64,000 nt of DNA. Origin: Candidatus Zixiibacteriota bacterium. GTDB taxonomy: Bacteria; Zixibacteria; MSB-5A5; GN15; PGXB01. The stretch is from contig JAPLUR010000047.1 in assembly GCA_026397505.1 (NCBI GenBank), positions 11,040-75,039 on the forward strand. The letters are read 5' to 3'. Positions within the stretch are counted from its first letter, which is position 1; the number at the start of each line of letters is the position of its first letter. A program made the position numbers and the translations under genes. A model generated the notes under the pieces. It saw only the letters and a list, made by a program, of their open reading frames with translations, ran no database searches and had not been told where the DNA came from. This document shows, in pieces, positions 1-64,000 of this stretch.

Positions 1-456
1 GGTGAGCATGACTTCGGTGCCGTCTTTAACCTGGTCGATGTCGGCCGAGAGAGTCAGGGTATCTCCTCTTCGTGCCTCCTTGGCGCTCCATTTCATGTTA
101 GTGACTTTAATCGCCGGGCGAACCGGTATTCGATTGGAATCACCCTTCACCCCATTCTTGGATAGATCGACCTCGAAAAAGACAAAATCATCAAGCTTGA
201 TATCATCGGGGATATCAAATTCACCGATGAATTTATTATTCTTGATTTTATCTTTGATTTTACCCAGGCTTTTCCCGTTGTCGCTCTTGCCGGTGATAGA
301 AATATCGGCTCCCTCGCCGACAAAAGCGGTCAGGACTTCAAAAGGGGCTTTTTCGCCGGCATAGGCGGCGCCGGTCCGCCAGGCGGCCGCAATCAGCGAT
401 GACGTCAATTTCTCTTTATGCTCAGAGTCGGCTGCTTTAGTGAATTTTATCGGCAC
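1..456 (-). CDS. hypothetical protein (5'-partial at window edge; GTG start at 456 preceded by GGAAA RBS-like)
   Basis: Reverse-strand translation VPIKFTKAADSEHKEKL...KVTNMKWSAKEARRGDTLTLSADIDQVKDGTEVMLT has a globular-like composition. The overlapping + ORF (2..364) is low-complexity and Ser/Leu-rich, typical of a shadow frame. Confidence 0.4.
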   Translation of the reverse strand, partial: MPIKFTKAADSEHKEKLTSSLIAAAWRTGAAYAGEKAPFEVLTAFVGEGADISITGKSDNGKSLGKIKDKIKNNKFIGEFDIPDDIKLDDFVFFEVDLSKNGVKGDSNRIPVRPAIKVTNMKWSAKEARRGDTLTLSADIDQVKDGTEVMLT

Positions 457-735
457 GAATATTTCCTTTACTTCAGTTGGGCTTCAAGCGTTCCATGAAA
501 GAATATAGTATTGGGTCATCTGGCAACACCCCGAATCCTGCATGAGCAATAAGTCGACCCATTAATCCCTTACCAGATTCGAATTTGAAATTATCAAAAG
601 AAATATATCAATCCGTTACAGCCCAAGTCAACCATAATTTCCGGTTATTCGGGCGGCCGAATTGGGGATTTATTTCCCCAATATGGGATCGAAAATGATT
701 CCTTTATCCCAGACCGATCTGCTGCCCGAATAAAT

Positions 736-1650
736 TCACTTTTTCTTGTAGTCGGTCGGTACCTCAAATTTAGCGGCATCAATGGTGGCGGCTTCGACTC
801 CCAATACTTCGGTCCCGAACGACATAATGGTGGTCATGCCGTCGGCCGACTTGGGAGCCTGTTTTTTCCCGAACAGGCCGCCGATTTTTCCCATTACCTT
901 GGCTGCCTCCTCGCCCCCCTCACCACTCCCTTCTCCACCAGATTTTTCGACCAGGAATGAAACCTTAATAGGAAATCCGCCAGCCTCTTTGATTTTCTGT
1001 GACATTTCCCCGAAATGGGTCGCATATTTGCCGGTCATCTGGGACATTCCCTGCTGTGCCTGGTATTCATCGATGCCGAGGACTTTGGCATAATTGCGGT
1101 AGAATTCCTCCATCTCCGCCATCCCGGGGACATCCTTGGCCAGCCAGAAATCATAGGTGATTCGGATCTTATCGGTCGAGTCTTTCTTGTTCACGCCAAT
1201 TGCTTTCCCGATCACATTCCGGCAGCCGAAGCCATTGACATCCTTGGTCCCATCCGGGGTCAGAATATTGACCGTCCATTCGTAGGTAGTATCGCTGTAA
1301 TCCTCTTCCCGCCCCCCATACTCTTCCTGAGACTCTTTTGACTGAGCCATCAACTCTTTTAAAGAAGCCAGCGGGGTTTCCTTATAAGTCCTCTTGTCCG
1401 GATTAATGTCCCAGAGCAATTCCTTATCAAGGCGGGTTATCTGGATTTCTTCCTTTCCCTTCCCTTTCGCCTTAACGCGTTCGACACTGCAACGGTCGGC
1501 CTTGAGATATTCGGTTTCGGTGGCCTCAAAAGCCCCGAAACCCATCACGCCGCCAAAAGTTGATTTCTTTTTAATTACGACATCGGCCTGCGCCGTAAAA
1601 ACGCAGCCGGCAAAAAGCAATGCGGCCAGCAACCAGTGGATGTTTTTCAT
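736..1650 (-). CDS. secreted hypothetical protein (signal peptide MKNIHWLLAALLFAGCVFTAQA; possible lipobox FAGC)
   Basis: ORF track 736..1686. Start moved to the second Met (1650), which has a GGAG RBS 5 nt upstream. The N-terminus is hydrophobic and the body is K/E/G-rich. Confidence 0.6.
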   Translation of the reverse strand: MKNIHWLLAALLFAGCVFTAQADVVIKKKSTFGGVMGFGAFEATETEYLKADRCSVERVKAKGKGKEEIQITRLDKELLWDINPDKRTYKETPLASLKELMAQSKESQEEYGGREEDYSDTTYEWTVNILTPDGTKDVNGFGCRNVIGKAIGVNKKDSTDKIRITYDFWLAKDVPGMAEMEEFYRNYAKVLGIDEYQAQQGMSQMTGKYATHFGEMSQKIKEAGGFPIKVSFLVEKSGGEGSGEGGEEAAKVMGKIGGLFGKKQAPKSADGMTTIMSFGTEVLGVEAATIDAAKFEVPTDYKKK

Positions 1651-1912
1651 TACATCTCCTTTCAAATAGCAGGCTTTCAAAATCAAGCATAGATTTTTTT
1701 CAATCTATAATCAAGTTTTTCTTTCAGACCATTCCCGCAGAGAAATATTTTCCCATGACCTCATAAAAAGTACTTGCGATTTATTCAATTAAAGATGTAA
1801 CTTGGATAAGACCTTGTTGGGAATAGGACTTATACGATTTTCTCAGTTTCTATGCACGATCTTTGCGACATAAATAGTCCCGCTTTCCGGGACCACATTC
1901 CTGGAGCCCCAT

Positions 1913-3616
1913 ATGCCTGACAATACCGGAGATTCTTTTCGAGAGACCTCCCAGCCCGAGGGAAGCAATGACCCTCTTGGGATTCTCGGCTGGGTAATCG
2001 GGGGTAAATACAAAATCCGCGCTTATATCGGCGGCGGAGGGTTTGGTGAGGTTTATGAGGGATTCAATGCCAATCTCCCCGAACAGCGTCTGGTCATAAA
2101 ATTCTTTAAGAGAGTACAATCACGGGATAAATTCGCCAAGGAAGCCAAAATTCTCTGCCTTCTGGACCATCCCAATATTCTCCGCGTGATCGATTATCTT
2201 CCAGAGGAAGGGGCTTTGATTGTCCCCTTTATCGATGGCCGTGACGGGGGGAAAACGCTTAAGGAATCAGGCCCCCTGCGGAAGGATCTCTATCTGCGGG
2301 TGGCGCGCACCATGACCGATGCTCTGGCGTATGCCCATGATAAGAAGATTGCGCATCGCGACCTTAAACCGGGGAATATTCTGATCGACAAAAATGAGCA
2401 TATTTTTCTGATCGATTTCGGTATTGCCAAAGAGATGGGCGGCTCGGCGACGAAAACGGCATATGTGGCGCTGACACCTCTCTTCGCGGCACCGGAAAGA
2501 CAACGCGGGGATCAGGACTATAATCCATTTCTGAGCGACATATATGAGATGGGTGTGACTCTGTTCAATTTTGCGACCAACGAGATGCCGTATCGCAATC
2601 CAAGCAATCCCAACTTTCAGGAATGGGGAGGCCCCGCGATAAAAAAGCTCTCGCCGCAATTGCGACGCATTCTCCGCAAAGCAACTCATCCCGACCCGGC
2701 CGAAAGGTACCAGACCGCGGCCCAGATGGCCGAAGAGTTTCGCAGTCTGGAACAGGTCTATGCCCATGCCTCCAAGCCGCGCTATCTGGCCATAGTTGGG
2801 GTGATCTTGCTGATCGCGGTGGCGGCCTTTGTCGCCAAACAGATGTTTACCGGCAGCGGTACGGAGCCGCAGGTTTCCCAGACAACCGCCCAGGAAAAGA
2901 CTAAAGAGGCTCCCAAAATTCCGCCGCCGGAAGAAAAACAGAAACAGGAAATCACGACCCCGGCAAAGAAGACTGAGACGCCTCCCGCGACAACCACCAA
3001 GACAGCGGAGGAGAAAGCCGTTCCGGTTGAAAAGCAGGAGGCGGCCAAAACTGAAACACCACCGGTTCCCCAGCTTCCCTCTCTGCTTGTGCATGTAAAT
3101 CCACAATATAATGTTTCGCTTTTTGTGGACGGCAAGGAACGCAGTCCCGATCGGCGTCTTGAGCTGACCGCAGGAAAACATGAAGTGAAAATTATTCACG
3201 CTGACTTCCCAATCGTGATTGATACTATTGATGTTACCGTTGACCGCAGCGCCGAGTACAATCTGACCGCCCGCTATACCGGAGCCCCCAGCGTCAATTT
3301 CCGCGTCGGCATTTCACCTTCGGAACTGGCCGACAATATCCTGCAGGTGTCCTTCAATGGCAAGAAGTATCAGTACAAAAACGAGGAACTGCCGATTCTG
3401 GACTTCCGCAAAATTGCCGGCACCTGGCAGTTCCGGTTTGATATCTTACCTTCCCGCGGGGGAACCGCGCCTCGAATAGATTCCATAGTCACCTTTCCAT
3501 ACGGCGACGGGCCGCAGGTGCGCTGGAAAGGGACCGGCAGCACAGTAAATTTCGGCGCCGGCGATTGGCGCGACATTGAATCAATAGATATGCTTTTATT
3601 CTGGTCAAATCGTTAA
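1913..3616 (+). CDS. Hanks-type serine/threonine protein kinase with TM segment, Pro/Thr/Lys-rich linker and extracytoplasmic C-terminal (PEGA-like) domain
   Basis: Kinase motifs GGGGFGEVYEG, HRDLKPGNILID, DFGIAKE and APE are present. A hydrophobic helix LAIVGVILLIAVAAFVA follows the catalytic domain. Confidence 0.9.
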   Translation: MPDNTGDSFRETSQPEGSNDPLGILGWVIGGKYKIRAYIGGGGFGEVYEGFNANLPEQRLVIKFFKRVQSRDKFAKEAKILCLLDHPNILRVIDYLPEEGALIVPFIDGRDGGKTLKESGPLRKDLYLRVARTMTDALAYAHDKKIAHRDLKPGNILIDKNEHIFLIDFGIAKEMGGSATKTAYVALTPLFAAPERQRGDQDYNPFLSDIYEMGVTLFNFATNEMPYRNPSNPNFQEWGGPAIKKLSPQLRRILRKATHPDPAERYQTAAQMAEEFRSLEQVYAHASKPRYLAIVGVILLIAVAAFVAKQMFTGSGTEPQVSQTTAQEKTKEAPKIPPPEEKQKQEITTPAKKTETPPATTTKTAEEKAVPVEKQEAAKTETPPVPQLPSLLVHVNPQYNVSLFVDGKERSPDRRLELTAGKHEVKIIHADFPIVIDTIDVTVDRSAEYNLTARYTGAPSVNFRVGISPSELADNILQVSFNGKKYQYKNEELPILDFRKIAGTWQFRFDILPSRGGTAPRIDSIVTFPYGDGPQVRWKGTGSTVNFGAGDWRDIESIDMLLFWSNR

Positions 3617-3640
3617 TTGAATCTTATCTCAGGAGGTTTA

Positions 3641-4327
3641 ATGCAAATCAGGATTCGCTATCTTCGCACGACCGCGTTGATGCTCCTTCTGGCTTACCTT
3701 CAGATGGTGTTTTTCCCCATGTGGGGCTTCGCCCAGACGCCCAATTGCGGCTATGACAGTAAAACGCCAACGCTGGAGCACGCACGCAAGAATTTCAAAG
3801 GCCTCAACTATAGGTGCGCTGAGGCGGAGTTGAATGACCTGCTCGGACTCCCGGAACTGAGCCTGGAAGACAAATCGAATGCGCATATTCTTCTGGCCGC
3901 GGTTTACTACGCCATGCTCAAGGACGACTCGGAAAAGCGCAGTATGGTCATGCAGCAGTTTAAGGCGGCTTTCAAGGCTTACCGCGAGTGGCGGGGTGAG
4001 TTGGATATCAAGTCGCCCGAGTTTGTGGAGATGATGAAAGAGGCCCAGCTTGAGGTAGATACTGAAGCGATTGCAACTCCGCCCACGACCACCGAGCCGG
4101 AAAAGCCGGCCGAGGATACAACCAAAGCCAAGCCGGCGCCGCCTGTTATCGCCGAAACCAAAGCAGCCAAGACCGGCGGTAAAGCGTGGTATAAGCAATG
4201 GTGGGCCATTGGGCTGGGTATCGGTGTAGTTGCCGGGGCCGTTGTTCTTCTCGCAGGAGGCGGCGGCGAAACTACTAAGCCTTTGGACACGCTGCCGACG
4301 TTTCCAAATCCGCCCTCAAAAAGGTGA
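3641..4327 (+). CDS. membrane-anchored hypothetical protein (N-terminal signal/TM, helical domain, PT-rich linker, C-terminal TM)
   Basis: AGGAGG RBS lies 5 nt before the ATG at 3641. The start abuts the kinase stop. C-terminal TM WWAIGLGIGVVAGAVVLLAGGGG. Confidence 0.6.
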   Translation: MQIRIRYLRTTALMLLLAYLQMVFFPMWGFAQTPNCGYDSKTPTLEHARKNFKGLNYRCAEAELNDLLGLPELSLEDKSNAHILLAAVYYAMLKDDSEKRSMVMQQFKAAFKAYREWRGELDIKSPEFVEMMKEAQLEVDTEAIATPPTTTEPEKPAEDTTKAKPAPPVIAETKAAKTGGKAWYKQWWAIGLGIGVVAGAVVLLAGGGGETTKPLDTLPTFPNPPSKR

Positions 4328-4401
4328 TTGGAGAAGGCGAAATGAAATCGGACAGATATCAACGAAATATGCCATATCCCCCAAGGAAAAGGAGTACAAG
4401 A

Positions 4402-5667
4402 ATGAACAGAAAATTCTTTATGGTTTTGGCGGCCATGCTGGCTATCGTGTTTGCTTTGAGTTTTAACGCCGCCGCACAGGTGCCGAATACGATCATGTAT
4501 CAGGGAAGATTAACCGATGCCGCTGGGGCGCCGATTTCCACGGCCACATCGGTTGTGTTTTCAATTTATGCAACCATAGGCGCTGACACCCCGGTCTGGA
4601 CCGAGACCATAGCTGATGTTGCTCCTGATGTTCAAGGGGTGTTTACCGTTGAACTGGGACTTGTGACACCCCTGCCGGCCAATCTTTTTGACGGCACCAA
4701 GAAATATCTGGGCATAAAAGTCGGTGCCGACACCGAAATGAACCCGCGCCAGGTTTTGACCTCCGGGCCGTATTCGCTGAACGCAAATATTGGTGATGGA
4801 ACGGTCACGACCGCTAAGATCGCCAATGGAGCGGTGCTCGACACCAAATTGGGGACCGGTTCGGTGATCGAGTCCAAGATCGCCAACTATGCGGTGACCA
4901 CATTAAAGATACTCGACGGCGCCGTAACGTCGGGGAAGATTGCGGATGGAGCCATAAACAGCGCCAAAATAGCCGACTTGAGTGTTGCCACCATCGACAT
5001 TGCCGACAATGCCATAAATAGTGCCAAAGTGGCTGATGGATCGATCACGACCGCCAAGATTGCGGATGGCACGGTAACCAGCGCCAAAATCGCCGATCTC
5101 AGCATCGGCACAATCGATATTGCAGACAATGCTATAACGGGGGCCAAAGTGGCTAATAGCTCACTCGACCATGGTGATATTGGCGACGAAGCGGGTATTA
5201 GTAGCATTTATGATGGCACCGATAACTCGCTGACAGGTACTGTAGCAGCCGTGGATTCGGTGTCAATCACCTGTCCATCAGGCGGCTACCTTGTGATAGA
5301 AGCAGCGGGGTTTCTCCAAACCTATCATACATTGAACGCCGGCGCGTTTGCACTTCGTGTTTGCCTGTCAACTACTCGGGCATCCATGGATTACACAAAT
5401 TTCGTCTTATATGAAATACCTACTGGTTCTGCGACAGGAACCTATAACGTGCCCTTCACACTATTAATGACAAGCGTTGTTTCGGCAGGTTCTTATAAGT
5501 ACTATCTTAATGCAGATGCTTTTTCAGGTGCGGGATATGTGGCCAGTGGCTCAACCGGTCGGATTCATATCGTGGCGACATATTATCCTTCTGCTTATGG
5601 CAGTGTTGCCAGCACAAATTCACCGGCACCCTTGAAACCAGGAAACTCTGACGGTTCCACCGAGTAA
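4402..5667 (+). CDS. secreted protein with about 11-residue 'xAKIADGAVTS' tandem repeats (fibre/beta-helix-like repeat protein)
   Basis: Signal peptide MNRKFFMVLAAMLAIVFALSFNAAAQ. At least 12 consecutive 11-aa repeats (TAKIANGAVLD/ SKIANYAVTTL/ GKIADGAINSA/ AKIADGTVTSA...). AAGGAG RBS. Overlaps the upstream gene by 4 nt. Confidence 0.75.
   Translation: MNRKFFMVLAAMLAIVFALSFNAAAQVPNTIMYQGRLTDAAGAPISTATSVVFSIYATIGADTPVWTETIADVAPDVQGVFTVELGLVTPLPANLFDGTKKYLGIKVGADTEMNPRQVLTSGPYSLNANIGDGTVTTAKIANGAVLDTKLGTGSVIESKIANYAVTTLKILDGAVTSGKIADGAINSAKIADLSVATIDIADNAINSAKVADGSITTAKIADGTVTSAKIADLSIGTIDIADNAITGAKVANSSLDHGDIGDEAGISSIYDGTDNSLTGTVAAVDSVSITCPSGGYLVIEAAGFLQTYHTLNAGAFALRVCLSTTRASMDYTNFVLYEIPTGSATGTYNVPFTLLMTSVVSAGSYKYYLNADAFSGAGYVASGSTGRIHIVATYYPSAYGSVASTNSPAPLKPGNSDGSTE
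4807..5180 (+). repeat. 33-bp (11-codon) tandem repeats inside CDS 4402..5667, with a 99-bp higher-order repeat
   Basis: Recurrent aaaatcgccgatgg[ca]gc[cg]gt... units. nt 4960-5040 resembles 5080-5160. Confidence 0.8.
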
Positions 5668-5688
5668 CCTGAAAGAAGGGAAGGTCCA

Positions 5689-7578
5689 ATGAAAGTGCCA
5701 AATAAAGCCATGGCGCTGGTGCTCTGCCTGCTCTTTCTTTCCGGCAGTGTATGGGCACAGACTAGCGCCAATTATATATTGCAGGTTGGCGGGCCGGTGG
5801 GTGGTGGCGGCAGTGCCGGCAGCAGCGGGTATAATGTAACCGGCGATGTCCCATTAAGTGCCTCGGGCGGCTCCGGTTCGAGTAATTATACGATTGTGGG
5901 AGGAATTCTCGGCGCCGCATACCGTGGCGCGGCCTCCTTTTCGGCCATGTACACAGGCAGTGATGAGGAAACCGTTAACATTGCCGCTCGGACTTTGAAA
6001 GTAGCTTACAGCGGTGGTACCGGTGCAGTCGCGGGCGTATTTTATTATCGTCTGGGCGGTGATGAGTCTTATTCCAGCGCCGGTATGACAGCAGGTACCG
6101 GGGACACCATGCTTTACATCCTGCCGGCCAACTCTCTTACTATCCGCGGTCTGGAGTACTATTTCGAACTGACGCGCAATTCTATTATGGTGTCGCTCCG
6201 ACATCCAATAGCCCCATATGTCTTTATCACCCGGTTTGATAATACCGTGGGAAAAAGGCCGACCGCTATGCCGAACGCCCAATATCGAATTATCGGGGTT
6301 CCGATCGGCTTTTCAACGCGGCAGTCGGTTGATGATGTTTTCCTCGATGATCTCGGCGCCGCCGACAAGAAACAATGGCGGCTGGCCAACTATGACAATA
6401 CGACCGGGACATATCTGGAGTATCCCGATGCATCTATTGTCACTCCCACCCGGGGATACTGGCTGATTGCCCGGGGCGGTAAGAAATACGGCGCCGCCGG
6501 ATTCTCTATGCGGCCGAATACGTCTCTTCCTATCCCCGGTGGAATCGGCTGCTACGAAGTGGCGGTAGACTCCGGCTGGAACCTTGTGGCCAATCCTTTT
6601 CCATTCAATATCAGTTGGGCAGATGTACGGTTTAAGGATAATGATGTTCTGCAGGATGGCCATCCCGCATCAGTTCTTGATGATTTCGCATACTGGTATT
6701 CGGGAACGGCTTATAGTAATGTCGCCACAATTCCGGCATGGGATGGGTTTTTCGTGAAAATCAACAAACGCAACATCAAAATTCTATTCCCATATCGCGT
6801 AAGCGGTATTACTCTGATTGACAAACTATTTGCGGGCATGCCATCGGCCGGGGGAACCGCCGGGGCATGGGATATCCAGTTGCAGTTGGCTGTCGGGGAT
6901 CGTCTGGATGACTGCAATTTTGCCGGAGTAAGAGGTGATGCCTCAACGGGGCCAGACGTATATGATTATTCCGAACCGCCGCCTGCGCCTGAAGGTCCGA
7001 TGCTTGCCTTCCGCCTCCCGGACGGCGATAAAGGTTTGCACCGTGCTGATTATCGCGCCCCGTTCAGTGACGGCGCGACCTGGGATATTACCATGCTGCC
7101 GATGCCGGGGCGTGTCCTGACCCCCGGCGGACTAGGACAGATTCCGGAAGGTATGGAGGCATGGCTGGTTTTGGACAACGGAGCCAAATATAAATTGACC
7201 GAGGGTGACGCGATAGGCATCCCCGATGGAGTAAAGTCGGGCCGGTTGCTGGTTGGAACGGAGAAATATCTCGACGAAGAGGACTCTATTTTGATTCCTT
7301 ATAATTATGCCCTTTTCCAGAATTTCCCCAATCCGTTCAACCCGTCGACAAGTATCAGATTCGCTCTGCCGAAAAGCGGTAAGGTCAGACTGGAGGTTTT
7401 TAATCTCCTTGGCCAGAAAGTGAAAACTTTGATTGACGGCGAACTCGAGGCCGGGTATCACAGCGTTTTGTGGGATGGTAACGATAGTCACGGCAAAGCG
7501 GCAGCCACCGGCGTATATTTCTATAAGATGACCGCCGGCGCTTTTTCCGAGAATCGCAAGATGCTGCTTCTGAAATAG
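5689..7578 (+). CDS. secreted protein with T9SS (Por) C-terminal sorting domain
   Basis: Signal peptide MKVPNKAMALVLCLLFLSGSVWAQ. C-terminus FQNFPNPFNPSTSIRFALPKSGKVRLEVFNLLGQKV...GVYFYKMTAGAFSENRKMLLLK matches the T9SS type-A CTD consensus. Confidence 0.85.
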   Translation: MKVPNKAMALVLCLLFLSGSVWAQTSANYILQVGGPVGGGGSAGSSGYNVTGDVPLSASGGSGSSNYTIVGGILGAAYRGAASFSAMYTGSDEETVNIAARTLKVAYSGGTGAVAGVFYYRLGGDESYSSAGMTAGTGDTMLYILPANSLTIRGLEYYFELTRNSIMVSLRHPIAPYVFITRFDNTVGKRPTAMPNAQYRIIGVPIGFSTRQSVDDVFLDDLGAADKKQWRLANYDNTTGTYLEYPDASIVTPTRGYWLIARGGKKYGAAGFSMRPNTSLPIPGGIGCYEVAVDSGWNLVANPFPFNISWADVRFKDNDVLQDGHPASVLDDFAYWYSGTAYSNVATIPAWDGFFVKINKRNIKILFPYRVSGITLIDKLFAGMPSAGGTAGAWDIQLQLAVGDRLDDCNFAGVRGDASTGPDVYDYSEPPPAPEGPMLAFRLPDGDKGLHRADYRAPFSDGATWDITMLPMPGRVLTPGGLGQIPEGMEAWLVLDNGAKYKLTEGDAIGIPDGVKSGRLLVGTEKYLDEEDSILIPYNYALFQNFPNPFNPSTSIRFALPKSGKVRLEVFNLLGQKVKTLIDGELEAGYHSVLWDGNDSHGKAAATGVYFYKMTAGAFSENRKMLLLK

Positions 7579-7627
7579 CGATAAACTGTCTCAGGCCCTG
7601 CATGGTCTTAAGGATTCGGATTACTGA

Positions 7628-7660
7628 AGGGATCGATCATCGGATCGGTCCCTTTCTTTA
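7628..7660 (+). terminator. rho-independent terminator candidate after the T9SS cargo gene
   Basis: Stem AGGGATCGATC..GATCGGTCCCT followed by TTCTTTA. Confidence 0.55.
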
Positions 7661-7754
7661 TGGGTAAGTTTACTCTTGAGAAAACAGAATTGCCTTCGTA
7701 TAATAATGTTGATCTGATTTTAAGGAATTTCGCAGATATGCATGGAGCGAATTA

Positions 7755-9068
7755 ATGAAGCCGGATGAGTCTCCCGATCAGGAGCCGGTTTTGACAAAAG
7801 ATGCCGCCACCGTGCGCGCCGCCACGGCGATTCTCGACGGCGAATCCAAAAAAGGATTCTTGCGCCGTCTTCTCCCCTTCATGGGCCCGGCTTTTGTTGC
7901 CAGTGTGGCCTATATGGACCCGGGGAATTTCGCCACCAATATTCAGGGCGGCGCCAGACTCGGATACATGCTTCTCTGGGTGATTGTGGCCAGCAATCTG
8001 ATGGCAATGCTCATTCAGACCCTTTCGGCCAAACTCGGTATTGCCACCGGGCTGAATCTGGCCGAGCACTGCCGCGAGCAGTTTTCCCGTCCGGTCGTCC
8101 TGGGGATGTGGGTTCTGGCCGAGATTGTTGCCATGGCGACCGACCTGGCGGAGTTTCTGGGGGCGGCCCTTGGTTTCCAGCTTCTTTTTGGCATTCCCCT
8201 TTTCTGGGGGGCCATTCTTACGGCCATAGCCACGATGATAATTCTGAGTCTGGAGCGATACGGGTTTCGGCCGCTGGAAGCGGTCATCACCACTCTCGTG
8301 GGAGTTATTGCAATCTGTTATCTGGTTGAGACTATTCTGGCCCGTCCCGATTGGGGCGCTATCGCCTATCATGCGGTTGTTCCGCAATTCAGCGGGACAG
8401 AGAGCATTCTGCTGGCTTCCGGGATTCTCGGCGCAACGGTCATGCCGCATGTCATCTATTTGCATTCAGCGCTGACTCAGGGGCGAATTGTCACGCGCGA
8501 TCCGAAACTTCTGAAGCGTCTGTTTCATTTTGAGGTTGTTGATGTCGTGGTTGCACTGGGCGTGGCCGGACTTATCAATGCCGCCATGCTCATTATGGCT
8601 GCCTCGACTTTCTTCGATGCCGGATTGAGCCATATTGCCAGTATTGAGGAAGCGCACCTGACCCTGAGCCCCCTTGTCGGGAAAGCCTCGGCATGGGTTT
8701 TCGGAATTTCACTTCTCGCCTCGGGATTATCCTCTACGACCGTGGGTACCATGTCCGGGCAGGTGATTATGAAGGGATTTCTCCGCCGTCAGATATCGGT
8801 CTGGATTCGCCGCCTGGTGACGATGGTTCCTCCTCTGGTTGTAATAGCCATTGGTCTGGATCCGACACTCACTCTTGTTGTCAGCCAGGTTGTACTTAGT
8901 TTTGCCATACCGTTTGCTTTGGTGCCGCTCCTGTTATTTACTTCGCGCAAGGAGATAATGGGGGGCTTGGTAAACTACAAGATTACTACGATTTTGACGG
9001 CGGCGGTGGCGGGCTTGATTATTTGTCTTAACCTCTTTCTAATATATCAGACCTTTTTAGGAGGTTGA
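7755..9068 (+). CDS. mntH: Nramp-family divalent metal (Mn2+/Fe2+) transporter
   Basis: Nramp signature AYMDPGNFATNIQGGA. Multi-TM protein of about 437 aa. Confidence 0.9.
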   Translation: MKPDESPDQEPVLTKDAATVRAATAILDGESKKGFLRRLLPFMGPAFVASVAYMDPGNFATNIQGGARLGYMLLWVIVASNLMAMLIQTLSAKLGIATGLNLAEHCREQFSRPVVLGMWVLAEIVAMATDLAEFLGAALGFQLLFGIPLFWGAILTAIATMIILSLERYGFRPLEAVITTLVGVIAICYLVETILARPDWGAIAYHAVVPQFSGTESILLASGILGATVMPHVIYLHSALTQGRIVTRDPKLLKRLFHFEVVDVVVALGVAGLINAAMLIMAASTFFDAGLSHIASIEEAHLTLSPLVGKASAWVFGISLLASGLSSTTVGTMSGQVIMKGFLRRQISVWIRRLVTMVPPLVVIAIGLDPTLTLVVSQVVLSFAIPFALVPLLLFTSRKEIMGGLVNYKITTILTAAVAGLIICLNLFLIYQTFLGG

Positions 9069-9073
9069 TTTGC

Positions 9074-10030
9074 ATGGCCACGAACGAAAACAAATCATAT
9101 CCGGAAGCGAACAACAAGAGCATTAAATATTTGGTGCCGCTGGACGGCTCCGGTATGGCCGAATCGGTCATTCCGGTAGTGGAATCACTGGCCAAATCAT
9201 GCGGAGCCACAGTCATACTGCTGCATGTGATCGAAAAGAAGGCGCCGGCGACAGTCCACGGTGAAAGACATCTCACGGAAGAGGCGGAAGCGGATCGATA
9301 TCTGAATAGCATAAGTGCAATTTTCCGTTTTTCGGGGGTGGCCGTGGAGAATCATGTTCATGCCAATAAAGAGGGTGATGTCGCCGCCAGCATCGTGCAA
9401 CATGCCGAAGAGATGAATCCCGACCTGGTGATCATGTGCACTCATGGTCGGGGCGGCCTGAAAGGATTCCTTTTCGGCAGTATCGCCCAGCAGGCGCTGC
9501 AAAAGGGAACCTGGCCGATACTTTTGGTTCCTCCGTCCGCGGATGGCAAGAGAGCCGCATTCAAGCCGGCCCGGATTCTGGTTCCTCTTGATGGAACACA
9601 TCGTCACGAACCGGCACTGGCGCAGGCTTTCCCAATTGCAAACGCCTACAAGGCGGAGATGCACCTGGTGATGGTTATCCCGACTGCGGCCAGGCTTTCG
9701 GGCGAGGGGAGCGTGCCGGGAAAATTCATGCCCCGGACCATGAAGGTTGTCCTTGATCTGGCCGAGCAGGGTGCGAATGATTATTTGCGGCAGATAGCGG
9801 GCGAGTGCCAAAGTGAAGGAGTAAATATCGTAACCAGTGTCCTTCGCGGAGATGCTGTCCCCAAAGTACTTGATCACGCCGTTGAAATCGCCGCCGATCT
9901 GATTGTCATGGCCAGTCATGGAAAATCCGGTCTGAATGCCTTCCTGTCCGGAAGCACGGCTGCCCGTATTGCGGGAAAAGCGGCTCGTCCTCTGCTTCTG
10001 GTGCGAACCAGTGATACAGAAAAATCCTGA
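9074..10030 (+). CDS. universal stress protein, tandem UspA domains
   Basis: Two USP-like halves (LVPLDGSGMAESV...LVIMCTHGRGGLKGFLFGS and ILVPLDGTHRHE...LIVMASHGKSGLNAFLSGS). The start overlaps the mntH stop. Confidence 0.8.
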   Translation: MATNENKSYPEANNKSIKYLVPLDGSGMAESVIPVVESLAKSCGATVILLHVIEKKAPATVHGERHLTEEAEADRYLNSISAIFRFSGVAVENHVHANKEGDVAASIVQHAEEMNPDLVIMCTHGRGGLKGFLFGSIAQQALQKGTWPILLVPPSADGKRAAFKPARILVPLDGTHRHEPALAQAFPIANAYKAEMHLVMVIPTAARLSGEGSVPGKFMPRTMKVVLDLAEQGANDYLRQIAGECQSEGVNIVTSVLRGDAVPKVLDHAVEIAADLIVMASHGKSGLNAFLSGSTAARIAGKAARPLLLVRTSDTEKS

Positions 10031-10157
10031 GAACACGCATCCGATCTGAAACCAGACAGAAAGCCCTCTGCTGCAAATACTGCCTTGCCCGGAAAGTAAA
10101 AGCGAGTATATTGTTATATTGATGTGCAGCATATTTGGAATATATTTGCTTTGAAAT

Positions 10158-11341
10158 ATGGCCATTCCCAGGGAATCAACCGGTAAATCACTCAGTTGGC
10201 GTTTTATCTTAAGGGCACTGAAGTACCGCAATTACCGTCTCTTTTTCGGCGGCCAGGGGATTTCTCTCATAGGAACATGGATGCAGCGGCTGGCGGTCAG
10301 TTGGCTGATTTACCGCCTCACCGGCTCTCCGTTCCTTCTGGGGATCGCCGGTTTTGCCAGCCAGATACCGACTTTCATTCTGGCCCCGGTGGCCGGAGTG
10401 GTCGCCGATAGATACAACCGGATGCGGATTCTCATCCTGACCCAGACATTGGCGATGTTTCAGGCTCTGATATTGGCGGTCCTGGTTCTTACCAATGCCG
10501 TTGAGGTTTGGCATATTATTGCCTTAAGCCTTGCCCTGGGGGTCATCAATGCCTTTGATATGCCCGCGCGGCAGTCACTGGTGGTGGAGATGATTGAAAA
10601 TCGTGAGGATCTGGGGAACGCCATTGCTCTGAATTCTTCTATGTTCAACGGCGCCCGCCTGATCGGGCCGTCACTGGGCGGGATACTCATTGCGACGGTT
10701 GGCGAAGGGATTTGTTTTCTAATCAATGGACTCAGTTTTATTGCCGTGATCATTGCTCTTCTCTACATGAAGATTAACGCCCATCCTGCAGAGAATAAAG
10801 GGACACGTTTTTTGCAAGGGCTTAAGGAGGGGTTCGTATACGCGTTCGGCTTCCTGCCGATTCGTTCCATACTACTGCTCCTGTCCCTGGTCAGTTTGAT
10901 GGGGATGCAGTATGCGGTGCTGATGCCGATTTTCGCCAAAGATATTCTTCACGGCGGCCCCAACACGCTGGGATGCTGCCGATCGGCTTTGGCCTGATGG
11001 TGCAGATGGCGGCAAGCAATACGGTGTTGCAGACCATTGTCGATGATGACAAGCGCGGCCGTTTGATGAGCATTTACGCCATGGCCTTCATGGGCGTCAC
11101 GCCGCTGGGTAGCCTTCTGGCGGGAAGCATGGCCAGCCATTTCGGCGCCCCGGCCACCCTGATTGTGGGAGGGGCGGTCTGTATTTTGGGGGCGGCGGCT
11201 TTTGCCCGAGAACTGCCGCGTATCAGGAAACAGATTCGCCCGATTTACCAGAGAAAAGGGATTCTCCCTCTGACAATACCAATCAATGAATCGATTGGGG
11301 GGATGCCGGCCCAGCCGGGGCCGGGGGAAAGACCGATATAA
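10158..11341 (+). pseudogene. MFS transporter interrupted by a -1 frameshift near 10970 (two ORFs, 10158..10997 and 10973..11341)
   Basis: The N-terminal ORF ends ...ILHGGPNTLGCCRSALA*. The next frame continues MLPIGFGLMVQMAASNTV..., the expected MFS C-terminal half. The join LG|MLPIGFG needs one extra base in 'ctggga'. Confidence 0.7.
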
Positions 11342-11520
11342 AGCTACACCGGCTATTCCGGCGGGTCTGAGGACCCGCGCGGCACAATAAATGTGCAGCG
11401 GTGGGGGCCAGGCACCGCGGTAAAATGGGTTTGTCTATTAAATTCTTGTCCCTCCAAAAAATATAATCACTTTCTGCTTATTTGTTGCCGGAAAAGGGCT
11501 TGGGTGGTCGGGAGAGGTTT

Positions 11521-11740
11521 GGTAAAATGGGTTTGTTTCTTCGTTTTTTAAAAGTGTCATTTTGCCCCCTCCGGTAGAAAAAATACAAAAATAGGGTGTT
11601 TTGGGAAGTAAGGCCGCTTGGAATTGATCTCTTTTTGTTTTCCGACATATTAATAACCTGAGCATTAGTGGCTCTAATAATGGGGATGGAGGGCAAATCA
11701 CCATCGATTCGATGTGGATTTTGCAGAGGGTGAGGAAAAG
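11521..11740. repeat. bipartite about 220-nt intergenic element, copy 1 (conserved left arm 11521-11566, right arm 11689-11740)
   Basis: Left arm GGTAAAATGGGTTTGTTTCTTCGTTTTTTAAAAG. Right arm GGAGGGCAAATCACCATCGATTCGATGTGGATTTTGCAGAGGGTGAGGAAAAG. A partial extra left arm lies at 11419-11439. Confidence 0.65.
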
Positions 11741-11879
11741 TTCATCCCCAAGCCGTCCGCTCGAAGCGAACGGCCTGGGAATGCCACCCAGCCGTTCACG
11801 ATGTGGCTGCCGTGGGGGAATGCAACCTCGGCGAGTTTCAGGCTGTCAGGAGAGACTCCCACTGCGAGGGAAGGCGCAA

Positions 11880-11910
11880 GTGTCGAAACCGCAAGGGTTT
11901 CGATCTACCC
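11880..11910. repeat. GTCGAAAC-hairpin-GTTTCGA(C/T)CTA element, copy 1
   Basis: tGTCGAAACCgcaagGGTTTCGATCTAcc. Confidence 0.7.
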
Positions 11911-11912
11911 GA

Positions 11913-12116
11913 CTAGCTTTGTTTCGTACGATACCGCCGGCGAATTGTCCGGGTTATCAAAAGGTCAATCAAACCGATTAGCGGACCACAGATCAAGCCG
12001 AGCAGTATCAAAAAGGGCAAACTCAGCTTTTCCATTTGAAAGAAATGATATGGAATAACCAAAGCAAGCCCATATATGATTCCCCTGACCAGGTAGGGCA
12101 AATTACCCTGTAGCAA
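11913..12116 (-). CDS. small hydrophobic (2-TM) protein, hypothetical
   Basis: TTG start preceded by AAAGGAGG, 24 nt after the stop of the upstream lipoprotein gene. Hydrophobic composition. Confidence 0.35.
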   Translation of the reverse strand: MLQGNLPYLVRGIIYGLALVIPYHFFQMEKLSLPFLILLGLICGPLIGLIDLLITRTIRRRYRTKQS

Positions 12117-12139
12117 TCAATCCTCCTTTGTTGACATTG

Positions 12140-12895
12140 TTATCTTAACAATTGATCAGCGGCGCAACCAAGCATAGAGCCGAAGGCACTGCCGCCGCAA
12201 GCTAAGCCCAAACAACCCAAATATCCGGCGGTAGAGGCAATACAAATAATGCTGGATGCACCGCAACCTGTAATGGCACGTGAAAGACTGCACTTTAGCC
12301 ATGATTTCCAACGCCACTTTGCGGCCATAGGATAATTAGGGTATAAGTTCATTGAATAGGTGGGCATATAACCATATAGCCAGAGTTGATAATCACCCAT
12401 GTCCTGCATTTCAAAGCCATCTCTTGCGACGGAAGATAGTAATTGCGACTGGATACACCACCCAATGTCCGGATTGCTGACCTGCGTGACATATGCAGCG
12501 ATAGTGCTGTCGCCCGGCATCTCCATAGCCAAGATCAATATTTCCACCGATATCAATGAATCTCTGTCCGGATATTCTGCTTCACCTTCGACGATGAAAC
12601 TGTACTGATATGCCAGACGGAATCCCTGCTCCTCAAAGAATTTGATCTGAGTATTTGCAGGTTCACTTTGTGCCCCCTGCATAAGCCGGGTCGCACCACC
12701 GTTGTCCCATGTCACCATGGTGCCTCCGCCTCCCGTGCCATCGGCAAACCAGTCCTGACGATTATGTTTCAGCCAATCACTCTGATTCATTTTACGCGTG
12801 CTTTCCATGCCACTCTTGCCACAACTCAGGATCAATGCCACTGCCATTAAGGCAATCATCGATCCAATAAACAACGATCTTCGCCTGCGCATCAT
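12140..12895 (-). CDS. lipoprotein with Cys/Gly-rich hydrophobic C-terminal tail, hypothetical
   Basis: AAGGAGG RBS before ATGATG. Lipobox-like ALILSCG. C-terminus ITGCGASSIICIASTAGYLGCLGLACGGSAFGSMLGCAADQLLR. Confidence 0.6.
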   Translation of the reverse strand: MMRRRRSLFIGSMIALMAVALILSCGKSGMESTRKMNQSDWLKHNRQDWFADGTGGGGTMVTWDNGGATRLMQGAQSEPANTQIKFFEEQGFRLAYQYSFIVEGEAEYPDRDSLISVEILILAMEMPGDSTIAAYVTQVSNPDIGWCIQSQLLSSVARDGFEMQDMGDYQLWLYGYMPTYSMNLYPNYPMAAKWRWKSWLKCSLSRAITGCGASSIICIASTAGYLGCLGLACGGSAFGSMLGCAADQLLR

Positions 12896-13347
12896 GATTT
12901 CCTCCTTCATAATAAATAATGATTAAATCTCTTGGCAATATCTAATTGCCATATTTCATTTTTATATTTTCCCATTCTCTCCTTTCCTATGGCGGGTCAA
13001 GGCAATTGATCGGACAGATGCCCCATCTCTCGATTTGAACACCGCCCGCCTTTCGGCGGGCGGCTTCCCTGTCAACCCGAATGGAGGTGAGTCCTCTTAC
13101 CCTGCTCAGGCCGGAGGCACAGAAATGGTTTTGTTCTTTCAGATGCCGAGAGCAGGCTGGAGCCTTGGCCTTAAGCGCTGAACAGCCCGCCCCGGCTATC
13201 CTCAATGGTCCGCCAAATTGGGCTCATGACAGACCAGCAATGCTCATATCAAAAGCGATGCCAACCGAAAGCAGGCACGTCGATATCGCGATAATATGTT
13301 GAACAATAAAGAATTAGGTTGGTATGTTTGAAGAGAGGGCTATTCCT

Positions 13348-13410
13348 GAGCCAGGATGCCTGCGTAGTCTACGCAGGCATCCTGGCTCGCGCTGCGCAGA
13401 CTACGCATCC
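13348..13410. repeat. palindromic repeat element, copy A (GAGCCAGGATGCCTGCGTAGTCTACGCAGGCATCCTGGCTC + TGCGCAGACTACGCATC)
   Basis: Perfect 19-bp-arm inverted repeat around GTC, followed by a second TGCG.AG.CTACGCA palindrome. Confidence 0.85.
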
Positions 13411-13545
13411 AAGTTATTCCGAGGCTTGATAATGTATTCGCTGCTGGATAATTACAGATATGACACGATGAGCTGCCCCACCGGCACAATTAGAGAAGCC
13501 ATTTGACCAGCGTTAGCCCGACACCAATAAGCACGCCACCAGCCG

Positions 13546-13743
13546 CTACTTTCCTTCGCCCCGTTTCTTCAATCGGCTATCGATTAGTATCGAAACGGTA
13601 AGCGCTATATAAATGGCGAAAATAGCGGCTAAGTCATCGCAGAACCCTCTCCTGATGGCGTGCTTAATAAGGAAAAGAACTGGTATGGCAACTATGACAC
13701 CCAACAAGGTTGAAAGAATGAAACGACCAGTTGCTTTTGCCAT
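13546..13743 (-). CDS. small membrane protein (65 aa, 2 TM), hypothetical
   Basis: Hydrophobic helices. Sits in the AT-rich cassette on the same strand as its neighbours. Confidence 0.4.
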   Translation of the reverse strand: MAKATGRFILSTLLGVIVAIPVLFLIKHAIRRGFCDDLAAIFAIYIALTVSILIDSRLKKRGEGK

Positions 13744-13938
13744 TTTCGCATTGCTCCTTTATCAAATAGGATATCACCAAATATTCGAATATTATTCTGG
13801 AAACATAATAATATTGTACTAGTCAGCCAGCATGCTAAGCGCACATACCACATATGAGATAGCCACAGCGCTTATAAAGTTAGGACCTAAATGGATGCCA
13901 ACCTCCCGCCTTTATGATCAATTTCAGCGTTGTTGAGA

Positions 13939-14190
13939 TCAGTCAATATTACACCAATAAATTGCGCCTAATAATGCACCAGACGCCCAAAATCCAATAG
14001 CTAATAGATACAATTTATAGCCCTCTGGGGAAAACCAATCCTTCATCTTCCAAACGGGCCTGATATATTTCATACGAATACTTCCGAGCGCAAACGGCGG
14101 ACAAGATTCAGTACGACGTCTTAAGGCAGGCACTATAGCAATTATACCTGCAATTTCCAATAGCAGTGATAACACAAGCAATAGAATCAT
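13939..14190 (-). CDS. small 2-TM membrane protein, paralog of 14359..14637
   Basis: Shares the motif IRPVWKMKDWFSPEGYKLY with the neighbour (VQPWKVNEWFTPTGVKLY). AGGAAA lies before the ATG. Confidence 0.55.
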   Translation of the reverse strand: MILLLVLSLLLEIAGIIAIVPALRRRTESCPPFALGSIRMKYIRPVWKMKDWFSPEGYKLYLLAIGFWASGALLGAIYWCNID

Positions 14191-14358
14191 ATATGTTTCC
14201 TGTGCTTAAAGAATCCTACTTTTACTTCATACAAAATATCTATTCATTACCCACATATTCCTTTAATATGGCCGATTCCTTGCATTACGCAATATAATTT
14301 AACAATGGCCTCAATCAAAGATGGCGATAAGTACTACGGAAATTGCACATGCCGTCCC

Positions 14359-14637
14359 TTATTTAAAAGGGAAGTCAAATCCGCCGCTGATGATCAGAAG
14401 CACGACTCCTATCATAATACAGGTGTAGCTTGTAAAGTAGAGTTTAACACCTGTCGGCGTAAACCATTCATTTACTTTCCATGGCTGAACCCAATGAATA
14501 GGGTTATATGACGGCATTGGTGGCGCATTGGCCGCGCGATGTTTCCGGGCCAGAAATCCGAGCACTAATCCCATCACCAGAAATACTGCACACAACAATA
14601 ACAGAAAAGTATTCATACCATATCCTCCACTACTCAT
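14359..14637 (-). CDS. small 2-TM membrane protein, paralog of 13939..14190
   Basis: Same architecture as the neighbour: TM, basic patch, W-x-x-E/D-WF-x-P-x-G-x-KLY, TM. Confidence 0.55.
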   Translation of the reverse strand: MSSGGYGMNTFLLLLCAVFLVMGLVLGFLARKHRAANAPPMPSYNPIHWVQPWKVNEWFTPTGVKLYFTSYTCIMIGVVLLIISGGFDFPFK

Positions 14638-14676
14638 AATTGTTTCTGATGATCATTTGTCTTATCGCCGTCCTTT

Positions 14677-15636
14677 TTACAATATTTTCACTAAAACACA
14701 TACGACCACACCTATTGAACATCCGACACATACTATGTTGGAAAAACCGCCAAATGGGCATTTGAGCACTATACACTCGTAAACCATGTGACAAATGAGT
14801 TCCCATGGGATTTCTGTTTCCGGGTACATGGTTTCGCCATGAGGCATTTCAAGCCTGTGTTCGGTATAAATGCGGGAAGCCAATTCCTTGCTCTTAATCA
14901 AATCAATTACCAGTTGGGCATCAGAGTTATTGTACAGTGAATTTGATGTGTCGTTAAATTGGTTAAATTCCTCAATGGTCCCGATAATTTCAAGGTCTTG
15001 AGCAGCATATTTGGCCAGGTTGCGCTCATTGTAGCGCTCATATGAATATACCTGGTCCCTCAATGATGCAATTCTGCTCACATCATCAGTGGGAAATGCA
15101 AATGCCCTGCGCATGCCGTTTAATGTGTAAGTTTCAGTGAAGAGATGCGGCTCTCTTTTCTGTTCGATAACCAGTTCATCAGATTCGGTTTTCTCCGTCA
15201 CCCAGAAATGCGTGCTGTCGCTGCGATCAAATTCGCACCCTAAGGCCCATTTAAGATGCTCGCGCTCGTCAATCAAGGTGGCACGCCAGCATCGATAGGT
15301 CGTAGGAGTGGCATAAGCCTCAATAATCAATTTGCGATTTTGAGGAGACTGGGTGTTCTCATATGCCATTATATTAAAAGTGGCTTTATTAGCTGCAGTG
15401 TCAATATTATAGGACAATATATCCACTTTTCCGACCGACAAACTGACGGTGAGCAACGGCGGTTTCTCGCAATCAATTTGTTGCTGCTCTCCGATCGCTT
15501 TCATTTGCGTGGCCGAGGTGGCGTTTTTACCACCATCTTTTTCCGTGATCGGCGTTTCATTACAGCCGGTAAGCAATTGCATCATAATGCAAATACTCAA
15601 TGCGGCGATACAAACCATAGTGGATTTGAGCTTCAT
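14677..15636 (-). CDS. lipoprotein with Cys-rich hydrophobic C-terminal tail, hypothetical
   Basis: GGAGG RBS 7 nt before the ATG at 15636. Lipobox LLTGC. C-terminus ICHMVYECIVLKCPFGGFSNIVCVGCSIGVVVCVLVKIL. Confidence 0.6.
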   Translation of the reverse strand: MKLKSTMVCIAALSICIMMQLLTGCNETPITEKDGGKNATSATQMKAIGEQQQIDCEKPPLLTVSLSVGKVDILSYNIDTAANKATFNIMAYENTQSPQNRKLIIEAYATPTTYRCWRATLIDEREHLKWALGCEFDRSDSTHFWVTEKTESDELVIEQKREPHLFTETYTLNGMRRAFAFPTDDVSRIASLRDQVYSYERYNERNLAKYAAQDLEIIGTIEEFNQFNDTSNSLYNNSDAQLVIDLIKSKELASRIYTEHRLEMPHGETMYPETEIPWELICHMVYECIVLKCPFGGFSNIVCVGCSIGVVVCVLVKIL

Positions 15637-15794
15637 GGCAATTCCTCCTTTGTTTAGAGCCATTTCCCGAATTATGCCTAAGCCAAATCCGTACCAAGTT
15701 TGGAAGACTATGCCGCCACATTCATAACTCCAATATTGTCATGATGTTAATTATACAAGTCATAGCATTGACTTTAGAACAGCTAAGTTGCACT

Positions 15795-15843
15795 TGCGTA
15801 GTCTACGCAGGCATCCTGGCTCACAGTGCGTAGTCTACGCATC
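15795..15843. repeat. palindromic repeat element, copy B (TGCGTAGTCTACGCAGGCATCCTGGCTC-N6-TGCGTAGTCTACGCATC), direct repeat of copy A
   Basis: Same 28-mer plus second palindrome, in the same orientation as copy A, about 2.4 kb away. Overlaps the 3' end of the sigma-54 regulator gene. Confidence 0.85.
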
Positions 15844-17985
15844 GGAATCATTGCCGATATCGTATTTTCGCATTTGATAGCGCACCCCACCCTCAGTAAG
15901 GCCCAGCCGGCGGGCCGCCTCGCGCTGATTCCAATCCGATTCCTGAAGTGTCTTAAGCAGTTTCTCCCTGTCAGTCTGATTCCCTTCAGACAAAAACTCA
16001 AGCATCCTGCTTATATCCCCACTGCAGGTCAGGCAGAGACGCCGAACCTCTACCCGCAACTCCCGCACATTCCCCGACCAGGGGCGGGTCTGAAGAATGC
16101 TACAGATTTCCTTAAAAGCATCATGATTCCCATCAGACGTAGGATCAAAGCCGCCTTCGGCAAGAAAATGAGAGATTAGAGCCGGGATGTCGTCGCTGCG
16201 CTCCGACAGCGGCGGAAGTGAAATCGGTATCTCATTCAGACGGTGATAGAGATCGGCCCGAAACCGGCCGCTGCGAATTGCCTCCTCCAGGTTTTGATTG
16301 GTCGCTGCGATCACCCGAATATTCAGTTTGGTCGGCTGCGTGCTCCCCAGCCGACGAACCTCTCTGGTCTCCAAAACCTCCAGAAGTTTCGCCTGAAACT
16401 GCGGCGTCGTATCGGCAATCTCATTCAAATAAAAAGTGCCGCCTTCGGCCGTTTCAAACAAACCCGGCTTATCCTGTGGAGCCCCAGTGAATGCCCCTTT
16501 CCGATACCCAAACAACTCCGATTCAACCATCCCCTCCGGTATCGCCGCCGCATTCACCGAAACGAATTTGCCCGCCCGCCCCGAACAAAAGTGGATATAT
16601 TTGGCCAACTGGTCTTTCCCCGTACCGGTCGGCCCGGTCAACAAAACTGTCATCTCTGAGGCGGCAATATTCTCGGCCAACGCCCGGATTTTCCGAGTCG
16701 TGGGATGTTCCGCCACAAAAACAGGACACGCCCCGCCGGAGGGACGAGGAGCGGGGCGTGCGGGTGTTACCGTCAACACGGCATTAACTTTCTCTATGTA
16801 CGGCCGGATATCTTCCGACTCAAAATATTCTTTCGCCAGATAAAGGAGGGCCGCCTTCTCGCCATTGCCATACAATCCGGAGACAGCCGCCAGGTAGCGG
16901 GTGGCCGCCAGTTCATACCGGCTGCTTATTTGAGCGAAAAGGTCAATTGCTTTTTTGAACCATTCTTTGGCTTTATCTTTTTCCCCTCTTTGAAGGGCAG
17001 TCTGAGCGAACACCCGCCAACAAGCGGCAATTTCGGCCCGCTCGTTGATCTTCTCGGCGACAATTAATGCTTCCTCGGCATATTTCTGGGCCAAATCGTA
17101 CCTCTTCAGGCCGAGATAAGCATCAGCCAGAAGCCGTTTGGTTTGGGAGATAAGGGCCGACTCGGGGGCGATTTTAAGCGAGAGTTCCAGCCCTGATAGA
17201 AGCGCCTTCTCCGCCTCATTGAATTCCCCCGCAAGGATATGTATCCAGCCGAGGAATTCATAATACTGCGCCTTTTCACGCTTTAGATCGCCGGACAATT
17301 GTGTCGTCTCAGCTATGAGCTGCTTTGCTGGCCCAATATCACCAACGTGGGCCATGACTAGGGCACAGCGCAATTTATGACGATAGGTGAAATCTGCTGT
17401 AGGATTGTGCATATGTGCTGCTGTGCAATTGAATAGTGAAAGTGCGCTTTGCAGTTGGCCCGAAATAAAATATACCATAGCAAGATTATGGGTCAGACTT
17501 TTAACTTTTTCCTGGTCATTTGACTGCTGATATAGGTCAATGCATTGCTTGAGAAGATTGATAGAAGCGTCAATTTCGCCGGATAAACCTGCAATAAATG
17601 CTAAACGATTTAGTGAGGCTGCAGCGCCTCCGACATCATCGCATCGTTTATAGCTTCCGTACGATTCGAGAAAACATTCGCGCGCTTCGGCATGATTTCC
17701 CATCGCGACGTAGACCCTGCCGAGCAGGAATTTGGCTTTGGCGTATCTATCGGTCCGAATACTATACCTGTAATGCCGGATGGCGCTATTGATGATGGGG
17801 AGAAGATCATAATCGCCAAGTTGAAGACCTATCTCGGTCTTCAAAATGCAATAATGGGCATAGTCGTCAGGCAACATTGACTTAGCATTGAACTTGGTCA
17901 ATTCTAAAGAAGCTGCTCCGAAATTCCTGTCTTTCAGGAATTGCTCAATTGCGGAGAATAGAGATATGTATGTCTCTTGTTTCAT
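15835..17985 (-). CDS. sigma-54-dependent transcriptional activator (bacterial enhancer-binding protein) with N-terminal TPR repeats and C-terminal Fis-type HTH; no receiver domain
   Basis: AAA+ sigma54-interaction domain (GPTGTGKDQLAKYIH, GAFTGA, GGTFYLNEIAD, RFRADLYHRLN). HTH REAARRLGLTEGGVRYQMRKY. TPR-like N-terminal half. Confidence 0.85.
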   Translation of the reverse strand: MKQETYISLFSAIEQFLKDRNFGAASLELTKFNAKSMLPDDYAHYCILKTEIGLQLGDYDLLPIINSAIRHYRYSIRTDRYAKAKFLLGRVYVAMGNHAEARECFLESYGSYKRCDDVGGAAASLNRLAFIAGLSGEIDASINLLKQCIDLYQQSNDQEKVKSLTHNLAMVYFISGQLQSALSLFNCTAAHMHNPTADFTYRHKLRCALVMAHVGDIGPAKQLIAETTQLSGDLKREKAQYYEFLGWIHILAGEFNEAEKALLSGLELSLKIAPESALISQTKRLLADAYLGLKRYDLAQKYAEEALIVAEKINERAEIAACWRVFAQTALQRGEKDKAKEWFKKAIDLFAQISSRYELAATRYLAAVSGLYGNGEKAALLYLAKEYFESEDIRPYIEKVNAVLTVTPARPAPRPSGGACPVFVAEHPTTRKIRALAENIAASEMTVLLTGPTGTGKDQLAKYIHFCSGRAGKFVSVNAAAIPEGMVESELFGYRKGAFTGAPQDKPGLFETAEGGTFYLNEIADTTPQFQAKLLEVLETREVRRLGSTQPTKLNIRVIAATNQNLEEAIRSGRFRADLYHRLNEIPISLPPLSERSDDIPALISHFLAEGGFDPTSDGNHDAFKEICSILQTRPWSGNVRELRVEVRRLCLTCSGDISRMLEFLSEGNQTDREKLLKTLQESDWNQREAARRLGLTEGGVRYQMRKYDIGNDSDA

Positions 17986-18286
17986 TTCCCGGCGTAATTA
18001 CCTTCCAGTAGGAAGGAAAAATAAAGGTTTGATTCGTTATGGCCCTGATAATGTTGATGATTGTATGGCCTTCGTCGCCATTATTTCCGTTATAAATATT
18101 GGGCGCTATTCTGCAAGGAGAAGTGGAGTGAGACAGCAAAACATCTTCCCACGGATAATCCCACAAAATCGGATTGTTAATGGGCTGCACATTTCTTATT
18201 CTATTGCCGCCATCAGCTAGAACAGGTGGGGAAAACAAAATCCATATCACCGCCCCCAGCAGCAAAGCAAACATTATCTTTTTCAT
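17945..18286 (-). CDS. small secreted protein (113 aa), paralog of 18332..18712
   Basis: Signal peptide MKKIMFALLLGAVIWILFSPPVLADGGNRIRNV is about 90% identical to the neighbour's N-terminus. The 5' leader is also conserved. Confidence 0.6.
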   Translation of the reverse strand: MKKIMFALLLGAVIWILFSPPVLADGGNRIRNVQPINNPILWDYPWEDVLLSHSTSPCRIAPNIYNGNNGDEGHTIINIIRAITNQTFIFPSYWKVITPGNETRDIHISILRN

Positions 18287-18331
18287 AACTTTCGCCTCTT
18301 CCTAAAGGTTTATTAAGGCCACTAAACCTCA

Positions 18332-18712
18332 TCACCGGCGGCCCAAATCGCCGGCATTTATATCTGTGTCGAAACTCCCGACCAAGGGGTCGGGACAGGC
18401 GCAGGGGTTTCGACCTATCTTAATCAACGAAAAATCAAATCTTATAGAGAAATATATATAAAGCATATTGCCTATAATGTTTCTCGGGGGAGTAGTCACG
18501 CGGTCCTGCGTAGCAATCCTTATGTTTGACAACGCGATGTCAGATAGTGATGGTGACGCACCATCCAATTCCTGCCACGGGTGTTCTTCAAGAGTAGGAT
18601 CATGGATTGATATCACATTTCTTATTCTATTACCCCCATCAGCAAGAATGGGTGGGGAAAACAACATCCATATCACAGTCCCCAGCAGTAATGCAAACAT
18701 TATCTTTTTCAT
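18332..18712 (-). CDS. small secreted protein, diverged paralog of 17945..18286
   Basis: Start set at MKKIMFALLLGTVIWMLFSPPILADGGNRIRNV, with a GAGGTG RBS. The ORF track's longer start (18748) lacks an RBS. Confidence 0.6.
   Translation of the reverse strand: MKKIMFALLLGTVIWMLFSPPILADGGNRIRNVISIHDPTLEEHPWQELDGASPSLSDIALSNIRIATQDRVTTPPRNIIGNMLYIYFSIRFDFSLIKIGRNPCACPDPLVGSFDTDINAGDLGRR
18366..18428. repeat. GTCGAAAC...GTTTCGACCTA element, copy 2 (in the 5' leader of small secreted protein gene A)
   Basis: tGTCGAAACtcccgaccaaggggtcgggacaggcgcaggGGTTTCGACCTAt with an inner hairpin TCCCGACC/GGTCGGGA. Confidence 0.7.
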
Positions 18713-18790
18713 AATCATCACCTCATTCAAAAGGTTTATCTTGGCCACTAAACCTCATCACCGGCAATCCAATCCACCGGCATTTATTCT

Positions 18791-18828
18791 CTGTCGAAAC
18801 CGCCTACCGCCAGCGGGGTTCGACCTAT
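18791..18828. repeat. GTCGAAAC...GGTTCGACCTA element, copy 3 (in the 5' leader of small secreted protein gene B)
   Basis: tGTCGAAACCgcctaccgccagcGGGGTTCGACCTAtt. Confidence 0.7.
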
Positions 18829-19034
18829 TGCGCTTCAACATCGCGGGAGGGCCGGGCCAAAAATGCTGAGTCTGAAAACCAGTGTCGCTGATTGCAGGGT
18901 AAGGTTGTTGCCACCGGCATTCTCCCATTCGGATTTCTTAGCCTATCTCTATAACTAAGATGATTTTTATTAAGAATTTGTCAAGCAAAAAATCACCTTA
19001 AGTGCCTGTCCAGCTTAAAATATAGCCTTTACCC

Positions 19035-19051
19035 CTGTCAGAACCTGACAG
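19035..19051. promoter_or_regulatory. candidate operator palindrome CTGTCAG-N4-TGACAG upstream of the aconitase-family/MFS/PrpD operon
   Basis: Perfect 7(6)-bp inverted repeat about 115 nt upstream of the ATG at 19165. Confidence 0.35.
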
Positions 19052-19164
19052 TTGAACTTGGAATTAATCGGCTTTTAAAATCGCGCTTTACTTTTGGGCG
19101 GGTTCCGGCGTATCTTGGGGCGGAGTATTAAAGCAAATAGCCTTTTAAACCAAAGGTGTCAAAT

Positions 19165-21141
19165 ATGAGACCACAGAATTTAATTGAAAAAATAGCGCAA
19201 CGTTTCGCGGTCGGCCTCGACCAGGGACATCCGGTGCAGACAGGCGATTATCTTTCCATCCGCCCGGCCTATTGCATGACCCATGACAACACCGGTGCGG
19301 TTATCCCCAAATTCGAATCGATTGGAGCGACCAGAATTGCCGACCCGCGCCAGTTGGTTTTCGCGCTCGACCACAATGTGCAGGATACGAGTGAAGAGAA
19401 TCTGAAAAAATACGCCAAGATTGAAGCGTTCGCCAAGGAACACGGCATAGATTTTTATCCCGCCGGCCGAGGGATTGGACATCAGATAATATGCGAAGAG
19501 GGTTACGCCTGGCCGGGGACACTGGTGGTTGCCTCCGACAGCCATTCCAACATGTACGGCGGGCTGGGATGTCTCGGAACGCCGATCGTTCGCACCGATG
19601 CCGCCTCTATCTGGGCCACTCGGCGTACCTGGTGGCAGGTTCCGCCGGTAGCTAAAGTGGAATTGATCGGACAGCTTCCGGTGGGGGTGACCGGAAAAGA
19701 TGTCATTATCACCCTGTGCGGTCTCTATCATAACGATGAGGTCTTGAATCATGCTCTCGAATTCACCGGTGATGGGTTGGCTTACCTTTCCGTAGAACAG
19801 CGTCTTACGATTGCCAATATGACGACCGAGTGGGGCGCACTCGCGGGTGTCTTCCCTATCGATGAAGTTACATACGATTATCTCAACAAGCGGGTCGAAT
19901 ATGTCGCCAAGCGAGGACCGGCCGGGGTAGTATCGGATGAGGACGGCGATGGCGCGCATCCGCGGCTCAACGCCCCCCGGATTGCGGCTCTTCGGCGCGA
20001 TCATACGAAGGCCGATCCCGGAGCTTTTTACGCCAAAGAGCTGACTCTGGATTTATCCATGGTACAGCCTTTTGTCGCGGGACCCAACACCGTCAAAGTG
20101 ATAACGGCGGTCAGCGATATTCGGAAAAAGAATGTTAAGATAAACAAGGCCTATCTAGTTTCCTGTGTCAACAGCCGCACCGAGGATATTTCCGAGGCGG
20201 CGGCCATGGTGCGGGGCAAAAAAGTGGCCGAAGGGGTGGAGTTCTACATTTCGGCCGCCTCGAGTGAAGTTCAGGCGGAAGCCGAGAAGCGGGGCGATTG
20301 GCAGGCGCTCATTAAAGCGGGCGCCATTCCACTTCCCTCCGGTTGCGGCCCCTGTATAGGTTTAGGGAAAGGGATTTTGCAGGATAACGAAGTTGGCATC
20401 TCGGCCACCAACCGCAATTTCAAGGGGCGGATGGGTTCCAGCAGCGCCCAGGCTTATCTGGCCTCTCCGGCGGTGGTCGCCGCCTCGGCCATAGCAGGCA
20501 AAATCGACTTTCCGGGCGATTATCGTTCCAAATTTCCCAAAGGTCAAATACGCAGCGCCCGAAGAGCGGCCGCCGGAACCAGCGAAGTGCAGATAATTGA
20601 AGGATTCCAGGAGACAATCGAAGGGGAACTCATTTTCTGTCATCAGGACAATCTCAATACCGACGGTATTTTCCCCGGCAAGTATACTTATATGGATGAT
20701 TTTACGCCCGAGCAGCAGGCCTCGGTGGTAATGGAAAACTACGACCCGGAATTCGGGAAAATGGTGGAGAAAGGGGATATCCTGGTCGGCGGATTCAATT
20801 TCGGAACCGGCAGTTCCCGCGAACAAGCCGCCACGGCACTGAAATATCGCGGCCTGAGTCTGGTGCTGGCCGGCTCTTTCTCTGAGACTTTCAAACGCAA
20901 TGCACTCAATAACGGGTATCTGGTAATTGAGGCGCCGGAACTGATCGACGACCTGAAAGAGCGACTGGGAACCAAGAGCCTGACAGTCCGCACCGGCATC
21001 GAAGCCATGGTTGATTTCCGCCACTCAGTGGTTCAGGCCGACGGTAAGAGATACCGCATAAGCCCGATGGGAGGGGCCGCTCAGGAACTGGTTATAGCCG
21101 GCGGGCTGGAAAACTGGGTCAGGGCAAAACTCGAACGATAA
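19165..21141 (+). CDS. aconitase-superfamily hydro-lyase, fused large+small subunit (3-isopropylmalate dehydratase/homoaconitase-like)
   Basis: Motifs GIGHQIICEEG, ASDSHSNMYGGLG, SCVNSRTEDI, GCGPCIGLG, NRNFKGRMG. A C-terminal LeuD-like swivel domain follows. Confidence 0.8.
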   Translation: MRPQNLIEKIAQRFAVGLDQGHPVQTGDYLSIRPAYCMTHDNTGAVIPKFESIGATRIADPRQLVFALDHNVQDTSEENLKKYAKIEAFAKEHGIDFYPAGRGIGHQIICEEGYAWPGTLVVASDSHSNMYGGLGCLGTPIVRTDAASIWATRRTWWQVPPVAKVELIGQLPVGVTGKDVIITLCGLYHNDEVLNHALEFTGDGLAYLSVEQRLTIANMTTEWGALAGVFPIDEVTYDYLNKRVEYVAKRGPAGVVSDEDGDGAHPRLNAPRIAALRRDHTKADPGAFYAKELTLDLSMVQPFVAGPNTVKVITAVSDIRKKNVKINKAYLVSCVNSRTEDISEAAAMVRGKKVAEGVEFYISAASSEVQAEAEKRGDWQALIKAGAIPLPSGCGPCIGLGKGILQDNEVGISATNRNFKGRMGSSSAQAYLASPAVVAASAIAGKIDFPGDYRSKFPKGQIRSARRAAAGTSEVQIIEGFQETIEGELIFCHQDNLNTDGIFPGKYTYMDDFTPEQQASVVMENYDPEFGKMVEKGDILVGGFNFGTGSSREQAATALKYRGLSLVLAGSFSETFKRNALNNGYLVIEAPELIDDLKERLGTKSLTVRTGIEAMVDFRHSVVQADGKRYRISPMGGAAQELVIAGGLENWVRAKLER

Positions 21142-21147
21142 GCGGCG

Positions 21148-22497
21148 TTGAGCGACGTGCAACAGGAAGAGATTGGCTTGCAACCCGACCGGCCACCGGC
21201 CGAGATTCCGACCAAACTTCTAAACAAGAATTTTCTGATTCTCTGGCAGGGGCAATTTATCAGCCAGATGGGTAATCAGGTTCATGCGGTGGCAATGATG
21301 TTTTGGATCAAGCATGCCACCGGCTCGGCCACATTGATGGGAGCATTGCTGATGCTTGCCAGCCTTCCGGGCGTGCTGTTGGGGCCGCTGGGGGGTACTT
21401 TCGCCGACCGGCATTCACGACGTAAGATAATTATTTTCAGCGACCTCTTTGCCGGAGTGGCGGTTCTCTCGCTGGCCATACTGCTGTTTTACCTCCCCAC
21501 CAGAACCGAATTGATCATTATCTGGCTGAGTTCCGTATCCGTCATTTTGAGCGTAATAACGGCAGCTTTTGGCCCGGCTATCGGAGCCTCCATTCCCGAT
21601 CTCGTTCCAAGAGATAAGATCGCCGCGGCCAATTCCTGGCGGCAGTCATCATATCAACTCTCATCATTCTTCGGTCAGGGGGCAGGAGGCATTCTATTCA
21701 GAGTCCTCGGAGCGCCGGTGCTGTTTCTTTTCGATGGTTTAAGTTATCTGCTCTCGGCGACCTGCTGTCTTTTCGTAAATATTCCGCAGACATTCCCCGA
21801 AAAGGCGACCGGTTTCAGGGAAGTCATCCGGGCCTTCAAGAGCGACACTATCGAGGGAATGCACTATGTCTGGAAACGGAAAGGGATGCGCGATCTGTTC
21901 TTTGCGGCGACTTTGATAAATTTCTTCTTTTCTCCGTTCGCCACTCTTCTCCCCTTTTATGTCGAGGATAACCTCAAAGCGACTTCGGACTGGTTCGGTT
22001 ACATGCTGGCCACACTCGGTGTCGGCGCTCTTCTCGGATACTTTTTCGCCGGCTCGGTAAAACCCTCGGGACGGGGCCGAACTATAATATTTGTCAGTTG
22101 CCTGATTGGCATTGCCGCTGCCTTTATCGCTTTCGGAATAAACACCGGCACCTATACGGCGCTGTTGTTGATGTTCATATTCGGGTTTCTGAGCGGTACG
22201 GTTAATATTTATGTGGCCACTATCCTTCAATCAACGACGCCAAGTGAAATCCGCGGCCGGGTTTTTGGCCTGCTCGGTGCTATTTCGGGCGGTCTAATGC
22301 CGATTGGCATGGGTCTGGCCGGGGTGATAGCCGACCTGACAGGCAAGAATATCCCACTCATATTTTCCATTTGCGGTATCATATCGCTGCTTGTAACGAT
22401 TTTCCTTGCTACTCTAAGGGATTTTCGTGAGTTTGTGGCCTTCGAGCCCGGCAAGGACGACCAATCCGGAAGTACAATAGCACCTGATTCCGTATGA
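21148..22497 (+). CDS. MFS transporter
   Basis: 12-TM-like hydrophobic profile with MFS loop motifs. TTG start 7 nt after the upstream stop. Confidence 0.7.
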   Translation: MSDVQQEEIGLQPDRPPAEIPTKLLNKNFLILWQGQFISQMGNQVHAVAMMFWIKHATGSATLMGALLMLASLPGVLLGPLGGTFADRHSRRKIIIFSDLFAGVAVLSLAILLFYLPTRTELIIIWLSSVSVILSVITAAFGPAIGASIPDLVPRDKIAAANSWRQSSYQLSSFFGQGAGGILFRVLGAPVLFLFDGLSYLLSATCCLFVNIPQTFPEKATGFREVIRAFKSDTIEGMHYVWKRKGMRDLFFAATLINFFFSPFATLLPFYVEDNLKATSDWFGYMLATLGVGALLGYFFAGSVKPSGRGRTIIFVSCLIGIAAAFIAFGINTGTYTALLLMFIFGFLSGTVNIYVATILQSTTPSEIRGRVFGLLGAISGGLMPIGMGLAGVIADLTGKNIPLIFSICGIISLLVTIFLATLRDFREFVAFEPGKDDQSGSTIAPDSV

Positions 22498-22546
22498 CGA
22501 TTAGAGAATATTTATGTATAGAACATACAATCAGAGAGGAATTATT

Positions 22547-23914
22547 ATGGAGCACTCAATATCACGGCAAATAGCCGAATTCGCGGTCGATTTGCGATAC
22601 GATGATCTGCCCGAGAAAGTGGTGCACGAAGTCAAACGGTACCTCTATGATTCTATCGGATGCGCCTACGGCGGTTACCATACCAAAGATGTAAATATCC
22701 TGCGCGATATTTATCTGGGTATGGGCGGAAGCGGAGAAGCGACCTTGATAGGATTTGGCGACCGGATCCCGGCGGTCAACGCCACGCTGGTAAATTCGCT
22801 CATGATACGCGCCCTCGATTTCAACGACATTTATTGGAAAGAGGATCCTTCGCATCCCTCCGATATCATTCCGGCGGCTCTATCCACGGGCGAGATGATG
22901 GATGTGTCGATGAAAGATGTCATCACCGCTATTGTCCTGGCGTACGAATTCGAACAGCGTCTCTGTGAATTTGCCGTTCCGGGCGTTCGTGAGCGCAAAT
23001 GGCATCATGCCACCTTGACCCAATTTGTTTCCCCGATCGTAGCCGGAAAAATACTGGGCCTTACGGTTGACCAGATGGTGCATGCCATCGGCATCAACGG
23101 CGCCCATAACCATACGATCGGCTGCCCCACCGCCGGGCAGTTGACCATGATGAAAAATACGGTCGACCCGATGGCGGTGCAATCCGGTGTCTTTGCCGCC
23201 CTTATGGCAAAAAAGGGATATACCGGGACAGAGAAGGTTTTCGAGGGCAAAGAAGGGCTGATGGATGTTTTTGGCCCCCAATGGGCGATAGAGAAACTCA
23301 CGGGGGGACTCGGGGAGAAATATAAAATTCTCGAATGCAGTATGAAAGCATTTCCGACCGAGGCGCTGACCCATACCCATATCACGGCGACTCTGAAAGT
23401 GGTCATAGGGCACAATATCAGTTACGATCAGATTGAACGGGTTACCGTGACCACGATCGCCCGCGCCTGCGACATTCTTTTCGACCAACACAAATATCGC
23501 CCCCGGTCGCGCGAAACGGCCGACCACTCTCTGCCTTATTGTATCGCCGCCGCCCTGGTCGACCATCAGGTCACCACGCAGTCGTTCTCCGAGGAAAAAC
23601 TTCAGGATAAGCGGATATGGGAAGTAATCGACAGAATCAAGGGAGAGGCCTCGATGGAGTTCGAAAAGATGTTCCCGGCCAAGCAACCCTCAAAGGTGGT
23701 GGTTAGGACCAAGGACGGCCGTGAATTTTCGGAATATCTTGAATATCCCAAAGGGGACCCGCGGGAGCCGATGACCACGGAGGATCTCGAGGCAAAATTT
23801 GACGCCCTTTCTTCAAAGCTCCTTTCTCCGGAGCGCCGAAAGGAAATTCGGGAAGTGATTTTTGCATGCGAGAAAATGAAGACGCGGGATTTCATGCATC
23901 ACCTGACAGTATGA
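22547..23914 (+). CDS. MmgE/PrpD-family protein (2-methylcitrate dehydratase / cis-aconitate decarboxylase family)
   Basis: N-terminus MEHSISRQIAEFAVDLRYDDLPEKVVHEVKRYLYDSIGCAYGG is typical of the PrpD family. Length about 455 aa. Confidence 0.8.
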   Translation: MEHSISRQIAEFAVDLRYDDLPEKVVHEVKRYLYDSIGCAYGGYHTKDVNILRDIYLGMGGSGEATLIGFGDRIPAVNATLVNSLMIRALDFNDIYWKEDPSHPSDIIPAALSTGEMMDVSMKDVITAIVLAYEFEQRLCEFAVPGVRERKWHHATLTQFVSPIVAGKILGLTVDQMVHAIGINGAHNHTIGCPTAGQLTMMKNTVDPMAVQSGVFAALMAKKGYTGTEKVFEGKEGLMDVFGPQWAIEKLTGGLGEKYKILECSMKAFPTEALTHTHITATLKVVIGHNISYDQIERVTVTTIARACDILFDQHKYRPRSRETADHSLPYCIAAALVDHQVTTQSFSEEKLQDKRIWEVIDRIKGEASMEFEKMFPAKQPSKVVVRTKDGREFSEYLEYPKGDPREPMTTEDLEAKFDALSSKLLSPERRKEIREVIFACEKMKTRDFMHHLTV

Positions 23915-23991
23915 TTTATCGAAAAATAAGAAGGCGGTCCATAAATGGGCCGCCTTTCACATCCGGATGATATTTATCGCCGCAGGTCAGA

Positions 23992-26622
23992 TCACAGGAT
24001 TAATACCAATTTCCCGATCTGATTGCCAAATTCCGATTCGACCACATAGTAATATATGCCGGAAACGGCCGCCTGTGTATTGCGGGTGATCAGGTCCCAT
24101 TCATCGTGCATACTTCTGGGGGAATCTTTCGGCATATCATGATCGATCTCTCTGACCAGATCGCCGTCAATAGAGAAAATCCTGATTTTGCACTTATGCG
24201 GCAGATTTGTAAAATGAATACGGCGCACACGGTCGTCAGCCATTTCCTCCTGGCCTCGTCCCTCAAAGCCTCCGCCTGCCTCTTCACGATAGTTGGCATC
24301 GATACGATACGGGTTGGGATAGACGACCACCTCGAGGCCCTTCGATTCAACCAGGCTGCTCTGATACTGGGCATATTCGGCCACCATATTCGCCGAATAC
24401 TGGCTTTCAAGTGATTCCAGACCGCTGCCGGGAGAGCCGTAATCAAAAGCGGTTACCGTAACATAGTATAACTGCGACGGCAGCAGGTGTTTAATTGAAT
24501 ATTCATATTCATAATATTTGAATTTCCCGTCTTCGGTCAGTTCTTCCGGATGATAAACTCTGGTCGAGTCGAAATTCAGAATGGTCGGAGGATGCTCATC
24601 AGGATAAACCTTATGAATCAGAGTGGTGTCGTGCAAATTGGAGACATTCCAGTCCTTCTTAATGAAATAGAAAAACGAATCGCGCCACTCGAAAAGATTG
24701 TCGCGGTCAAAGCGCAGCGGGTCGAAATATTCGCCATACAGGGTTCTCAGAGAATCCAGCGAAAAAGGGATATCTTTCAATTCGAAAAATCGCCGAAGCG
24801 GATTCCAGATATATTTCTGATAATCGTCAACGTCGCAGGAGGCCACCATGACAAAGTCGGAGGATTTTGGTGAGAGCGATCGGTAAACCCGATATCCCTC
24901 GAAATCAACCACCCCGCTGAACACATCTCTTTCTGTCTCCGAACGCAAACCGTTCCAGCGGATGCGCATCTCCCCCTCATTATAACTGTTGATACTTGGG
25001 TAGACTTTCAGAACCGGCGCCGGAGGCGGAGAGGCGCCGCGAAAATCGGGGACACCATCCCCCTCATAGAAATTGGTATCGGCCCGCAGATAGACGATGG
25101 TTGTTTCAATGACCGGCGAATCCCCGGTAGTATCGATCCGGAGCATCGAGTCTAAAACGCAAATACGATATTTACCCTTATAGCCGTCGCCGTCGGTATC
25201 ATACCCCGGATTGTCATATATCCATGAGGCCCAAAGAGAATTGCGGCCGAGGTCCTCGAAATTCATGTAGTTATAATAGACTTCCGGAAAACTGGGGTTG
25301 AAGAGATTTCTGAACGCATTGCAGTCAGTATAGAGATTTTCGCCGGCGATATAGGCGAGGCTCATCGGAAGAATTTCGCCGGGGGCGATATCGAAGGGGC
25401 CCCAGGAGAGAAGATAACGAGTATCATATCCATCGGCAAAATCGGCCGCTTCTTCCGATGGCGGCAGCCAGCCTTCCGCGGTATTATCCTTGGCACTGAA
25501 TAACTGGTCATAATCAAATTCGACATGCCTCATAACATAATATTTGTTGCGGTCACCTTCCGGAGTCCCCAGAAACCCGCCGAAATCACGGAATGGATCC
25601 TCCGGAGTGCCGGCCAATCGGGGACCGAAATCGCTGGCGGCATCACCGTTGGAAATCCACCAGTTGAACGAATATTCGAGAGAATCGGAAGGGGTCCGGA
25701 TCACCCGCGAACCGGTCAAGGAGGTCAGCGAATTGTTCTCCGAGAAAGGACAGGGGTCACCATTGTCCTGCTTGCCGTCATTATCGGCGATCCAGGCAAC
25801 ATTGATGGTGTCGATAAAACCACATCCAAAAGGAGAAGGAGTAGCCCGCCGGAAACCGCATATATCATCGGCATACCCCGTGGCTCCGCCTGGCGAGTTA
25901 GTAACATCGGCATCAACATATACCCCCATACATACTTTTTTCAGCGGCTTGCGTCCGATATTTTTTATGGAATAGTCAAAAAGGACAAAATCCTCGGCAT
26001 AGGAATAACTCCACGCATATGATCTCTGGGTAACTTCGATATTAAGGGGAATATGCGGGCGGTTGTCATAAGGATCCATCTCGACCAGACTCGGCCGGGT
26101 CACGGTATCAGTATATATGGCGATATAATCCTGTTCCGAGACAGCCAGAGAATCGTCCGGATCCGCAATAGAATGATATTCAACCCTTCCTTTCGGCCAG
26201 GGATCGGGCCAGAGTTCCTTGGTGAAATGCCAGCCATCGGCTCCAACCGTGACCAGTGTATCACGGTCAACGATGGCACCTATCCAGAAAGCGCCCGCAA
26301 AGAGATAATTCAGACGCCCGGGGTAAGGATAGATACAAGAGGGCGCCGGGCCGCCGGTCAGCGGGTCGGCCACTCCCGAAATGAAACCTGTTCCAAAATG
26401 CCCCTGATTGGAGACGGTCAGACCAATCTTGCCGATATTGTGCACCCCCACACTGACATACGGCTCATCGGCGGAAATCTTGCCGACAACAGGTAACGGA
26501 GAACTTTCGGGAAGAATCGTTCGCGCCGAGGTCATCCAAGGTGATAACCCCCAGATAAAGACCAGTGCAATCAATAGAAATCGCCAGCTATTATATTTTC
26601 TCATAAAATTCTTCCCAACCAT
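23992..26622 (-). CDS. large secreted protein with T9SS C-terminal sorting domain (insertion-containing CTD)
   Basis: N-terminal signal/TM. C-terminus VVVYPNPYRID...IHFTNLPHKCKIRIFSIDGDLVREIDHD...SGIYYYVVESEFGNQIGKLVLIL follows the T9SS CTD pattern. Confidence 0.7.
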   Translation of the reverse strand: MVGKNFMRKYNSWRFLLIALVFIWGLSPWMTSARTILPESSPLPVVGKISADEPYVSVGVHNIGKIGLTVSNQGHFGTGFISGVADPLTGGPAPSCIYPYPGRLNYLFAGAFWIGAIVDRDTLVTVGADGWHFTKELWPDPWPKGRVEYHSIADPDDSLAVSEQDYIAIYTDTVTRPSLVEMDPYDNRPHIPLNIEVTQRSYAWSYSYAEDFVLFDYSIKNIGRKPLKKVCMGVYVDADVTNSPGGATGYADDICGFRRATPSPFGCGFIDTINVAWIADNDGKQDNGDPCPFSENNSLTSLTGSRVIRTPSDSLEYSFNWWISNGDAASDFGPRLAGTPEDPFRDFGGFLGTPEGDRNKYYVMRHVEFDYDQLFSAKDNTAEGWLPPSEEAADFADGYDTRYLLSWGPFDIAPGEILPMSLAYIAGENLYTDCNAFRNLFNPSFPEVYYNYMNFEDLGRNSLWASWIYDNPGYDTDGDGYKGKYRICVLDSMLRIDTTGDSPVIETTIVYLRADTNFYEGDGVPDFRGASPPPAPVLKVYPSINSYNEGEMRIRWNGLRSETERDVFSGVVDFEGYRVYRSLSPKSSDFVMVASCDVDDYQKYIWNPLRRFFELKDIPFSLDSLRTLYGEYFDPLRFDRDNLFEWRDSFFYFIKKDWNVSNLHDTTLIHKVYPDEHPPTILNFDSTRVYHPEELTEDGKFKYYEYEYSIKHLLPSQLYYVTVTAFDYGSPGSGLESLESQYSANMVAEYAQYQSSLVESKGLEVVVYPNPYRIDANYREEAGGGFEGRGQEEMADDRVRRIHFTNLPHKCKIRIFSIDGDLVREIDHDMPKDSPRSMHDEWDLITRNTQAAVSGIYYYVVESEFGNQIGKLVLIL

Positions 26623-26856
26623 ATATAATTTGCCTGTAAATCAATCCAATGAACTTTCATTCCTCTATCGGATAAGACGACTTTGAAGGGAAATTTAACT
26701 AATTGAGGCTTATTTTGCAAGACCGAACAATAACCGGAGGCCGAAAAAACGGCCGGGGCATTGGAGAAGACGGCTCAGCCCCTTTGCAGAATCCGGGAGG
26801 AAAGGGCAAAAGAAAGGCAGGCTGATAAGGCCTGCCCGGAAATTGGAAAGTATATT

Positions 26857-29211
26857 CTATTTTTTGAATCGATAGTAGACGACCATCGCCATCCCAAGGA
26901 AAATGACGAATGTCCCCAGCCAGAGGAGGTTAATGCCCGGTTTGATGGAAACATCCAGTATCAGCTGATCCGGCGGAGAAGATTCGGCCAGACCCGGAAT
27001 GGAAAGGGTCACAGATCCCTCACTGGCGTTAACCCGCTCGAGTATTATATCATAATTCTGCCCGCTGAAAAGCTTGACCGGCTCCGGGATCATATTCGGT
27101 CCTCCCTGTTCAGCCGCCAGTGGATTGGAAACCAAACGCGGTGTGACCGTCTCTCTGGTGCCTTTATAATCGACCTCCAGAGTCGCTCCCACCGACATCC
27201 CGCCCGAGGTGGCATGGGCGCTCATATCATAATCAACAAATCTGATTATGAAATCCCCCGCGGGGGCCGATTCCCCTTTCCGTAATTGGAGGGCGCCGGC
27301 CTGAGGCATTTCCTGAATATCCTGCGGCGAAAGATATAAATCGTAAAAGAGGCCTTTGCGGATATAGGGCTTTTTCATCATCCCTTCCATCCGTTTGGTA
27401 TAGAAGAATTGAGGCCGGGCATCAATTTTGGTTCCTTTGTCTTCAAGAGTCAGCAGAATTTCATTGTTCGTCTCCTGTATGGAACCGGCCGTACCGTGAT
27501 AGGTGATGCCGTATTTAAAAGCCGACTGCTTTCCTTCCCGGGGAATTGTGATCTGCTCGCTGGAAGAAAAGGCCGAGGAAGCGAGAATCCCAACCAGCAT
27601 CAATCCGAACCCAAAATGGCAGAGGTGCCCGCCGACCAGTTCCATTCGGCGCGGAATATACTGGATAATGATAGCGACATGGGAACCGGCGGCGGCTATT
27701 GCCGCACCGATAAAAATCAGATATTCGACCGATCTTACCCCCAGAACCAATGCGATAATGATTCCCACCATTCCTACCGCTAAAGCCTGTGAAATCTGTC
27801 TGATTAAAGGCCACCCCTGCATGTAAAGAATTATCACGCCCAGATAAATGAAAGCAGTGATTCCTACAGTGAAGCTTAATGCTTTGAGAACGTAAAGCGC
27901 CGCAGCCACGATCAAAGCGATTCCAAAAGCAAAAATTGCTTTCGACTTGATATTCTCAATTTTAAATCCGGGTCCGGCCAAGAATGGGCTGAGGGTCAAA
28001 AAGAGACTGACGATAATGGCCAGAGGGAACGCAAAAGCGTTATATGTGGCGACATCGGCGGCCGCCGGTGACGAGGTAAGATATCTGGTGATCAAAGGAA
28101 GCGATGACCAGAAAAGCACGACCGCACCTATTATCAAAAAGAGCACCATCCCGACAAAGAGCATGAAATCACGGGAAAAAATATTATAGTTGAGCGGGGC
28201 GCCAACCTTATCGGGATTCCTCGAAATTAGGAATATGGCCAAAGTCAGGGCAAGAAAGGCCAGAAGAAAACCGACCAGCATGCCATTGATACCGAGGTCG
28301 ACCAAGGAATGGACCGAAAAATCGGCCAGCACGCCGGAACGAGTTAGAAAAGTGCCATAAATCACCAGGAAAAAAATAGAAGCGGTCAGCAGAAGATTGG
28401 CGCGCCGAAGCGCTCCGGAACGGCGCTCGATAAGAAGGCCATGAATCAGGGCAATAGAAATCACCCAGGGGACGAAAGAAGTATTTTCCACCGGGTCCCA
28501 GGCCCAGTAACCGCCCCAGCCAAGTGTCTTATAGGCCCAATAGCCGCCCAAGACATTGGCGACTATCAGGGCAAGAGAGGTACTCGCGACATAAGGAAGT
28601 GTGATTTTGAGCCACTGCGAGAAATCGCGTTTGACCAGTGCGGCCAGGGCAATAGCAAAGGGAATCCCGGCCATGGCAAAGGCAAGGAACATGACCGGCG
28701 GGTGAATCACCATCCAGGGGTCTTGAAGGAGCGGATTGAGCCCGGCCCCTTCAGTAGCGGCAAATTCGAGCGGCCGGAATGGCGATAGACCGAAAACCAG
28801 GATACACAAGAGAAATAAATGCACCAGGGAATGGAAAAACATCCCCCAGGTGGAATATCTTCCGGTTCGAGAAAGAATGAAAAATCCGAAAAGGGTGCTC
28901 AGGAATAACCAGAGCAGATAGGTTCCCTCCTGCCCGCCCCAGAACGCCGAAAGGAGATAGAAAAATGGGAGGTCGGAGGAAGAGTATTCAAAAACGTACT
29001 TTATGGCGAAATTGTGCGTGAAAAAAAGGTAATACAGATATCCCAAAGCAACGGTCGCGAAGGTCATCTGAAGAGCATAAGCTTTGGTTCCAAGATCGGA
29101 GAGGTTTCTTTTACCCAGGGCGGTCAACAGAAACGCGACTCCGGAAAGGAGGGTCATGGCAAAGGCCAAGACGAGCGCAAAATCACCCAACTGTCCCGGT
29201 GCCATTATCAA
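26857..29211 (-). CDS. ccmF: cytochrome c-type biogenesis heme lyase CcmF
   Basis: WWD motif WGGYWAWDPVEN. Polytopic protein of about 784 aa. Sits in the ccm operon. Confidence 0.85.
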   Translation of the reverse strand: MIMAPGQLGDFALVLAFAMTLLSGVAFLLTALGKRNLSDLGTKAYALQMTFATVALGYLYYLFFTHNFAIKYVFEYSSSDLPFFYLLSAFWGGQEGTYLLWLFLSTLFGFFILSRTGRYSTWGMFFHSLVHLFLLCILVFGLSPFRPLEFAATEGAGLNPLLQDPWMVIHPPVMFLAFAMAGIPFAIALAALVKRDFSQWLKITLPYVASTSLALIVANVLGGYWAYKTLGWGGYWAWDPVENTSFVPWVISIALIHGLLIERRSGALRRANLLLTASIFFLVIYGTFLTRSGVLADFSVHSLVDLGINGMLVGFLLAFLALTLAIFLISRNPDKVGAPLNYNIFSRDFMLFVGMVLFLIIGAVVLFWSSLPLITRYLTSSPAAADVATYNAFAFPLAIIVSLFLTLSPFLAGPGFKIENIKSKAIFAFGIALIVAAALYVLKALSFTVGITAFIYLGVIILYMQGWPLIRQISQALAVGMVGIIIALVLGVRSVEYLIFIGAAIAAAGSHVAIIIQYIPRRMELVGGHLCHFGFGLMLVGILASSAFSSSEQITIPREGKQSAFKYGITYHGTAGSIQETNNEILLTLEDKGTKIDARPQFFYTKRMEGMMKKPYIRKGLFYDLYLSPQDIQEMPQAGALQLRKGESAPAGDFIIRFVDYDMSAHATSGGMSVGATLEVDYKGTRETVTPRLVSNPLAAEQGGPNMIPEPVKLFSGQNYDIILERVNASEGSVTLSIPGLAESSPPDQLILDVSIKPGINLLWLGTFVIFLGMAMVVYYRFKK

Positions 29212-29615
29212 CCTGCCGATCCCATCGAGTCTTTATTGAGACCCTGATACTTGGAAGGGCACTTGACCAGCAATTTATCGGCGATAAATCCCTCGGAACT
29301 CTGTTTCCCCCGCACCACTACCTGAGTCGCCTGTTCGAAATTACCCGGCACCACTCCTTTATAAATAACTTTCATTCTTTCGGAGGTTGAGGCATTTCCG
29401 GCGGCGGAATCATATATGGTGAAAATCAGCCGGCGGTTCTCGGCATCAAACTCAACATCATTGAAATCGATATTTCCCACCACCTGAACCGTCTTCCCCA
29501 TTTTCTTGGCCTCGGCTATTGAGACATATTGCACCGTCGTTTTTAAGAAGGCGGAGGCGCCCCAGAGGACAAAAATCACGATGACTGCGGCTCCGATAAT
29601 ATACTTAGCCTTCAT
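29208..29615 (-). CDS. ccmE: cytochrome c maturation heme chaperone CcmE, Cys variant (CxxxY instead of HxxxY)
   Basis: N-terminal TM then OB-fold. LVKCPSKY aligns to E. coli LAKHDENY, the heme-binding His130/Tyr134 region. Confidence 0.8.
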   Translation of the reverse strand: MKAKYIIGAAVIVIFVLWGASAFLKTTVQYVSIAEAKKMGKTVQVVGNIDFNDVEFDAENRRLIFTIYDSAAGNASTSERMKVIYKGVVPGNFEQATQVVVRGKQSSEGFIADKLLVKCPSKYQGLNKDSMGSAG

Positions 29616-29721
29616 TTTTGCTCCCCAGTTTCTTCACTTTTTTATCCAGGGATAAAAGATAAAGGAATATTCCGACCCAAATGACCAGGGTTACAACCAT
29701 GACGACATAGTTGGGATTCAT
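29605..29721 (-). CDS. ccmD: heme exporter protein D (CcmD), 38 aa single-TM; not in ORF track (<60 aa)
   Basis: Translation MNPNYVVMVVTLVIWVGIFLYLLSLDKKVKKLGSKNEG*. GGAGG RBS. The stop overlaps the ccmE ATG and the gene sits between ccmC and ccmE. Confidence 0.7.
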   Translation of the reverse strand: MNPNYVVMVVTLVIWVGIFLYLLSLDKKVKKLGSKNEG

Positions 29722-29722
29722 T

Positions 29723-30415
29723 TTAAATATCCTCCAAGAGATTTTCTTCGGCAGCCTTAAAGACCTTCAAAGACAAATTATATATCCATAGAAAGAGAGC
29801 CGTAAAGGTCGCCAGCGAAGTGAAAAATATGATGCTGACCATCGGGCCCATCGTGAGTTTGCCGGTTTTATCAACGACCGAATCGGACGGGTGCTGGGAA
29901 AAAGTCGGGTAAACTCGGGGCAGAATGAAGATAAGGAAAATCGCCGAAACGGCAAAAATTATCGACAGCACCGCGGAAAGAGTGGCGCGGTTATCCGGGT
30001 CGGGCAGCGCCGAGCGGAGAGCAAAGTAAGCGCCATAGATTATCAGAAGGATAAAAATGGAAACCTCGCGGATCTCCGACCAGTTCCAGAATTCACCCCA
30101 GGTCGTCTTGGCGAATATCGAACCGGTAATAGCGGCCAGAATCGCAAAGATAAGCCCGAGACGGTTGGCTGTGACCGCTTTCAGATCGAATTTCTTATTT
30201 TTCGTCTGCAGGAAGCGGATTGAGAAGAACATCGATATCAGAAAAGCAAGCGAGGCAACCCATGACTGCGGAACATGAAAGTAGAATATCCGGTAGGCAT
30301 CGGCCGGGCCCAAGGAATTAGCCGGGTCCATTGGTGACGGGGTAGCGAAGGCCATTATAATAACCCCCGACATCGCCAGAAATATCAATATTTTCCACCA
30401 CATATACTTCATCAA
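29723..30415 (-). CDS. ccmC: heme exporter protein C (CcmC)
   Basis: About 230-aa polytopic protein with the Trp-rich motif WGEFWNWSEIRE. Operon position fits. Confidence 0.8.
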   Translation of the reverse strand: MMKYMWWKILIFLAMSGVIIMAFATPSPMDPANSLGPADAYRIFYFHVPQSWVASLAFLISMFFSIRFLQTKNKKFDLKAVTANRLGLIFAILAAITGSIFAKTTWGEFWNWSEIREVSIFILLIIYGAYFALRSALPDPDNRATLSAVLSIIFAVSAIFLIFILPRVYPTFSQHPSDSVVDKTGKLTMGPMVSIIFFTSLATFTALFLWIYNLSLKVFKAAEENLLEDI

Positions 30416-30489
30416 ACCGTTTTACGTCCTAAGAGTTCGCCAATCTAATAAAAATAATGGTAAATCCTAATCTTTTTTATCATCTTTCA

Positions 30490-31194
30490 TCATTGCCGCC
30501 AGACAAAATCGAACAATAGAAGCGACAGCGTAATCATCACAACATCATAAGTAATAATAAGTTGCATCGGCGGCCAGACCTCTTTATAACCGCCTCCGAG
30601 GAAGGCCACTTTTGTGATTTCTATCACAGCCACCAGAAGCGGCATCAACACTGGGAACGACAACACCGTGAAAAGCGCCCCTTTCACGGTTGCCTTGGAA
30701 ACAATGGCGGCAATGATAGTGGTTGCTCCCGAAAGTCCGATTATCCCCAGAATCACCCCGGTCAGGAAAATCCCCCAATTGGCGGGCGAGGTTTTCAGCA
30801 GCACTATAAAAAGAGGGATAATCAAAACGGCCAGAATGCTCAAAAGGATTAAATTGAAAAAGAGTTTGCCGAAAAATATTACGGCCCCTTCGGAGGAAAG
30901 TTTAAGAATCATGGCTGTCCCCGATTCTTCCTCCTTGATAAAAACCTGCGCCAGACCCGACATGGCGGCAAAGAAGAGTATTATCCAGAAAAGGGCCGCC
31001 ATGATCTCTTTGGAGGGTTCCAATGCACCCACCGCGAAAGATATGACGGTCAACGTCACCAGCGCAAACATCAAAATCGCATTCAGGGCGTACCGGGTAC
31101 GGAACTCGGAAACGATATCTTTGCGGGTGACCGCGATAACTTTAGCCACCCAGCTGACAGAGTTTCTCGGCAAGCGAATACTCCTCCTTTTCAT
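30490..31194 (-). CDS. ccmB: heme exporter ABC permease CcmB
   Basis: About 220-aa 6-TM protein immediately downstream of, and overlapping, ccmA. Confidence 0.75.
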   Translation of the reverse strand: MKRRSIRLPRNSVSWVAKVIAVTRKDIVSEFRTRYALNAILMFALVTLTVISFAVGALEPSKEIMAALFWIILFFAAMSGLAQVFIKEEESGTAMILKLSSEGAVIFFGKLFFNLILLSILAVLIIPLFIVLLKTSPANWGIFLTGVILGIIGLSGATTIIAAIVSKATVKGALFTVLSFPVLMPLLVAVIEITKVAFLGGGYKEVWPPMQLIITYDVVMITLSLLLFDFVWRQ

Positions 31195-31704
31195 TGGTGG
31201 CGATAATAATCAACGACTTTGTGCGGCGTGATTCTATAAGGTCAGAGATCATTTTCTTTCCGGCCTCATCGAGGTTGGAGGTCGGCTCATCGATCATCAG
31301 GATGGCCGGATCTTTAAGCAGGGCCACGGCGTACTTGAGACGCTGCATCATGCCTGAGGAATAGGCCGCCACAAAGTCCTCTCCCCGTCCCTTGAGGCCG
31401 ACCTGAGCCAGAACCTTATCAATCTCCTCATTGGTGACAAGATCGCCGTTGACACGGGCGAAGAAGTCAAGATTTTCGCGGGCGGTCAGAGAGCCATATA
31501 GTTTTTCCCCTCGTCCGAGAAAACCACTCTTCCTTTTGTAGGGAATGCAAAACCGATGAGCAGTTTCAGCAGGGTCGATTTGCCGGAGCCGTTCGGGCCG
31601 ACAATAGCAATCGACTCCCCCTGTTTAAGAGCGAAAGAGATATTTTCGAACACTTTCCTGGAGCCGAACCGCTTGGCCAGATTTTCTACTTCAAGTTTAA
31701 TCAT
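31142..31704 (-). CDS. ccmA: heme exporter ABC ATPase CcmA, interrupted by +1 frameshift in an A5 homopolymer (+ strand T5 at about 31500)
   Basis: N-terminal piece carries Walker A GPNGSGKSTLLK (31486..31704). The C-terminal piece ...LTARENLDFFARVNG...YSSGMMQRLKYAVALLKDPAILMIDEPTSNLD carries the ABC signature and Walker B. The frames rejoin if one A is added. Confidence 0.75.
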
Positions 31705-31858
31705 ATTAAGGCTAACAACGACTTACACCAATAAATGTTCCCCAATGCCGATGTCAAGTAAAGAAAGAGAACGGGTATTAGTTCCGATTGGTGATCATGT
31801 CGATTGTCAACTGAAAAAGGCTTGCCGAAAGGAATAAGAGTCAATTAACTTGGCACGC

Positions 31859-32500
31859 ATGATGAAAAGCCTTTTGACTATTCTCGCCGCTGCTCTACTT
31901 CTGACAACAGGAGAGCTTATTGCGCTTCAAGCACCAGAGGAAAAGGATACTACTCCCGATGTTTTGAAAACCGCGCATGAACTGGCGGGGACAACTTACG
32001 CCGGATATAGGTACGGCTCGAATATGAGCAAAAAACAGATTGACTGCACCCAATTCATGCAGAAGGTGCTGGAAAGGATATTGGAGAGAGATTTATCCGA
32101 GGCTGAAGCTGAAGCGGTTAATATATCCGGGATTCCGAGCAGATCGGCGGCGCTGGATTCATTTGTCGAGCATAATGACGCCCGGACAAAAGGAGTGGTT
32201 TATGCTTTGACTGAGGTAATGAAATTGGGCGAGGAGATCAAACCGGACGATGTTCGCCACGGCGATTTGATACAGTACTGGATAAAGAGCAGGGACGGTC
32301 ATTATAAGGGACATGCGGCGATTATCGAAAGCTGCTATGTCAGGGATGGAAATCCGGTGGCGCGATTGTTCGGTTCACACAAGACCCTTGGCCGGATTGG
32401 AATTGCCGTGGACAAGAGCGGCCGGGTGCTGGAATTAAATTTGATCGGTGAGCGGAGAAGAATCTATATTGTTCGTCTTCTCCGCACTAAACCCGAGTAA
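31859..32500 (+). CDS. secreted hypothetical protein
   Basis: Signal peptide MMKSLLTILAAALLLTTGELIALQA. Globular composition with conserved Cys and His. Confidence 0.55.
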   Translation: MMKSLLTILAAALLLTTGELIALQAPEEKDTTPDVLKTAHELAGTTYAGYRYGSNMSKKQIDCTQFMQKVLERILERDLSEAEAEAVNISGIPSRSAALDSFVEHNDARTKGVVYALTEVMKLGEEIKPDDVRHGDLIQYWIKSRDGHYKGHAAIIESCYVRDGNPVARLFGSHKTLGRIGIAVDKSGRVLELNLIGERRRIYIVRLLRTKPE

Positions 32501-32586
32501 ATCTTTTCATTTGCGTAGAGACAGCGTCCTGTTGTTCGTTATAGAGAAAGATTGTTCTGTCTGCGCCGGATACAGTAGATTTGCTA

Positions 32587-33168
32587 TTAGAAACTACCCC
32601 ACCGCATGCGATGACTTCCCGCACCCGTGACAATATTATATCCGTTCGCGTCACCCCACTGCTTGCCACCCTCATACAGTTGCGCGGAGCCGGAATTAAG
32701 GAAATCCTCGGCCATCTGTTTGTCACCATGGTGCAGAAGGATAGCATTCAGTTTCGTCTCGGTTCCTATGATACCCAGTTTTGCTCCGAGATAGAGAACA
32801 CGTAATCTTATTTCCTGGTCCATAATCTGGCGACCCAGTGTTTCAACTACCAGACTATCGCCGATATTTTTCAGAATGTCGTAGATTTGGCGGGCTCTTG
32901 ATGTATCGATCCAACTGGCCTCGACATCCAGGCAGGAGGCGCCCGAAACAACCAGGCAATTCAGGACGCTGTCTCTGCTGACAGCTTTATTCGAACGTCC
33001 CAGTAGTCGGGAAATAGCTTTCAGGGCAGGTTCCTGAAGCCGGCCGCACTCGCTTATCAGAGAATTTTGCATGATGCCGATAAGTTGCTCATCAGTCTCC
33101 TGATTGCAGGCCGCGAAGATAAGGGTTAAAGCAAATATTGTTGATAAACATCGATACATGAGATACAT
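32587..33168 (-). CDS. lipoprotein, hypothetical
   Basis: GGAG RBS 6 nt before the ATG at 33168. Signal plus lipobox LIFAAC. Confidence 0.55.
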   Translation of the reverse strand: MYLMYRCLSTIFALTLIFAACNQETDEQLIGIMQNSLISECGRLQEPALKAISRLLGRSNKAVSRDSVLNCLVVSGASCLDVEASWIDTSRARQIYDILKNIGDSLVVETLGRQIMDQEIRLRVLYLGAKLGIIGTETKLNAILLHHGDKQMAEDFLNSGSAQLYEGGKQWGDANGYNIVTGAGSHRMRWGSF

Positions 33169-33364
33169 CCGGGACTCCTTTCTCGGGGCGTTCATGACTG
33201 CAAATCAAAAATACAACATATGATATATTGGCGGCCATAGAAAAATGCGAGAGGACAGAACGATGTTGTCCTGTCCCTACGGAACACGCACAGACAATTT
33301 AATGTGGAAACGGATGCTCCAAGGACTTTAGGGAAACAATTTCTCTGCAAAAGCATTGGGGTTT

Positions 33365-33751
33365 CTAAAAAGAAAAGCGGAGGCCGAATTGATTGACCGG
33401 CTTATTCTCAAACGTCGAGATGACCCGCTGGTAATTAATCGACAGACTTGAGACAACCGGCTTGACGACGCCCAGCTCCATATAATAATCATACTTCTTG
33501 TATGACATATTCCAGTTGAAATCGGCGCTGAACTCAAAATCAAATTTGGTCAGAATCTTAAGTGTATTTATCGAGACGACCTGGAGGGTCTTGCCGCGAT
33601 TGCGGCCGGAATCATCGACATTTTGATAAAGGGATACATTATTGTTCACAGGATAAAATCCGACCACCTTGCTGTCAAATGCCGGAAGAGAGAAGATACT
33701 TGTTGATAATGAAAGCACTATGAACACCAGAAAAAAGGCCGCCTTACTCAT
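33365..33751 (-). CDS. small secreted/outer-membrane-like protein ending in Phe
   Basis: Signal peptide MSKAAFFLVFIVLSLSTSIFS. Amphipathic beta-like composition with a C-terminal F. Confidence 0.5.
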   Translation of the reverse strand: MSKAAFFLVFIVLSLSTSIFSLPAFDSKVVGFYPVNNNVSLYQNVDDSGRNRGKTLQVVSINTLKILTKFDFEFSADFNWNMSYKKYDYYMELGVVKPVVSSLSINYQRVISTFENKPVNQFGLRFSF

Positions 33752-33819
33752 CAGTTGCTCCTTTTATGACTTACCCGGAAATCCCCACAGAACGTGGGGA
33801 TCGAATACCAATCTGGAAT

Positions 33820-35514
33820 CTATTTATTTTCGATAAATTCTCTTACGTAATAAACCGAAGTGAGTTTTTCGCCGGTCGCCCGCTGAATCATATCGTTCCA
33901 GGGATAGCGCGCGCCTGCAAGAAAGATGTTGTCCACCAGAAATTTCCCGATTCGAGGATCGCCGGCATAGGATTCATCAAAGGGGTCAGGTGAATTCAGT
34001 ACCTTATGGCCGATCGTTTCGGCCAGCTGGGAGGCGAGCAGTTCGCCCATCAGGTAGTCGTGATAATAGACCGGATAAAGTGCGATATGGATTTTGGAGG
34101 CCCAATCGGGCTCATCACGCCCCGCCGGGCAGGTCAACCCCTGATATTTCTGCACCAGGTCCCACCAGAGCTTATTCAGATTCTGGTCGGGATTTTCATA
34201 GAGGGCGCGCTCGAACAGCACCATCACCAGAGTCCAGCGGCAGAAAACCAACTGTTCCAGACGATGCATCCGTACAATATCGCCGGCTACTCTGTCGACC
34301 TCGGCTGCCGGCACTCCGACCACCTGTTTCAGCCACCGCGGATTGGCGGGCAATCGGCCAAAGAAATTGGCCATTGCTTCGGTGGTGAGGCTGTGGGCGG
34401 CACCGCGCAAAAGCCACGGCCCCTGATGATCGCCGTAATAATCGTATACGGCGTGCCCCAATTCGTGGAGAAGAGTGCCGGTCCAGGAATAATCGGGGCG
34501 GACATTGCAGATGATACGAACATCACCGGAGCGGTCGATGTCATAGCTGACGGCGTGCTGGTACTTACCGGGGCGTTCGTACAGATCGCTGTGCGCCAGG
34601 ATACTGTCCACCGGGAGACCGATTCCGGCAAAGTAGCTGCGGACGATGGCTATGGGGTCTCTGCCTTGATAGAAGGCATCAATATTCACGTTGTATATCG
34701 CGGGAGCTTCCTGGAAAAACCGGTTTTGGTAGTGCCAGGGCTGCAATTGACTCTTGGGCACGTTGTATAGAGCGGCCAGCACGGAATCGATCTGACCTTT
34801 GAAAATCACAAACGGTGCGCGGGTTAGGGTGTCGAGCTGGTCAAATAGGGCGGCGATTTCGGCCGGGTCCTGCTCGCTGAGCGTAATCTGCATCTCGTAA
34901 TAATTCTTGAAGCCCAATTTTTGCGCCGCCCGGTTGCGAAGTTTGACCAATTCCAGCAGCTCCGCGGCTACTTCACGGCCGACCAGCTTGCTGGCTTTCC
35001 AGGTCTCCTCGAGTTCGGCCGAATTGGTTGAGTGCCTGAGAATGGAGTCGACCTCATTATCGCTTAAGGTTTGTGCGCCGACTTTGACGCGGAAGGTGTT
35101 GAATTTCTGCTCGATGGCAGTCCCGCGGTTGACCAGTTCCTCAAGGGTTTTTGTATCGATCTGACTTCCGAGATAAGAGAGGTACAGAATGTCTAACTGG
35201 CGTTTGAGAAGCGGGTCGGTGATCTGCCCTGATTCCCGGAAGGCCTTGATTCTGGCAAAGGCGGCGGTGTCGGAATAAATCTTGCCGAGGGTGATTTGTA
35301 TCTGCGCCGATTTTTCGTAGTCGGCGGCGTTACCCGAGATTGAGGCATTATATGAGGAAAGGCTGCTTTCGCGGCTGAGCGGGATTACTTTGGTCTCATA
35401 GTCCTTCAGGAAAGAGCGGAAATCCTGCTCGGTGATTTGTGAATCTGTGGCCGGGGTCAGGGCGGCAAAGCCGAATAGAATTGTTATTATGGCCAATAGC
35501 GCTGTTATCCTCAT
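33820..35514 (-). CDS. secreted zinc metallopeptidase (HEXXH; M2/M3/M32-like oligopeptidase or carboxypeptidase)
   Basis: Signal peptide. HELGH motif in LLHELGHAVYDYY. GGAGG RBS before the ATG at 35514. Confidence 0.7.
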   Translation of the reverse strand: MRITALLAIITILFGFAALTPATDSQITEQDFRSFLKDYETKVIPLSRESSLSSYNASISGNAADYEKSAQIQITLGKIYSDTAAFARIKAFRESGQITDPLLKRQLDILYLSYLGSQIDTKTLEELVNRGTAIEQKFNTFRVKVGAQTLSDNEVDSILRHSTNSAELEETWKASKLVGREVAAELLELVKLRNRAAQKLGFKNYYEMQITLSEQDPAEIAALFDQLDTLTRAPFVIFKGQIDSVLAALYNVPKSQLQPWHYQNRFFQEAPAIYNVNIDAFYQGRDPIAIVRSYFAGIGLPVDSILAHSDLYERPGKYQHAVSYDIDRSGDVRIICNVRPDYSWTGTLLHELGHAVYDYYGDHQGPWLLRGAAHSLTTEAMANFFGRLPANPRWLKQVVGVPAAEVDRVAGDIVRMHRLEQLVFCRWTLVMVLFERALYENPDQNLNKLWWDLVQKYQGLTCPAGRDEPDWASKIHIALYPVYYHDYLMGELLASQLAETIGHKVLNSPDPFDESYAGDPRIGKFLVDNIFLAGARYPWNDMIQRATGEKLTSVYYVREFIENK

Positions 35515-35801
35515 ATCTCCTCCAATAATCAAAGGTGCAGGCGGTCAAAACCTTTTTGGAACAACAGGGTGGAATGTAAGGGATAAATTTGGGTTTGGCA
35601 AGGGGGGGCGGATTGGGGTTATGCCGCAGGGTCACGCCGGACAGGGCAAGCGGTATAAGAGCCGGCGGAACAAAGAAATACAGTTGACTTTGAAAGGGCG
35701 GCGGCCCTATCTTAAGCACATGTCCATTTTTTTAGGGGAAGATCAGATCACTCAAGACAAAGAGATAAGTTGTCTTTGCTAAACAAGGAGGTTTGAAGAC
35801 C

Positions 35802-36608
35802 ATGACACAGAGCAAAAGCATCGTTCTGCTGTTACTTTCGGTATCGTTATTGGCGCTGGCCGGCTGCGGAACCCAGGTTCCCTCGGGACATCGCGCCGTT
35901 TTCTACAGCACTTTTGGATCCGGCACGGAGTTCGGACGGATCTATGGCGAAGGCTTCACTTTCCACCTGCCGTGGAACAAGATGTTCGTATACCGCACTC
36001 AGATTCAGGAGCAGAAGGAAGACCTTACGGTTCTGTCGTCCGACGGCGCTTCGATCAAAATGGAAGTCTCGATTCTCTATTACCCGGAACCGACAAAGCT
36101 CGATTCGCTTCAGGTTACGGTGGGAGAAGGCTACTACTCGGATATCGTAGCGCCCAATATCAGAGGTATCGCCAGGGCTGTCGCCGGTCGCTACAAGCCC
36201 GAGGAGATCTATTCCACGAAGCGCGAACAGGTGGCCAGGGAGATTATTGACGAACTGAAGGCATCGGTGGCCAAGAAGTGGATTGTCATCGAAAATGTAC
36301 TGATTCGCAACGTGCAGATACCGGAAAAGATTTCCGATGCGATCAATTTCAAGCTGACCGCCGATCAGGAGACTCAGCGGATGCAGTTTACCATCGAGAA
36401 GGAGCGACTCGAGGCTGACCGCAAGCGGATCGAAGCACAGGGTATTGCCGACTTTCAGAAAATTGTCTCGGCCGGGCTGACATCGTCGTATCTGAAGTGG
36501 AAGGGAATCGAGGCCACCGAGCATCTGGCGACCTCGACCAACTCGAAGATCGTGATAGTCGGCAACTCGTCCAATTCCATGCCGGTAATTCTGAGCGCCG
36601 ACAAGTGA
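35802..36608 (+). CDS. SPFH/band-7 (prohibitin-like) family lipoprotein
   Basis: Lipobox LLALAGC. The SPFH domain pattern runs through ...EQKEDLTVLSSDGASIKMEVSILYY. Confidence 0.75.
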   Translation: MTQSKSIVLLLLSVSLLALAGCGTQVPSGHRAVFYSTFGSGTEFGRIYGEGFTFHLPWNKMFVYRTQIQEQKEDLTVLSSDGASIKMEVSILYYPEPTKLDSLQVTVGEGYYSDIVAPNIRGIARAVAGRYKPEEIYSTKREQVAREIIDELKASVAKKWIVIENVLIRNVQIPEKISDAINFKLTADQETQRMQFTIEKERLEADRKRIEAQGIADFQKIVSAGLTSSYLKWKGIEATEHLATSTNSKIVIVGNSSNSMPVILSADK

Positions 36609-36620
36609 GCTAGCCCGGAA

Positions 36621-36677
36621 ATGTCGAAACCCGCGCTCATTCCGCATTCTGCGGAATTCGGGGGAATTTCGACCTAC
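36621..36677. repeat. GTCGAAAC...TTTCGACCTA element, copy 4 (after the SPFH gene)
   Basis: aTGTCGAAACCcgcgctcATTCCGCattcTGCGGAATtcgggggaaTTTCGACCTAca with an inner ATTCCGC/GCGGAAT hairpin. Confidence 0.7.
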
Positions 36678-36720
36678 ACCTGTATGTGCGACAATGAGAT
36701 AGGCGATATTCGCTCTATGG

Positions 36721-36938
36721 CGTAAATTGGGTTCGTTTCTTCGATTTTTAAAATATCACGGTGGCATGTTTGCGCCAAAGGCCAAGAATGAACAATTTCT
36801 GTGCATTATGATGAGCTGTGACAATCTCCTTTTGGCGATCAGACTATTTATGGCCGGGGAATTATTATTCATATATAAGGGGTAGGGCGTAAATCACCAT
36901 CGAAGTTGTAGTGATTTTGCTTGGGTGACGGTGAAAGG
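36721..36938. repeat. bipartite about 220-nt intergenic element, copy 2 (left arm 36721-36776, right arm 36880-36938)
   Basis: Left arm CGTAAATTGGGTTCGTTTCTTCGATTTTTAAAAT. Right arm GGGTAGGGCGTAAATCACCATCGAAGTTGTAGTGATTTTGCTTGGGTGACGGTGAAAGG. The middle is unrelated to copy 1. Confidence 0.65.
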
Positions 36939-37120
36939 CGATGCTCAAAAATGAGACCCGCTTTAATCCTAATTATGCCCTTGACAATTAAGACGGGGTC
37001 TACAACGGCTGTTAGAAAAATGTTAGAAAGAATATTTGTGACCTGTGGATTTCGCGGGATATATTATGAGTTTTGTAAGGCAGGCTATTGAAGCCTGCCT
37101 TGCCCTATTTCTGTAGTTGC

Positions 37121-39316
37121 CTATTTTAGAAGCAGCATTTTGCGGGTCTCAGAAAATTCACCCGCTACAATTCTATAAAGATAGATGCCTGTTGAGACCG
37201 ACTGACCGTCCTTGCTTCGACCGTTCCAAACAACTTGATAAGTACCGGGCGAAAACTCATGGTCAACCAATCTGGCTATTTCGGCACCCAGCAGGTTATA
37301 AACTGCAACGGTGACATGAGATCTTTGGGGAACAGCGAATCCAATTGTTGTGGCCGGGTTGAACGGATTTGGATGGTTCTGAAACAGTGCGAAATCCTCA
37401 GGCAATTTGCCGGTGTATATATCAGATATGTCTGTGTAGGTGTTCGGGCCCGACCAGCCACTGGGGCCACAAGCGTTGAAGGATCTAACACGCCACCACA
37501 AATCGCCGCCTGGCACAGTGAGTTGTACGCTGCAAGAGCTGATAGTTGTGTCCTTCCACAAGTGCAGAAAGCTTGAAGCACTAGTATCTATCTGGAGACT
37601 GTAACCAGAGGCTTGTGAGACACACTGCCAGATGAACGATAAGACGACAGGACCGTGTGCGCCACTGCTTGGAATCATGCTTCCGGGATTCGGATTTGCC
37701 GGAATCGTGATGATCGTCACGCAAATCTGGTTGCTGAGGTTGCTTGCCCCACAGCTGTTTTTCGCCAGAACATAGTAGCAGTAAGATCCCCCTGAGGCCT
37801 TAGTATAGCATCGCTGCGTTACGTTACCAATGTCCGTCCAGCCGCCACCATTCTCCTGAATCTCGTAACTGGTCGCACCCGCAACCGCACCCCACGATAT
37901 ACAATACTGAACATTCGTACACCCGGACGCAGGCCCCGTAATGAACGGTGGCAGAGGAACAGGATCCACCGTCACGCAATGCTGGTTACTGGAATTACTT
38001 TGTCCACAGCTGTTTTTCGCCCGAACATAGTAGCAATAAGATCCCCCTGAGGCCTTAGTATAGCATCGCTGCGTTACGTTACCAATGTCCGTCCAGCCTC
38101 CACCATTCTCCTGAATCTCGTAACTGGTCGCACCCGCAACCGCACCCCACGATATACAATACTGAACATTCGTACACCCGGACGCAGGCCCCGTGATGAC
38201 CGGCGGAATAGGAGGGGGCAAGGGGGAACAACATGACTGCGACGATTTGCTGGAATTGTAGTAACAGCCGTATTGAGCATCAACCTGATAGCAGTGCGAC
38301 CCGCCGGAGTAGTCATTGTATGGCGGACTGAATGTACCTAAGGTTCCGCCGTCCCGGTAGAGGGTATAGCCAGTCGCTCCGGTGACCGTATTCCAATTAA
38401 TGCTCACATAACCACATTGCGGAGTACAACTGACTATGGGAACATCTTTTGTATATTCCGCAACATACGTGGCTCCCTGACTCGCAGAGATATCGATCCA
38501 CTGGTCCATGGTAAGGAGGTTACAGACATCCCACCAACCTAGAAACGTCCTTCCCAAGGCGGGGTTTGAAGCTGCTATCCTGACCGATGCACCTTGGCTA
38601 TAGCGAAAAGTGGCAGGTGTGTAACCGCCGGATTTTCCATCAGCGTCGGATGGAGTTACGAAGACGTACACGCCATTCTCTGGTACACTGATTACACTAA
38701 AAGTAACATTTTGGGGAGGAGTAGTCACCACAACCAATGTCTCTGGGAATGATGACGATTGCCTTGATCTCAACTCGGCGATGCCCGTGGTATATTCGGT
38801 TATCGGTCTAATCTCGAAGCCATTGTTGCTTTGGCTACCAGTTACCCAGTTCTTGATGTCATAGAAGTTTGGCGCGTCGACTTGTATGTCGCTCCATCCC
38901 GGTAAAAGCGTTGACTGGCCGAGTACTACGGAAGCGCTAGGCTGATTATTCCAGGTTATGGTATATTCGTCCCACGCAGCCGAGACCAAGAGAATATAGG
39001 ATGACTGGTTGGGATTCGACCCTGCATTGTAAATCTTCAATCTGGCATCTGTTATATATGGTGCTTCTCCTGAAGGAATTACTGACAGATCGAATTTTAA
39101 GAACGATCGCAGCCGACCATTATTGACATCGTAGCCCACAAGAAGGGCGATACCACCACCATCATTGGTATTGGGGTATTTGATGGAAACATCGGCGTCA
39201 GCGACCGACAAAAGCCTGTAAGTTGTCGCGTGCACCTGCATTGTCAATCCAGGCAAAAACAGGAAACTTACAAGAACCAAGAGACCAATTTTGGTCGAAC
39301 GTGAACAACATTGCAT
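37121..39316 (-). CDS. secreted FN3-like repeat protein with T9SS C-terminal sorting domain
   Basis: GGAG RBS before the ATG at 39316. Signal peptide. Two near-identical 85-aa repeats. C-terminus FQNHPNPFNPATTIGFAVP...GIYLYRIVAGEFSETRKMLLLK. Confidence 0.8.
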   Translation of the reverse strand: MQCCSRSTKIGLLVLVSFLFLPGLTMQVHATTYRLLSVADADVSIKYPNTNDGGGIALLVGYDVNNGRLRSFLKFDLSVIPSGEAPYITDARLKIYNAGSNPNQSSYILLVSAAWDEYTITWNNQPSASVVLGQSTLLPGWSDIQVDAPNFYDIKNWVTGSQSNNGFEIRPITEYTTGIAELRSRQSSSFPETLVVVTTPPQNVTFSVISVPENGVYVFVTPSDADGKSGGYTPATFRYSQGASVRIAASNPALGRTFLGWWDVCNLLTMDQWIDISASQGATYVAEYTKDVPIVSCTPQCGYVSINWNTVTGATGYTLYRDGGTLGTFSPPYNDYSGGSHCYQVDAQYGCYYNSSKSSQSCCSPLPPPIPPVITGPASGCTNVQYCISWGAVAGATSYEIQENGGGWTDIGNVTQRCYTKASGGSYCYYVRAKNSCGQSNSSNQHCVTVDPVPLPPFITGPASGCTNVQYCISWGAVAGATSYEIQENGGGWTDIGNVTQRCYTKASGGSYCYYVLAKNSCGASNLSNQICVTIITIPANPNPGSMIPSSGAHGPVVLSFIWQCVSQASGYSLQIDTSASSFLHLWKDTTISSCSVQLTVPGGDLWWRVRSFNACGPSGWSGPNTYTDISDIYTGKLPEDFALFQNHPNPFNPATTIGFAVPQRSHVTVAVYNLLGAEIARLVDHEFSPGTYQVVWNGRSKDGQSVSTGIYLYRIVAGEFSETRKMLLLK
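37750..38195 (-). repeat. near-identical about 255-bp tandem duplication inside T9SS cargo gene (two 85-aa FN3-like modules)
   Basis: About 190-nt blocks from 37750 and from 38003 are identical except a handful of substitutions. Confidence 0.85.
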
Positions 39317-39660
39317 TTGACTCTCCTTTCCAACGTGCTCCAAACCATGACACGTTACCTTATGCCAATGACATTCCGATATTAGGTTCGTAGACGCCAT
39401 ATATACCGTTCAGCATTGGGCTATTCTGTTAACAGATTGTGAGATGTTATCTACAAGTCAGGCTTAAAGACCCCGAGATCGGAAACGGATTCATCTTGCA
39501 GTTTCATCCCGGTTCGTTTAAACATATCCTCTGAACTGTCTAAGTTAGGCCGCGCTTTGCCTAATGTCAAGCGCTTTTCGATATAATTCTCTCCTTATCC
39601 TGAGTGTTTCTGTCTTGATTCGCTCCCGTTGCTCCAGGATTTAGGTTGATCAGTATGAAT

Positions 39661-39716
39661 CGTCGAAACCCCCGCTCATTCCGCCTGCGGCGGAATTCGG
39701 AGGGCATTTCGGACCG
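39661..39716. repeat. GTCGAAAC...TTTCGGACC element, copy 5 (between the T9SS cargo gene start and prfB)
   Basis: cGTCGAAACCcccgctcATTCCGCctgcgGCGGAATtcggagggcaTTTCGGACC. Same inner hairpin as copy 4. Confidence 0.65.
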
Positions 39717-39870
39717 CCCCTGAAATAAACCAAATTTAGTCCTCGATTGTTGGCGCCCGGTGGATTTTTCTCATAATTTGGATATTTCTTGGAGAAAATT
39801 TAATCATTTTAACATTTGACTTTTGGGGGGAAAGGGGTATATATTACATATCTTATTGAAGGATTTGAGA

Positions 39871-40978
39871 ATGATAAACGACGTAAAAGAGACCATATCT
39901 GATTTAAAGACACGACTTTCCAAACTAGGGAGGTTTCTTTGACCTGGAAGGACGTCGTGAAAAAATTAACAAATTGGAACAGCTGACATCCGCCCAGGAT
40001 TTTTGGAGCGATAATCAAAAGGCTCAGGCGATCCTGAAGGAAATATCCGAGCACAAAAAATGGATGGAGAGGGTCGGGCGCTATAATGCGGAATTATCCG
40101 ACCTCGATGAGCTGTTTTCGCTTACCAACGGCGATGAAAACTCGCCCGATGTGGTGGAAATAAAGCATTCGCTCGACCAGATGGTCGGCGAAATGGAGAA
40201 GCTGGAATTGACCACGCTTCTTTCCGGCCCGGATGACGCCCGCAACGCCATTTTGACGATCCATCCCGGCGCCGGCGGCACCGAATCGCAGGACTGGGCC
40301 GATATGCTGTTCCGGATGTATAACCGCTGGTGTGAAATGAAAGGGTTTAAGGTCTCACTGCTGGATTATCTTTCGGGAGAAGAGGCGGGGCTCAAATCGG
40401 CCACGATCGAAATCACCGGCGAATATGCGTTCGGGTATCTCAAAGCGGAATCGGGGGTGCATCGGCTGGTGCGCATCTCCCCTTTTGACGCCAACAGCCG
40501 GCGGCACACCTCGTTTGTTTCGGTCTATGTTTATCCCGAGGTGGAGGATACGGTCGCGATTGAAATCAAGGATGATGATATCCGGCTGGATACCTATCGT
40601 TCCTCGGGCGCGGGGGGACAGCATGTCAACAAGACCTCCTCGGCGGTGCGGATCACCCATTTCCCGACCGGCATTGTCGTTCAGTGCCAGAACGAGCGCA
40701 GCCAGCTAAAAAACCGCGAGGTGGCGTTTCGTATCCTGCGGTCGCGGCTGTATCAGATGCAGCTTGAGGAGAAGAAGAAAAAGCGGGCGGAGGTGGAAAA
40801 AACCAAAAAGAAAATTGAATGGGGCAGCCAGATACGGAGTTATGTGTTCCATCCCTACAACATGGTGAAAGACCATCGCACCGATGTGGAGACCTCGAAC
40901 GTGCAGGCGGTGATGGATGGGAATATCGATATGTTTATCGAGGCGTTTCTGGCCAATCCCGATTTGAATGAGACATAA
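39871..40978 (+). CDS. prfB: peptide chain release factor 2 with programmed +1 ribosomal frameshift (frame 0 is 39871..39939; +1 frame from 39941)
   Basis: Upstream MINDVKETISDLKTRLSKLGRFL then CTT TGA C, preceded by the SD-like AGGGAGG. Downstream frame SPFDANSRRHTSF, GGQHVNKT (GGQ motif). Confidence 0.9.
39925..39943 (+). promoter_or_regulatory. prfB: prfB +1 frameshift site (internal SD AGGGAGG + CUU UGA C)
   Basis: Sequence ctagggaggtttctttgac matches the canonical RF2 autoregulatory frameshift cassette. Confidence 0.85.
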
Positions 40979-41017
40979 AATAATAATATTCATCATTGAG
41001 TGAACAGGAGTTGTTAG

Positions 41018-42034
41018 ATGTTGTCTGAAATTGGAGGGGGCAAGAATATTCTTGATATAATCAAGGAAAAGGCGCGGGCCAAGAGCAGAAGGGTGGTGCT
41101 TCCGGAGGGGACCGAGCCGCGGGTGGTAAAAGCGGCCAAAGCGATTGTGGAACAGAAAATCGCGGGGGTGACCCTTCTGGGTAACAAAGATGAGATCGCC
41201 CGGCTGGCCAAAGCCGAAGGGTTGAATCTCGAACTGGTGCGGGTGATCGACCCGAAAAATTCGGAGCTTCTCCCCTCTTTTGCCGCCGAGTTTTATGAAC
41301 TTCGCAAGGCCAAAGGGATAAGCGAGAGAGAAGCCGAAGAGACGATGAAGAATTACCTGTTTTTCGGCGCCATGATGGTGCGCCGCGACATGGCCGACGG
41401 CTCGGTGGCCGGTTCGATCAACACTACCGGCGATGTTCTTCGCGCGGGTATTCAGGTGATTGGTCTGGCGCCGGGGATAAAGACGGTCTCGGGGGCGTTC
41501 ATGATGACGGTGCCGAAATATCGTGACACGATAAATAAAATATTCATGTATGCCGATTCGGCGGTAGTGCCGAATCCCGACCCGGAGCAGCTGGCCTCAA
41601 TCGCGGTTTCGACGGCACAGACGATGAAGAATCTGGTCGGCGAGGAGCCGAAAGTGGCGCTGTTGTCGTTTTCGACCAAGGGTTCGGCGAAGCATGAGGA
41701 TGTCGATAAAGTTCTGGCGGCATTGGAAATTCTGAAAAGGAACTATCCCGATTTGAAAGTGGACGGCGAGTTTCAGGTTGATGCCGCCATCGTGCCGGAG
41801 GTGGCCAAATCGAAGGCCCCCGGTTCGGTTATTGCCGGTGATGCCAATGTTCTTATTTTCCCGGATCTCGATGCCGGCAATATTGCCTACAAGCTAACAC
41901 AGCGGCTGGCCAATGCCATGGCCACCGGGCCGATCATTCAGGGTCTGGCCAAACCATCCAACGACCTGTCCCGCGGTTGTACGGCACAGGATATTGTCGA
42001 TGTGACCGCTATTGCGATGCTAATGAAAGGATGA
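41018..42034 (+). CDS. pta: phosphate acetyltransferase (phosphate acetyl/butyryltransferase family)
   Basis: About 338 aa with Pta-like N-terminus ...RRVVLPEGTEPRVVKAA... and a conserved C-terminal region. Confidence 0.7.
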   Translation: MLSEIGGGKNILDIIKEKARAKSRRVVLPEGTEPRVVKAAKAIVEQKIAGVTLLGNKDEIARLAKAEGLNLELVRVIDPKNSELLPSFAAEFYELRKAKGISEREAEETMKNYLFFGAMMVRRDMADGSVAGSINTTGDVLRAGIQVIGLAPGIKTVSGAFMMTVPKYRDTINKIFMYADSAVVPNPDPEQLASIAVSTAQTMKNLVGEEPKVALLSFSTKGSAKHEDVDKVLAALEILKRNYPDLKVDGEFQVDAAIVPEVAKSKAPGSVIAGDANVLIFPDLDAGNIAYKLTQRLANAMATGPIIQGLAKPSNDLSRGCTAQDIVDVTAIAMLMKG

Positions 42035-42038
42035 TCCT

Positions 42039-43256
42039 ATGACCATCAGTAAACTTGCGCGTGAAATCAAAGAATCGCCGACTTTAAAAATGAATGAAGC
42101 GGCGGGAAAACTTCGGGACCGCGGCGAACCGGTGATTCATCTCGGGGCCGGGGAGCCGAAAAGCAAGGTGCCTCTCGATGCCATCCTGAGCGCCGCCGCC
42201 AAACTGACCACCGCCGATATCCGTTATACCCCGACCGAGGGGATTTCCTCTCTTACGAAAGCAGTGGTACGGTACACCGAGGAAAACTACGGAAAAGCGG
42301 TCACCACCAAGAATGTTATTATCTCCAATGGCGCCAAGCATGCCATTTACAATCTCATGGTGACTCTGCTGGACCCGCAGGACGAGGTGATAATTCTCGC
42401 TCCGTACTGGGTCAGCTACCCGGAAATTGTCAAGATGTGCTATGGTATTCCGGTGGTTGTCAATCCCGAGGACGGCCGATTCTTTCCCTCGATAGACGAT
42501 ATTATCGAGTCGACCAGTTCCTATACCAAGGCGATAATTGTCAACAGTCCCAATAATCCCTCGGGCGCCATTTATCCTGCGGAGCTGATCGCCCAGATTG
42601 TCGAGTTCTGCGAGAAAAAGGGCATTTACCTGATCATGGATGATATCTATCACAAGCTGGTTTTTGACAAGAAGACCGCTGTCTCATGCTATAAATTTGC
42701 CAAAGACCAGACCGATTCCTCCAAACTGATTGTGGTCAACGGCGTGTCCAAGATGTATGCCATGACGGGGTTCCGGATCGGCTGGACGGTGGCCAACACC
42801 AAGATAATCGGAGCCATGATAAATGTTCAGGCGCAGAATATGTCCTGCCCCTCGGTGGTGCTTCAGGAGGCGGCCGCCGGCGCTCTCAACGTGGTACAGA
42901 GCAGTGTTGAAAGCCTGCGTCTCACACTCGAAAACCACCGTAATGTGATGCTCAACGAACTGCGGGCTTTCACCGGCATCAGGACTATCCCGCCCGACGG
43001 TACTTTCTATTGTCTTCCGGATTTCCGGGCGTATAGCAAAGACTCAGTGGCGCTTTCGAAGATGCTGTTGGAGAAGGCGCTGGTGGTAACGGTTCCGGGC
43101 AAAGAGTTCGGTATGGAGGGTCACCTTCGCCTGAGCTATTGCGGCAGCATGAAGGAGATAACCCAGGGCATCGCCCGTATCAAATGGGCGCTCGACCCCG
43201 ATTCACCCAATGAGATTTTCATTGGCGACAGAAAATACAGGAGAAACTGGAAATGA
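42039..43256 (+). CDS. PLP-dependent class I/II aminotransferase (aspartate/aromatic aminotransferase-like)
   Basis: Motif VNGVSKMYAMTGFRIGW contains the Lys-PLP site. About 405 aa. Confidence 0.8.
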   Translation: MTISKLAREIKESPTLKMNEAAGKLRDRGEPVIHLGAGEPKSKVPLDAILSAAAKLTTADIRYTPTEGISSLTKAVVRYTEENYGKAVTTKNVIISNGAKHAIYNLMVTLLDPQDEVIILAPYWVSYPEIVKMCYGIPVVVNPEDGRFFPSIDDIIESTSSYTKAIIVNSPNNPSGAIYPAELIAQIVEFCEKKGIYLIMDDIYHKLVFDKKTAVSCYKFAKDQTDSSKLIVVNGVSKMYAMTGFRIGWTVANTKIIGAMINVQAQNMSCPSVVLQEAAAGALNVVQSSVESLRLTLENHRNVMLNELRAFTGIRTIPPDGTFYCLPDFRAYSKDSVALSKMLLEKALVVTVPGKEFGMEGHLRLSYCGSMKEITQGIARIKWALDPDSPNEIFIGDRKYRRNWK

Positions 43257-44911
43257 GTCACTACATACTTGATATAAAGTCTCCGGCGCTGTCTCAGGCC
43301 AAAGACCTCAAGAGTGATTTCGGCCTGGAAAACCTCGGCTTTCGAAATCTGAATAATGTCTACTGGAATCTTCCCACCGAAGCTCTTTATGAAGAAGCGA
43401 TATTCCGGGGCGAGGGGAAAATTTCATTGATGGGGCCGTTCATTGTCAACACCGGGAAACATACGGCTCGCGCCGCCAACGACAAATTTATAGTGCGGGA
43501 GCCTAACAGCGAGGGGAATATCTGGTGGGGACAGTACAACCGTCCTTTCAACTTCGACAAATTCAACGGCGTCTTTCAGCGCCTGCAGGGGTACATGCAG
43601 GGGCGCGACCTCTTTGTGCAGGACTGCTACGGCGGCGCCGACCCGAACTATCGTCTGCCGGTGCGGATTATCACCGAACTGGCCTGGCATTCGCATTTCG
43701 CGCGGAATATGTTCATTCAGCCGGCCACCAATGATGAGCTGAAGAGGTTTGTACCGGAATTTACCGTGATATCGGTGCCATCATTCCAAGGGTTGCCTGA
43801 AATCGACGGCACCCTCTCCCCCACTTTTATTCTCCTCAGTTTCGACCAGAAAATCTGCATTATCGGTGGTTCCGGTTACGGCGGCGAAATCAAGAAATCG
43901 GTTTTTACCCTTCTAAACTACCTGCTGCCGCTGGATGGAATTATGACCATGCACTGCTCGGCCAATATGGGAAAAGACGGCGAAACGGCGCTCTTCTTCG
44001 GCCTTTCCGGAACCGGCAAGACCACTCTCTCGGCGGACCCGAATCGGCAGTTGATCGGTGATGACGAGCATGGCTGGAGCGATGAAGGGGTATTCAATTT
44101 TGAGAACGGCTGTTACGCCAAGGTAATCGAGCTTTCGCCGACGGCGGAACCGCAGATTTATGCCTGCACCCGGAAATTCGGGACAATTCTGGAAAATGTG
44201 ATTTTCGACCCGGTGACAAGGCTTCTCGACCTGGATGACGACACCCGCACCGAAAACACAAGGGCTTCGTATCCCCTGAGTTTTATCGACAATGCGGTTC
44301 CGAGCAAAATGGGGGGACACCCCAAGAATATCCTGATGCTCACCTGCGATGCCTCGGGCGTGATGCCGCCGATCGCCAGGCTGACGCCGGATCAGGCGAT
44401 GTACCATTTCATTTCCGGATATACCGCCAAGGTGGCGGGCACCGAAATCGGTCTGGGAAAGGAGCCGGAAATAACTTTCAGCGCCTGTTTCGGCGCGCCA
44501 TTCATGGTGCACCACCCTTACTATTATGCCGAGATGCTTAAGAACAAGATTCTCAAACACGAAGTGAATTGCTGGCTGGTGAATACCGGCTGGACCGGTG
44601 GGCCATATGGAATCGGCAAGCGGATGAGTATCCACCATACCCGGGCGCTTCTGAATGCCGCACTGGACGGCAAGCTTCTGAATGTGGAATTCTATACCGA
44701 TCCGATTTTTGGTTTCCAGGTTCCCAAGAGTTGCGAGGGAGTGCCGGAAAAGGTGCTTAATCCGATCAACACCTGGGATGACCGCGCCTCATACAAGGAT
44801 AAATATCTCCAGTTGGGGGCGCTGTTTATCGAGAATTTCAAGAAGTTCCGTGATGGCTGCCCGCCCGAGATTGTCGAGGCCGGCCCAAAGAAGAAGGATT
44901 TTCCGATTTAA
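43253..44911 (+). CDS. pckA: phosphoenolpyruvate carboxykinase (ATP)
   Basis: Kinase-1a motif FFGLSGTGKTTLS. Length about 552 aa. Confidence 0.9.
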   Translation: MSHYILDIKSPALSQAKDLKSDFGLENLGFRNLNNVYWNLPTEALYEEAIFRGEGKISLMGPFIVNTGKHTARAANDKFIVREPNSEGNIWWGQYNRPFNFDKFNGVFQRLQGYMQGRDLFVQDCYGGADPNYRLPVRIITELAWHSHFARNMFIQPATNDELKRFVPEFTVISVPSFQGLPEIDGTLSPTFILLSFDQKICIIGGSGYGGEIKKSVFTLLNYLLPLDGIMTMHCSANMGKDGETALFFGLSGTGKTTLSADPNRQLIGDDEHGWSDEGVFNFENGCYAKVIELSPTAEPQIYACTRKFGTILENVIFDPVTRLLDLDDDTRTENTRASYPLSFIDNAVPSKMGGHPKNILMLTCDASGVMPPIARLTPDQAMYHFISGYTAKVAGTEIGLGKEPEITFSACFGAPFMVHHPYYYAEMLKNKILKHEVNCWLVNTGWTGGPYGIGKRMSIHHTRALLNAALDGKLLNVEFYTDPIFGFQVPKSCEGVPEKVLNPINTWDDRASYKDKYLQLGALFIENFKKFRDGCPPEIVEAGPKKKDFPI

Positions 44912-44984
44912 GGGCACTTATAGCCGGATTTTGCGGTGAACTTTCGCCGTCAAAATCTGTTAAACGGAGATGATATAAAGATAT

Positions 44985-45015
44985 TAGACCACCCCGCGGG
45001 GTGGTCTAATATTTG
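44985..45015 (+). terminator. hairpin terminator candidate after pckA
   Basis: Perfect stem TAGACCACCCCGCGGGGTGGTCTA followed by ATATTTGG. Confidence 0.5.
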
Positions 45016-45097
45016 GTCAAAGGTCGCAGGAATTGATTTGGGTGCGACCGATATTAAGTGAATGACTGAGTAATAATAGTCCAAGGAGTCGAGTGAT

Positions 45098-45385
45098 ATG
45101 CCGACTTACCAGTATAAATGCTCCAAGTGCGAATATGAATTTGAAGAGTTTCAGAAGATGACCGACCCGCCTGTGGAAAGCTGCCCCAAATGCATGGGCA
45201 AAACCCGCCGGATGGTTACCGGCGGCGCGGGATTTCTTTTTAGAGGCTCGGGATTCTATATCACCGATCATCGTTCCGATGCATACAAGGAATCGAGAAA
45301 AAAAGAGGGTGGCGAAATAATTACGGTTAAGCCGACCGAAACTAAGAAAGAAAAGACCGAAGCAGGCCCCAAGAGTGGCGACTGA
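45098..45385 (+). CDS. FmdB-family zinc-ribbon protein
   Basis: MPTYQYKCSKCEYEFE...CPKCMG, with a CxxC...CxxC arrangement. Confidence 0.75.
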   Translation: MPTYQYKCSKCEYEFEEFQKMTDPPVESCPKCMGKTRRMVTGGAGFLFRGSGFYITDHRSDAYKESRKKEGGEIITVKPTETKKEKTEAGPKSGD

Positions 45386-46742
45386 GAGTCACAGTCGGTT
45401 TTTTTCTTCTCTCAAAGAGAAGTATCATCAAAAAGTAATTCTTGATACCGATACCCTTCCGGATTATTTCCGAGACGCCTCGGAAATAAGGGTCAGGCCG
45501 CCGGCCATATTCTTCGCCGAAAATGAAAGCGATGTCATTGAGATCACCGATCTTTGTCGCGAAGAGGGAATCCCGATTGTTTTCCGCGGCGCCGGAACCG
45601 GATACACCGGCGGGGCGGTGCCGGTGCCGGATGGGTTGCTTTTGTCACTGGAACATCTCAAAAAACTTGAAATTGATGCGGGAAGAAAGATGGCTTTCTG
45701 CGGCCCGGGAGTTATTACGATTGATTTGATGAAAGAGGCGGAAAGGCATTCCCTGTTTTATCCCCCCGATCCGGCCAGCTATGATGAATCGTCGCTGGGC
45801 GGCAATGTGGCCGAATGCGCCGGAGGCCTCCACTGCAAAAAATACGGGGTCACGAAGGATTATATCATCGGCCTGAGAGGCGTGACCGTGGAAGGTGAAA
45901 TCCTTAAGACCGGGGTGTACTCGGATGGGGAGCTATTTGACCTGGCCGTCATCCTGACCGGCTCCGAGGGACTTCTGGCGGCAATCACCGAAATCGCGGT
46001 CCGGTTGATAGACCTTCCCCCCAAAGGGACCACTATCCTGGCTGCCTTTGATAATCCCGAGAACTCGGCCCGGGCGGTCAGCGAGATAACCCGCTGCGGC
46101 ATTGTTCCGGCGGTTATGGAGTATATGGATGGCGATGCAATCGCCTGCTCTAACCAGTATGAGAAGGCGATAGAAATCGATAATGCGGCCGCCCTGCTTC
46201 TTTTCGAGACGGCCGGGCATGAAGACCAGCTTCAGACGGAGCGGATCATCCATATCTGCCGGATTTTCAAGGCGATTTATCTGAAAAGCGAAGGCGATCC
46301 AGAACAGGCGGAAAATCTCTGGAAAATCAGGCGGAATCTCTCGAAGGCGGTCAAGGCGTCGGCGGTCAGGAAAATTTCCGAGGATGTCTGTGTGCCTCCC
46401 TCGCGGCTTCCCGAACTGGTCGCTTTTGTGGCCCGCCTAAACGAGGAATATCCGGTCAGGATAAACTCTTACGGCCATGCCGGCGACGGCAATCTACATG
46501 TCAATTTTCTGGCGGCGACAGAGGGGGGCAAAGAAGATGAATATATAGACCAGGGGATCAGAAGGCTTTTTGCGACAACCCTTGAACTTGGCGGGACTCT
46601 GACCGGCGAACATGGAATCGGCCTGACAAAAAAGGAGTTTCTCTATCTTGAATTCAGTCGGGCCACAATCGCCTTCATGAGGGGGGTCAAAGAGGTTTTC
46701 GATCCGCAATATATGCTCAACCCCGGCAAGATGTTTTGCTAA
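45375..46742 (+). CDS. FAD-linked oxidase (GlcD-like glycolate/D-lactate dehydrogenase family)
   Basis: FAD-binding PCMH-type N-terminal domain. The HAGDGNLH motif appears in the C-terminal domain. Confidence 0.8.
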   Translation: MATESHSRFFSSLKEKYHQKVILDTDTLPDYFRDASEIRVRPPAIFFAENESDVIEITDLCREEGIPIVFRGAGTGYTGGAVPVPDGLLLSLEHLKKLEIDAGRKMAFCGPGVITIDLMKEAERHSLFYPPDPASYDESSLGGNVAECAGGLHCKKYGVTKDYIIGLRGVTVEGEILKTGVYSDGELFDLAVILTGSEGLLAAITEIAVRLIDLPPKGTTILAAFDNPENSARAVSEITRCGIVPAVMEYMDGDAIACSNQYEKAIEIDNAAALLLFETAGHEDQLQTERIIHICRIFKAIYLKSEGDPEQAENLWKIRRNLSKAVKASAVRKISEDVCVPPSRLPELVAFVARLNEEYPVRINSYGHAGDGNLHVNFLAATEGGKEDEYIDQGIRRLFATTLELGGTLTGEHGIGLTKKEFLYLEFSRATIAFMRGVKEVFDPQYMLNPGKMFC

Positions 46743-46991
46743 AAGGAGAGCCGCCCTGTCGAGGCAGGGGCAGGCTTCATACACCGGAACAATCAAAGAT
46801 CTTCGCATCAGGCTGCCCAATCTCCGATTTTGGTGGAATTGAGTCCAAATTTTTCAAATTTAGAAATTGTTCTGTTGACAAGCAGGATGGGATAAGTTAA
46901 TATATCATAATCTAATATATGTGAAAGAATTCACAAGGCTGGGATTGACATTAAGAAACATTAATAATCAACATTTACAGGAGTAAAAAAG

Positions 46992-48284
46992 ATGGCCACA
47001 TTACAGAAAAGGTTGTCCGAAATCATTCCTGGACTCAAGGAGGAGATAAAGAATCTCACCAAGAATCATGGTGAGATCAAAATCTCCGAGGTAAACATCG
47101 GGCAGGCCTATGGCGGCATGCGCGGTGTCAAGGGAATGATCTGCGACACATCGGTTGTAAACGCCGATACCGGTCTGGTGATTCGGGGCTTCCCGATCAA
47201 GGATTTGACCGAGAAACTGCCGGAAGAGATTTTCTATCTTCTCTGCACGGGGGAGCTTCCCGACAAGACCGCTCTGAAAGCGCTTCAGAAAGACCTCTCG
47301 GAAAGGGCCAAGGTTCCCAAATATGTTTGGGATGTACTAACGGCCATGCCGAAAGATTCCCACCCGATGGTGATGCTCGATACGGCCATTCTGGTCATGG
47401 AGAAGGAATCGGAATTCCGGAAGATGTACGATGCCGGAATGACCAAGGATGAGTACTGGAAACCGATGCTGGAGGATTCGCTCAATATTCTGGCCCGGAT
47501 GCCGGTAATCGCCGCGGGGATTTACCGCATGCGGTTTAACAAGGGGAACAAGATCGGCCCCAAGAAAGATCTCGACTGGGGCGCCAACTACGCCCATATG
47601 CTCGGCATTAAAGATAAATCGGGCACTTTCGCCAAATTGATTCAGCTCTATCTGACGCTGCACAGCGATCATGAGGGCGGCAATGTCAGCGCCTTCTCCT
47701 GCCATACGGTCGGCTCGGCGCTTTCCGATGCCTACTATGCCGTATCCGCAGGGCTGAACGGTCTGGCGGGTCCTCTTCATGGTCTGGCCAATCAGGAATG
47801 CCTCGCCTGGATTCTGGAAGTAATCAAGAAATTCAAGGGTGTTCCCTCCGATGAGGACTTGTATAAATTCGCGTGGGAGACGCTCAAGTCCGGGCAGGTG
47901 ATTCCCGGTTACGGCCATGCCGTGCTTCGCGTGACCGACCCGCGTTTCACCGCCTTCTTGGAATTCGGCAAGAAATATATCCCGGATGATCCGGTGTACC
48001 AGCTGGTGGCCAAGGTCTTTGATGTAGTACCGAAGGTCCTGGCCGAGCAGGGCAAGGTCAAAGATCCGTGGCCGAATGTTGATGCCGGCTCCGGCGCTTT
48101 GCTCTATCACTACGGATTGACCGAGTTCCCGTACTACACCGTTTTGTTTGCGGTGTCGCGTGCCATGGGAATGTTGTCGCAGTTGGTTTACAACCGCGCC
48201 ATCGGGACGGCCCTTACGCGTCCCAAATCGGTCAGTACCGCATGGATCAAGAAGCAGATTCCGGCGGTTCCGCCGCCGCAGTAA
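46992..48284 (+). CDS. gltA: citrate synthase
   Basis: Motif GYGHAVLRVTDPR and the CS family pattern throughout. About 430 aa. Confidence 0.9.
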   Translation: MATLQKRLSEIIPGLKEEIKNLTKNHGEIKISEVNIGQAYGGMRGVKGMICDTSVVNADTGLVIRGFPIKDLTEKLPEEIFYLLCTGELPDKTALKALQKDLSERAKVPKYVWDVLTAMPKDSHPMVMLDTAILVMEKESEFRKMYDAGMTKDEYWKPMLEDSLNILARMPVIAAGIYRMRFNKGNKIGPKKDLDWGANYAHMLGIKDKSGTFAKLIQLYLTLHSDHEGGNVSAFSCHTVGSALSDAYYAVSAGLNGLAGPLHGLANQECLAWILEVIKKFKGVPSDEDLYKFAWETLKSGQVIPGYGHAVLRVTDPRFTAFLEFGKKYIPDDPVYQLVAKVFDVVPKVLAEQGKVKDPWPNVDAGSGALLYHYGLTEFPYYTVLFAVSRAMGMLSQLVYNRAIGTALTRPKSVSTAWIKKQIPAVPPPQ

Positions 48285-48300
48285 TCGGCAACATTATCAA

Positions 48301-48327
48301 GACGGCGGCTTCGGCCGCCGTTTTTTT
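48301..48327 (+). terminator. rho-independent terminator after gltA
   Basis: Stem GACGGCGGC-TTCG-GCCGCCGT followed by TTTTTTT. Confidence 0.75.
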
Positions 48328-50365
48328 ATGCGGCGGGAAATATGATTCTGAATTCGGCGCCCCCCCCGGGCGGCGTGAGCAATTCCATTTTCCCCTGAAA
48401 TTCCTCGACAATCTGATGCACGATCGAAAGGCCCAGACCGGTACCTTTGTCCTTGGTCGTGAAATAGGGGCTGAATATTTTCTTTCTTATCTCCTCGGGA
48501 ATTCCCGGGCCGGTATCTTTAACCAGAAGAACTACCTGCTCATGGTCGCGGAATAACCTGACCAGGACATTTCCGCCTTTTTCCCCGCAGGCCTCGAGGC
48601 TGTTGCGAACGAGGTTAATGACCAGTTGTTTGAGGCGGTCTTCATTTCCACGGATGGAAAGGCCCGATTCGATCCGCGATTCAAGTTTGACTCTGTCGGT
48701 CTCAATTCCAAGGCCAAGAAAGCGCACCGCTTCCTCGGTAACATGACCGGCATCAAATTGATTCCGGGCAGATGACTGTCCGCGCGCCATCGCCAGGAAG
48801 CGGGAAACGATTTCATTCAGGCGATTGGCCTCCGATTTAATTTGGCGGGTGAAGGATTGAAAATCCTCGGGATTTTCTTTTGGCTTGAATTCGGCCATCA
48901 GACGCTGGGCGGCGATGGAAATGGCATTGAGCGGATTCCTGATTTCATGCGCCACGCCGGCGGCCAGGTCTCCCAATTCGGTGAGACGCTCCTTGCGGCG
49001 GGCGGTTTCCTCAAGTTCCTTGATGCCGGTGTAATCGTACACCACAGCCACCGCTCCGGCCTCTTTGTTTTCGTAGTCATAAAGGCGGGCGATGTTAATC
49101 AGAAGGTGCTTCTTGCCGGATGGCAGTTCCAGGGTTGACTCCACCTCACCGGGACCATGATGACCCGAAAGGATTCGGTCAAAAGGAATGACTGTCCGGA
49201 AAGCCAGGTTTTGCCAGAGCTGTCCGACAATTTCCGTTTCCCGGGCGGCGAAAATATTCAGAAACTGGCGATTGGCCATCTCGATAGTACCATCTTTGCC
49301 GATCGTGACCAGCCCGGCATTAATACTATCAAATACTTTTTCCGAAAGCGACTTAACTCTCTTAAAGGAGCGGTCAAGTTTGATACGCTTCTGTTTTCCG
49401 GACAAATAGAGCATTGCCAGGACAAGAACGGCAAAAATGACAGCGCTCAAGGCAATCATCTGGCGGTCAAAACCGGCCATAATGCTGTAATATTTTTCGA
49501 GGGAAATTCCCAGGCGGAACAGACCCCGGGGATATTCGACCGAGGAAAACGGTTTGACCAATTCCAGAACCCGCATTTCGTTGTAGAGATATTCACGGGA
49601 GAGCACGGTATCCGATTCCAGCGCCGAGGCAAGGAACGGGTCTTTCTCGATTTTCAGCATTGGGCCTATTTTGCGGGAGGAGAAGATGATGCCCTGTTCG
49701 GTTTGAAAGAGGATGTACTCAATACCGACCTCACGGGCGATATTCTGCACCAGGTAGCCGATGCCGATATCTCTCTTGGCGGAGGAATAGAACAGCGCAT
49801 CGGAGACAAAGGCAAAGACAAATTTTTCATCGGCGCTTTTCTGCAGGAAAAGCAGCGAGGCATTTCCCGGCGATCCGCTTTCGATGGTTTGGAAGCGGCT
49901 GCCGGAGACCGAATCGTTGAGGAGCGAGTCAATCAGAGGCATTAGCAACTCGCGAATTTCCTCCAGATTGATAAACAGCCCGCGCGCTCCGGCGGCGACA
50001 GGCGTTAAGCTGGTATCGAAAATAAAAATGGCATCGATGCCGAATTCGGAGGAGAAATCGGCCATCTCGGCGGAGGAATAGCGCAGGTCGCGGCGGCTAT
50101 CGAGAAACCCGACCAGGTCGGAGAATTTCTCCTGCACAAAGAGATCGAACAGGGAATTGGCCTTGATGGCGTTATCGGCCGAGAGGGTCATGCTTTCGAT
50201 CAGGGCGGTTCCCTGCTGGCGTATCAATTCCAGGCTGTCGCTGCGGCTCTTCTGTATGCCCAGGTAGGTAAGGACAAATAACAGGAGTCCCAGGATGACG
50301 GCGATGGGCAGGGCAAGTCGCGCCCGGGGGCCAAATAATGTACCGCCAAGTTCGGAATCAGGCAT
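48326..50365 (-). CDS. sensor histidine kinase (TM, PAS, HisKA, HATPase)
   Basis: H-box LAAGVAHEIRNPLNAI. G-boxes DTGPGI and GTGLGLSIV. Confidence 0.85.
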   Translation of the reverse strand: MPDSELGGTLFGPRARLALPIAVILGLLLFVLTYLGIQKSRSDSLELIRQQGTALIESMTLSADNAIKANSLFDLFVQEKFSDLVGFLDSRRDLRYSSAEMADFSSEFGIDAIFIFDTSLTPVAAGARGLFINLEEIRELLMPLIDSLLNDSVSGSRFQTIESGSPGNASLLFLQKSADEKFVFAFVSDALFYSSAKRDIGIGYLVQNIAREVGIEYILFQTEQGIIFSSRKIGPMLKIEKDPFLASALESDTVLSREYLYNEMRVLELVKPFSSVEYPRGLFRLGISLEKYYSIMAGFDRQMIALSAVIFAVLVLAMLYLSGKQKRIKLDRSFKRVKSLSEKVFDSINAGLVTIGKDGTIEMANRQFLNIFAARETEIVGQLWQNLAFRTVIPFDRILSGHHGPGEVESTLELPSGKKHLLINIARLYDYENKEAGAVAVVYDYTGIKELEETARRKERLTELGDLAAGVAHEIRNPLNAISIAAQRLMAEFKPKENPEDFQSFTRQIKSEANRLNEIVSRFLAMARGQSSARNQFDAGHVTEEAVRFLGLGIETDRVKLESRIESGLSIRGNEDRLKQLVINLVRNSLEACGEKGGNVLVRLFRDHEQVVLLVKDTGPGIPEEIRKKIFSPYFTTKDKGTGLGLSIVHQIVEEFQGKMELLTPPGGGAEFRIIFPAA

Positions 50366-50404
50366 GAAATCAAGTTAGAGTTTTAGAAAAGCGAGGTCAA
50401 TGAT

Positions 50405-52354
50405 TTATTTTGACGCGTCCGACGGCACTTTTTGCGTTTCCCCGGCGCGCCTTTCCTGCCCGGAGGCGATTTCTCTTTTCACCGGCAGGTTGATCACGAA
50501 GATAGCCCGGGATTCATCGCCGGTGTGATAAGCGATTTCACCCTTGTGGATGTCGGCCACATTTTTGCAGGTGATCAATCCGAGGCCGTTGCATCCCCTC
50601 TTGGTGCTGAAGCGGGTGACAAACATTTTGGGGATATTTTCCTCATTGATTCCGGGGCCGCTGTCGGTGACCTTCAGAATTACATTTTGACCGGATTCAT
50701 CAGGAGCGGTTGAAATTATTATCCAGCGGGTTCCCTCGAACGTGGTCATAGCTTCGGCGGCGTTGTAGAGGAGGTTGACCAGCAATAGCTGAATCTGGCT
50801 GGCATCGATTTCCACCAGCGGCAGATTTTCGGAAAGATTGGTGCCAATCAAAATGTCATCGAATTTGTTCTGCGGTTTGACAAAGGCGATCAGGTTTTCA
50901 ATCAGCTGGTTGAGATCTTCTTTGCGGAATTCGCTGTTTTCGTCGCTGAACTGGGTGAGGCCGTCGGTGAATTTGGATATCTTCGTAACAGTATCTTTCA
51001 TCACATTGATTTTCTGTTCGCACTTAGCCGTGTCGTTTTTGGCCATGAACATGGGCAGGAGTTCCAGATTCCCCTGCAAAATGGCCAGATAATTATTTAT
51101 TTCATGGGCGATATCGCGGGCCATTTTGCCGCGCGAGGCGATACGGTCGAGCCTGAGAATCATATTCTGGTAGTTTTCGCTCTCGGAAATATCTTTGATA
51201 AAATAGAGCATGGCGATCGGCTTACACCCTTCGGGCCCCAGGGTGGTATGAACAAGCAGGGCGGGAAACCGGCTGCCGTCGCGCCGCCGGCAGATAATTT
51301 CCTGGGTCTCAAGATTCTCGGTTTCCGTGGCATTGAGCCGGTCGTGGGTGTTGGGCAGGGCAAACAGGTTGCCAATTTTCCTCCCCAGCAGGTCGCTTTG
51401 ATTATAGCCGAAACCGCGCGCCGCCTGCTGATTATAGATGATAACCTGATCATCAAGATCGGTCACAATAATGGCATCGGGAGAATAATCGACCAGCGCG
51501 GTCAATATTGACTCGGATTCGATAAGGGATTTGTTGGCTTTCACGAGTTCGTGATTGGCGATCGACAGTTTGCGTTGCTTTTCGGACAGGCTCTGGGACA
51601 TCTGATTGAAGGCCCGGGCCAGCCGCTGAATATCTTTATCACCCTCGTCTTCGGACACATAATGCTCATGACCGTCGGCGGTTCGTTCCAGCGCTTCAAT
51701 GAGGTTGGCCAGCGGCCGCTTGACACCCCGGAACATCAGATTGATGATTAGAAGAGAAATAAGAGCCGAAAACAGGAAGAGCAGAAAGAGCACTTCCGCC
51801 TGATTCCCTTTGGCGTCGCCCTCCATATCATTTGATGCGGTCAGATATATGGCATAGTCATTTCGGGCATTGGTGGGCCGCATGATAAAGCCCAGATGAC
51901 TTCCATCGCCGGAAAGAACAGTCGGGCTCCCGGCGCCTGCATAAATGAATCCATTCCGGAGGCTGGAATCGGGAGCAGTGGAGAACTCCAAAGGATGAGA
52001 ATCAAACCCGGTGCGATCGGACAAATGGAACAGGCTGTCCCGCCCGGTTCTGGGATTATGATAGATGACATTGACGGCATCAACCCAGCTGTTTTCCCGA
52101 ACAAGCCGCTCCGCTTCACTTTTCATTTTCGAATTATTGAAGGGACTGGCAGTGGAATCAGCCTCGATCAGGTCAAAGAGGGTCTGGGATGCCACTTCGG
52201 CTTGCTGTCGTTGCCGGTAATAGTGCTGGGTCGGCGTATCGCTGCTACCGGAATCAAACAGCACCAGCGCCAGGGCGGCGAATATGAAGAGAACCTGGAT
52301 TATAATGAGATGTGAAATTCGTATAAATAAACCGGGAGTTTTAAAGCCAAGCAT
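50405..52354 (-). CDS. sensor histidine kinase (TM, PAS, HisKA, HATPase)
   Basis: H-box MARDIAHEINNYLAIL. ATPase motifs NLLYNAAEA, DSGPGI, GNGLGLITC. Confidence 0.85.
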   Translation of the reverse strand: MLGFKTPGLFIRISHLIIIQVLFIFAALALVLFDSGSSDTPTQHYYRQRQQAEVASQTLFDLIEADSTASPFNNSKMKSEAERLVRENSWVDAVNVIYHNPRTGRDSLFHLSDRTGFDSHPLEFSTAPDSSLRNGFIYAGAGSPTVLSGDGSHLGFIMRPTNARNDYAIYLTASNDMEGDAKGNQAEVLFLLFLFSALISLLIINLMFRGVKRPLANLIEALERTADGHEHYVSEDEGDKDIQRLARAFNQMSQSLSEKQRKLSIANHELVKANKSLIESESILTALVDYSPDAIIVTDLDDQVIIYNQQAARGFGYNQSDLLGRKIGNLFALPNTHDRLNATETENLETQEIICRRRDGSRFPALLVHTTLGPEGCKPIAMLYFIKDISESENYQNMILRLDRIASRGKMARDIAHEINNYLAILQGNLELLPMFMAKNDTAKCEQKINVMKDTVTKISKFTDGLTQFSDENSEFRKEDLNQLIENLIAFVKPQNKFDDILIGTNLSENLPLVEIDASQIQLLLVNLLYNAAEAMTTFEGTRWIIISTAPDESGQNVILKVTDSGPGINEENIPKMFVTRFSTKRGCNGLGLITCKNVADIHKGEIAYHTGDESRAIFVINLPVKREIASGQERRAGETQKVPSDASK

Positions 52355-52848
52355 TTTCTCACCCTAATACTGTTTCCGCCAACATTATCACCATTATCGG
52401 CAGAAAAGCTGATTCAGATTAGGGATTAGAAGGGGATAAAAAAATAGGGAGTGGTGGAGGGGGGATGCCCGACTCTAACGTCAGGTGGCTGGTAGGCCAG
52501 CACACACCACTCCCTAAATCTCTAACAACTCAGGGAGGAAAATTGTTCGTTTCTTGCTTAGCAAAAAAGCAACTATCGTGCCGGATGGAACATAAGCAGT
52601 TAAAGAAGGACCAATAAACACTACATTCCTATCCACTTTCAAGGCAACATATTCAGTGCTGCCTGCAAGGATATGAATCAAGCAAAGAGGCTTTGCCCCG
52701 GAATAGATGCGCAAACGGCTTCATAATAGACGCAACTTCAGGCAGTTAAGACGGTTAGAGGAATGCGCAGAAATTGCCCCGGCAGCGGCAGATTCAAATC
52801 TTGCATGAGGACAGTTTGAACCCTCTGCAAAGGGGAAATTGGGAAGTT

Positions 52849-53778
52849 TCAACTCTCCATTTCTTCGATGTACTTTTCGGCCGCCACCGCCGCAGTCGTG
52901 CCGTCACCCACGGCATTGGTGATCTGCCTGACCATTTGGCTGCGCACATCGCCGCAGGCGAATATGCCCTTGATAGAGGTTTCCATACGCTCATTGGTAA
53001 TAATATACCCGCCCTTATCCTTATTGAGCGGCTCGCGGGTCAGATTGGAATTGGGCACAAATCCGACAAATATAAATATGGCGCCGACCTCCAGAGTTGA
53101 CTGCCGGCCGATTTTGACGTTGCGCAGCGACAGATTTCGGACGCGGTTGTCGCCGTTGATGGAATCGATGACGGTATCGAGGATAAATTCGATTTTGGGA
53201 TTATTGTGCGCCCGCTGCTGGATGATTTTCTGGGCCCGCAGCTCATTACGGCGATGAATGATGTAGACTTTGCTCCCGAATTTAGTGAGGAACAACCCTT
53301 CTTCCACCGCGGCGTCTCCCCCGCCGGCGACAGCAATCACCTGGTTCTTAAAAAAGGCGCCATCGCAGATGGCACAGTAAGAAACGCCCTTTCCGGCAAA
53401 ATCTTTCTCGCCGGGGACATTAAGATGATTGGGCGATCCACCGGTTGAGATAATGACCGCTTTGGCGCGATAAATATCACCCGAGGCCGTCACGACTATC
53501 CGATCATTCCCATCGCTGTATATCTCGGTGACTTCATCCGAGGCGATCTCGAGCCCGAAATGCTTGGCGTGCTCGGTCATCTTCATGGCCAATTCCGGGC
53601 CGGCTATCAAATGAAAACCGGGGTAATCCTCGACTTCTTCTGTATTGGCAATCTGCCCTCCGGGAAGGTATTTTTCGATTAGCACGGTTTTTCGATTGGC
53701 CCGGGCCGCATATAATCCGGCCGTAAGCCCCCCGGGACCACCGCCTACGATAACGATATCATACTTTTTTTCGGTCAT
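52849..53778 (-). CDS. trxB: thioredoxin-disulfide reductase
   Basis: FAD site IVIVGGGPGGLTAG and redox-active CAICDG. Confidence 0.9.
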   Translation of the reverse strand: MTEKKYDIVIVGGGPGGLTAGLYAARANRKTVLIEKYLPGGQIANTEEVEDYPGFHLIAGPELAMKMTEHAKHFGLEIASDEVTEIYSDGNDRIVVTASGDIYRAKAVIISTGGSPNHLNVPGEKDFAGKGVSYCAICDGAFFKNQVIAVAGGGDAAVEEGLFLTKFGSKVYIIHRRNELRAQKIIQQRAHNNPKIEFILDTVIDSINGDNRVRNLSLRNVKIGRQSTLEVGAIFIFVGFVPNSNLTREPLNKDKGGYIITNERMETSIKGIFACGDVRSQMVRQITNAVGDGTTAAVAAEKYIEEMES

Positions 53779-53782
53779 TTTA

Positions 53783-54667
53783 TCACCTCAGATATTCTTT
53801 CAAAGCATCTTCAAGTCGCGTCAGTTTTATGTCAAAAATCTTTTGCGCTTCGATGTTGCTGCAAATATTTCCCGTTTTCAGCATTTTCAACTGGTCGCGG
53901 GTCAGCGGGGCGGGCTTGAGGACGGCCTCAAGCAGGGTCGCCGCAAATTTCATAAACCACATCGGTATATAAAGGTTCAGTCTTTTTTTGTTCAACACTT
54001 TTTTTATGATGGCTATCAATTGAGGGTACTCGAGCTGCTCGGGCCCGCCAATCTCAATTATCCGGTTGGCCGCTTTCTCGTTGGTGAGAGTATCTTTCAG
54101 CATCAGAGTGAGGTCACCGATATAGAGCGGTTGAAGCAGAGCACGGCCATTTCCCACAATGGGAACCAGCGGAGATAATTTCACCATCCGGGCCAGCATA
54201 TTGATAAATTTGTCCGCCGGTCCGAAAACCACCGAGGGTCGAAAAATGGTGTAAGGTATCCCGGAATTTCTGATTATCTCTTCGGCTGCCCATTTGGATT
54301 GAAAGTACCGGGTATCGGTCGAAGCGGAAGTCCCCAATGCGGAGAGGTATATTATTTTCTTGACGCCATTGGGCCGGCAGGCTGCAATCAGATTCTTCGT
54401 TCCCCCGATAACGGTCTTTTCGAAGGTGAGCGTTTTTGTTTCGGCGATGATGCCGACCAGATGATAAACGACCTCTATGCCGTTGAGAGCGCTTTTCAGA
54501 GATTCAACATCATGCAGATCACCGGCGACATATTCAACCATCCCCTTCGCCCCTTGTTTTATACTCCTGCGACGGCTGATGACGAAAACGGTATGACCAC
54601 TCTCCGCAAGAGCCCCAACGAGATTGTGCCCGATGAATCCGGTCCCTCCCGCAACGGCAATTCTCAA
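53783..54667 (-). CDS. NAD(P)-binding epimerase/dehydratase-family (NmrA/NDUFA9-like SDR) protein
   Basis: Rossmann motif IAVAGGTGFIGHNLVGAL. Confidence 0.7.
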   Translation of the reverse strand: MRIAVAGGTGFIGHNLVGALAESGHTVFVISRRRSIKQGAKGMVEYVAGDLHDVESLKSALNGIEVVYHLVGIIAETKTLTFEKTVIGGTKNLIAACRPNGVKKIIYLSALGTSASTDTRYFQSKWAAEEIIRNSGIPYTIFRPSVVFGPADKFINMLARMVKLSPLVPIVGNGRALLQPLYIGDLTLMLKDTLTNEKAANRIIEIGGPEQLEYPQLIAIIKKVLNKKRLNLYIPMWFMKFAATLLEAVLKPAPLTRDQLKMLKTGNICSNIEAQKIFDIKLTRLEDALKEYLR

Positions 54668-55212
54668 AAATCGACCCCTTTCTGGGCCAGAATCCCTTTC
54701 TGATAGGGATGTTTTATCTCCTTCATTTCGGTCACCAGATCAGCTTTATCGATCAGCCATTTGATAGCACTTCGCCCGGTGATGACCAGATGGAGGTTCT
54801 CCGGCTTGGCAGCAATGATGTTTTCCAGTTCCTCCCGGCTTATCAGGCCGAGATTAACCGCCACGTTCAATTCATCGAGAATGATCAGTTGATATTTCTG
54901 CGCGGATATTTTTTCCAGAGCCATTTCGTATGCTTTGCGGGCGGCGGCGCGGTGTTCCTCGAAACTCTTCTTATCATCGATTATGCCGACAAATCCCTCA
55001 CCCATGACATTCAGTTCCACATTGGGCGCCAGTTTTTTTATTCCATCCAGCTCGCCATATTTCCAGCTTCCCTTGATGAACTGGATAATACAGACCTGCC
55101 AGTCGTAGCCGATCGCACGCACAGTCATCCCGAGCGCCGCCGTGGTTTTCCCTTTGCCGTCCCCGGTATAGACAATCAGCAATCCTTTTTCCTGTCTTGT
55201 ATTTTCGCTCAT
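54664..55212 (-). CDS. cobO: cob(I)yrinic acid a,c-diamide adenosyltransferase (CobO/BtuR family)
   Basis: P-loop GDGKGKTTAALGM and IIQFIKG. About 180 aa. Confidence 0.8.
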   Translation of the reverse strand: MSENTRQEKGLLIVYTGDGKGKTTAALGMTVRAIGYDWQVCIIQFIKGSWKYGELDGIKKLAPNVELNVMGEGFVGIIDDKKSFEEHRAAARKAYEMALEKISAQKYQLIILDELNVAVNLGLISREELENIIAAKPENLHLVITGRSAIKWLIDKADLVTEMKEIKHPYQKGILAQKGVDF

Positions 55213-55245
55213 GATAATCTTCCCGTCAAAATGTTCCGTTTAAAA

Positions 55246-57933
55246 TTACTCTTTCCCGAGTCGGTTGGCAAGTATTTCTATCGGATGAACAACGGTGAAA
55301 CGGTCGCCCATTTCGGCCCTGATCTTCATCTGGCAGGCGGGACAGGAAGTCATCAGGTAATCGGCCTCAATCTGTCCATACTCTTCTTTCTTTTGGGCAA
55401 ACATCAGTTTTGATTCCCGGAAATGAACAAAGCCGAACGACCCGGCCTGAGCGCAACAGCGATCGGCATGAAGGGGACGGATGATAGGGATATTATTTAA
55501 TTTCCGCAAAAGCTTCTCCGGTTCATTATGGAGCCCGGCGGCGCGTAGATGACAGGGGTTATGATAAGTTACGGTCGTCATTTTTTCGGAGGTGAAAATT
55601 GAAAAATCGATTTCCTGCCGATTCAGGTACTGGCTGATATCAAAGCATTTCCCGGTTAGTTTTTCGGCCTCTTGCCGGTATGGATCGTCTTCGGAGAAAA
55701 GCTTCTCATATTCTTTCAGACGCAGGAGGCAGGAGGCGCAGCCGGTGATGACGGCTTCAAAGGGCTTGAGGCGGTCAATATTGTAACGGGCCTTTTCCAG
55801 AAGATTCTCACGATGGCCGTAGACTTCATAGGGCAACCCACAGCATTTCTGTTCGGGCATGGAAATATCTATTCCCAACCGGTCAAACACCTTAAAAATC
55901 GCCTCGCCCACCGATGACTCCAGGAGATTGTCGGCGCAGCCATGAAACAGGGCCACGGTACCTTCAGAGGCAATCCTTTCAGAAAATCGTTTACGAAGCG
56001 ATTTGGCAGCAATGGCCGGAAACCGGGCGGTGCGGTCGAGACCAAAGGCCGGGCCTCCCAGCAGGCCGACGGCGGCTCTGCCCAAACCGCTCCGGACGAG
56101 CGGCTCCGCAATTTTAGCCAGCCGAAGCGAAAGGCCAAGGAGTGATTCACGGTCGGCAAAGGCAACAGCCGCTTTCGAAAGAAGGGCTGGTTTCTCGCTG
56201 CGGTATTTTATGATTTCGGCGGCAATATCGACGCCGGCCGGGCAGACAATAGTGCAGTTTTTGCAGTTGAGACAGTACGCCAGGTGCTGATTGATAATAC
56301 CGCGGTTGTCTCCTGACTGGTTGATGATTCTCAGCCAGCCGCGCGGGGAGAAATCCTCGCGGCGGAATATGTCATAGGCGGGGCAGTACCCGTTGCACTT
56401 TCCGCAGGCGGCGCAGTACGACTTGATCTTTTCATAATCGATCTGCGCGGTGAAGGGAGTATCGCTTAAGACAACGCCCGGCGCCAAAATATGATCCGGG
56501 TCGAGGGTTTCTTTTAACTTGAGAAATATCCGATATATTTCCTCGCCGTAGACCTTCTTAACCAGAGCCGCCCGCAATCTTCCATCGGCATGCTCGGCGG
56601 TAGTGGAACCGCCCATAGAAATTACCCTGTCGTAAACCTCATTGTAAATCCTGACGGCCAGTTCAAAATCATTTTTGTCATTTAAGTCAAACAATGGCCG
56701 GACATGCAGATTACCATCGCCGATATGGCCAAAAATGCCATAAGTGAGATGATGCGCATCAAAGAGAGAGGTGGCAAACTCGATAAAAGCCGGAACCTGA
56801 TCCGGCGGGAGCGAAATATCCTCGATCAACGCCAGAGGGCGCTTCTTGGGATGATGCCGGTAAAGGGTTGGGACAATAGCTTTTCTGGCCCTCCACAAGG
56901 CGGCGGTCGATTCGGAATCCGAGGCGAATTCGGCCGGAGCAACCAGATTCAGGCGCGCAGTCAGAGCGTCAAATTTCGCTTTCCTGGCATTGATGTCATC
57001 ATCAAACTCTACCAGTAACAGGGCCGCCGCCGATCCGGGAATACCGAATTTATCTCTCCCGATGAGATTAAGAGTGGAGCCATCAACTATTTCCAGACCG
57101 GATGGCCCGATGGCAAGAATATCCGGCACGGCACGCCCGGCTTCAATCAGAGAGCCGAAGTAAAGCCGGGAGGTAAGAATTTCCGAGGGCAACGGCAGCA
57201 ACCGAAGCCGGGTCGATAAAAAGAGTCCAAGGGTTCCCTCCGAGCCGACCAAAAGTGCGGGAAGGTTGAATACTCCGCGCTCAAGGTCGGTTATGACCTG
57301 ACGCAGGTTGTAACCGGAGGAATTTTTTTTGAGGGCCGGCCATTTTTCCGCGATCAATCGCTTATTCTCCTGTAGAATCTGGAGAATGATTTCGAATTCA
57401 GGATCGGTCTGCAGGAAGGTCTTAAGTTCCATCGAGCCAAGTGGCAGTTTTTTCAGGGTTGCGCGTTTCCCCGATGGCTTGACAATTTCTAATTCCTCGA
57501 CAAAATCCGAGGTCAGACCATATTTAACGGAGCGGGGGCCGGAGGAATTATTTGCCAGCATACCGCCGATCTGGCATGAATCGCCCGAGGAAGGATCGGG
57601 CGGGAAAAAAAGGCCAAATTTCTTCAAGGCCAGATTGAGTTCGTCATAGATTATTCCCACCTGGGTGAGAACGGTCTTACTGGCAATGTCAATATCCAGA
57701 ATTGATCGGAAATTACTGAAGTCTGCAATCACGCCGGTGCCGACCGCCCCCCCGGCCAGGCCTGTCCCGCCACCCCGGGCGGTGACAGAAATCTGCTTCT
57801 GCGCAGCCAGTTTAACAGCTTCGACAACATCTTCAGCGGATTGAATAAGCCTGACAGTCTCCGGCATTGCGGCATAAATTGAGGCATCGGAGGCGTAAGC
57901 GACGAGCGATGTTTTACTTTTCAAGCGGGTCAT
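55246..57933 (-). CDS. FAD-linked oxidase fused to 4Fe-4S ferredoxin and CCG (GlcF-like) domains (YdiJ/Dld-like 2-hydroxyacid dehydrogenase)
   Basis: N-terminal FAD domain, central CAACGKCNGYCP...CLNCKNCTIVCP, C-terminal CCG motifs (KCCGLPY, CCAQAGSFG). Confidence 0.8.
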   Translation of the reverse strand: MTRLKSKTSLVAYASDASIYAAMPETVRLIQSAEDVVEAVKLAAQKQISVTARGGGTGLAGGAVGTGVIADFSNFRSILDIDIASKTVLTQVGIIYDELNLALKKFGLFFPPDPSSGDSCQIGGMLANNSSGPRSVKYGLTSDFVEELEIVKPSGKRATLKKLPLGSMELKTFLQTDPEFEIILQILQENKRLIAEKWPALKKNSSGYNLRQVITDLERGVFNLPALLVGSEGTLGLFLSTRLRLLPLPSEILTSRLYFGSLIEAGRAVPDILAIGPSGLEIVDGSTLNLIGRDKFGIPGSAAALLLVEFDDDINARKAKFDALTARLNLVAPAEFASDSESTAALWRARKAIVPTLYRHHPKKRPLALIEDISLPPDQVPAFIEFATSLFDAHHLTYGIFGHIGDGNLHVRPLFDLNDKNDFELAVRIYNEVYDRVISMGGSTTAEHADGRLRAALVKKVYGEEIYRIFLKLKETLDPDHILAPGVVLSDTPFTAQIDYEKIKSYCAACGKCNGYCPAYDIFRREDFSPRGWLRIINQSGDNRGIINQHLAYCLNCKNCTIVCPAGVDIAAEIIKYRSEKPALLSKAAVAFADRESLLGLSLRLAKIAEPLVRSGLGRAAVGLLGGPAFGLDRTARFPAIAAKSLRKRFSERIASEGTVALFHGCADNLLESSVGEAIFKVFDRLGIDISMPEQKCCGLPYEVYGHRENLLEKARYNIDRLKPFEAVITGCASCLLRLKEYEKLFSEDDPYRQEAEKLTGKCFDISQYLNRQEIDFSIFTSEKMTTVTYHNPCHLRAAGLHNEPEKLLRKLNNIPIIRPLHADRCCAQAGSFGFVHFRESKLMFAQKKEEYGQIEADYLMTSCPACQMKIRAEMGDRFTVVHPIEILANRLGKE

Positions 57934-58228
57934 TCCGAGTTGTGCCTGCTGTAAGTTACAGTCATCAGAATAGTTCCATTATTATACGACTAATGCGGTG
58001 TTCTTTTCACTAATATAATATACTTATTTTGGGGCGGCGGTCAAATCCTTATGAAATTCAAGGGAATAACTGATATGAAAAGTGCTTAAATTGTGAAAAA
58101 AGTAACAATATTTTATTGACAATATTGTTCTTTTTGTCTATAATTTAAATAGAGACAGATAACATCATAATTGGGCGGTTTTGCTTTTATTTGAGCAGGC
58201 AGAGCTGTCACAATCTGAGGTGTTTGGT

Positions 58229-58651
58229 ATGCAGTTCACAAGAGCGGAAGAATACGGGATTATGGGTGTCATGTATCTGGCCGAACAGGACAGGAGCCGG
58301 GTTGTTCCCTTGTCGGAGATTGCTGATGCTCAGGAAGTCCCGGAAAAGTTTCTCGCCAAAATATTCCAGAATCTCACCAAGTCGGGATTGGTCAGATCGC
58401 ATCGGGGAGTGAAAGGCGGATTCACTCTGGGCAAGACACCCGATGGGATTTCGATGCGGGAGGTCGTTGAAACCATTCAGGGCCCTTATCAACTGATCAA
58501 ATGCCTGCATGACAAGGAGTGTTGCGAGAAATACCGGTGCTGTCCCATAAGGGTAGTGCTGGAAGAGGCTGAAAGACAACTGCTGGATGTATTCAATAAA
58601 TACACGGTGGATGATCTTCTGAAATGGAAAAAGAAAGCCGCCAAGGCTTGA
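58229..58651 (+). CDS. Rrf2-family (IscR-like) transcriptional regulator
   Basis: MQFTRAEEYGIMGVMYLAE wHTH. Cys cluster CCEKYRCC. GAGGTG RBS before the ATG at 58229. Confidence 0.8.
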   Translation: MQFTRAEEYGIMGVMYLAEQDRSRVVPLSEIADAQEVPEKFLAKIFQNLTKSGLVRSHRGVKGGFTLGKTPDGISMREVVETIQGPYQLIKCLHDKECCEKYRCCPIRVVLEEAERQLLDVFNKYTVDDLLKWKKKAAKA

Positions 58652-58743
58652 TGCATTAAGGTTTTCTCTCCAAAAAAGAGTTGGCCTGTAGGCAACGAAT
58701 GCGTATATTATTAGGTTTTTGTTCCTAAGTTTTAGGAGAGAAA

Positions 58744-59298
58744 GTGCCTGTAAAATCGGATCGGTGGATAAAGGAAATGTCACTCAAGAAGGGAATGATT
58801 CGTCCTTTTACCGCCAAGCAAATAAAGAGCGGCATCAGCTACGGACTGTCCTCTTACGGCTACGATATCCGGGTGGCCGACGAATTCAAGATTTTCACCA
58901 ATGTCAATTCATCGATAATTGATCCCAAGGATTTTTCGACCGATTCATTTGTTGATGTCAAAGCCAAATCGGTGCTGATTCCACCCAACTCTTTTGCGCT
59001 GGCGCGGTCGGTGGAATATTTCAAAATCCCGAGGGAAGTTATCACCATCTGTCTGGGCAAATCGACCTACGCCCGATGCGGCATTATCGTTAATGTCACG
59101 CCCTTTGAGCCGGAGTGGGAAGGATTCGCCACTCTGGAAATATCCAACACCACTCCCCTACCGGCCAAGATTTACGCCAATGAAGGAATCGCACAGATAA
59201 TTTTTCTGGGGGCGGATGAGCTCTGCATGGTCTCTTATGCCGACAGAAAAGGCAAATACCAGGGGCAGAAGCATATTACTCTGCCGAAGACAATCTAA
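58744..59298 (+). CDS. dcd: dCTP deaminase
   Basis: About 184 aa with Dcd-family motifs ([17 protein letters not shown]..., E..SNT). GTG start with AGGAGAG RBS. Confidence 0.8.
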
Positions 59299-59351
59299 GG
59301 GGCATTAAATTCAAGGAAATCATAACAATTATCAACTGGAGATAGATTTTC

Positions 59352-62300
59352 ATGTCAACCAAACCAGAAGAAAAAGCGACGAGGAGGGCCGGTGATTCCA
59401 TGACCAAAACGAGAAGAATGGTCACGATTGACGGGAATACCGCGGCCGCCTATGTAGCTCATGCCTTGAGTGAAGTAATCGCCATATATCCTATCACACC
59501 TTCATCCAATATGGGTGAAATCGCCGACGCCAAATCGGCGGACGGCGAGACCAACATCTGGGGGACAATTCCCAATGTGGTCGAAATGCAGTCGGAAGGG
59601 GGCGCCTCCGGCGCGGTTCATGGAGCCGCCACGGCCGGGGCGCTGACCACCACCTTCACCGCTTCGCAGGGACTCCTGTTGATGATTCCCAATATGTTCA
59701 AGATTTCGGGCGAAATGACGCCGACGGTGTTTCATGTATCGGCCCGTTCGGTGGCCACTCACGCCCTCTCTATTTTCGGCGACCACTCCGATGTCATGGC
59801 GACTCGTTCGACCGGTTTCGGCCTTATTGCCTCAGGATCGGTGCAGGAAGTGATGGATCTGGCGCTAATCACTCACGCCGCGTCGTTGGAGAGCCGGGTG
59901 CCGTTTGTTCATTTCTTCGATGGGTTCCGTACCTCGCATGAGGAGCAGAAAGTTGAGCAGTTTGATTTTGAGGATATCCGCGCCATGATCAGTGAAGAGG
60001 CAATTGCGGCGCACCGCGCCCGTTCCCTCAGCCCCGACCATCCGACGCTGAAGGGATCTTCACAGAACCCGGATGTTTTTTTCCAGGCGCGAGAGACGGT
60101 CAATAAATATTATTTGAAGGCTCCCGAGATTATCCAGCAAGTAATGGACCGGTTCGCGAAAGTTGTCGGGCGTCAGTACCGGCTGTTTGATTATTTCGGC
60201 GCCCCGGATGCCGACCGGATTGTAATTATGATGGCCTCGGGCGCGGAAACGATGCATGAGACGATTGATTATCTCAACGCCCATGGCGAAAAAGTGGGGT
60301 TGATAAAAATCCGGTTGTATCGTCCTTTCTCCATCGAAGCGCTGCTTAAAGCGATTCCCAAAACGGTCAAAAAGATCGCCGTGCTTGACCGCACCAAAGA
60401 GCCGGGTGCGGTGGGCGAACCGCTCTATGTCGACATACAATCGGTTGTCGGCGAGGGGATGAAAAACGGGCTGGCCCCGTTCAGTGAATATCCGCTGATT
60501 GTCGGCGGGCGGTATGGTTTAAGCTCCAAGGAGTTCACTCCGGCCATGGCCAGGGCGGTTCTGGATAATATCAAAATCGGCCAGCCGAAGAATCATTTTA
60601 CGGTCGGTATTGTCGATGATGTCACCTATACCAGTCTTGAGGTTGACAATTCTTTCAGTGTCGAAGGGGATGATGTTTTCCGCGGGCTGTTTTACGGCCT
60701 GGGCGCGGACGGCACGGTCGGCGCCAACAAAAATTCCATCAAGATTATCGGTGAAAACACGAACAACTATGCTCAGGGTTATTTTGTTTACGACTCCAAG
60801 AAAGCCGGCGCGGTCACGGTATCGCACCTGCGTTTCGGCAAGAAAATTATCCGCAGCCCCTATCTGATCGATTCGGCCAAGTTCGTGGCCTGCCACAATT
60901 TCTCTTTCCTCGAACGGTATGATATGCTTTCGCCGCTCGTTAAGGGAGGCACTTTCCTGCTTACCTGCCCCTACGGCCCCGAGGAAGTATGGGACAAGCT
61001 GCCCATGGAAGTGCAGAAACAGATAATCGACAAAAAAGCCAGGTTCTATGTGATTGATGCGATCAAACTGGGCAAAGAGCTCGGCCTGGGGGCGCGAATC
61101 AACATGATCATGCAGACCGCTTTCTTTTCCATCAGCGGCATTCTGCCCAAGGATGAAGCGATCATGGCTATCAAGGATGCTCTGAAAAAGACCTATGGCC
61201 ACAAAGGCGACAAAGTGGTGCAGATGAATTATGCCTCGGTCGATGCCGCGGTCAGCAATATTCACCAGGTGCAGTATCCCGACCGGGTCACCAGCAAGAT
61301 CAAGATGCCGCCGCTGGTTCCCGAAAACGCTCCCGAATTTGTCCGGTACGTAACGGCGACAATTATCTCGGGCAAAGGCGATACGCTTCCGGTTTCGGCG
61401 ATGCCCGATGACGGGACATTCATGACCGGCACGACACAGTATGAGAAGAGAAATATTGCGGTCGAAATTCCGGTCTGGGATGAACAGCTCTGCATTCAGT
61501 GCGGTATCTGTTCCATTGTTTGCCCGCATGCCTCAATCAGAATGAAAATTTATGATTCCAAGCTGCTGGCGAAGGCGCCGGAGACTTTCAAGGCGGTCGA
61601 TGCCAAAACCAAACAGTATGAAGGGCTGAAATATACGCTTCAGGTGGCACCAGAGGATTGCACCGGCTGCGAGGTCTGTGTCAACGCCTGCCCGGTTTAC
61701 GGCAAGGACGACAAGGGGAACAAGACCGACCACAAGGCGATCAACATGGCGGTGCAGCTTCCCCTGCGCGAGAAGGAAGCCAAGAACTGGGAATTTTTCC
61801 TTTCGCTGCCGGAGACCGACCCTTCGCTTTTCAATCCCGAGACGGTCAAAGGAAGTCAACTGGTCAGGCCGTTATTCGAATTTTCGGGCGCCTGCGCCGG
61901 GTGCGGCGAGACGCCATATATCAAGCTGGTCAGCCAGTTGTTCGGTGATCGGGCTTTGATCGGAAACGCCACCGGCTGCTCATCGATTTATGGCGGAAAT
62001 CTTCCCACGACACCATATACCAAGCGTGCCGACGGGCGCGGGCCGGCCTGGTCCAACTCCCTTTTTGAGGACAATGCCGAATTCGGATTCGGGATGCGTC
62101 TGGCGGTCGACAAGATGAAAGAGCATGCTTTGGAATTGACCGCCAAGCTCTGCCCCGAGGAGTACGAGGCAATCAAGAACGCCGACCAGTCGATTCAGGC
62201 CGGGATTGAACTTCAGAGAGAGCGGATCGTGAAGCTGAAAATGAAACTGCAGAAAATGCGCGGCGAAGAAGCCAAGAAGCTTTTGACCATTGCCGATTAT

Positions 62301-62975
62301 CTGGTGAGAAAATCGGTCTGGGCTTTCGGCGGTGACGGCTGGGCGTATGATATCGGGTTCGGCGGACTCGATCATGTGCTGGCCTCGGGAAGAGATGTCA
62401 ATGTCCTGGTGCTCGATACCGAGGTTTATTCCAACACCGGCGGACAGATGTCCAAATCATCGCCGATGGGAGCGGTCGCCAAGTTTGCGGCCGCCGGCAA
62501 GCCGATTCCCAAGAAGGATTTGGGAATGATCATGATGGCTTACGGGAGTGTTTATGTCGCGCAGATTGCCATCGGAGCGAGCCAGAATCAGACGGTTAAG
62601 GCGATAGTGGAGGCCGAGCGGTATAACGGACCCTCCATCATCATCGCTTACAGCCATTGTATTGCACATGGCATAGACATGTCGCACGGTCTGGATGAAC
62701 ATAAGAAGGCGGTTGATTCCGGTCACTGGATTCTCTATCGTTTCAACCCGGAGCTGATTGCGCAGGGGAAGAACCCTCTTCAACTGGACAGCAAGCCGCC
62801 GTCGATAAGTTATGCCGACTATGCCTATGGCGAGGTTCGTTTCCGGACTCTTAAAGCCAGCATGCCGGAGCGTTCCGACAAATTGATTCGGATGGCTCAG
62901 GAGGATGCGGTGAGGAGATATAATCTCTACAAGCAGATGGCCGCCATGGATTATAGTTTTATGATCAAGAAATAG
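59352..62975 (+). CDS. nifJ: pyruvate:ferredoxin (flavodoxin) oxidoreductase, single-polypeptide PFOR
   Basis: About 1207 aa. Two 4Fe-4S motifs CIQCGICSIVCP and CTGCEVCVNACP. TPP-binding region GDGWAYDIGFGGLDH. Confidence 0.9.
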   Translation: MSTKPEEKATRRAGDSMTKTRRMVTIDGNTAAAYVAHALSEVIAIYPITPSSNMGEIADAKSADGETNIWGTIPNVVEMQSEGGASGAVHGAATAGALTTTFTASQGLLLMIPNMFKISGEMTPTVFHVSARSVATHALSIFGDHSDVMATRSTGFGLIASGSVQEVMDLALITHAASLESRVPFVHFFDGFRTSHEEQKVEQFDFEDIRAMISEEAIAAHRARSLSPDHPTLKGSSQNPDVFFQARETVNKYYLKAPEIIQQVMDRFAKVVGRQYRLFDYFGAPDADRIVIMMASGAETMHETIDYLNAHGEKVGLIKIRLYRPFSIEALLKAIPKTVKKIAVLDRTKEPGAVGEPLYVDIQSVVGEGMKNGLAPFSEYPLIVGGRYGLSSKEFTPAMARAVLDNIKIGQPKNHFTVGIVDDVTYTSLEVDNSFSVEGDDVFRGLFYGLGADGTVGANKNSIKIIGENTNNYAQGYFVYDSKKAGAVTVSHLRFGKKIIRSPYLIDSAKFVACHNFSFLERYDMLSPLVKGGTFLLTCPYGPEEVWDKLPMEVQKQIIDKKARFYVIDAIKLGKELGLGARINMIMQTAFFSISGILPKDEAIMAIKDALKKTYGHKGDKVVQMNYASVDAAVSNIHQVQYPDRVTSKIKMPPLVPENAPEFVRYVTATIISGKGDTLPVSAMPDDGTFMTGTTQYEKRNIAVEIPVWDEQLCIQCGICSIVCPHASIRMKIYDSKLLAKAPETFKAVDAKTKQYEGLKYTLQVAPEDCTGCEVCVNACPVYGKDDKGNKTDHKAINMAVQLPLREKEAKNWEFFLSLPETDPSLFNPETVKGSQLVRPLFEFSGACAGCGETPYIKLVSQLFGDRALIGNATGCSSIYGGNLPTTPYTKRADGRGPAWSNSLFEDNAEFGFGMRLAVDKMKEHALELTAKLCPEEYEAIKNADQSIQAGIELQRERIVKLKMKLQKMRGEEAKKLLTIADYLVRKSVWAFGGDGWAYDIGFGGLDHVLASGRDVNVLVLDTEVYSNTGGQMSKSSPMGAVAKFAAAGKPIPKKDLGMIMMAYGSVYVAQIAIGASQNQTVKAIVEAERYNGPSIIIAYSHCIAHGIDMSHGLDEHKKAVDSGHWILYRFNPELIAQGKNPLQLDSKPPSISYADYAYGEVRFRTLKASMPERSDKLIRMAQEDAVRRYNLYKQMAAMDYSFMIKK

Positions 62976-62999
62976 TCCGAGGCGGCCGGCTAAATCAAG

Positions 63000-63030
63000 G
63001 GCAGGATGGTTGTTCCTGCCCTTTTCTATT
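63000..63030 (+). terminator. rho-independent terminator after PFOR gene
   Basis: Stem GGCAGGA-TGGTTGT-TCCTGCC followed by CTTTTCTATTT. Confidence 0.65.
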
Positions 63031-63031
63031 T

Positions 63032-63255
63032 GCTGTTGCGTCAGGTCCTAGATTCCGCCTTAGCGGAAGCGAGACCTGACGCCTCCGTAGGATATTCTAT
63101 GTTGCTGTTGCGTCAGGTCCTAGATTCCGCGCCAGCGGAAGCGAGACCTGACGCGACAGAGGTGGGGCAAGAAAATATTGACTAACAGGGAAATATTCGC
63201 TGTTGCGTCAGGTCCTAGATTTCGCGCCAGCGGAAGCGAGACCTGACGCAACAGA
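63032..63255. repeat. array of three 52-nt hairpin repeats (GCTGTTGCGTCAGGTCCTAGATTCCGCGCCAGCGGAAGCGAGACCTGACGC) with irregular 18-44 nt spacers
   Basis: Copies at 63032-63082, 63104-63154 and 63199-63255. Each has a 10-15 bp outer stem and an inner TTCCGC/GCGGAA hairpin. Confidence 0.8.
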
Positions 63256-63326
63256 GAATCGCATCAAAATTAAATTGACTATTCGGTCAATTTTGATGAT
63301 ACTGTTGACCTTAGGGTAAGAGCAAA

Positions 63327-64000
63327 ATGAATTCGCTTGAATACTATTATCATCAAATCAGAATCTGGCTGATCTTACATAAATATAAAGTGACTGCCGG
63401 GATCATTTTGGCGGTTATCAGCATATTAATAAGCTCTTTTGGGTGGTTGTGTCCACGACCGGCGGAGTTGTCAAAGCAAGATCAGGAAAAGATTGATCAA
63501 ATTCCGCAATTGGAGCAGCGCACTGCCGAAATCGCCGAATCCGTGAAGAAACTGGAGAATGCGCTTGGCCAAAAGCCTTATTTGGATGGCCTTACCCAGT
63601 CGCCGCCACCGGTCTTCAATCCTTTCAAGAAAGGGCTTGATTTGATGGCTCAATCCAAATGGGATGAGGCCATTGTCGAGTTTAAGATATCAATGAAAGA
63701 GGCCAAAGGAAGCCAGCTCGTCGCCCTGTACAATCTCATCGGAATATGTTACGACACCCCCGGCAAACTCGATTCCGCGCTCTCATCTTACAATAAATCC
63801 CTGGAGCTGGCGCGGCAATTTGCAGACAGAATGGGGGAAGCGAATGCTCTGGGGAACATCGGGAATATCTATTATGCTAAGGGGGACTTAGATGCGGCGC
63901 TGAAATATCAGCAAGAGGCTTTAAAAATAGATAGGGAGATAGGTTATAAGCAGGGTGAAGCGTCGGACTTGGGGAACATCGGACTGATCTATAAGGCTAA
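63327..64000 (+). CDS. TPR-repeat protein with N-terminal TM anchor (3'-partial, continues beyond window)
   Basis: The open frame has no stop before the window end. TPR-like repeats ANALGNIGNIYYAKGDLDAALKYQQEAL and EASDLGNIGLIYKA. Confidence 0.65.
   Translation, partial: MNSLEYYYHQIRIWLILHKYKVTAGIILAVISILISSFGWLCPRPAELSKQDQEKIDQIPQLEQRTAEIAESVKKLENALGQKPYLDGLTQSPPPVFNPFKKGLDLMAQSKWDEAIVEFKISMKEAKGSQLVALYNLIGICYDTPGKLDSALSSYNKSLELARQFADRMGEANALGNIGNIYYAKGDLDAALKYQQEALKIDREIGYKQGEASDLGNIGLIYKA

What the first reader, a model, noticed from the sequence alone, without database searches (positions are those of the whole stretch)
1913..7578. Tightly coupled operon: Ser/Thr kinase, membrane protein, 11-residue-repeat fibre-like protein, T9SS cargo
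Four same-strand genes run with abutting or overlapping stops and starts (3616/3617; 4327/4324; 5667/5689). They link a eukaryotic-type kinase that has an extracytoplasmic sensor domain to two secreted proteins, one of which carries a T9SS sorting domain. A dedicated kinase co-transcribed with T9SS cargo and a fibre-like repeat protein is not a described module. It could be a signalling-coupled surface-structure or adhesin system.
Basis: partly seen in the sequence, partly recalled or inferred. Interest (0 to 1): 0.55.

Follow-up and report, generated by a model that had tools for sequence, protein, structure and literature searches.

The report
Kinase-linked adhesive fibre operon in Zixibacteria
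An uncultured Zixibacteria genome carries a conserved four-gene operon joining a membrane Ser/Thr kinase and a small membrane protein to a fibre with a swappable tip, related to the prey-binding fibres of Bdellovibrio, and to a surface protein carrying a type IX secretion tag; this combination has not been described and suggests what such fibres dock to.

Summary
The four same-strand genes are real, in a candidate division Zixibacteria MAG. Two details were wrong. The "abutting/overlapping" junctions come from longest-ORF calls; the likely starts (3641, 4402, 5689) leave gaps of 24, 74 and 21 nt. The repeat period is 10 residues, not 11.

The gene order kinase, small membrane protein (p2), fibre, cargo is kept in every orthologous locus with enough upstream DNA. 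One genome is an exception, with a decayed copy. The order holds down to 33% cargo identity while the flanking genes change.

- **Fibre:** a MAT-type (mosaic adhesive trimer) fibre. Its N-terminal domain is homologous to that of Bdellovibrio MATs. The decapeptide shaft is shared with phage tail fibres. The tip is TNF/C1q-like.
- **Tip variation:** between near-identical strains (kinase 99.5% identical) the tip is only 27% identical. A discrete cassette has been replaced.
- **Cargo:** a stack of Ig-like domains with a genuine T9SS type-A C-terminal domain and no enzyme fold.
- **Kinase:** catalytically complete, with one membrane span and an orphan C-terminal domain.

Fibre plus cargo is the conserved core. 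Kinase plus p2 is a usual but dispensable add-on.

Proposed mechanism (inferred): a variable adhesin docked to, or exported with, a constant T9SS-delivered partner, and monitored by an envelope-spanning kinase. I rate it a new variant of known kinds, of moderate interest.

The parts
1913..3616 (+). Hanks-type Ser/Thr kinase, 567 aa. Kinase domain at about 2009-2728. Single membrane span at 2774-2857. P/T/E/K-rich linker at 2858-3112. Lineage-specific beta-rich C-terminal domain at 3113-3613.
   Evidence: Pfam Pkinase 6e-38. Catalytic motifs, hydrophobic span and linker composition. The C-terminal domain is conserved in 11 orthologues (motif VDSxVTFPYGGGP). It has no PDB, Pfam or NCBIfam match.
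3641..4327 (+). p2, a 228-aa orphan membrane protein. It has an N-terminal signal-like segment, a conserved domain with two invariant Cys, an A/T/P/K/E-rich linker, a C-terminal membrane span (4196-4267) and a short LPxFPxPP tail. The longest ORF starts at 3617.
   Evidence: Shine-Dalgarno AGGAGG before ATG 3641. 119 homologues of about 210-260 aa, none with a Pfam domain; all that carry an organism name are Zixibacteria. Alignments. No Pfam, NCBIfam, PHROGs, PADLOC or PDB match.
4402..5667 (+). MAT-type fibre, 421 aa. Signal peptide 4402-4476. Conserved N-terminal base domain 4477-4776. Shaft of about 13 decapeptide repeats 4789-5187. TNF/C1q-like tip 5188-5601.
   Evidence: NCBI gene call identical (P0001). 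10-aa period. hhalign of the N-domain against Bdellovibrio MAT N-termini gives probability 94.4%, E 9e-8. NF053851 is hit by 14 of 15 operon fibres, all below its cut-off. AF2 pLDDT is above 90 for the N-domain and about 90 for the tip. Foldseek matches TNF-like lectins and phage receptor-binding proteins. The shaft hits PHROG tail-fibre families.
4936..5154 (+). 120-nt tandem duplication (four decapeptide repeats) inside the shaft.
   Evidence: TRF reports period 120, 1.8 copies, 78% matches. Both window copies align to one copy in L002.
5040..5763 (+). Replaced (hypervariable) cassette: the distal shaft, the tip, the intergenic spacer and the first 25 codons of the cargo gene.
   Evidence: Against L002, DNA is 97% identical over 1949-5039 and 92% over 5764-7745. 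Between them only the duplicated shaft unit (5056-5160) aligns, and nothing aligns from 5161 to 5763. Against L001, DNA is 85% identical to 4820 and identity resumes at 5764. Tip identity is 27% while the kinase is 99.5% and p2 99% identical.
5689..7578 (+). Cargo, a 629-aa surface protein. Signal peptide 5689-5757. Conserved but disordered G/S-rich segment 5758-5931. Stack of Ig-like beta-sandwich domains 5932-7293. T9SS type-A C-terminal domain 7324-7575.
7628..7660 (+). Intrinsic-terminator-like hairpin (11-bp stem, 4-nt loop) followed by UUUCUUU. This is the likely 3' end of the operon.
   Evidence: RNA fold of 7579-7680: MFE -33.3 kcal/mol, z -2.3. A near-consensus promoter for the next gene, an Nramp transporter, lies at 7676-7704.

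Best explanation
This is a conserved Zixibacteria operon for a cell-surface fibre system with its own envelope kinase.

Shown:
- Gene 3 encodes a MAT-family fibre. It has a Sec signal and a constant N-terminal 'base' domain homologous to that of Bdellovibrio mosaic adhesive trimers. It also has a decapeptide-repeat shaft of variable length and a TNF/C1q-like tip that is exchanged as a cassette between near-identical strains.
- Gene 4 encodes a constant protein made only of Ig-like domains, ending in a T9SS type-A sorting domain.
- Gene 1 encodes a catalytically complete single-pass Ser/Thr kinase.
- Gene 2 encodes an orphan membrane protein. Both it and the kinase carry long Pro/Thr/Glu/Lys-rich linkers next to their membrane spans.

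Inferred:
- The fibre is a trimeric adhesin whose tip binds a variable external ligand, possibly a glycan.
- The T9SS-tagged protein is carried to the outer surface and serves as the dock, or co-export partner, for the fibre's constant base. It does not co-vary with the tip.
- The kinase and p2 reach across the periplasm through their extended linkers. They report the assembly or engagement state of the fibre-partner complex to the cytoplasm by phosphorylation.

Fibre plus partner is the core. Kinase plus p2 is a regulatory add-on that some lineages lack.
For: - **Synteny with tight spacing in many loci:**. At least 20 contigs appear to carry p2 and cargo together, judged by matching contig lengths.
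- **Changing flanks:** upstream genes are DUF4412, PAAR or VWA; downstream genes are Nramp/Usp, amino-oxidase or a kinase-TPR protein.
- **Core pair without kinase:** the fibre+cargo pair persists in L170/171, L004 and L123. L128 also has the pair, with a kinase downstream rather than upstream.
- **Kinase enrichment:** a same-strand kinase is more frequent near distant cargo-like genes, 7/63 against 1/73 control loci, p=0.025. L160 has a kinase, p2-like genes and cargo-like genes without a fibre.
- **MAT homology:**. The shaft repeats are shared with Bdellovibrio MATs and with phage tail fibres.
- **Tip fold:** TNF-like, matching trimeric lectins and phage receptor-binding proteins.
- **Cassette replacement:** tip 27% identical against kinase 99.5%. 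The mature cargo is 98-100% identical over most of its length, with a more divergent middle section (82-90% per 50-aa block).
- **Cargo fold:** Ig-like domains plus a CTD only.
- **Kinase:** motifs and topology.
- **Literature:** Caulton et al. 2024 state that the MAT N-domain 'would presumably tightly bind a surface element', which is still unidentified (PMC10769870).
Against: - No transcript data.
- No test of any protein-protein contact.
- T9SS machinery genes were not looked for in this genome, and none lies in the window.
- The MAT-N-like domain is far more widespread than the cargo family. It is found in 23,934 clusters, against about 70 full-length cargo orthologues plus distant relatives. 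A universal anchor role for this cargo is therefore impossible; at best it is lineage-specific.
- Fibre homologues also occur alone (L003).
- Export of a CTD-less fibre together with a T9SS cargo has no established precedent (my own knowledge).
- The kinase substrate is unknown. The Thr residues in the p2 tail are not conserved.
- The trimeric state is inferred from the fold and the family, not predicted directly.
Confidence: 0.5

Rival explanations
1. Only fibre+cargo form a functional unit. The kinase and p2 are an unrelated envelope-signalling pair, for example for cell-wall or stress signalling, that happens to sit upstream in one Zixibacteria clade.
For: Fibre+cargo occur without kinase/p2 in L170/171, L004 and L123, and as a decayed pair in L167. 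Hanks kinases are common in these phyla. No domain of the kinase or p2 resembles the fibre or the cargo (hhalign).
Against: The order and the short gaps are kept down to 33% cargo identity while both flanks change. p2 homologues appear to share contigs with the cargo in at least 20 cases, judged by matching contig lengths. Kinase and p2-like genes also sit next to distant cargo-like genes that lack fibres (L160, L006).
Confidence: 0.2
2. The downstream T9SS-tagged protein is a tip-specific assembly chaperone or tip adhesin, like the phage Tfa or gp38 proteins encoded after tail-fibre genes. It is not a base anchor.
For: It sits immediately downstream of the fibre gene, 10-21 nt away or overlapping. 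The fibre shaft and tip have phage relatives.
Against: The mature cargo stays 98-100% identical over most of its length while the tip drops to 27% identity. Only the cargo signal-peptide codons lie in the replaced cassette. One cargo family is paired with at least three unrelated tip classes.
Confidence: 0.1
3. It is a remnant of a prophage or tailocin (a tail-fibre module), or an anti-phage defence island built around a kinase.
For: PHROG tail-fibre hits reach 2e-31. The kinase domain matches PADLOC PD-T4-6 and mad6 models.
Against: The PHROG hits cover only the repeat shaft (aa 128-262). The N-domain, p2 and cargo have no PHROG or PADLOC hit. The kinase matches are at domain level only and far below the family cut-offs (NF047741: 131.6 bits against 460). 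The neighbours are housekeeping genes, and Nramp and Usp are shared with a complete genome. All three exported proteins carry Sec signals.
Confidence: 0.04

Closest known systems
Bdellovibrio bacteriovorus MAT (mosaic adhesive trimer) fibres, NS74 subgroup (Caulton et al. 2024, PMC10769870)
   Same: A signal peptide is followed by a conserved beta-rich N-terminal domain (hhalign 94.4%). The I-A-D-x-x-[IV]-T-x-A-K decapeptide shaft is shared. The C-terminal tip folds independently and is swappable. There is no S74 chaperone domain.
   Different: It comes from a different phylum that is not known to be predatory. It is shorter: 287-507 aa in the operon fibres against 616-670 aa in the Bdellovibrio homologues retrieved here. 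It scores below the NF053851 cut-off (30 bits against 60). It sits in a fixed operon with a T9SS-tagged protein, a Ser/Thr kinase and an orphan membrane protein, none of which is described for Bdellovibrio MATs. Bdellovibrio also lies outside the phyla reported to have T9SS (PMC11285876).
T9SS type-A cargo proteins of Bacteroidota (for example P. gingivalis PPAD and T. forsythia mirolase) and T9SS-delivered surface adhesins such as SprB and RemA (the last two from my own knowledge)
   Different: There is no catalytic or known adhesive domain. The family is essentially restricted to Zixibacteria, with 22-30% identical relatives in loci labelled Calditrichia, Ignavibacteria and Neomarinimicrobiota. 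It is genetically paired with a fibre that lacks a CTD. Secretion has not been demonstrated.
Phage tail fibres and receptor-binding proteins with C1q/TNF-like heads (for example the lactococcal phage 1358 RBP), and Bacillus exosporium BclA-type filaments anchored through their N-termini to BxpB/ExsF (the anchoring from my own knowledge)
   Same: The layout is repeat shaft plus trimeric jelly-roll head. There are Foldseek hits to 4rgg/4l92, 8d02 and 9h3d and to phage C1q-domain fibres. The shaft matches PHROG tail-fibre families. The logic of a filament held to a surface protein by its N-terminus is the same.
   Different: This is a cellular, Sec-exported protein in a chromosomal operon. Its N-terminal domain is not found in the phage families searched. 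There are no collagen repeats.
Transmembrane Hanks kinases with extracytoplasmic sensor domains (PknB/Stk1 type)
   Same: The topology is the same: cytoplasmic kinase, one membrane span and an outside domain. The best NCBIfam hit is NF033483.
   Different: There are no PASTA repeats, and the score is 155.8 bits against a cut-off of 450. The outside part is an 85-aa P/T/E/K linker plus an orphan 170-aa beta-rich domain.

Membership tests
MAT (mosaic adhesive trimer) fibre family | Signal peptide directly followed by the conserved ~130-aa beta-rich N-terminal domain | tested here: met
   Profile-profile alignment of 17 N-domains against 4 Bdellovibrio MAT N-termini gives probability 94.4% and E 9e-8 over the whole domain. 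AF2 predicts a beta-sandwich at aa 28-120 with pLDDT above 90.
MAT (mosaic adhesive trimer) fibre family | Score above the curated cut-off of NCBIfam NF053851 (Bdello_MAT_N, 60 bits) | tested here: not met
   The score is 30.1 bits, E 3.6e-7, covering profile positions 3-76 of 162. 14 of 15 operon fibres hit the model, all below its cut-off. It is therefore outside the Bdellovibrio subfamily model, although homologous.
MAT (mosaic adhesive trimer) fibre family | Variable, mosaic C-terminal tip on a constant base | tested here: met
   At least three tip classes occur among the operon fibres. The tip is 27% identical between strains whose N-domain is 92% identical. The cassette has discrete boundaries.
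MAT (mosaic adhesive trimer) fibre family | Homotrimeric fibre displayed on the cell surface | not testable with these tools
   Only a monomer could be predicted. The shaft pLDDT is 55-74. The TNF/C1q-like tip fold is typically trimeric. Surface display needs experiment.
T9SS type-A cargo | C-terminal type-A sorting domain | tested here: met
T9SS type-A cargo | T9SS machinery (SprA/Sov, PorV, PorU, GldKLMN) encoded in the same genome | not tested
   None is among the window ORFs scanned. The literature lists T9SS genes in several FCB phyla but does not mention Zixibacteria (PMC11285876).
Hanks-type Ser/Thr protein kinase | Pkinase domain above the gathering score, with intact catalytic motifs | tested here: met
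   PF00069 scores 131.2 bits against 31.7. G-loop, VIK, HRDLKPGN, DFG and APE are all present.
PASTA kinase (PknB/Stk1, NF033483) | Extracellular PASTA repeats and a score above the cut-off (450 bits) | tested here: not met
   The score is 155.8 bits, from the kinase domain only. There is no PASTA hit in Pfam.
Phage tail fibre or prophage module | Tail-fibre protein within a block of phage structural genes | tested here: not met
   Only the shaft repeats match PHROG tail-fibre families. The neighbours are cellular genes.
Kinase-based anti-phage systems (PD-T4-6, MADS, BREX PglW) | Full-length match and the system's partner genes | tested here: not met
   The matches are confined to the kinase domain. 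NF047741 scores 131.6 against 460, and NF033442 scores 62 against 990. The other three proteins have no meaningful PADLOC hit.

The most novel reading that the evidence does not exclude
The T9SS-tagged Ig-domain protein is the missing cell-surface dock or export vehicle for the conserved N-terminal domain of MAT-type fibres in this lineage. Its conserved, disordered G/S-rich N-terminus carries three S-x-x-Y motifs, which could engage the three chains of the fibre base. The kinase and p2 would then form an envelope-spanning 'touch sensor' that converts fibre assembly or engagement into Ser/Thr phosphorylation. That would be a contact-sensing organelle of a kind not described in bacteria, possibly used for cell-cell recognition such as epibiosis or predation in Zixibacteria.
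Probability: 0.18. Interest if true: 0.8.

Novelty: new variant of a known kind. Interest (0 to 1): 0.55.

Why it matters
MAT fibres were defined in one predator, Bdellovibrio bacteriovorus HD100. How their constant N-terminal domain is held on the cell is an open question stated by their discoverers (PMC10769870).

This work shows three things.
- **Spread of the N-domain:** the domain is very widespread in environmental bacteria, with 23,934 clusters at 50% identity.
- **Fixed partners:** in one phylum it has fixed genetic partners, namely a T9SS-tagged Ig-domain protein, a transmembrane Ser/Thr kinase and an orphan membrane protein.
- **Tip exchange:** the tip is exchanged as a cassette between strains that are otherwise about 97% identical.

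This gives a concrete, testable candidate for the fibre's surface partner. It is also a natural example of receptor-binding-tip swapping outside phages and Bdellovibrio, and a possible link between Ser/Thr signalling and a T9SS-dependent surface structure. If the kinase coupling is real, it would be an unusual way for a diderm bacterium to sense what its surface fibres touch.

Tried and rejected
- **Exact-sequence look-up of the cargo:** not on record.
- **Genome-collection scan with the full cargo alignment:** swamped by generic T9SS CTD motifs (QNYPNPFN and similar). It returned mostly unrelated CTD proteins. I reused these as a control set. I then repeated the search on metagenomes with the CTD trimmed off.
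- **PDB sequence or profile searches:** nothing significant for the fibre, the cargo body, the kinase C-terminal domain or p2.
- **Rfam:** no RNA family in the window.
- **hhalign of the kinase C-terminal domain or p2 against the cargo or the fibre N-domain:** no relationship.
- **The Thr-rich p2 tail as the conserved kinase substrate:** rejected. The Thr residues are not conserved; only LPxFPxPP is.
- **The cargo as a tip-specific chaperone:** rejected as the leading model, because the cargo does not co-vary with the tip.
- **L097 and L101 as counter-examples to synteny:** rejected. They are 1280-1290 aa paralogues behind an ECF sigma/anti-sigma pair, not orthologues.
- **Prophage or defence-island reading:** rejected.
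- **A diversity-generating retroelement as the cause of tip variation:** not specifically searched. The pattern is whole-cassette replacement with loss of all DNA similarity, which does not look like targeted A-to-N mutagenesis.

Full report
**Observation**

The window holds four + strand ORFs at the stated coordinates. The organism is a candidate division Zixibacteria MAG. The fibre and the cargo are 100% identical to NCBI proteins from a 75-kb contig (P0001 and P0121).

Two descriptive points need correction.

- **Junctions.** The abutting or overlapping junctions are artefacts of longest-ORF calling.
  - ATG 3641 follows an AGGAGG and gives the 221-229 aa length seen in homologues.
  - ATG 4402 follows GGAG and is the deposited gene call of 421 aa.
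  - The gaps are therefore 24, 74 and 21 nt.
- **Repeat period.** The repeat unit is a decapeptide, not 11 residues. Identity autocorrelation is 0.38-0.52 at lags 10, 20, 30 and 40 against 0.03 at lag 11. There are about 13 copies.

No terminator or promoter signal above shuffled expectation lies between the genes. An 11-bp hairpin followed by UUUCUUU sits at 7628-7660. A near-consensus promoter for the unrelated Nramp gene follows it.

**The four proteins**

1. **Kinase (567 aa).** It has a Pkinase domain with G-loop, VIK, HRDLKPGN, DFG and APE motifs. It has one hydrophobic span at aa 288-315. An 85-aa linker follows, made of T, P, E and K. The C-terminal domain is about 170 aa and is conserved among orthologues. 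That domain matches nothing in Pfam, NCBIfam or the PDB.

2. **p2 (228 aa).** It has an N-terminal signal-like segment and a conserved domain with two nearly invariant Cys. An A/T/P/K/E-rich linker follows, then a C-terminal membrane span and an LPxFPxPP tail. There are 119 homologues. None has a Pfam domain, and every one that carries an organism name is Zixibacteria.

3. **Fibre (421 aa).** It has a signal peptide, a conserved N-terminal domain, a decapeptide shaft and a globular tip.
   - The N-domain hits NCBIfam NF053851 (Bdello_MAT_N) in 14 of 15 operon fibres, always below its cut-off.
   - A profile-profile comparison with four Bdellovibrio MAT N-termini gives probability 94.4% and E 9e-8 over the whole domain.
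   - The shaft repeats are the same kind as in Bdellovibrio MAT proteins and in phage tail-fibre families.
   - AF2 gives confident models for the N-domain and the tip.
   - The tip is a TNF/C1q-like jelly roll. It matches trimeric TNF-like lectins (PLTL, BC2L-C), phage receptor-binding proteins, BxpB/ExsF and Bdellovibrio Bd1399, as well as phage C1q-type fibres.
   - Caulton et al. 2024 describe exactly this layout. They state that the partner of the N-domain on the cell surface is unknown.
   - The N-domain alone finds 23,934 clusters (5,790 at E ≤ 1e-10) among 1.84 billion representatives, almost always right after a signal peptide.

4. **Cargo (629 aa).** It has a signal peptide and a conserved but disordered G/S-rich segment with three S-x-x-Y motifs. 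Ig-like beta-sandwich domains follow, then a T9SS type-A CTD.
   - TIGR04183 is above its cut-off.
   - About 70 full-length homologues at 40-51% identity were found. Nearly all named ones are Zixibacteria; one carries a Patescibacteria group label.
   - Relatives at 22-30% identity occur in loci labelled Calditrichia, Ignavibacteria and Neomarinimicrobiota and in unlabelled metagenome contigs.

**Synteny**

I used tblastn and HMMs built from the orthologues.

- Every cargo orthologue of about 620 aa with at least 1.3 kb of upstream sequence has a MAT-type fibre directly upstream.
- Every orthologue with at least 4 kb upstream has kinase-p2-fibre-cargo. These are L087, L091/L106, L098, L102, HGW-Zixibacteria-1 (L164/165), the 3.5-Mb genome LS998015.1 (L166) and L168/169, where the cargo is only 33% identical.
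- The single exception is CP070766.1 (L167). There, only a 129-aa tip remnant precedes the cargo.
- Flanking genes differ between loci, so the four genes move as a unit.
- L170/171 (32% identity) keep only fibre+cargo.
- In more distant lineages fibre and cargo-like genes are adjacent in L004, L123 and L128.
- Kinase and p2-like genes accompany cargo-like genes without a fibre in L160 and L006.
- A same-strand Hanks kinase lies within 10 kb of 7/63 distant cargo-like loci, against 1/73 control loci chosen only by CTD (p=0.025).

The picture is a two-tier module. Fibre+cargo is the core, and kinase+p2 is a frequent companion.

**Tip swapping**

- Against L002, DNA is 97% identical up to 5039 and 92% identical from 5764 onward. 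Between them only the duplicated shaft unit (5056-5160) aligns.
- Against L001, similarity stops at 4820 and resumes at the same point, 5764.
- At protein level against L002: kinase 99.5%, p2 99%, fibre N-domain 92%, tip 27%. The cargo is 64% identical over its first 50 aa and 98-100% over most of the rest, with a more divergent middle section of 82-90%.
- Shaft copy number varies: about 13 in the window, 9 in L002, 6 in L001 and 0 in L166. The window carries a fresh 120-nt duplication.
- At least three unrelated tip classes occur on the same base.

The cargo does not co-vary with the tip. If it touches the fibre at all, it touches the constant part.

**Mechanism**

Shown: the operon architecture, the family assignments, the cassette replacement and the intact catalytic motifs.

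Inferred:
- The fibre is a trimeric adhesin whose TNF-like tip binds a variable external ligand.
- The CTD protein is exported by T9SS and acts as the dock or co-export partner for the fibre base.
- The kinase and p2, with their extended P/T/E/K linkers next to their membrane spans, reach across the periplasm and report on the complex.

Main weaknesses:
- There are no transcript or interaction data.
- T9SS machinery has not been verified in Zixibacteria. The papers found list other FCB phyla only.
- The N-domain is far more widespread than this cargo family, so any anchor role is lineage-specific.

**Rivals**

- The kinase and p2 are unrelated neighbours (0.2).
- The cargo is a tip chaperone (0.1; contradicted by the lack of co-variation).
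- The cluster is a prophage or defence remnant (0.04; contradicted).

**Novelty and score**

Each part belongs to a known kind: Hanks kinase, MAT fibre, T9SS type-A cargo. The fixed combination, its restriction to Zixibacteria, and the orphan p2 and kinase C-terminal domains are not described in the literature I could search.

I rate it a new variant of a known kind, with interest 0.55. It offers a testable candidate for the unidentified MAT surface partner and a clear natural case of tip-cassette exchange. Its function remains inferred.

Noticed in passing
window 4936-5154: A 120-nt tandem duplication (four decapeptide repeats) lies in the fibre shaft. Both copies align to a single copy in the near-identical strain L002, so shaft length changes by unit duplication.
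   Followed up: yes
window 5758-5931 (cargo aa 24-81): This G/S-rich segment is predicted disordered (pLDDT about 33) yet is conserved across 33 orthologues. It carries three S-x-x-Y...G motifs and an invariant GGGG. Three motifs opposite a presumed trimeric fibre base is suggestive but untested.
   Followed up: partly
window 10158-10997 and 10973-11341: An MFS_3 transporter gene appears split into two overlapping ORFs in different frames. This is a frameshift, a pseudogene or an assembly error.
   Followed up: no
window 37121-39400 (-): A second protein in the window has a FlgD_ig/T9SS-CTD-like C-terminus, here joined to a CBM96 carbohydrate-binding module. It shows that CTD-type proteins recur in this genome.
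   Followed up: no
L164 9691-10308 and 10233-10703 (HGW-Zixibacteria-1, PGXB01000001.1): The operon fibre is split by a frameshift between the shaft and the TNF-like tip. It is annotated as two small genes of 196 and 66 aa. This is a pseudogene, an assembly error or a slippage site in the repeats.
   Followed up: partly
L160 754-14791: A distant lineage carries a cluster with a 776-aa Hanks kinase whose C-terminus weakly matches the kinase C-terminal HMM (E 1e-4). The cluster also has two p2-like genes that hit the HMM, a third recognised by eye, and three large cargo-like proteins, but no MAT fibre. The kinase/p2/cargo-like link may therefore be older than the fibre link.
   Followed up: partly
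L097 6376-10245; L101 7877-11722: The cargo-like module is fused into proteins of 1280-1290 aa. These lie directly downstream of an ECF sigma factor, an anti-sigma factor and membrane proteins. A paralogue thus appears to be under a different, sigma-factor-based, envelope signalling arrangement.
   Followed up: partly
proteins P0335, P0355, P0365, P0397: Some representatives carry three or four copies of the MAT-N-like domain, at internal positions in proteins of 780-1540 aa. The 'base' domain is therefore not always N-terminal or single.
   Followed up: no
L164 1-6736 and L166 1-5947 (- strand): In two genomes a PAAR-motif protein, an 1160-1181 aa protein, a protein of about 410 aa and a DcrB-domain protein lie divergently upstream of the operon. 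This neighbouring cluster is conserved in those two genomes but is not seen next to the window's copy.
   Followed up: no
L003 and L167 (CP070766.1): The same Zixibacteria genome has a stand-alone MAT-type fibre next to Lon protease and a TonB-dependent receptor. It also has a decayed operon copy, with only a tip remnant before the cargo. Both regions contain masked runs of N in the collection.
   Followed up: partly

What the first reader, a model, noticed from the sequence alone, without database searches (positions are those of the whole stretch)
4402..5667. Secreted protein built from perfect 11-residue 'AKIADGAVTS' repeats, encoded by 33-bp tandem DNA repeats
The sequence shows at least 12 uninterrupted 11-aa units with a higher-order 33-aa repeat. 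This periodicity is reminiscent of phage tail-fibre and beta-helix repeats, but here it sits in a chromosomal protein with a Sec signal and no T9SS tag. The repeat DNA is prone to slipped-strand expansion and contraction, which would give length variation.
Basis: seen in the sequence. Interest (0 to 1): 0.5.

Follow-up and report, generated by a model that had tools for sequence, protein, structure and literature searches.

The report
Secreted fibre adhesin with swappable head
The repeat protein is a small, secreted, phage-tail-fibre-like adhesin of an uncultured Zixibacteria bacterium, related to the "mosaic adhesive trimer" fibres of Bdellovibrio; its repeat is a 10-residue shaft motif, not a perfect 11-residue one, and its receptor-binding head has been exchanged between closely related strains.

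Summary
The gene (4402-5667, +, 421 aa) is real and identical to a hypothetical protein of a candidate division Zixibacteria MAG. It is 14 imperfect 10-residue units (30 bp; consensus K-[IL]-A-D-G-A-[VI]-T-[TS]-A) at aa 129-268. Its higher-order unit is a 40-aa/120-bp duplication. There is no signal at 11 aa or 33 bp, and no two units are identical.

The protein has four parts:
- a Sec signal peptide;
- a roughly 100-aa beta-rich N-domain, homologous to the N-domain of Bdellovibrio mosaic adhesive trimer (MAT) fibres (hhalign probability 96.7%);
- the decapeptide shaft, shared with true Bdellovibrio MATs and many phage tail fibres;
- a C-terminal TNF/C1q-like jelly-roll head, a fold whose known members are homotrimers.

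The three modules recombine freely among homologues, which carry 0-37 repeat units. A strain 97-98% identical upstream carries an unalignable head; the junction lies inside the repeat array.

The gene sits in a conserved four-gene cassette found in at least 15 Zixibacteria/Ignavibacteria loci: Ser/Thr kinase, membrane protein, fibre, T9SS-sorted Ig-like protein. Slipped-strand variation is not supported.

Verdict: a new member of a known kind, in an undescribed conserved gene context. Trimer state, surface display and ligand are inferred.

The parts
4390..4394 (+). Shine-Dalgarno-like AGGAG, 7 nt upstream of the ATG
   Evidence: Read directly from the sequence. The ATG at 4402 matches the NCBI protein start and the family alignment.
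4402..4476 (+). Sec-type signal peptide (aa 1-25, MNRKFFMVLAAMLAIVFALSFNAAAQ)
   Evidence: Sequence features. AF2 predicts a helix at aa 2-23. The position is conserved in the family. Relative P0062 is named 'exported' by its source. No signal-peptide predictor was available.
4477..4785 (+). Beta-rich N-terminal domain (aa 26-128), MAT-N-like; presumed cell-proximal anchor
   Evidence: AF2 pLDDT is about 88-92. hhalign against Bdellovibrio MAT N-domains gives probability 96.7%, E = 4.3e-10 over 101/103 columns. NCBIfam Bdello_MAT_N scores E = 3.6e-7, below its cut-off. There are 22,512 cluster representatives with E <= 1e-3, nearly all starting at residue 20-30.
4567..4680 (+). Short divergent tract inside the N-domain relative to the near-identical strain L023
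   Evidence: 27/114 nt differ, with dS 0.91 and dN 0.14, against dS 0-0.08 in the flanks. This is the signature of a conversion tract, not of positive selection.
4786..5205 (+). Array of 14 imperfect decapeptide (30-bp) repeats, aa 129-268; presumed fibre shaft
   Evidence: The family consensus is K-[IL]-A-D-G-A-[VI]-T-[TS]-A, with spacing of exactly 10 in 1929 successive unit pairs. PHROG tail-fibre hits. The same repeat occurs in true Bdellovibrio MAT proteins.
4915..5154 (+). Two copies of a 120-bp (40-aa, four-unit) higher-order block
   Evidence: TRF reports 4936-5154, period 120, 78% matches. The copies share 89/120 nt and 29/40 aa. Strain L023 has a single hybrid block here.
5206..5604 (+). 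C-terminal head domain (aa 269-about 400), TNF/C1q-like jelly roll; presumed trimerising, ligand-binding tip
   Evidence: AF2 pLDDT is about 90. Foldseek against PDB finds Pgp3, BxpB/ExsF, the BC2L-C N-terminal lectin (TM 0.64), PLTL lectin (TM 0.68), a cyanophage short-tail-fibre CBD, TNF, EDA and C1q. Viral fibre heads match too. No sequence-level family was found.
5605..5667 (+). Disordered C-terminal tail (aa 401-421) and stop codon
   Evidence: pLDDT below 50 for aa 405-421.
4936..5775 (+). Segment replaced relative to strain L023: distal repeats, head, intergenic spacer and the signal-peptide codons of the next gene
   Evidence: Identity is 97% up to about 4935. It is 81% with dS 0.98 for 4936-5037. 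It is at random level from about 5040 to about 5770, then about 95% again.
1913..3616 (+). Cassette gene 1: transmembrane Ser/Thr protein kinase with an extracytoplasmic C-terminal domain
   Evidence: Pkinase E = 6e-38. It is syntenic with the fibre in L001-L005, L007-L009, L011, L015, L023 and L027.
3617..4327 (+). Cassette gene 2: 236-aa protein with an N-terminal signal/TM segment, a helical domain, a Pro/Thr-rich linker and a C-terminal TM helix
   Evidence: Sequence. No family hit. Conserved synteny.
5689..7578 (+). Cassette gene 4: T9SS-sorted multi-beta-sandwich surface protein, 21 nt downstream of the fibre gene
   Evidence: FlgD_ig / Por_Secre_tail C-terminal domain. The AF2 model has pLDDT 84.5 and only generic Ig-like multi-domain matches. 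About 70 orthologues, named Zixibacteria where a name is given. It is adjacent to the fibre gene in at least 15 loci.

Best explanation
The gene encodes a Sec-exported fibre protein that most likely assembles as a homotrimer. It belongs to the same superfamily as the Bdellovibrio mosaic adhesive trimer (MAT) fibres and is related to phage tail fibres. It has three modules: a conserved beta-rich N-domain placed directly after the signal peptide (the presumed cell-proximal attachment module), a shaft of 14 decapeptide repeats that sets the length, and a TNF/C1q-like jelly-roll head that trimerises and presumably binds a ligand, most likely a surface glycan.

Shaft length and head type are varied by recombination, and the repeat array serves as a crossover site. 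As a result, closely related strains carry unrelated heads.

Shown here: the module boundaries, the homology of the N-domain and the repeat to MATs and phage fibres, the fold of the head on a confident model, the modular reshuffling, the strain-level head replacement, and the conserved four-gene context.

Inferred: trimer formation, the fold of the shaft, surface display, ligand binding, and any functional link to the kinase or the T9SS-sorted neighbour.
For: Architecture: the AF2 model has confident N (aa 31-119) and C (aa 265-400) domains and a low-confidence repeat region as a monomer.

N-domain: hhalign against four Bdellovibrio N-domains gives probability 96.7%, E = 4.3e-10 and full-length coverage. 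Those Bdellovibrio proteins hit NCBIfam Bdello_MAT_N at about 1e-50 and carry the same decapeptide repeat (E about 1e-35).

The MAT definition was taken from PMC10769870: a signal peptide, a conserved beta-rich N-domain, an intertwined trimeric fibre and swappable tips, including TNF-like ones.

Head: Foldseek hits are almost all TNF/C1q-superfamily homotrimers, including the lectin 2WQ4 that the MAT paper cites as the best match for Bd2734. There are 557 viral hits, dominated by fibre and J proteins.

Shaft: it matches PHROG tail-fibre families. It co-occurs with T7 tail-fibre N-domains and S74 chaperones, both of which belong to trimeric fibres.

Mosaicism: of 120 homologues, 51 share the N-domain, 117 the repeat and 25 the C-domain. 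Three have N plus C with no repeat. Units per protein range from 0 to 37. Head classes are incongruent with N-domain similarity.

Strain L023: the kinase is 99.5% identical in protein and the TM protein 99.1%, but the fibre only 59%. Nucleotide identity collapses between about 4936/5040 and about 5775.

Context: the window is chromosomal and housekeeping, and synteny is conserved.
Against: No multimer prediction or experiment was possible, so the trimer and the shaft fold rest on analogy.

The N-domain match to the curated NCBIfam model is below its cut-off (30 bits against 60) and covers only the first half of that model.

The head has no sequence-level relative among solved structures or Pfam families, so the fold assignment depends on one AF2 model built from 25 sequences.

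The protein has no recognisable outer-membrane translocation or anchoring signal, so surface display is unproven. The same gap exists for the Bdellovibrio MATs.

At 421 aa it is far shorter than the roughly 1000-aa Bdellovibrio fibres. It also lacks their beta-helix domains and capping-loop motif; the motif was not searched for.
Confidence: 0.7

Rival explanations
1. The repeat folds on its own as a monomeric beta-solenoid (a divergent pentapeptide-repeat or beta-roll-like helix), and the protein is a monomeric secreted protein.
For: The unit has hydrophobic residues at positions 2 and 7, and small residues two positions before each. This is a pentapeptide-like i/i-2 pattern. Some homologues give weak, sub-threshold hits to pentapeptide families such as HetL, Qnr and Pentapeptide_4. 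A two-unit (20-aa) alternation, which would equal one coil of a quadrilateral helix, is visible here (z = 13.9 against 9.4 at lag 10). It is weakly visible family-wide (0.494 against 0.444).
Against: The window protein has no pentapeptide hit at E <= 1. The AF2 monomer model gives no regular solenoid and pLDDT of 40-70 in the repeat. The array ends in a TNF/C1q-like head, whose known members are homotrimers. The same repeat sits in T7-type and S74-type fibres, which are trimers. The lag-30 signal family-wide is about as strong as lag 20 or 40.
Confidence: 0.1
2. The protein is a trimeric TNF-like lectin or effector that is released from the cell, as Chlamydia Pgp3 is, rather than a fibre anchored on the producer's surface.
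For: The best structural matches include secreted Pgp3 (4jdm, 6gjt). There is only a Sec signal and no lipobox, T9SS domain or barrel anchor.
Against: The N-domain is conserved far better than the rest (47-90% identity against 25-50% for the head). It is always placed directly after the signal peptide, as expected for a docking module. In Bdellovibrio the homologous fibres were shown on the cell surface (PMC10769870). The fibre gene is tightly linked to a T9SS-anchored surface protein.
Confidence: 0.13
3. It is a phage tail-fibre gene, either a prophage remnant or a gene recently acquired from a phage.
For: There are strong PHROG tail-fibre matches on the repeat, viral structural matches to the head, and a slightly lower GC content in the head region (0.46-0.47 against 0.51-0.57).
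Against: It has a Sec signal peptide and no virion-attachment domain. The neighbours are a kinase, a membrane protein, a T9SS cargo protein and Nramp. The rest of the 64-kb window is housekeeping (aconitase, PFOR, CcmF, histidine kinases). The four-gene cassette is conserved in at least 15 loci with differing flanks.
Confidence: 0.03
4. The repeat region is a contingency locus that varies by slipped-strand mispairing, or it is a collapsed or expanded assembly artefact.
For: Copy number differs between relatives. A related contig (L025) ends exactly at the start of the 120-bp blocks.
Against: The units are only 49% identical at the DNA level, the 120-bp blocks are 74% identical, and the longest exact repeat is 14 nt. 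An independent metagenome contig reproduces nt 4402-4935 at about 97-100% identity, apart from a 114-nt divergent tract at 4567-4680. Both head versions are in frame and typical of the family.
Confidence: 0.03

Closest known systems
Bdellovibrio bacteriovorus mosaic adhesive trimer (MAT) fibres (Caulton et al. 2024, PMC10769870; NCBIfam NF053851 Bdello_MAT_N)
   Same: Both have a signal peptide followed directly by a homologous beta-rich N-domain. The same decapeptide repeat is present in true Bdellovibrio MAT-N proteins. Both have variable, exchangeable C-terminal tips, including TNF-like ones. Neither has a known outer-membrane export or anchor signal.
   Different: This protein is 421 aa, against about 1000. 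Its N-domain lacks an insertion of about 33 aa and scores below the curated cut-off. It has no S74 chaperone and no beta-helix domains were detected. It comes from a non-predatory candidate phylum. It is embedded in a conserved kinase, TM protein, fibre, T9SS-cargo cassette that is not described for Bdellovibrio.
Phage tail fibres and central fibres carrying the same repeat (PHROG 28766, 892, 21412, 7660; T7-type fibres such as cyanophage P-SCSP1u gp28, PDB 8i4m; Legionella phage LME-1 orf16, PDB 9eg4)
   Same: The decapeptide shaft repeat is shared. So are the modular exchange of distal receptor-binding parts and the C1q/TNF-like heads seen in many viral fibres.
   Different: This protein has no virion-attachment domain. 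It carries a Sec signal and a cellular N-domain and sits in a chromosomal housekeeping context. In the cited cryo-EM studies the distal fibre parts were not modelled, so no solved structure of the repeat could be identified.
TNF/C1q-like bacterial trimers: the BC2L-C N-terminal lectin (2WQ4), Photorhabdus PLTL (9IB7), Chlamydia Pgp3 (4JDM), Bacillus BxpB/ExsF (8D02, 9H3D)
   Same: The head has the same fold (Foldseek probability 1.0; target-normalised TM 0.57-0.68). In Pgp3 the TNF-like domain likewise caps the C-terminal end of an elongated trimeric protein.
   Different: There is no sequence similarity. The ligand is unknown. The stalk is a decapeptide repeat, not a coiled coil or collagen.
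Pentapeptide-repeat proteins (Rfr fold; Qnr, HetL, MfpA)
   Same: Both show a five-residue alternation of a hydrophobic core residue and a small i-2 residue. Homologues give weak, sub-threshold profile hits.
   Different: The window protein has no hit, no monomeric quadrilateral helix was predicted, and the context is that of a trimeric fibre.
Trimeric autotransporter adhesins (YadA-like)
   Same: Both are repeat-rich trimeric surface fibres with adhesive heads. One homologue carries the source's own label 'trimeric autotransporter adhesin' (P0089).
   Different: There is no C-terminal beta-barrel translocator or anchor and no YadA head or stalk motifs. The polarity is opposite: here the head is C-terminal and the presumed anchor is N-terminal.

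Membership tests
MAT (mosaic adhesive trimer) superfamily | Sec signal peptide immediately followed by the conserved beta-rich N-domain | tested here: met
   Signal-peptide features are at aa 1-25 and the domain starts at aa 26. The same placement is seen in nearly all of the best 150 N-domain relatives.
MAT (mosaic adhesive trimer) superfamily | N-domain homologous to the Bdellovibrio MAT N-domain | tested here: met
   hhalign of a 51-sequence family profile against 4 Bdellovibrio N-domains gives probability 96.7%, E = 4.3e-10 and 101/103 columns, with an insertion of about 33 aa in Bdellovibrio.
NCBIfam NF053851 Bdello_MAT_N (the curated subfamily model) | Score at or above the curated cut-off of 60 bits | tested here: not met
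   The score is 30.1 bits, E = 3.6e-7, and covers model positions 3-76 of 162 only. Close relatives score 22-37 bits. The protein is therefore a superfamily relative, not a member of the Bdellovibrio subfamily.
MAT (mosaic adhesive trimer) superfamily | Intertwined homotrimeric fibre | not testable with these tools
   Only monomer prediction is available. The monomer model leaves the shaft unstructured. The trimer is inferred from the TNF-like head and from trimeric fibres that share the repeat.
MAT (mosaic adhesive trimer) superfamily | Variable, exchangeable C-terminal tip on a conserved N-terminal part | tested here: met
   Module counts are 51 (N), 117 (repeat) and 25 (C) of 120 homologues. 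The head is replaced in a near-identical strain. Head classes are incongruent with N-domain similarity.
MAT (mosaic adhesive trimer) superfamily | Display on the cell surface | not testable with these tools
   This needs localisation experiments. No export or anchor signal beyond Sec was found.
MAT S74 subgroup / S74-terminated phage fibres | C-terminal Peptidase_S74 intramolecular chaperone | tested here: not met
   The window protein has no PF13884 hit. The domain is present in the repeat-sharing homologues P0040 and P0053. This protein would be a non-S74 type.
TNF/C1q-like jelly-roll superfamily | Ten-stranded jelly-roll fold of about 130-150 aa | tested here: met
   The AF2 model of aa 265-400 has pLDDT of about 90. 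Nearly all top Foldseek PDB hits are TNF/C1q-superfamily members, with probability 1.0 and TM up to 0.68.
TNF/C1q-like jelly-roll superfamily | Sequence-level membership (Pfam TNF or C1q, or a PDB sequence relative) | tested here: not met
   There is no Pfam hit. A profile of 22 heads finds no solved relative.
Pentapeptide-repeat proteins | Match to pentapeptide profiles, and a monomeric right-handed quadrilateral beta-helix | tested here: not met
   The window protein has no pentapeptide family at E <= 1. The AF2 monomer shows no solenoid in aa 123-260. Only sub-threshold hits occur in some homologues.
Phage tail fibre | Shaft repeat shared with annotated tail-fibre families | tested here: met
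   phrog_28766 E = 1.9e-31, phrog_892 E = 8.8e-23, and others.
Phage tail fibre | Virion-attachment domain and phage genomic context | tested here: not met
   No such domain was found. The neighbours and the rest of the window are cellular.
T9SS cargo | C-terminal sorting domain (Por_Secre_tail / FlgD_ig type) | tested here: not met
   It is absent from the fibre and present in the next gene, 5689-7578.
Slipped-strand contingency locus | Near-perfect short tandem DNA repeats | tested here: not met
   TRF finds no 30- or 33-bp array. Units are 49% identical at the nucleotide level and the longest exact repeat is 14 nt.

The most novel reading that the evidence does not exclude
The four genes together form a surface recognition apparatus that is conserved across Zixibacteria-type genomes and has not been described. 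The genes are a transmembrane Ser/Thr kinase, a bitopic membrane protein, the MAT-like fibre and a T9SS-anchored Ig-like protein. In this reading the hypervariable TNF-headed fibre docks through its conserved N-domain onto the T9SS-anchored protein, which would identify the missing 'surface element' that MAT N-domains bind. Ligand engagement would then be reported to the kinase. Head cassettes would be shuffled between strains by recombination within the decapeptide array, giving strain-specific recognition of cells, particles or prey. The repeated proximity of PAAR and T6SS genes would fit a contact-dependent function.
Probability: 0.15. Interest if true: 0.65.

Novelty: new member of a known kind. 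Interest (0 to 1): 0.4.

Why it matters
MAT fibres were described in 2024 as the prey-recognition adhesins of one predatory genus. This locus shows the same building plan in a candidate phylum with no cultured members: a signal peptide, a conserved N-domain, a decapeptide shaft and a swappable trimeric head.

The N-domain has no Pfam family, yet it recovers about 22,500 sequence clusters. Tail-fibre-like cellular adhesins may therefore be a widespread and under-annotated class of bacterial surface protein.

The comparison with a closely related strain gives a concrete example of head exchange with a junction in the repeat array. This suggests what the repeats are good for, besides setting length.

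The tight linkage to a T9SS-sorted surface protein and a Ser/Thr kinase offers a testable candidate for how such fibres are attached, which is still unknown for Bdellovibrio.

Tried and rejected
- An 11-aa/33-bp period was rejected by autocorrelation and by TRF.
- A direct sequence search of the whole protein against PDB gave only chance-level hits.
- A homologue search with the head domain alone returned nothing, although the parent protein is in the database. This is a limit of the word-index method and cost one capped search.
- The profile of 22 heads against PDB sequences and Pfam gave only noise.
- A repeat-profile search of PDB found three phage proteins (9eg4 orf16, 8i4m gp28, 7z4b). 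The two papers read say the distal fibre or decoration parts were not modelled, so no template for the shaft was obtained.
It was repeated with 10 close N-domains.
- The fold search of the neighbouring T9SS protein gave only generic multi-Ig matches with TM of about 0.1.
- PADLOC gave only generic kinase-domain matches, so there is no evidence for a defence system.
- The supplementary tables of the MAT paper listing non-Bdellovibrio relatives were not among the files held as text.
- Literature searches for 'DUF5907', and for Zixibacteria plus type IX secretion, found nothing.
- A first dN/dS run used a wrong fixed offset, because of a 3-nt indel at about 4258. It was discarded and redone on an alignment.
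Full report
**1. The observation**

The ORF starts at ATG 4402, preceded by AGGAG at 4390-4394, and stops at 5665-5667. The ORF lister offers an upstream GTG at 4324. The ATG start gives a 421-aa product identical over its full length to NCBI protein NT002_03760 of a candidate division Zixibacteria MAG (P0001), and it matches the start of the family alignment.

- Cutting aa 129-268 into tens gives 14 units in register: NIGDGTVTTA, KIANGAVLDT, KLGTGSVIES, KIANYAVTTL, KILDGAVTSG, KIADGAINSA, KIADLSVATI, DIADNAINSA, KVADGSITTA, KIADGTVTSA, KIADLSIGTI, DIADNAITGA, KVANSSLDHG, DIGDEAGISS.
- Residue autocorrelation against 2000 shuffles gives z = 9.4, 13.9, 10.4 and 13.1 at lags 10, 20, 30 and 40. 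At lag 11 z is -2.7 and at lag 33 it is 0.7.
- DNA autocorrelation peaks at 30, 60, 90 and 120 nt and is at background at 33 nt.
- No two units are identical. Mean pairwise identity is 37% (aa) and 49% (nt).
- The only tandem array that TRF reports in the whole 64-kb window is 4936-5154, with period 120, 1.8 copies and 78% matches. It corresponds to two four-unit blocks (4915-5034 and 5035-5154; 89/120 nt and 29/40 aa identical).
- The longest exact direct DNA repeat is 14 nt.

The "perfect 11-residue / 33-bp" description is therefore wrong. The existence of a strong, uninterrupted peptide repeat in a signal-peptide-bearing protein without a T9SS tag is right.

**2. Anatomy of the protein**

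Pfam finds no family for this protein (best hit Phage_Tail_Tip, E = 0.054). An AlphaFold2 monomer model built on 25 family members (alignment A1) shows four segments:
- aa 2-23, a helix (the signal peptide);
- aa 31-119, a beta-rich domain with pLDDT of about 88-92;
- aa 123-260, pLDDT 40-70 with no regular secondary structure;
- aa 265-400, a beta-sandwich with pLDDT of about 90, followed by a disordered tail.

*(a) N-domain.* NCBIfam gives a sub-threshold hit to NF053851 Bdello_MAT_N, "mosaic adhesive trimer family chimeric fiber protein" (E = 3.6e-7, 30 bits against a cut-off of 60, aa 16-89). Four Bdellovibrio proteins recovered through the repeat (P0050, P0087, P0090, P0119) hit that model at about 1e-50. 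A profile of 51 N-domains from this family aligns to those four with hhalign probability 96.7% and E = 4.3e-10 over 101 of 103 columns. The Bdellovibrio versions carry an insertion of about 33 residues. A full phmmer scan of 1.84 billion cluster representatives with aa 26-128 finds 22,512 at E <= 1e-3 and 5,088 at E <= 1e-10. In almost all of the best 150 the domain starts at residue 20-30, directly after a signal peptide. A scan of one genome per species finds the domain in MAGs labelled Zixibacteria, Ignavibacteria, Polyangiaceae, Geobacteraceae, Elusimicrobia and (one) Patescibacteria.

*(b) Repeat.* Across the 120 best homologues I extracted 2,192 units. The consensus is K-[IL]-A-D-G-A-[VI]-T-[TS]-A. 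The spacing is exactly 10 in 1,929 successive pairs. Copies per protein range from 0 to 37. The repeat matches PHROG tail-fibre families (phrog_28766 E = 1.9e-31, phrog_892 E = 8.8e-23, and others). In other proteins it is combined with a T7 tail-fibre N-domain, Prophage_tail, the Peptidase_S74 chaperone, right-handed beta-helix or Kelch propeller domains. A repeat profile finds three solved phage proteins: Legionella phage LME-1 orf16 in the capsid entry 9eg4, cyanophage P-SCSP1u fibre gp28, and a tail-tip fibre in 7z4b. The two papers read state that the distal parts were not modelled. I therefore found no experimental structure for this motif.

*(c) Head.* Foldseek of the model against PDB returns almost only TNF/C1q-superfamily trimers. 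These include Chlamydia Pgp3, Bacillus BxpB/ExsF, the Burkholderia BC2L-C N-terminal lectin (2WQ4, target-normalised TM 0.64), Photorhabdus PLTL (TM 0.68), the cyanophage A-1(L) short-tail-fibre CBD, the lactococcal phage 1358 RBP, TNF-alpha, EDA, 4-1BBL and C1q. Against predicted viral structures there are 557 hits at E <= 1e-3. They are dominated by tail fibres, host-specificity protein J, minor tail proteins and collagen-like or C1q-headed proteins. At the sequence level the head has no relative in PDB or Pfam. The similarity is at the level of fold only.

**3. Comparison with the MAT definition**

Caulton et al. 2024 (PMC10769870) define MATs as follows:
- an intertwined trimeric fibre;
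- exchangeable C-terminal tips, either S74-terminated or non-S74. The non-S74 tips include TNF-like domains (Bd2439 and Bd2734, the latter best matched by 2WQ4) and a C-type lectin.

The authors showed surface localisation and glycan binding. [quoted passage not shown]

The window protein meets every feature that could be tested here at the superfamily level. It fails only the curated score of the Bdellovibrio-specific NCBIfam model. It is much smaller, and no beta-helix or S74 domains were detected.

**4. Mosaicism and the role of the repeat**

Of the 120 best homologues, 51 share the N-domain, 117 the repeat and 25 the head. P0004, P0044 and P0062 have N plus head with essentially no repeat.

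The clearest evidence is locus L023 (JGI sample 3300032401; protein P0002).
- Its kinase is 99.5% identical to the window's at the protein level, its TM protein 99.1% and its T9SS protein 91%. The fibre is only 59% identical.
- Nucleotide identity is about 97-100% from 1949 to about 4935.
- From 4936 to 5037 it is 81% (dS 0.98).
- It is at random level from about 5040 to about 5770, and about 95% again from about 5780.

The replaced segment therefore starts inside the repeat array, at the first 120-bp block. It contains the distal shaft, the whole head, the spacer and the signal-peptide codons of the next gene. L023 carries a single block that looks like a hybrid of the window's two blocks.

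Background divergence is dS 0.037 for the kinase, 0.10 for the TM gene and 0.05 for repeats 4786-4935. The T9SS gene has dS 0.26, so the right flank is itself more diverged than the left. A second short tract in the N-domain (4567-4680) has 27 differences in 114 nt, with dS 0.91 and dN/dS 0.15. That is the signature of gene conversion rather than positive selection.

Head classes are incongruent with N-domain relatedness. The two N-domains are each other's best match (90%). This window's head is closest to those of P0003 and P0004 (47-50%), while P0002's head is closest to those of P0010, P0024 and P0058 (39-43%). In the next-closest locus (L001) the kinase and TM protein are 87% and 91% identical, but the repeat is 53% and the head 47%.

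It arises through recombination and cassette exchange, not through slippage of near-identical units.

**5. Genomic context**

The gene order is: Ser/Thr kinase (1913-3616), a 236-aa membrane protein (3617-4327), the fibre (4402-5667), and a T9SS-sorted protein (5689-7578). Gaps between them are 0, 74 and 21 nt, and there is no convincing internal terminator.
- The complete four-gene order is seen in the window and in L002-L005 (L004 is the same contig as L017), L007, L008, L011, L015, L023 and L027.
- L013 has TM protein, fibre and cargo. L014 and L020 have fibre and cargo on short contigs. In L001 and L009 the contig ends right after the fibre gene.
- Several of these loci have different flanking genes.
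- In L006 the T9SS gene lies directly upstream of the fibre, next to T6SS genes for TssL and TssM.

Fibres with the same N-domain in other phyla, and a second copy in one Zixibacteria genome (L010, whose T9SS gene is elsewhere, at L026), lack the cassette. So the linkage is strong but not absolute.

The T9SS protein has about 70 orthologues at 40-51% identity, all labelled Zixibacteria where a name is given, apart from one 'Patescibacteria group' MAG label (P0150). It has no Pfam domain besides the sorting domain. It models confidently (pLDDT 84.5) as a chain of beta-sandwich domains behind a low-confidence Gly/Ser-rich N-terminus. It gives only generic Ig-like matches.

The rest of the window is housekeeping: Nramp, aconitase, CcmF, a sigma-54 activator, histidine kinases and PFOR. 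That excludes a prophage.

**6. Most likely mechanism**

The protein is exported by Sec and trimerises through its TNF-like head, which acts as the C-terminal registration point as in other fibres. The three chains then form a thin shaft from the 14 decapeptides. The conserved N-domain holds the fibre on an envelope component, and the head binds a ligand, most likely a glycan.

Module boundaries, homologies, the head fold on the model, mosaicism and synteny are shown. Trimerisation, the shaft fold, surface exposure, the ligand and any coupling to the kinase or the T9SS protein are inferred. I put 0.7 on the core statement (a MAT-superfamily trimeric fibre adhesin with an exchangeable head). 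I put about 0.15 on the stronger reading, that the cassette is a dedicated recognition apparatus with the T9SS protein as anchor.

**7. Rivals**

*A monomeric pentapeptide-like solenoid.* The i/i+5 hydrophobic pattern fits it, as do weak pentapeptide hits in some homologues and a two-unit alternation. Against it are the unstructured AF2 monomer, the absence of any pentapeptide hit for this protein, and the trimeric company the repeat keeps.

*A released Pgp3-like lectin.* This cannot be excluded. It differs from the main explanation only in whether the fibre is anchored.

*Prophage origin, slippage or misassembly.* All are contradicted by context, by the DNA divergence of the units and by an independent contig.

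**8. Verdict**

This is an ordinary member of a recently recognised and very widespread kind of protein, not a new kind. It is worth recording for three things:
- the correct description of the repeat as a decapeptide shaft motif shared between cellular and phage fibres, with no solved structure;
- a clean natural example of head exchange with its junction in the repeat array;
- the conserved kinase / membrane protein / fibre / T9SS-protein cassette, which is a testable lead to the unknown anchoring of such fibres.

Noticed in passing
window 1913-7578; loci L001-L009, L011, L013-L015, L020, L023, L027: A conserved gene order is found in at least 15 Zixibacteria/Ignavibacteria-labelled loci, several with different flanking genes: transmembrane Ser/Thr kinase, a membrane protein of about 220-240 aa, the fibre, and a T9SS-sorted protein of about 620-880 aa. 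I found no description of this cassette in the literature searches made here.
   Followed up: partly
L002 1169-2230 (-), L004 2051-3211 (-), L027 1084-2157 (-), L006 1-3852 (+): PAAR-motif genes lie divergently upstream of the cassette in three loci. T6SS genes for TssL (DotU) and TssM (IcmF) lie directly upstream in a fourth. No PAAR gene was found in the first 735 nt of the window. The linkage may be chance.
   Followed up: partly
window 4567-4680: A 114-nt tract inside the otherwise near-identical N-domain differs at 27 positions from strain L023 (dS 0.91, dN/dS 0.15). It looks like a short gene-conversion tract from a divergent allele.
   Followed up: yes
L025 (contig Ga0315295_10061232), contig end = window position 4915: A second metagenome contig of the L023 strain ends exactly where the 120-bp repeat blocks begin. 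This is consistent with an assembly break at a repeat or at a point of strain heterogeneity.
   Followed up: no
window 4477-4785 (N-domain) and proteins P0217, P0236, P0242, P0251, P0278: The N-domain has no Pfam family, yet it matches 22,512 cluster representatives. A few long proteins carry 3-4 copies of it, not only at the N-terminus.
   Followed up: no
L018 3779-5575 and 6309-9047 (Geobacteraceae MAG): Two fibre genes with the same N-domain (599 and 913 aa) lie next to each other. This is a small MAT-like repertoire outside Bdellovibrio.
   Followed up: no
window 4894-5160 (aa 165-253); PDB 9eg4 chain H: The decapeptide repeat also occurs in orf16 of Legionella phage LME-1, a chain of the capsid entry 9eg4 and probably the head decoration protein. 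It gives a weak hit to the defence-candidate protein PD-Lambda-5_A (E = 2e-6).
   Followed up: no
window 5746-5931 (aa 20-81 of the T9SS protein): A Gly/Ser-rich N-terminal segment with repeated S-x-N-Y motifs is conserved in about 70 orthologues but modelled with pLDDT below 50. It is a candidate interaction or disordered tether region.
   Followed up: no
window 3617-4327: The C-terminal TM region of the 236-aa cassette protein gives a chance-level hit (E = 0.11) to the NCBIfam 'lipo-invert putative C-terminal anchoring domain'. No other family matches.
   Followed up: no
window 37121-39400 (-): This is another protein with a FlgD_ig-type C-terminal domain, this one carrying a CBM96 carbohydrate-binding module. 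It suggests the organism uses this type of sorting domain widely.
   Followed up: no
window 5250-5700: The head-coding region has the lowest GC content of the cassette (0.46-0.47, against 0.51-0.57 in the flanks). This fits import from elsewhere but is weak on its own.
   Followed up: no

What the first reader, a model, noticed from the sequence alone, without database searches (positions are those of the whole stretch)
11880..39716. Five-copy family of GTCGAAAC-[variable hairpin]-GTTTCGACCTA elements
Copies sit at 11880, 18366, 18791, 36621 and 39661. All share the outer arms tGTCGAAAC / (G)GTTTCGA(C)CTA, while the enclosed 5-40 nt differs but always forms its own hairpin. Compensatory, structure-preserving variation like this argues for a structured RNA or protein-binding site rather than random palindromes. 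Copies 2 and 3 sit in the 5' leaders of the paralogous small secreted protein genes. Copies 4 and 5 share an inner ATTCCGC/GCGGAAT hairpin that also recurs in the 63-kb triple-hairpin array. Candidates are a REP/BIME-like mobile palindrome, a cis-regulatory RNA, or a recombination site.
Basis: seen in the sequence. Interest (0 to 1): 0.65.

Follow-up and report, generated by a model that had tools for sequence, protein, structure and literature searches.

The report
GTAG-tagged REP palindromes of Zixibacteria
The five hairpins are copies of a repetitive extragenic palindrome (REP), a small DNA hairpin spread by a domesticated transposase (RAYT); this is a well-known kind of element, seen here in an uncultured phylum (Zixibacteria) for which I found no published description.

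Summary
Five copies lie at 11881-11908, 18367-18418, 18792-18828, 36622-36677 and 39661-39717, all in one orientation. Copy 5 is decayed. Read on the minus strand, each is (G/A)TAG-GTCGAAACC-[loop]-GGTTTCGAC-A: a GTAG head, a 9-bp stem and a loop of 5 to about 35 nt. This is the anatomy of a GTAG-tagged REP.

A truncated scan of one genome per species returned 120 loci from 68 assemblies. Most are Candidatus Zixiibacteriota. The G that completes GTAG was not in the search pattern, yet 139 of 148 copies have it.

Nine of the 120 loci carry a RAYT homologue or fragment. Three representatives pass the NCBIfam RAYT cut-off, and two match E. coli TnpA_REP (4ER8). In all five loci where both sides can be read, the gene is flanked by this REP with GTAG heads outward, the classical REPtron.

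Copies favour convergent and unidirectional intergenic regions. Few are followed by a T-run. Some supply a TAG stop codon.

The cis-regulatory RNA and recombination-site candidates are not. The window holds no RAYT. This is a new member of a known kind, of modest interest.

The parts
11881..11908 (-). REP copy 1, short (basic) form. Minus strand: GTAG-A-TCGAAACC-CTTGC-GGTTTCGA-C-A. Intact GTAG head and a 5-nt loop of the family type CYTGY.
   Evidence: Sequence. Folds as a 9-bp hairpin, z about -2.8 to -2.9 on either strand. Matches the dominant 28-nt form found in Zixibacteria genomes. Lies between the split MFS gene (ends 11341) and a 256-aa minus-strand ORF (ends 12140). Only short ORFs without Pfam hits overlap it.
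18367..18418 (-). REP copy 2, long form. Minus strand: ATAG-GTCGAAACC-CCTG-[CGCCTGT CCCGACC CCTT GGTCGGG A]-GTTTCGAC-A. The head is ATAG. An inner 7-8 bp hairpin is inserted after the conserved CCTG of the loop.
   Evidence: Lies between the two tandem small secreted-protein genes on the same (minus) strand. The ORF of the upstream paralogue (18332-18712) reads through it.
18792..18828 (-). REP copy 3, medium form. Minus strand: ATAG-GTCGAA-CC-[CCGCTGGCGGTAGGC]-GGTTTCGAC-A. The head is ATAG and the 5' arm lacks one A.
   Evidence: From the 3' arm onward it shares about 190 bp (leader plus signal-peptide coding part) with the unit that contains copy 2. Sits in the divergent region between the small gene (start 18712, minus) and aconitase (19156, plus).
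36622..36677 (-). REP copy 4, long form. Minus strand: GTAG-GTCGAAATT-CCCCCGA-[ATTCCGC AGAAT GCGGAAT]-GAGCGCG-GGTTTCGAC-A. Intact GTAG head.
   Evidence: Lies in a convergent intergenic region, 13 nt after the stop of the SPFH/Band-7 gene (35793-36608, plus) and 444 nt after the stop of the minus-strand CBM96/T9SS-tail gene. L087 1400-1453 has the same skeleton.
39661..39717 (-). REP copy 5, a decayed member of the same subfamily as copy 4. The head is GGCG instead of GTAG, one extra base in the 5' (head-side) arm of the stem on the GTAG strand (GTCCGAAAT for GTCGAAAT) breaks the pairing, and the tail is G.
   Evidence: weak z of -1.8. Missed by the relaxed family pattern. Lies in the divergent region between the CBM96 gene (start 39400, minus) and prfB (39974-40978, plus).

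Best explanation
The five elements are copies of one family of GTAG-tagged repetitive extragenic palindromes (REPs) that is widespread in Candidatus Zixiibacteriota.

**Anatomy.** The basic unit is 28 nt on the GTAG strand: GTAG, G, a 9-bp perfect stem (GTCGAAACC/GGTTTCGAC), a 5-nt loop (CYTGY) and a 3' A. Longer copies carry one or two small GC-rich hairpins inserted in the loop after CCTG. Such long forms propagate as subfamilies; copies 4 and 5 are an example.

**Mechanism, inferred from characterised relatives (E. coli, S. maltophilia, Marinomonas).** A single-copy HUH/Y1 enzyme, the REP-associated tyrosine transposase (RAYT, also TnpA_REP), binds the REP folded as a single-stranded DNA hairpin. 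Binding is strand-specific and uses the GTAG head plus stem and loop features. The enzyme cuts at a nearby dinucleotide and joins strands, and this spreads and maintains the family.

**Secondary effects, inferred and not shown here.** Because copies accumulate just downstream of genes, they are probably transcribed into mRNA 3' ends. There they may act as protective hairpins or weak terminators, as described for other REPs.

**State of the copies in this window.** They are passive copies. Two have intact GTAG heads (1 and 4), two have ATAG heads (2 and 3) and one is decayed (5). The RAYT of this genome lies outside the window.
For: **Anatomy and head**
- Across 148 copies from related genomes, the base completing GTAG is present in 139, although it was not in the search pattern.
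- Hairpins headed by GTAG number 224, against 7-88 for control tetranucleotides.

**Discrete structural class with covariation**
- Of 902 GTAGG sites in the loci, 112 have at least 8 of 9 pairs in the 28-nt geometry, while the background peaks at 2 pairs.
- 39 of those 112 have a non-canonical stem (for example GTCAGGAGC, GGCAGGTCT, GTCGAAAGG), paired at 8 or 9 of the 9 positions.

**Cognate enzyme**
- RAYT homologues or fragments occur in 9 of the 120 loci, which were chosen only for containing the element.
- Three representatives score 149, 135 and 96 bits on NCBIfam NF047646 'REP-associated tyrosine transposase' (cut-off 80). They score only 20-31 bits on the IS200 model (cut-off 55).
- They also hit Pfam Y1_Tnp. 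The two representatives searched against solved structures match E. coli TnpA_REP, PDB 4ER8, at E=1.7e-26 and 3.7e-28, with the HUH motif and the tyrosine aligned to Y115 conserved.

**REPtron arrangement**
- In every locus where both flanks are visible (L064, L114, L087, L083, L007), the RAYT gene is bracketed within about 10-400 nt by this REP, with GTAG heads outward.
- Example: L064 has REP 4054-4081, RAYT 4117-4611, REP 4620-4647.

**Genomic placement**
- Convergent: unidirectional: divergent = 46: 59: 14, against a 1:2:1 expectation (chi-square about 17, my calculation).
- Many copies lie 0-6 nt past a stop codon, and in some the TAG of the head is the stop codon. Both features are described for GTAG REPs in PMC3733652.

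**Variable loops are known for REPs**
- Variable, self-complementary loops are documented for other GTAG families, GTAG-3 and GTAG-14, with loops up to 27 bp (PMC3733652).

**The window is zixibacterial**
- Its proteins are 64-76% identical to, and partly syntenic with, Zixibacteria loci L085 and L066.
Against: - No RAYT is present in the 64-kb window (tblastn), and the rest of the source genome could not be reached. The cognate pairing is shown in relatives only.
- The whole-genome copy number is an extrapolation: 5 per 64 kb here, and about 70-80 extra copies in 832 kb of seeded loci.
- Only 2 of the 5 window copies have an intact GTAG.
- No conserved CT cleavage dinucleotide is visible in the flanks.
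- Copies are mostly singlets, not the inverted pairs (REPINs, BIMEs) typical of the best-studied families.
- By my crude ORF calling, 22% of copies fall inside long ORFs. I did not resolve whether these are real intragenic copies or false ORFs.
- The TAG of the head and the 3' A (the leading T on the other strand) were part of the scan pattern, so their conservation among seed copies holds by construction.
Confidence: 0.9

Rival explanations
1. A cis-regulatory structured RNA, such as a leader or attenuator or the binding site of an RNA-binding protein, transcribed in the T-GTCGAAAC...CCTAC orientation.
For: - In that orientation many long forms carry C(UUCG)G mini-hairpins, and some short forms have GNRA-like loops (GCAAG, GUAAA).
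- Copies 2 and 3 lie upstream of paralogous genes.
Against: - No Rfam family reaches its gathering score anywhere in the window.
- Copies are not tied to any gene family. The only recurrent specific neighbour is RAYT; the other two large neighbour clusters are generic surface proteins and ABC ATPases.
- Divergent (promoter) regions are depleted: 14 of 119.
- In unidirectional regions the GTAG strand is the mRNA sense more often than the other strand (37 against 22). For the CCGAAG/UUCG long forms the split is 4 against 1, so the transcript would mostly read CCGAAG rather than UUCG.
- In copies 2 and 3 the UUCG-type orientation is antisense to the adjacent genes.
- From my own knowledge, the complement C-GAA-G is itself a very stable DNA mini-hairpin, so these loops do not discriminate between RNA and DNA.
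Confidence: 0.03
2. They are primarily transcription terminators or 3' stabilising hairpins of this lineage, and their shared sequence reflects a lineage-specific termination factor rather than mobility.
For: - Strong bias to gene 3' ends and convergent junctions, often within 0-6 nt of the stop codon.
- Stable hairpins.
Against: - Only 11% (GTAG orientation) and 6% (opposite orientation) of 197 copies are followed by a run of at least 4 T within 12 nt.
- The same genome and its relatives have ordinary intrinsic terminators with T-runs at other convergent junctions, for example window 48302-48327 and L066 near 2050-2080.
- A terminator model does not explain the unpaired GTAG head or the RAYT genes bracketed by the element.
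- A secondary role as a 3' hairpin is compatible with the REP explanation and is part of it.
Confidence: 0.04
3. Integron attC-like or other site-specific recombination sites, with the small paralogous genes as cassettes.
For: - The arms end in AAC and begin with GTT, as attC R''/R' boxes do. The centre varies in length.
- Copies 2 and 3 alternate with two small ORFs.
Against: - The arms do not fit RYYYAAC/GTTRRRY.
- The basic unit is a 28-nt perfect hairpin with no room for paired R and L boxes or extrahelical bases.
- Copies are dispersed singly over 28 kb and across genomes, not arranged in cassette arrays.
- Among the window ORFs scanned with Pfam (20 large or element-adjacent ORFs), none is an integrase; the remaining ORFs were not scanned.
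- The two-gene arrangement is explained by a roughly 190-bp segmental duplication.
Confidence: 0.01
4. A double-stranded operator for a dimeric transcription factor, for example the upstream activating site of the neighbouring sigma-54 activator (15835-17985).
For: - Perfect inverted half-sites.
- Copies 2 and 3 lie about 70-125 nt upstream of the start codons of two small genes that sit next to a sigma-54 enhancer-binding protein gene.
Against: - Spacing between half-sites ranges from 5 to about 35 nt, which is incompatible with a fixed dimer footprint on duplex DNA.
- Most copies lie at gene 3' ends.
- The stem sequence changes by compensated substitutions that preserve pairing rather than sequence.
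- The element occurs at an estimated tens of copies per Mb.
Confidence: 0.02

Closest known systems
GTAG-tagged REP superfamily (Di Nocera, De Gregorio & Rocco 2013, PMC3733652), especially the perfect-stem families such as S. maltophilia SMAG (GTAG-6 to -9)
   Same: - Unpaired GTAG at one end, a 6-13 bp stem and a short loop.
- Subfamilies with complementary stem changes.
- Preference for convergent and unidirectional intergenic regions close to 3' ends.
- The TAG of the head sometimes serves as a stop codon.
- RAYT genes flanked by the repeats (against my).
   Different: - Different stem sequence (GTCGAAACC), a 5-nt CYTGY loop and a host phylum (Zixibacteria). That paper lists tagged REPs in 8 phyla; I did not check its figure or supplementary lists for Zixibacteria or for this stem sequence.
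- Mostly singlets rather than head-to-head dimers.
- One stem sequence is shared by dozens of species-level genomes.
E. coli REP/BIME with TnpA_REP (RAYT; PDB 4ER8; Messing 2012 PMC3479197; Corneloup 2021 PMC8266576)
   Same: - Homologous enzyme (E=1e-26 to 1e-28), with conserved HUH and catalytic Tyr.
- REPtron layout.
- GTAG head 5' of the hairpin.
- The five full-length zixibacterial RAYTs end in [F/Y]GE. This resembles G160/E161 of the E. coli C-terminal tail, which contact GTAG. I did not align this tail.
   Different: - E. coli REPs are imperfect palindromes whose bulge is needed for recognition, and they are organised in BIMEs.
- The zixibacterial REP has a perfect 9-bp stem, like 'group 3' REPs, and is mostly solitary.
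GTAG-3 and GTAG-14 REPs (Enterobacteria; Rhodopseudomonas, Bradyrhizobium) with long loops
   Same: Loops vary in length between members. Their inner regions are self-complementary, up to 27 bp. This matches the 5 to about 35-nt interiors with mini-hairpins seen here.
   Different: Here the insert sits after a conserved CCTG, and it often consists of two tandem mini-hairpins closed by C-GAA-G on the GTAG strand (UUCG on the other strand).
IS200/IS605 transposon ends and their non-autonomous derivatives (PATEs)
   Same: A Y1 HUH enzyme recognises subterminal hairpins as single-stranded DNA. A tetranucleotide 5' of the hairpin acts as a guide.
   Different: - The enzymes here pass the RAYT model and fail the IS200 cut-off.
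- The repeats are 28-56-nt solitary hairpins, not the two different ends of a mobile segment.

Membership tests
REP (GTAG-tagged repetitive extragenic palindrome) | Short (about 20-40 bp) palindrome able to form a stem-loop | tested here: met
   The basic unit is 28 nt with a 9-bp stem. Long forms reach about 56 nt through loop inserts, as in the known GTAG-3 and GTAG-14 families.
REP (GTAG-tagged repetitive extragenic palindrome) | Conserved unpaired GTAG (or GTRG) tetranucleotide at one end | tested here: met
   The G completing GTAG was not in the search pattern and is present in 139 of 148 copies. GTAG-headed hairpins number 224 against 7-88 for control heads. In the window the heads are GTAG in two copies, ATAG in two, and decayed in one.
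REP (GTAG-tagged repetitive extragenic palindrome) | High copy number, dispersed through the genome | tested here: inconclusive
   There are 5 copies in 64 kb. There are 197 relaxed matches in 832 kb of seeded loci, which extrapolates to roughly 80-90 per Mb.
REP (GTAG-tagged repetitive extragenic palindrome) | Mainly extragenic, enriched between convergent and unidirectional genes near 3' ends | tested here: met
   Convergent 46, unidirectional 59, divergent 14. Many copies lie 0-6 nt from a stop codon. Gene calls were crude: longest ORFs, chosen greedily.
REP (GTAG-tagged repetitive extragenic palindrome) | A cognate RAYT gene flanked by inverted copies of the same REP (REPtron) | tested here: met
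   Met in related genomes: L064, L114, L087, L083 and L007, with partial cases in L084, L119, L047 and L004. Not testable for the source genome of the window, because no RAYT lies within the 64 kb.
REP (GTAG-tagged repetitive extragenic palindrome) | Strand-specific binding and cleavage of the single-stranded REP by its RAYT | not testable with these tools
   This needs purified enzyme and oligonucleotides. Only conservation of the HUH motif and catalytic Tyr is shown.
REPIN / BIME (paired or clustered REPs) | Most copies occur as closely spaced inverted pairs or regular clusters | tested here: not met
   111 of the 120 loci have a single strict match. The few pairs are mostly direct or more than 100 nt apart. 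The five window copies are solitary, apart from the direct pair created by the gene duplication.
Integron attC site | R''-L''...L'-R' boxes (RYYYAAC / GTTRRRY) with extrahelical bases, arranged in cassette arrays next to intI | tested here: not met
   The arms do not fit the consensus. The 28-nt perfect hairpin has no L boxes. No arrays are present, and none of the window ORFs scanned with Pfam (20 large or element-adjacent ORFs) is an integrase.
Intrinsic (Rho-independent) terminator | GC-rich hairpin immediately followed by a T-run | tested here: not met
   A T-run of at least 4 within 12 nt follows only 21 of 197 copies in one orientation and 12 of 197 in the other. Canonical terminators exist elsewhere in the window, for example at 48302-48327.
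Any curated Rfam RNA family | Match at or above the family's gathering score | tested here: not met
   There are 0 matches in the whole window on both strands.

The most novel reading that the evidence does not exclude
The loop of this REP may be a hotspot where small, very stable mini-hairpins are repeatedly inserted or replaced by an active process, either RAYT-dependent or replication-dependent. The mini-hairpins read C-GAA-G on the GTAG strand and C-UUCG-G on the other.

On this reading, one REP scaffold conserved across much of a phylum carries a fast-turnover cargo. That cargo could be selected for a function on either strand: stability of the single-stranded DNA hairpin for the transposase, or an RNA 3'-end cap.

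The hint is that copies 2 and 3 share about 190 bp of flanking sequence at roughly 88% identity, yet their loops cannot be aligned.
Probability: 0.15. Interest if true: 0.5.

Novelty: new member of a known kind. Interest (0 to 1): 0.3.

Why it matters
The finding gives a firm annotation for a recurrent hairpin in Zixibacteria genomes, which otherwise looks like an unknown RNA motif or regulatory site.

It also extends the REP/RAYT partnership to a candidate phylum known only from metagenomes. The same stem sequence appears in at least about 40 named zixibacterial species-level genomes, and in 68 assemblies in a truncated scan.

That breadth makes the family useful in three ways:
- as a test case for how long a REP and its domesticated transposase can co-evolve;
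- as a marker for binning zixibacterial contigs, since several hits sit in bins labelled Ignavibacteria, Thaumarchaeota and others;
- as a natural series of loop variants for studying what a RAYT tolerates.

It does not reveal a new kind of system.

Tried and rejected
- **Source genome not recovered.** Two exact-protein look-ups found nothing. blastn of the window against the 120 loci gave no nucleotide match.
- **IS200 query.** phmmer with an IS200 TnpA sequence recalled from memory found nothing in the loci. An HUH-motif prefilter plus clustering of neighbouring ORFs found the RAYTs instead.
- **RNA reading of the UUCG and GNRA-like loops.** Orientation relative to upstream genes does not favour that strand, so I dropped it as the main reading.
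- **Replication-strand polarity.** All 5 window copies are on one strand, and cumulative GC skew rises across the window. Across the loci, however, REP orientation against local GC skew is not significant (Fisher p=0.17).
- **Generic GTAG-hairpin scan of the window.** With 7 of 8 pairs allowed it was dominated by chance hits and added no new copies. Half-site searches also added none.
- **Orthologous-site comparison for mobility.** This gave only weak evidence. The orthologue in L035 of window gene 23992-26622 has a REP 56 nt past its stop, where the window has only an ordinary hairpin. L066 is syntenic with window 46-52 kb but carries its REP next to an extra gene. The genomes are too diverged to call insertion against loss.
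- **Resemblance to parS (TGTTTCAC/GTGAAACA).** Rejected, because the half-sites are in everted order and their spacing varies.
- **Covariance model.** Not built. Regex and half-site searches already recovered all copies, and a 28-nt model would add little.

Full report
**1. The observation**

The five elements are present at the stated places. The octamer GTCGAAAC occurs 8 times in the window against 1.7 expected, and no shuffle reaches 8. Six of the eight lie in the five elements. The composite pattern GTCGAAAC-N(3-33)-GTTTCGA occurs 3 times against 0 expected. A relaxed two-arm scan finds copies 1 to 4, all in one orientation. It also returns three further plus-strand matches, which I take to be chance because the total of ten on both strands is close to the 3.7 (maximum 8) seen in shuffles. 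Copy 5 is a degraded relative of copy 4. It shares the inner ATTCCGC/GCGGAAT hairpin, but its outer arm and tail are broken. Searches for each half-site on its own found no further copies in the window. All five fold as hairpins on either strand. The z-scores are clearly negative for copies 1, 2 and 4 and weak for copies 3 and 5.

**2. What the window is**

Neighbouring genes include MFS transporters, a sigma-54 activator with TPR repeats, aconitase, an SPFH protein, surface proteins with FlgD_ig/T9SS-type C-terminal tails, RF2, Pta and PFOR. Window proteins are 64-76% identical to, and partly syntenic with, ORFs of loci from MAGs named Zixibacteria (L085, L066). The window is therefore from a zixibacterial genome. 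Rfam finds nothing at gathering thresholds, and there are no tRNAs.

**3. The family outside the window**

I scanned one genome per species with TGTCGAAAC-N(4-34)-GGKTTCGAYCTA. By my count of the titles, these come from 68 assemblies. Thirty-seven are named Zixibacteria or Zixiibacteriota. Most of the rest are unnamed 'bacterium', 'Ignavibacteria' bins, GN15 or FCB group. Eight have unrelated labels, which may be mis-binned contigs or chance matches.

Most matches (73 of 129) are a 27-nt short form like copy 1. The rest fall into classes of about 36-39 and 48-54 nt, in which the interior is one or two small GC-rich hairpins.

**4. The decisive anatomical clue**

I aligned the flanks of 148 copies. 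The base after ...TTCGA-CCTA is C in 139 of them, although it was not part of the search pattern. On the opposite strand the element therefore reads GTAG-G-TCGAAACC...GGTTTCGA-C-A. That is an unpaired GTAG head followed by a palindrome, the signature of the GTAG superfamily of REPs (PMC3733652).

A scan that asks only for a tetranucleotide followed by a perfect 8-bp hairpin finds 224 cases for GTAG, against 7-88 for seven control heads. The highest control, GATG, is the other end of the same element.

I then anchored only on GTAGG and imposed the 28-nt geometry. The number of paired positions is sharply bimodal: 112 of 902 sites have at least 8 of 9 pairs, while the background peaks at 2. Thirty-nine of the 112 have non-canonical stems paired at 8 or 9 of the 9 positions, such as GTCAGGAGC, GGCAGGTCT and GTCGAAAGG. 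The loop stays close to CYTGY. So the structure is conserved while the stem sequence changes by paired substitutions between subfamilies, as described for REP families.

**5. The cognate enzyme**

I clustered all ORFs of the 120 loci. The two largest clusters are generic, abundant paralogue families: giant surface proteins and ABC ATPases. The next is a family of about 165 residues carrying an HUH motif.

- Three representatives score 149, 135 and 96 bits on NCBIfam NF047646, 'REP-associated tyrosine transposase' (cut-off 80). They fail the IS200 model, at 20-31 bits against a cut-off of 55.
- They hit Pfam Y1_Tnp.
- The two representatives searched against solved structures match E. coli TnpA_REP (PDB 4ER8) at E=1.7e-26 and 3.7e-28. 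The HUH motif and the Tyr aligned to E. coli Y115 are conserved.

tblastn finds this family, complete or as fragments, in 9 of the 120 loci and not in the window. In every locus where both sides can be seen, the gene is bracketed by the same REP with GTAG heads pointing outward:

| Locus | Left REP(s) | RAYT | Right REP |
|---|---|---|---|
| L064 | 4054-4081 | 4117-4611 | 4620-4647 |
| L114 | 101-152 | 161-661 | 670-721 |
| L087 | 1292-1319 and 1400-1453 | 1852-2352 | 2364-2412 |
| L083 | 3178-3205 and 3238-3265 | 3265-3765 | 3784-3811 |
| L007 | 4516-4562 | 4585-5088 | 5096-5140, then a truncated second gene copy and another REP |

This is the REPtron arrangement (PMC3733652; PMC8266576).

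**6. Genomic placement**

With crude gene calls, copies lie between convergent genes (46), unidirectional genes (59) and divergent genes (14). This departs from 1:2:1 in the direction reported for REPs.

Many copies sit 0-6 nt beyond a stop codon, and in several the TAG of the head is the stop codon. This too is reported for GTAG REPs.

Only 11% and 6% of copies are followed by a T-run in the two orientations. The window itself has ordinary terminators with T-runs at other junctions, for example 48302-48327. The elements are therefore not the lineage's standard terminators.

In unidirectional regions the GTAG strand is the sense strand of the upstream gene more often than not: 37 against 22.

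**7. The window copies in this light (GTAG strand = window minus strand)**

- Copy 1 is the basic form with an intact head.
- Copy 4 is a long form with an intact head. It lies 13 nt past the stop of the SPFH gene, in a convergent region.
- Copy 5 is a decayed member of the same subfamily, in a divergent region.
- Copies 2 and 3 have ATAG heads and flank the upstream member of two tandem paralogous small secreted-protein genes. From the REP 3' arm through the leader and the first ~100 nt of coding sequence (33 codons, spanning the signal peptide), the two units are about 88% identical. Beyond that they do not align. They are therefore best read as one REP duplicated together with a gene 5' module. 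Their loops cannot be aligned to each other. This is the one feature I cannot explain by simple divergence.

**8. Mechanism**

Shown here:
- the anatomy of the element;
- its distribution across genomes;
- covariation of the stem;
- its placement relative to genes;
- its association with a bona fide RAYT that retains its catalytic residues.

Inferred from the characterised E. coli, S. maltophilia and Marinomonas systems (PMC8266576; PMC3479197):
- the RAYT binds the GTAG strand folded as a single-stranded hairpin;
- it cuts at a nearby dinucleotide and transfers strands, which spreads the family.

I could not identify a conserved cleavage dinucleotide in the flanks.

A secondary role of transcribed copies as protective 3' hairpins is plausible from their placement, but I did not test it.

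The zixibacterial RAYTs end in a conserved [F/Y]GE. This resembles the G160/E161 tail contacts of the E. coli 'group 2' enzyme with GTAG. Their REP, however, has a perfect stem like 'group 3' REPs. I did not align the tail, so this remains a lead only.

**9. Rivals**

- A cis-regulatory RNA is contradicted by the lack of gene-family association, by the depletion in divergent regions, and by the orientation statistics.
- An attC-like site is contradicted by the size, perfection and dispersal of the unit.
- A duplex operator is contradicted by the 5 to about 35-nt spacing between half-sites and by the compensated stem changes.
- A dedicated terminator is contradicted by the missing T-runs and by the presence of ordinary terminators.
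- The UUCG-type loops seen on the non-GTAG strand read C-GAA-G on the GTAG strand. From my own knowledge that is itself a very stable DNA mini-hairpin, so they do not argue for RNA.

**10. Novelty**

Every feature has a precedent in described GTAG REP families. This includes loops of variable length with self-complementary interiors. I found no paper linking Zixibacteria with REPs or RAYTs in the searchable library. The finding is a new member of a known kind.

The breadth of conservation of one stem sequence across many species-level genomes is worth a note for people who study REP-RAYT co-evolution. So is the modular loop. Neither changes the picture of what REPs are.

Noticed in passing
window 63040-63247: Three tandem copies, about 70-95 nt apart, of a second palindrome family: CTGTTGC-GTCAGGTC-[CTAGATTCCGC..GCGGAAGCGA]-GACCTGAC-GCAACAG. 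The same GTCAGGTC/GACCTGAC stem with variable inner hairpins occurs in other zixibacterial loci (L011, L034, L047, L071, L073, L084). It occurs as a GTAG-headed short form in L060 (two copies); L051 carries a similar short hairpin but with a GAAT-type flank instead of GTAG. It is probably a sister REP family. The window copies lack the GTAG head.
   Followed up: partly
window 13347-13407 and 15795-15844: Four copies of a perfect 15-bp palindrome TGCGTAGTCTACGCA, joined to GGCATCCTGGCTC. They form composite inverted and direct repeats that bracket a 2.4-kb segment of low G+C (43-47%) with three unannotatable minus-strand ORFs. The right-hand repeat overlaps the stop of the sigma-54 activator gene. 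This could be the ends of an inserted island or an operator pair.
   Followed up: no
window 17945-18840: Two tandem paralogous small secreted-protein genes (113 and 126 aa) share a near-identical module: the REP 3' arm, an 80-nt leader, and the first 33 codons spanning the signal peptide. The mature parts are unrelated. They lie directly upstream of a TPR-containing sigma-54 enhancer-binding protein gene (15835-17985). The leader contains TGGCC-N8-ACC, which only partly fits a -24/-12 promoter.
   Followed up: partly
window 10158-11341: An MFS_3-type transporter gene is split into two overlapping ORFs (10158-10997 and 10973-11341), both with MFS hits. This is a frameshift, from either a pseudogene or an assembly error.
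   Followed up: no
window 39974-40978: The RF2-like ORF (PCRF plus RF-1 domains) starts at profile position 9 with a TTG. This fits the usual programmed +1 frameshift of prfB, with the short first frame lying upstream. I did not check it.
   Followed up: no
window 48302-48327 and 23930-23965; L066 about 2050-2080: Ordinary intrinsic terminators sit at convergent gene junctions: a GC hairpin, one with a UUCG loop, followed by T7. This shows that the lineage uses canonical terminators alongside REPs.
   Followed up: partly
loci L063, L092, L093, L050, L075/L115/L118, L114 and L038: Exact REP matches occur on contigs binned as Thaumarchaeota, Nanopelagicales, Bacteroidales, Acidoferrum, Deferrimicrobium (three contigs), Pseudomonadota (with a REP-flanked RAYT) and Syntrophaceae. 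About ten more bins are labelled Ignavibacteria. These are likely mis-binned or mislabelled zixibacterial contigs, so the REP could serve as a binning marker.
   Followed up: no
L007 4585-5526: A RAYT gene is followed by a REP, then a 5'-truncated second RAYT copy (89% identical), then another identical REP. This is a local tandem duplication of the REPtron.
   Followed up: no
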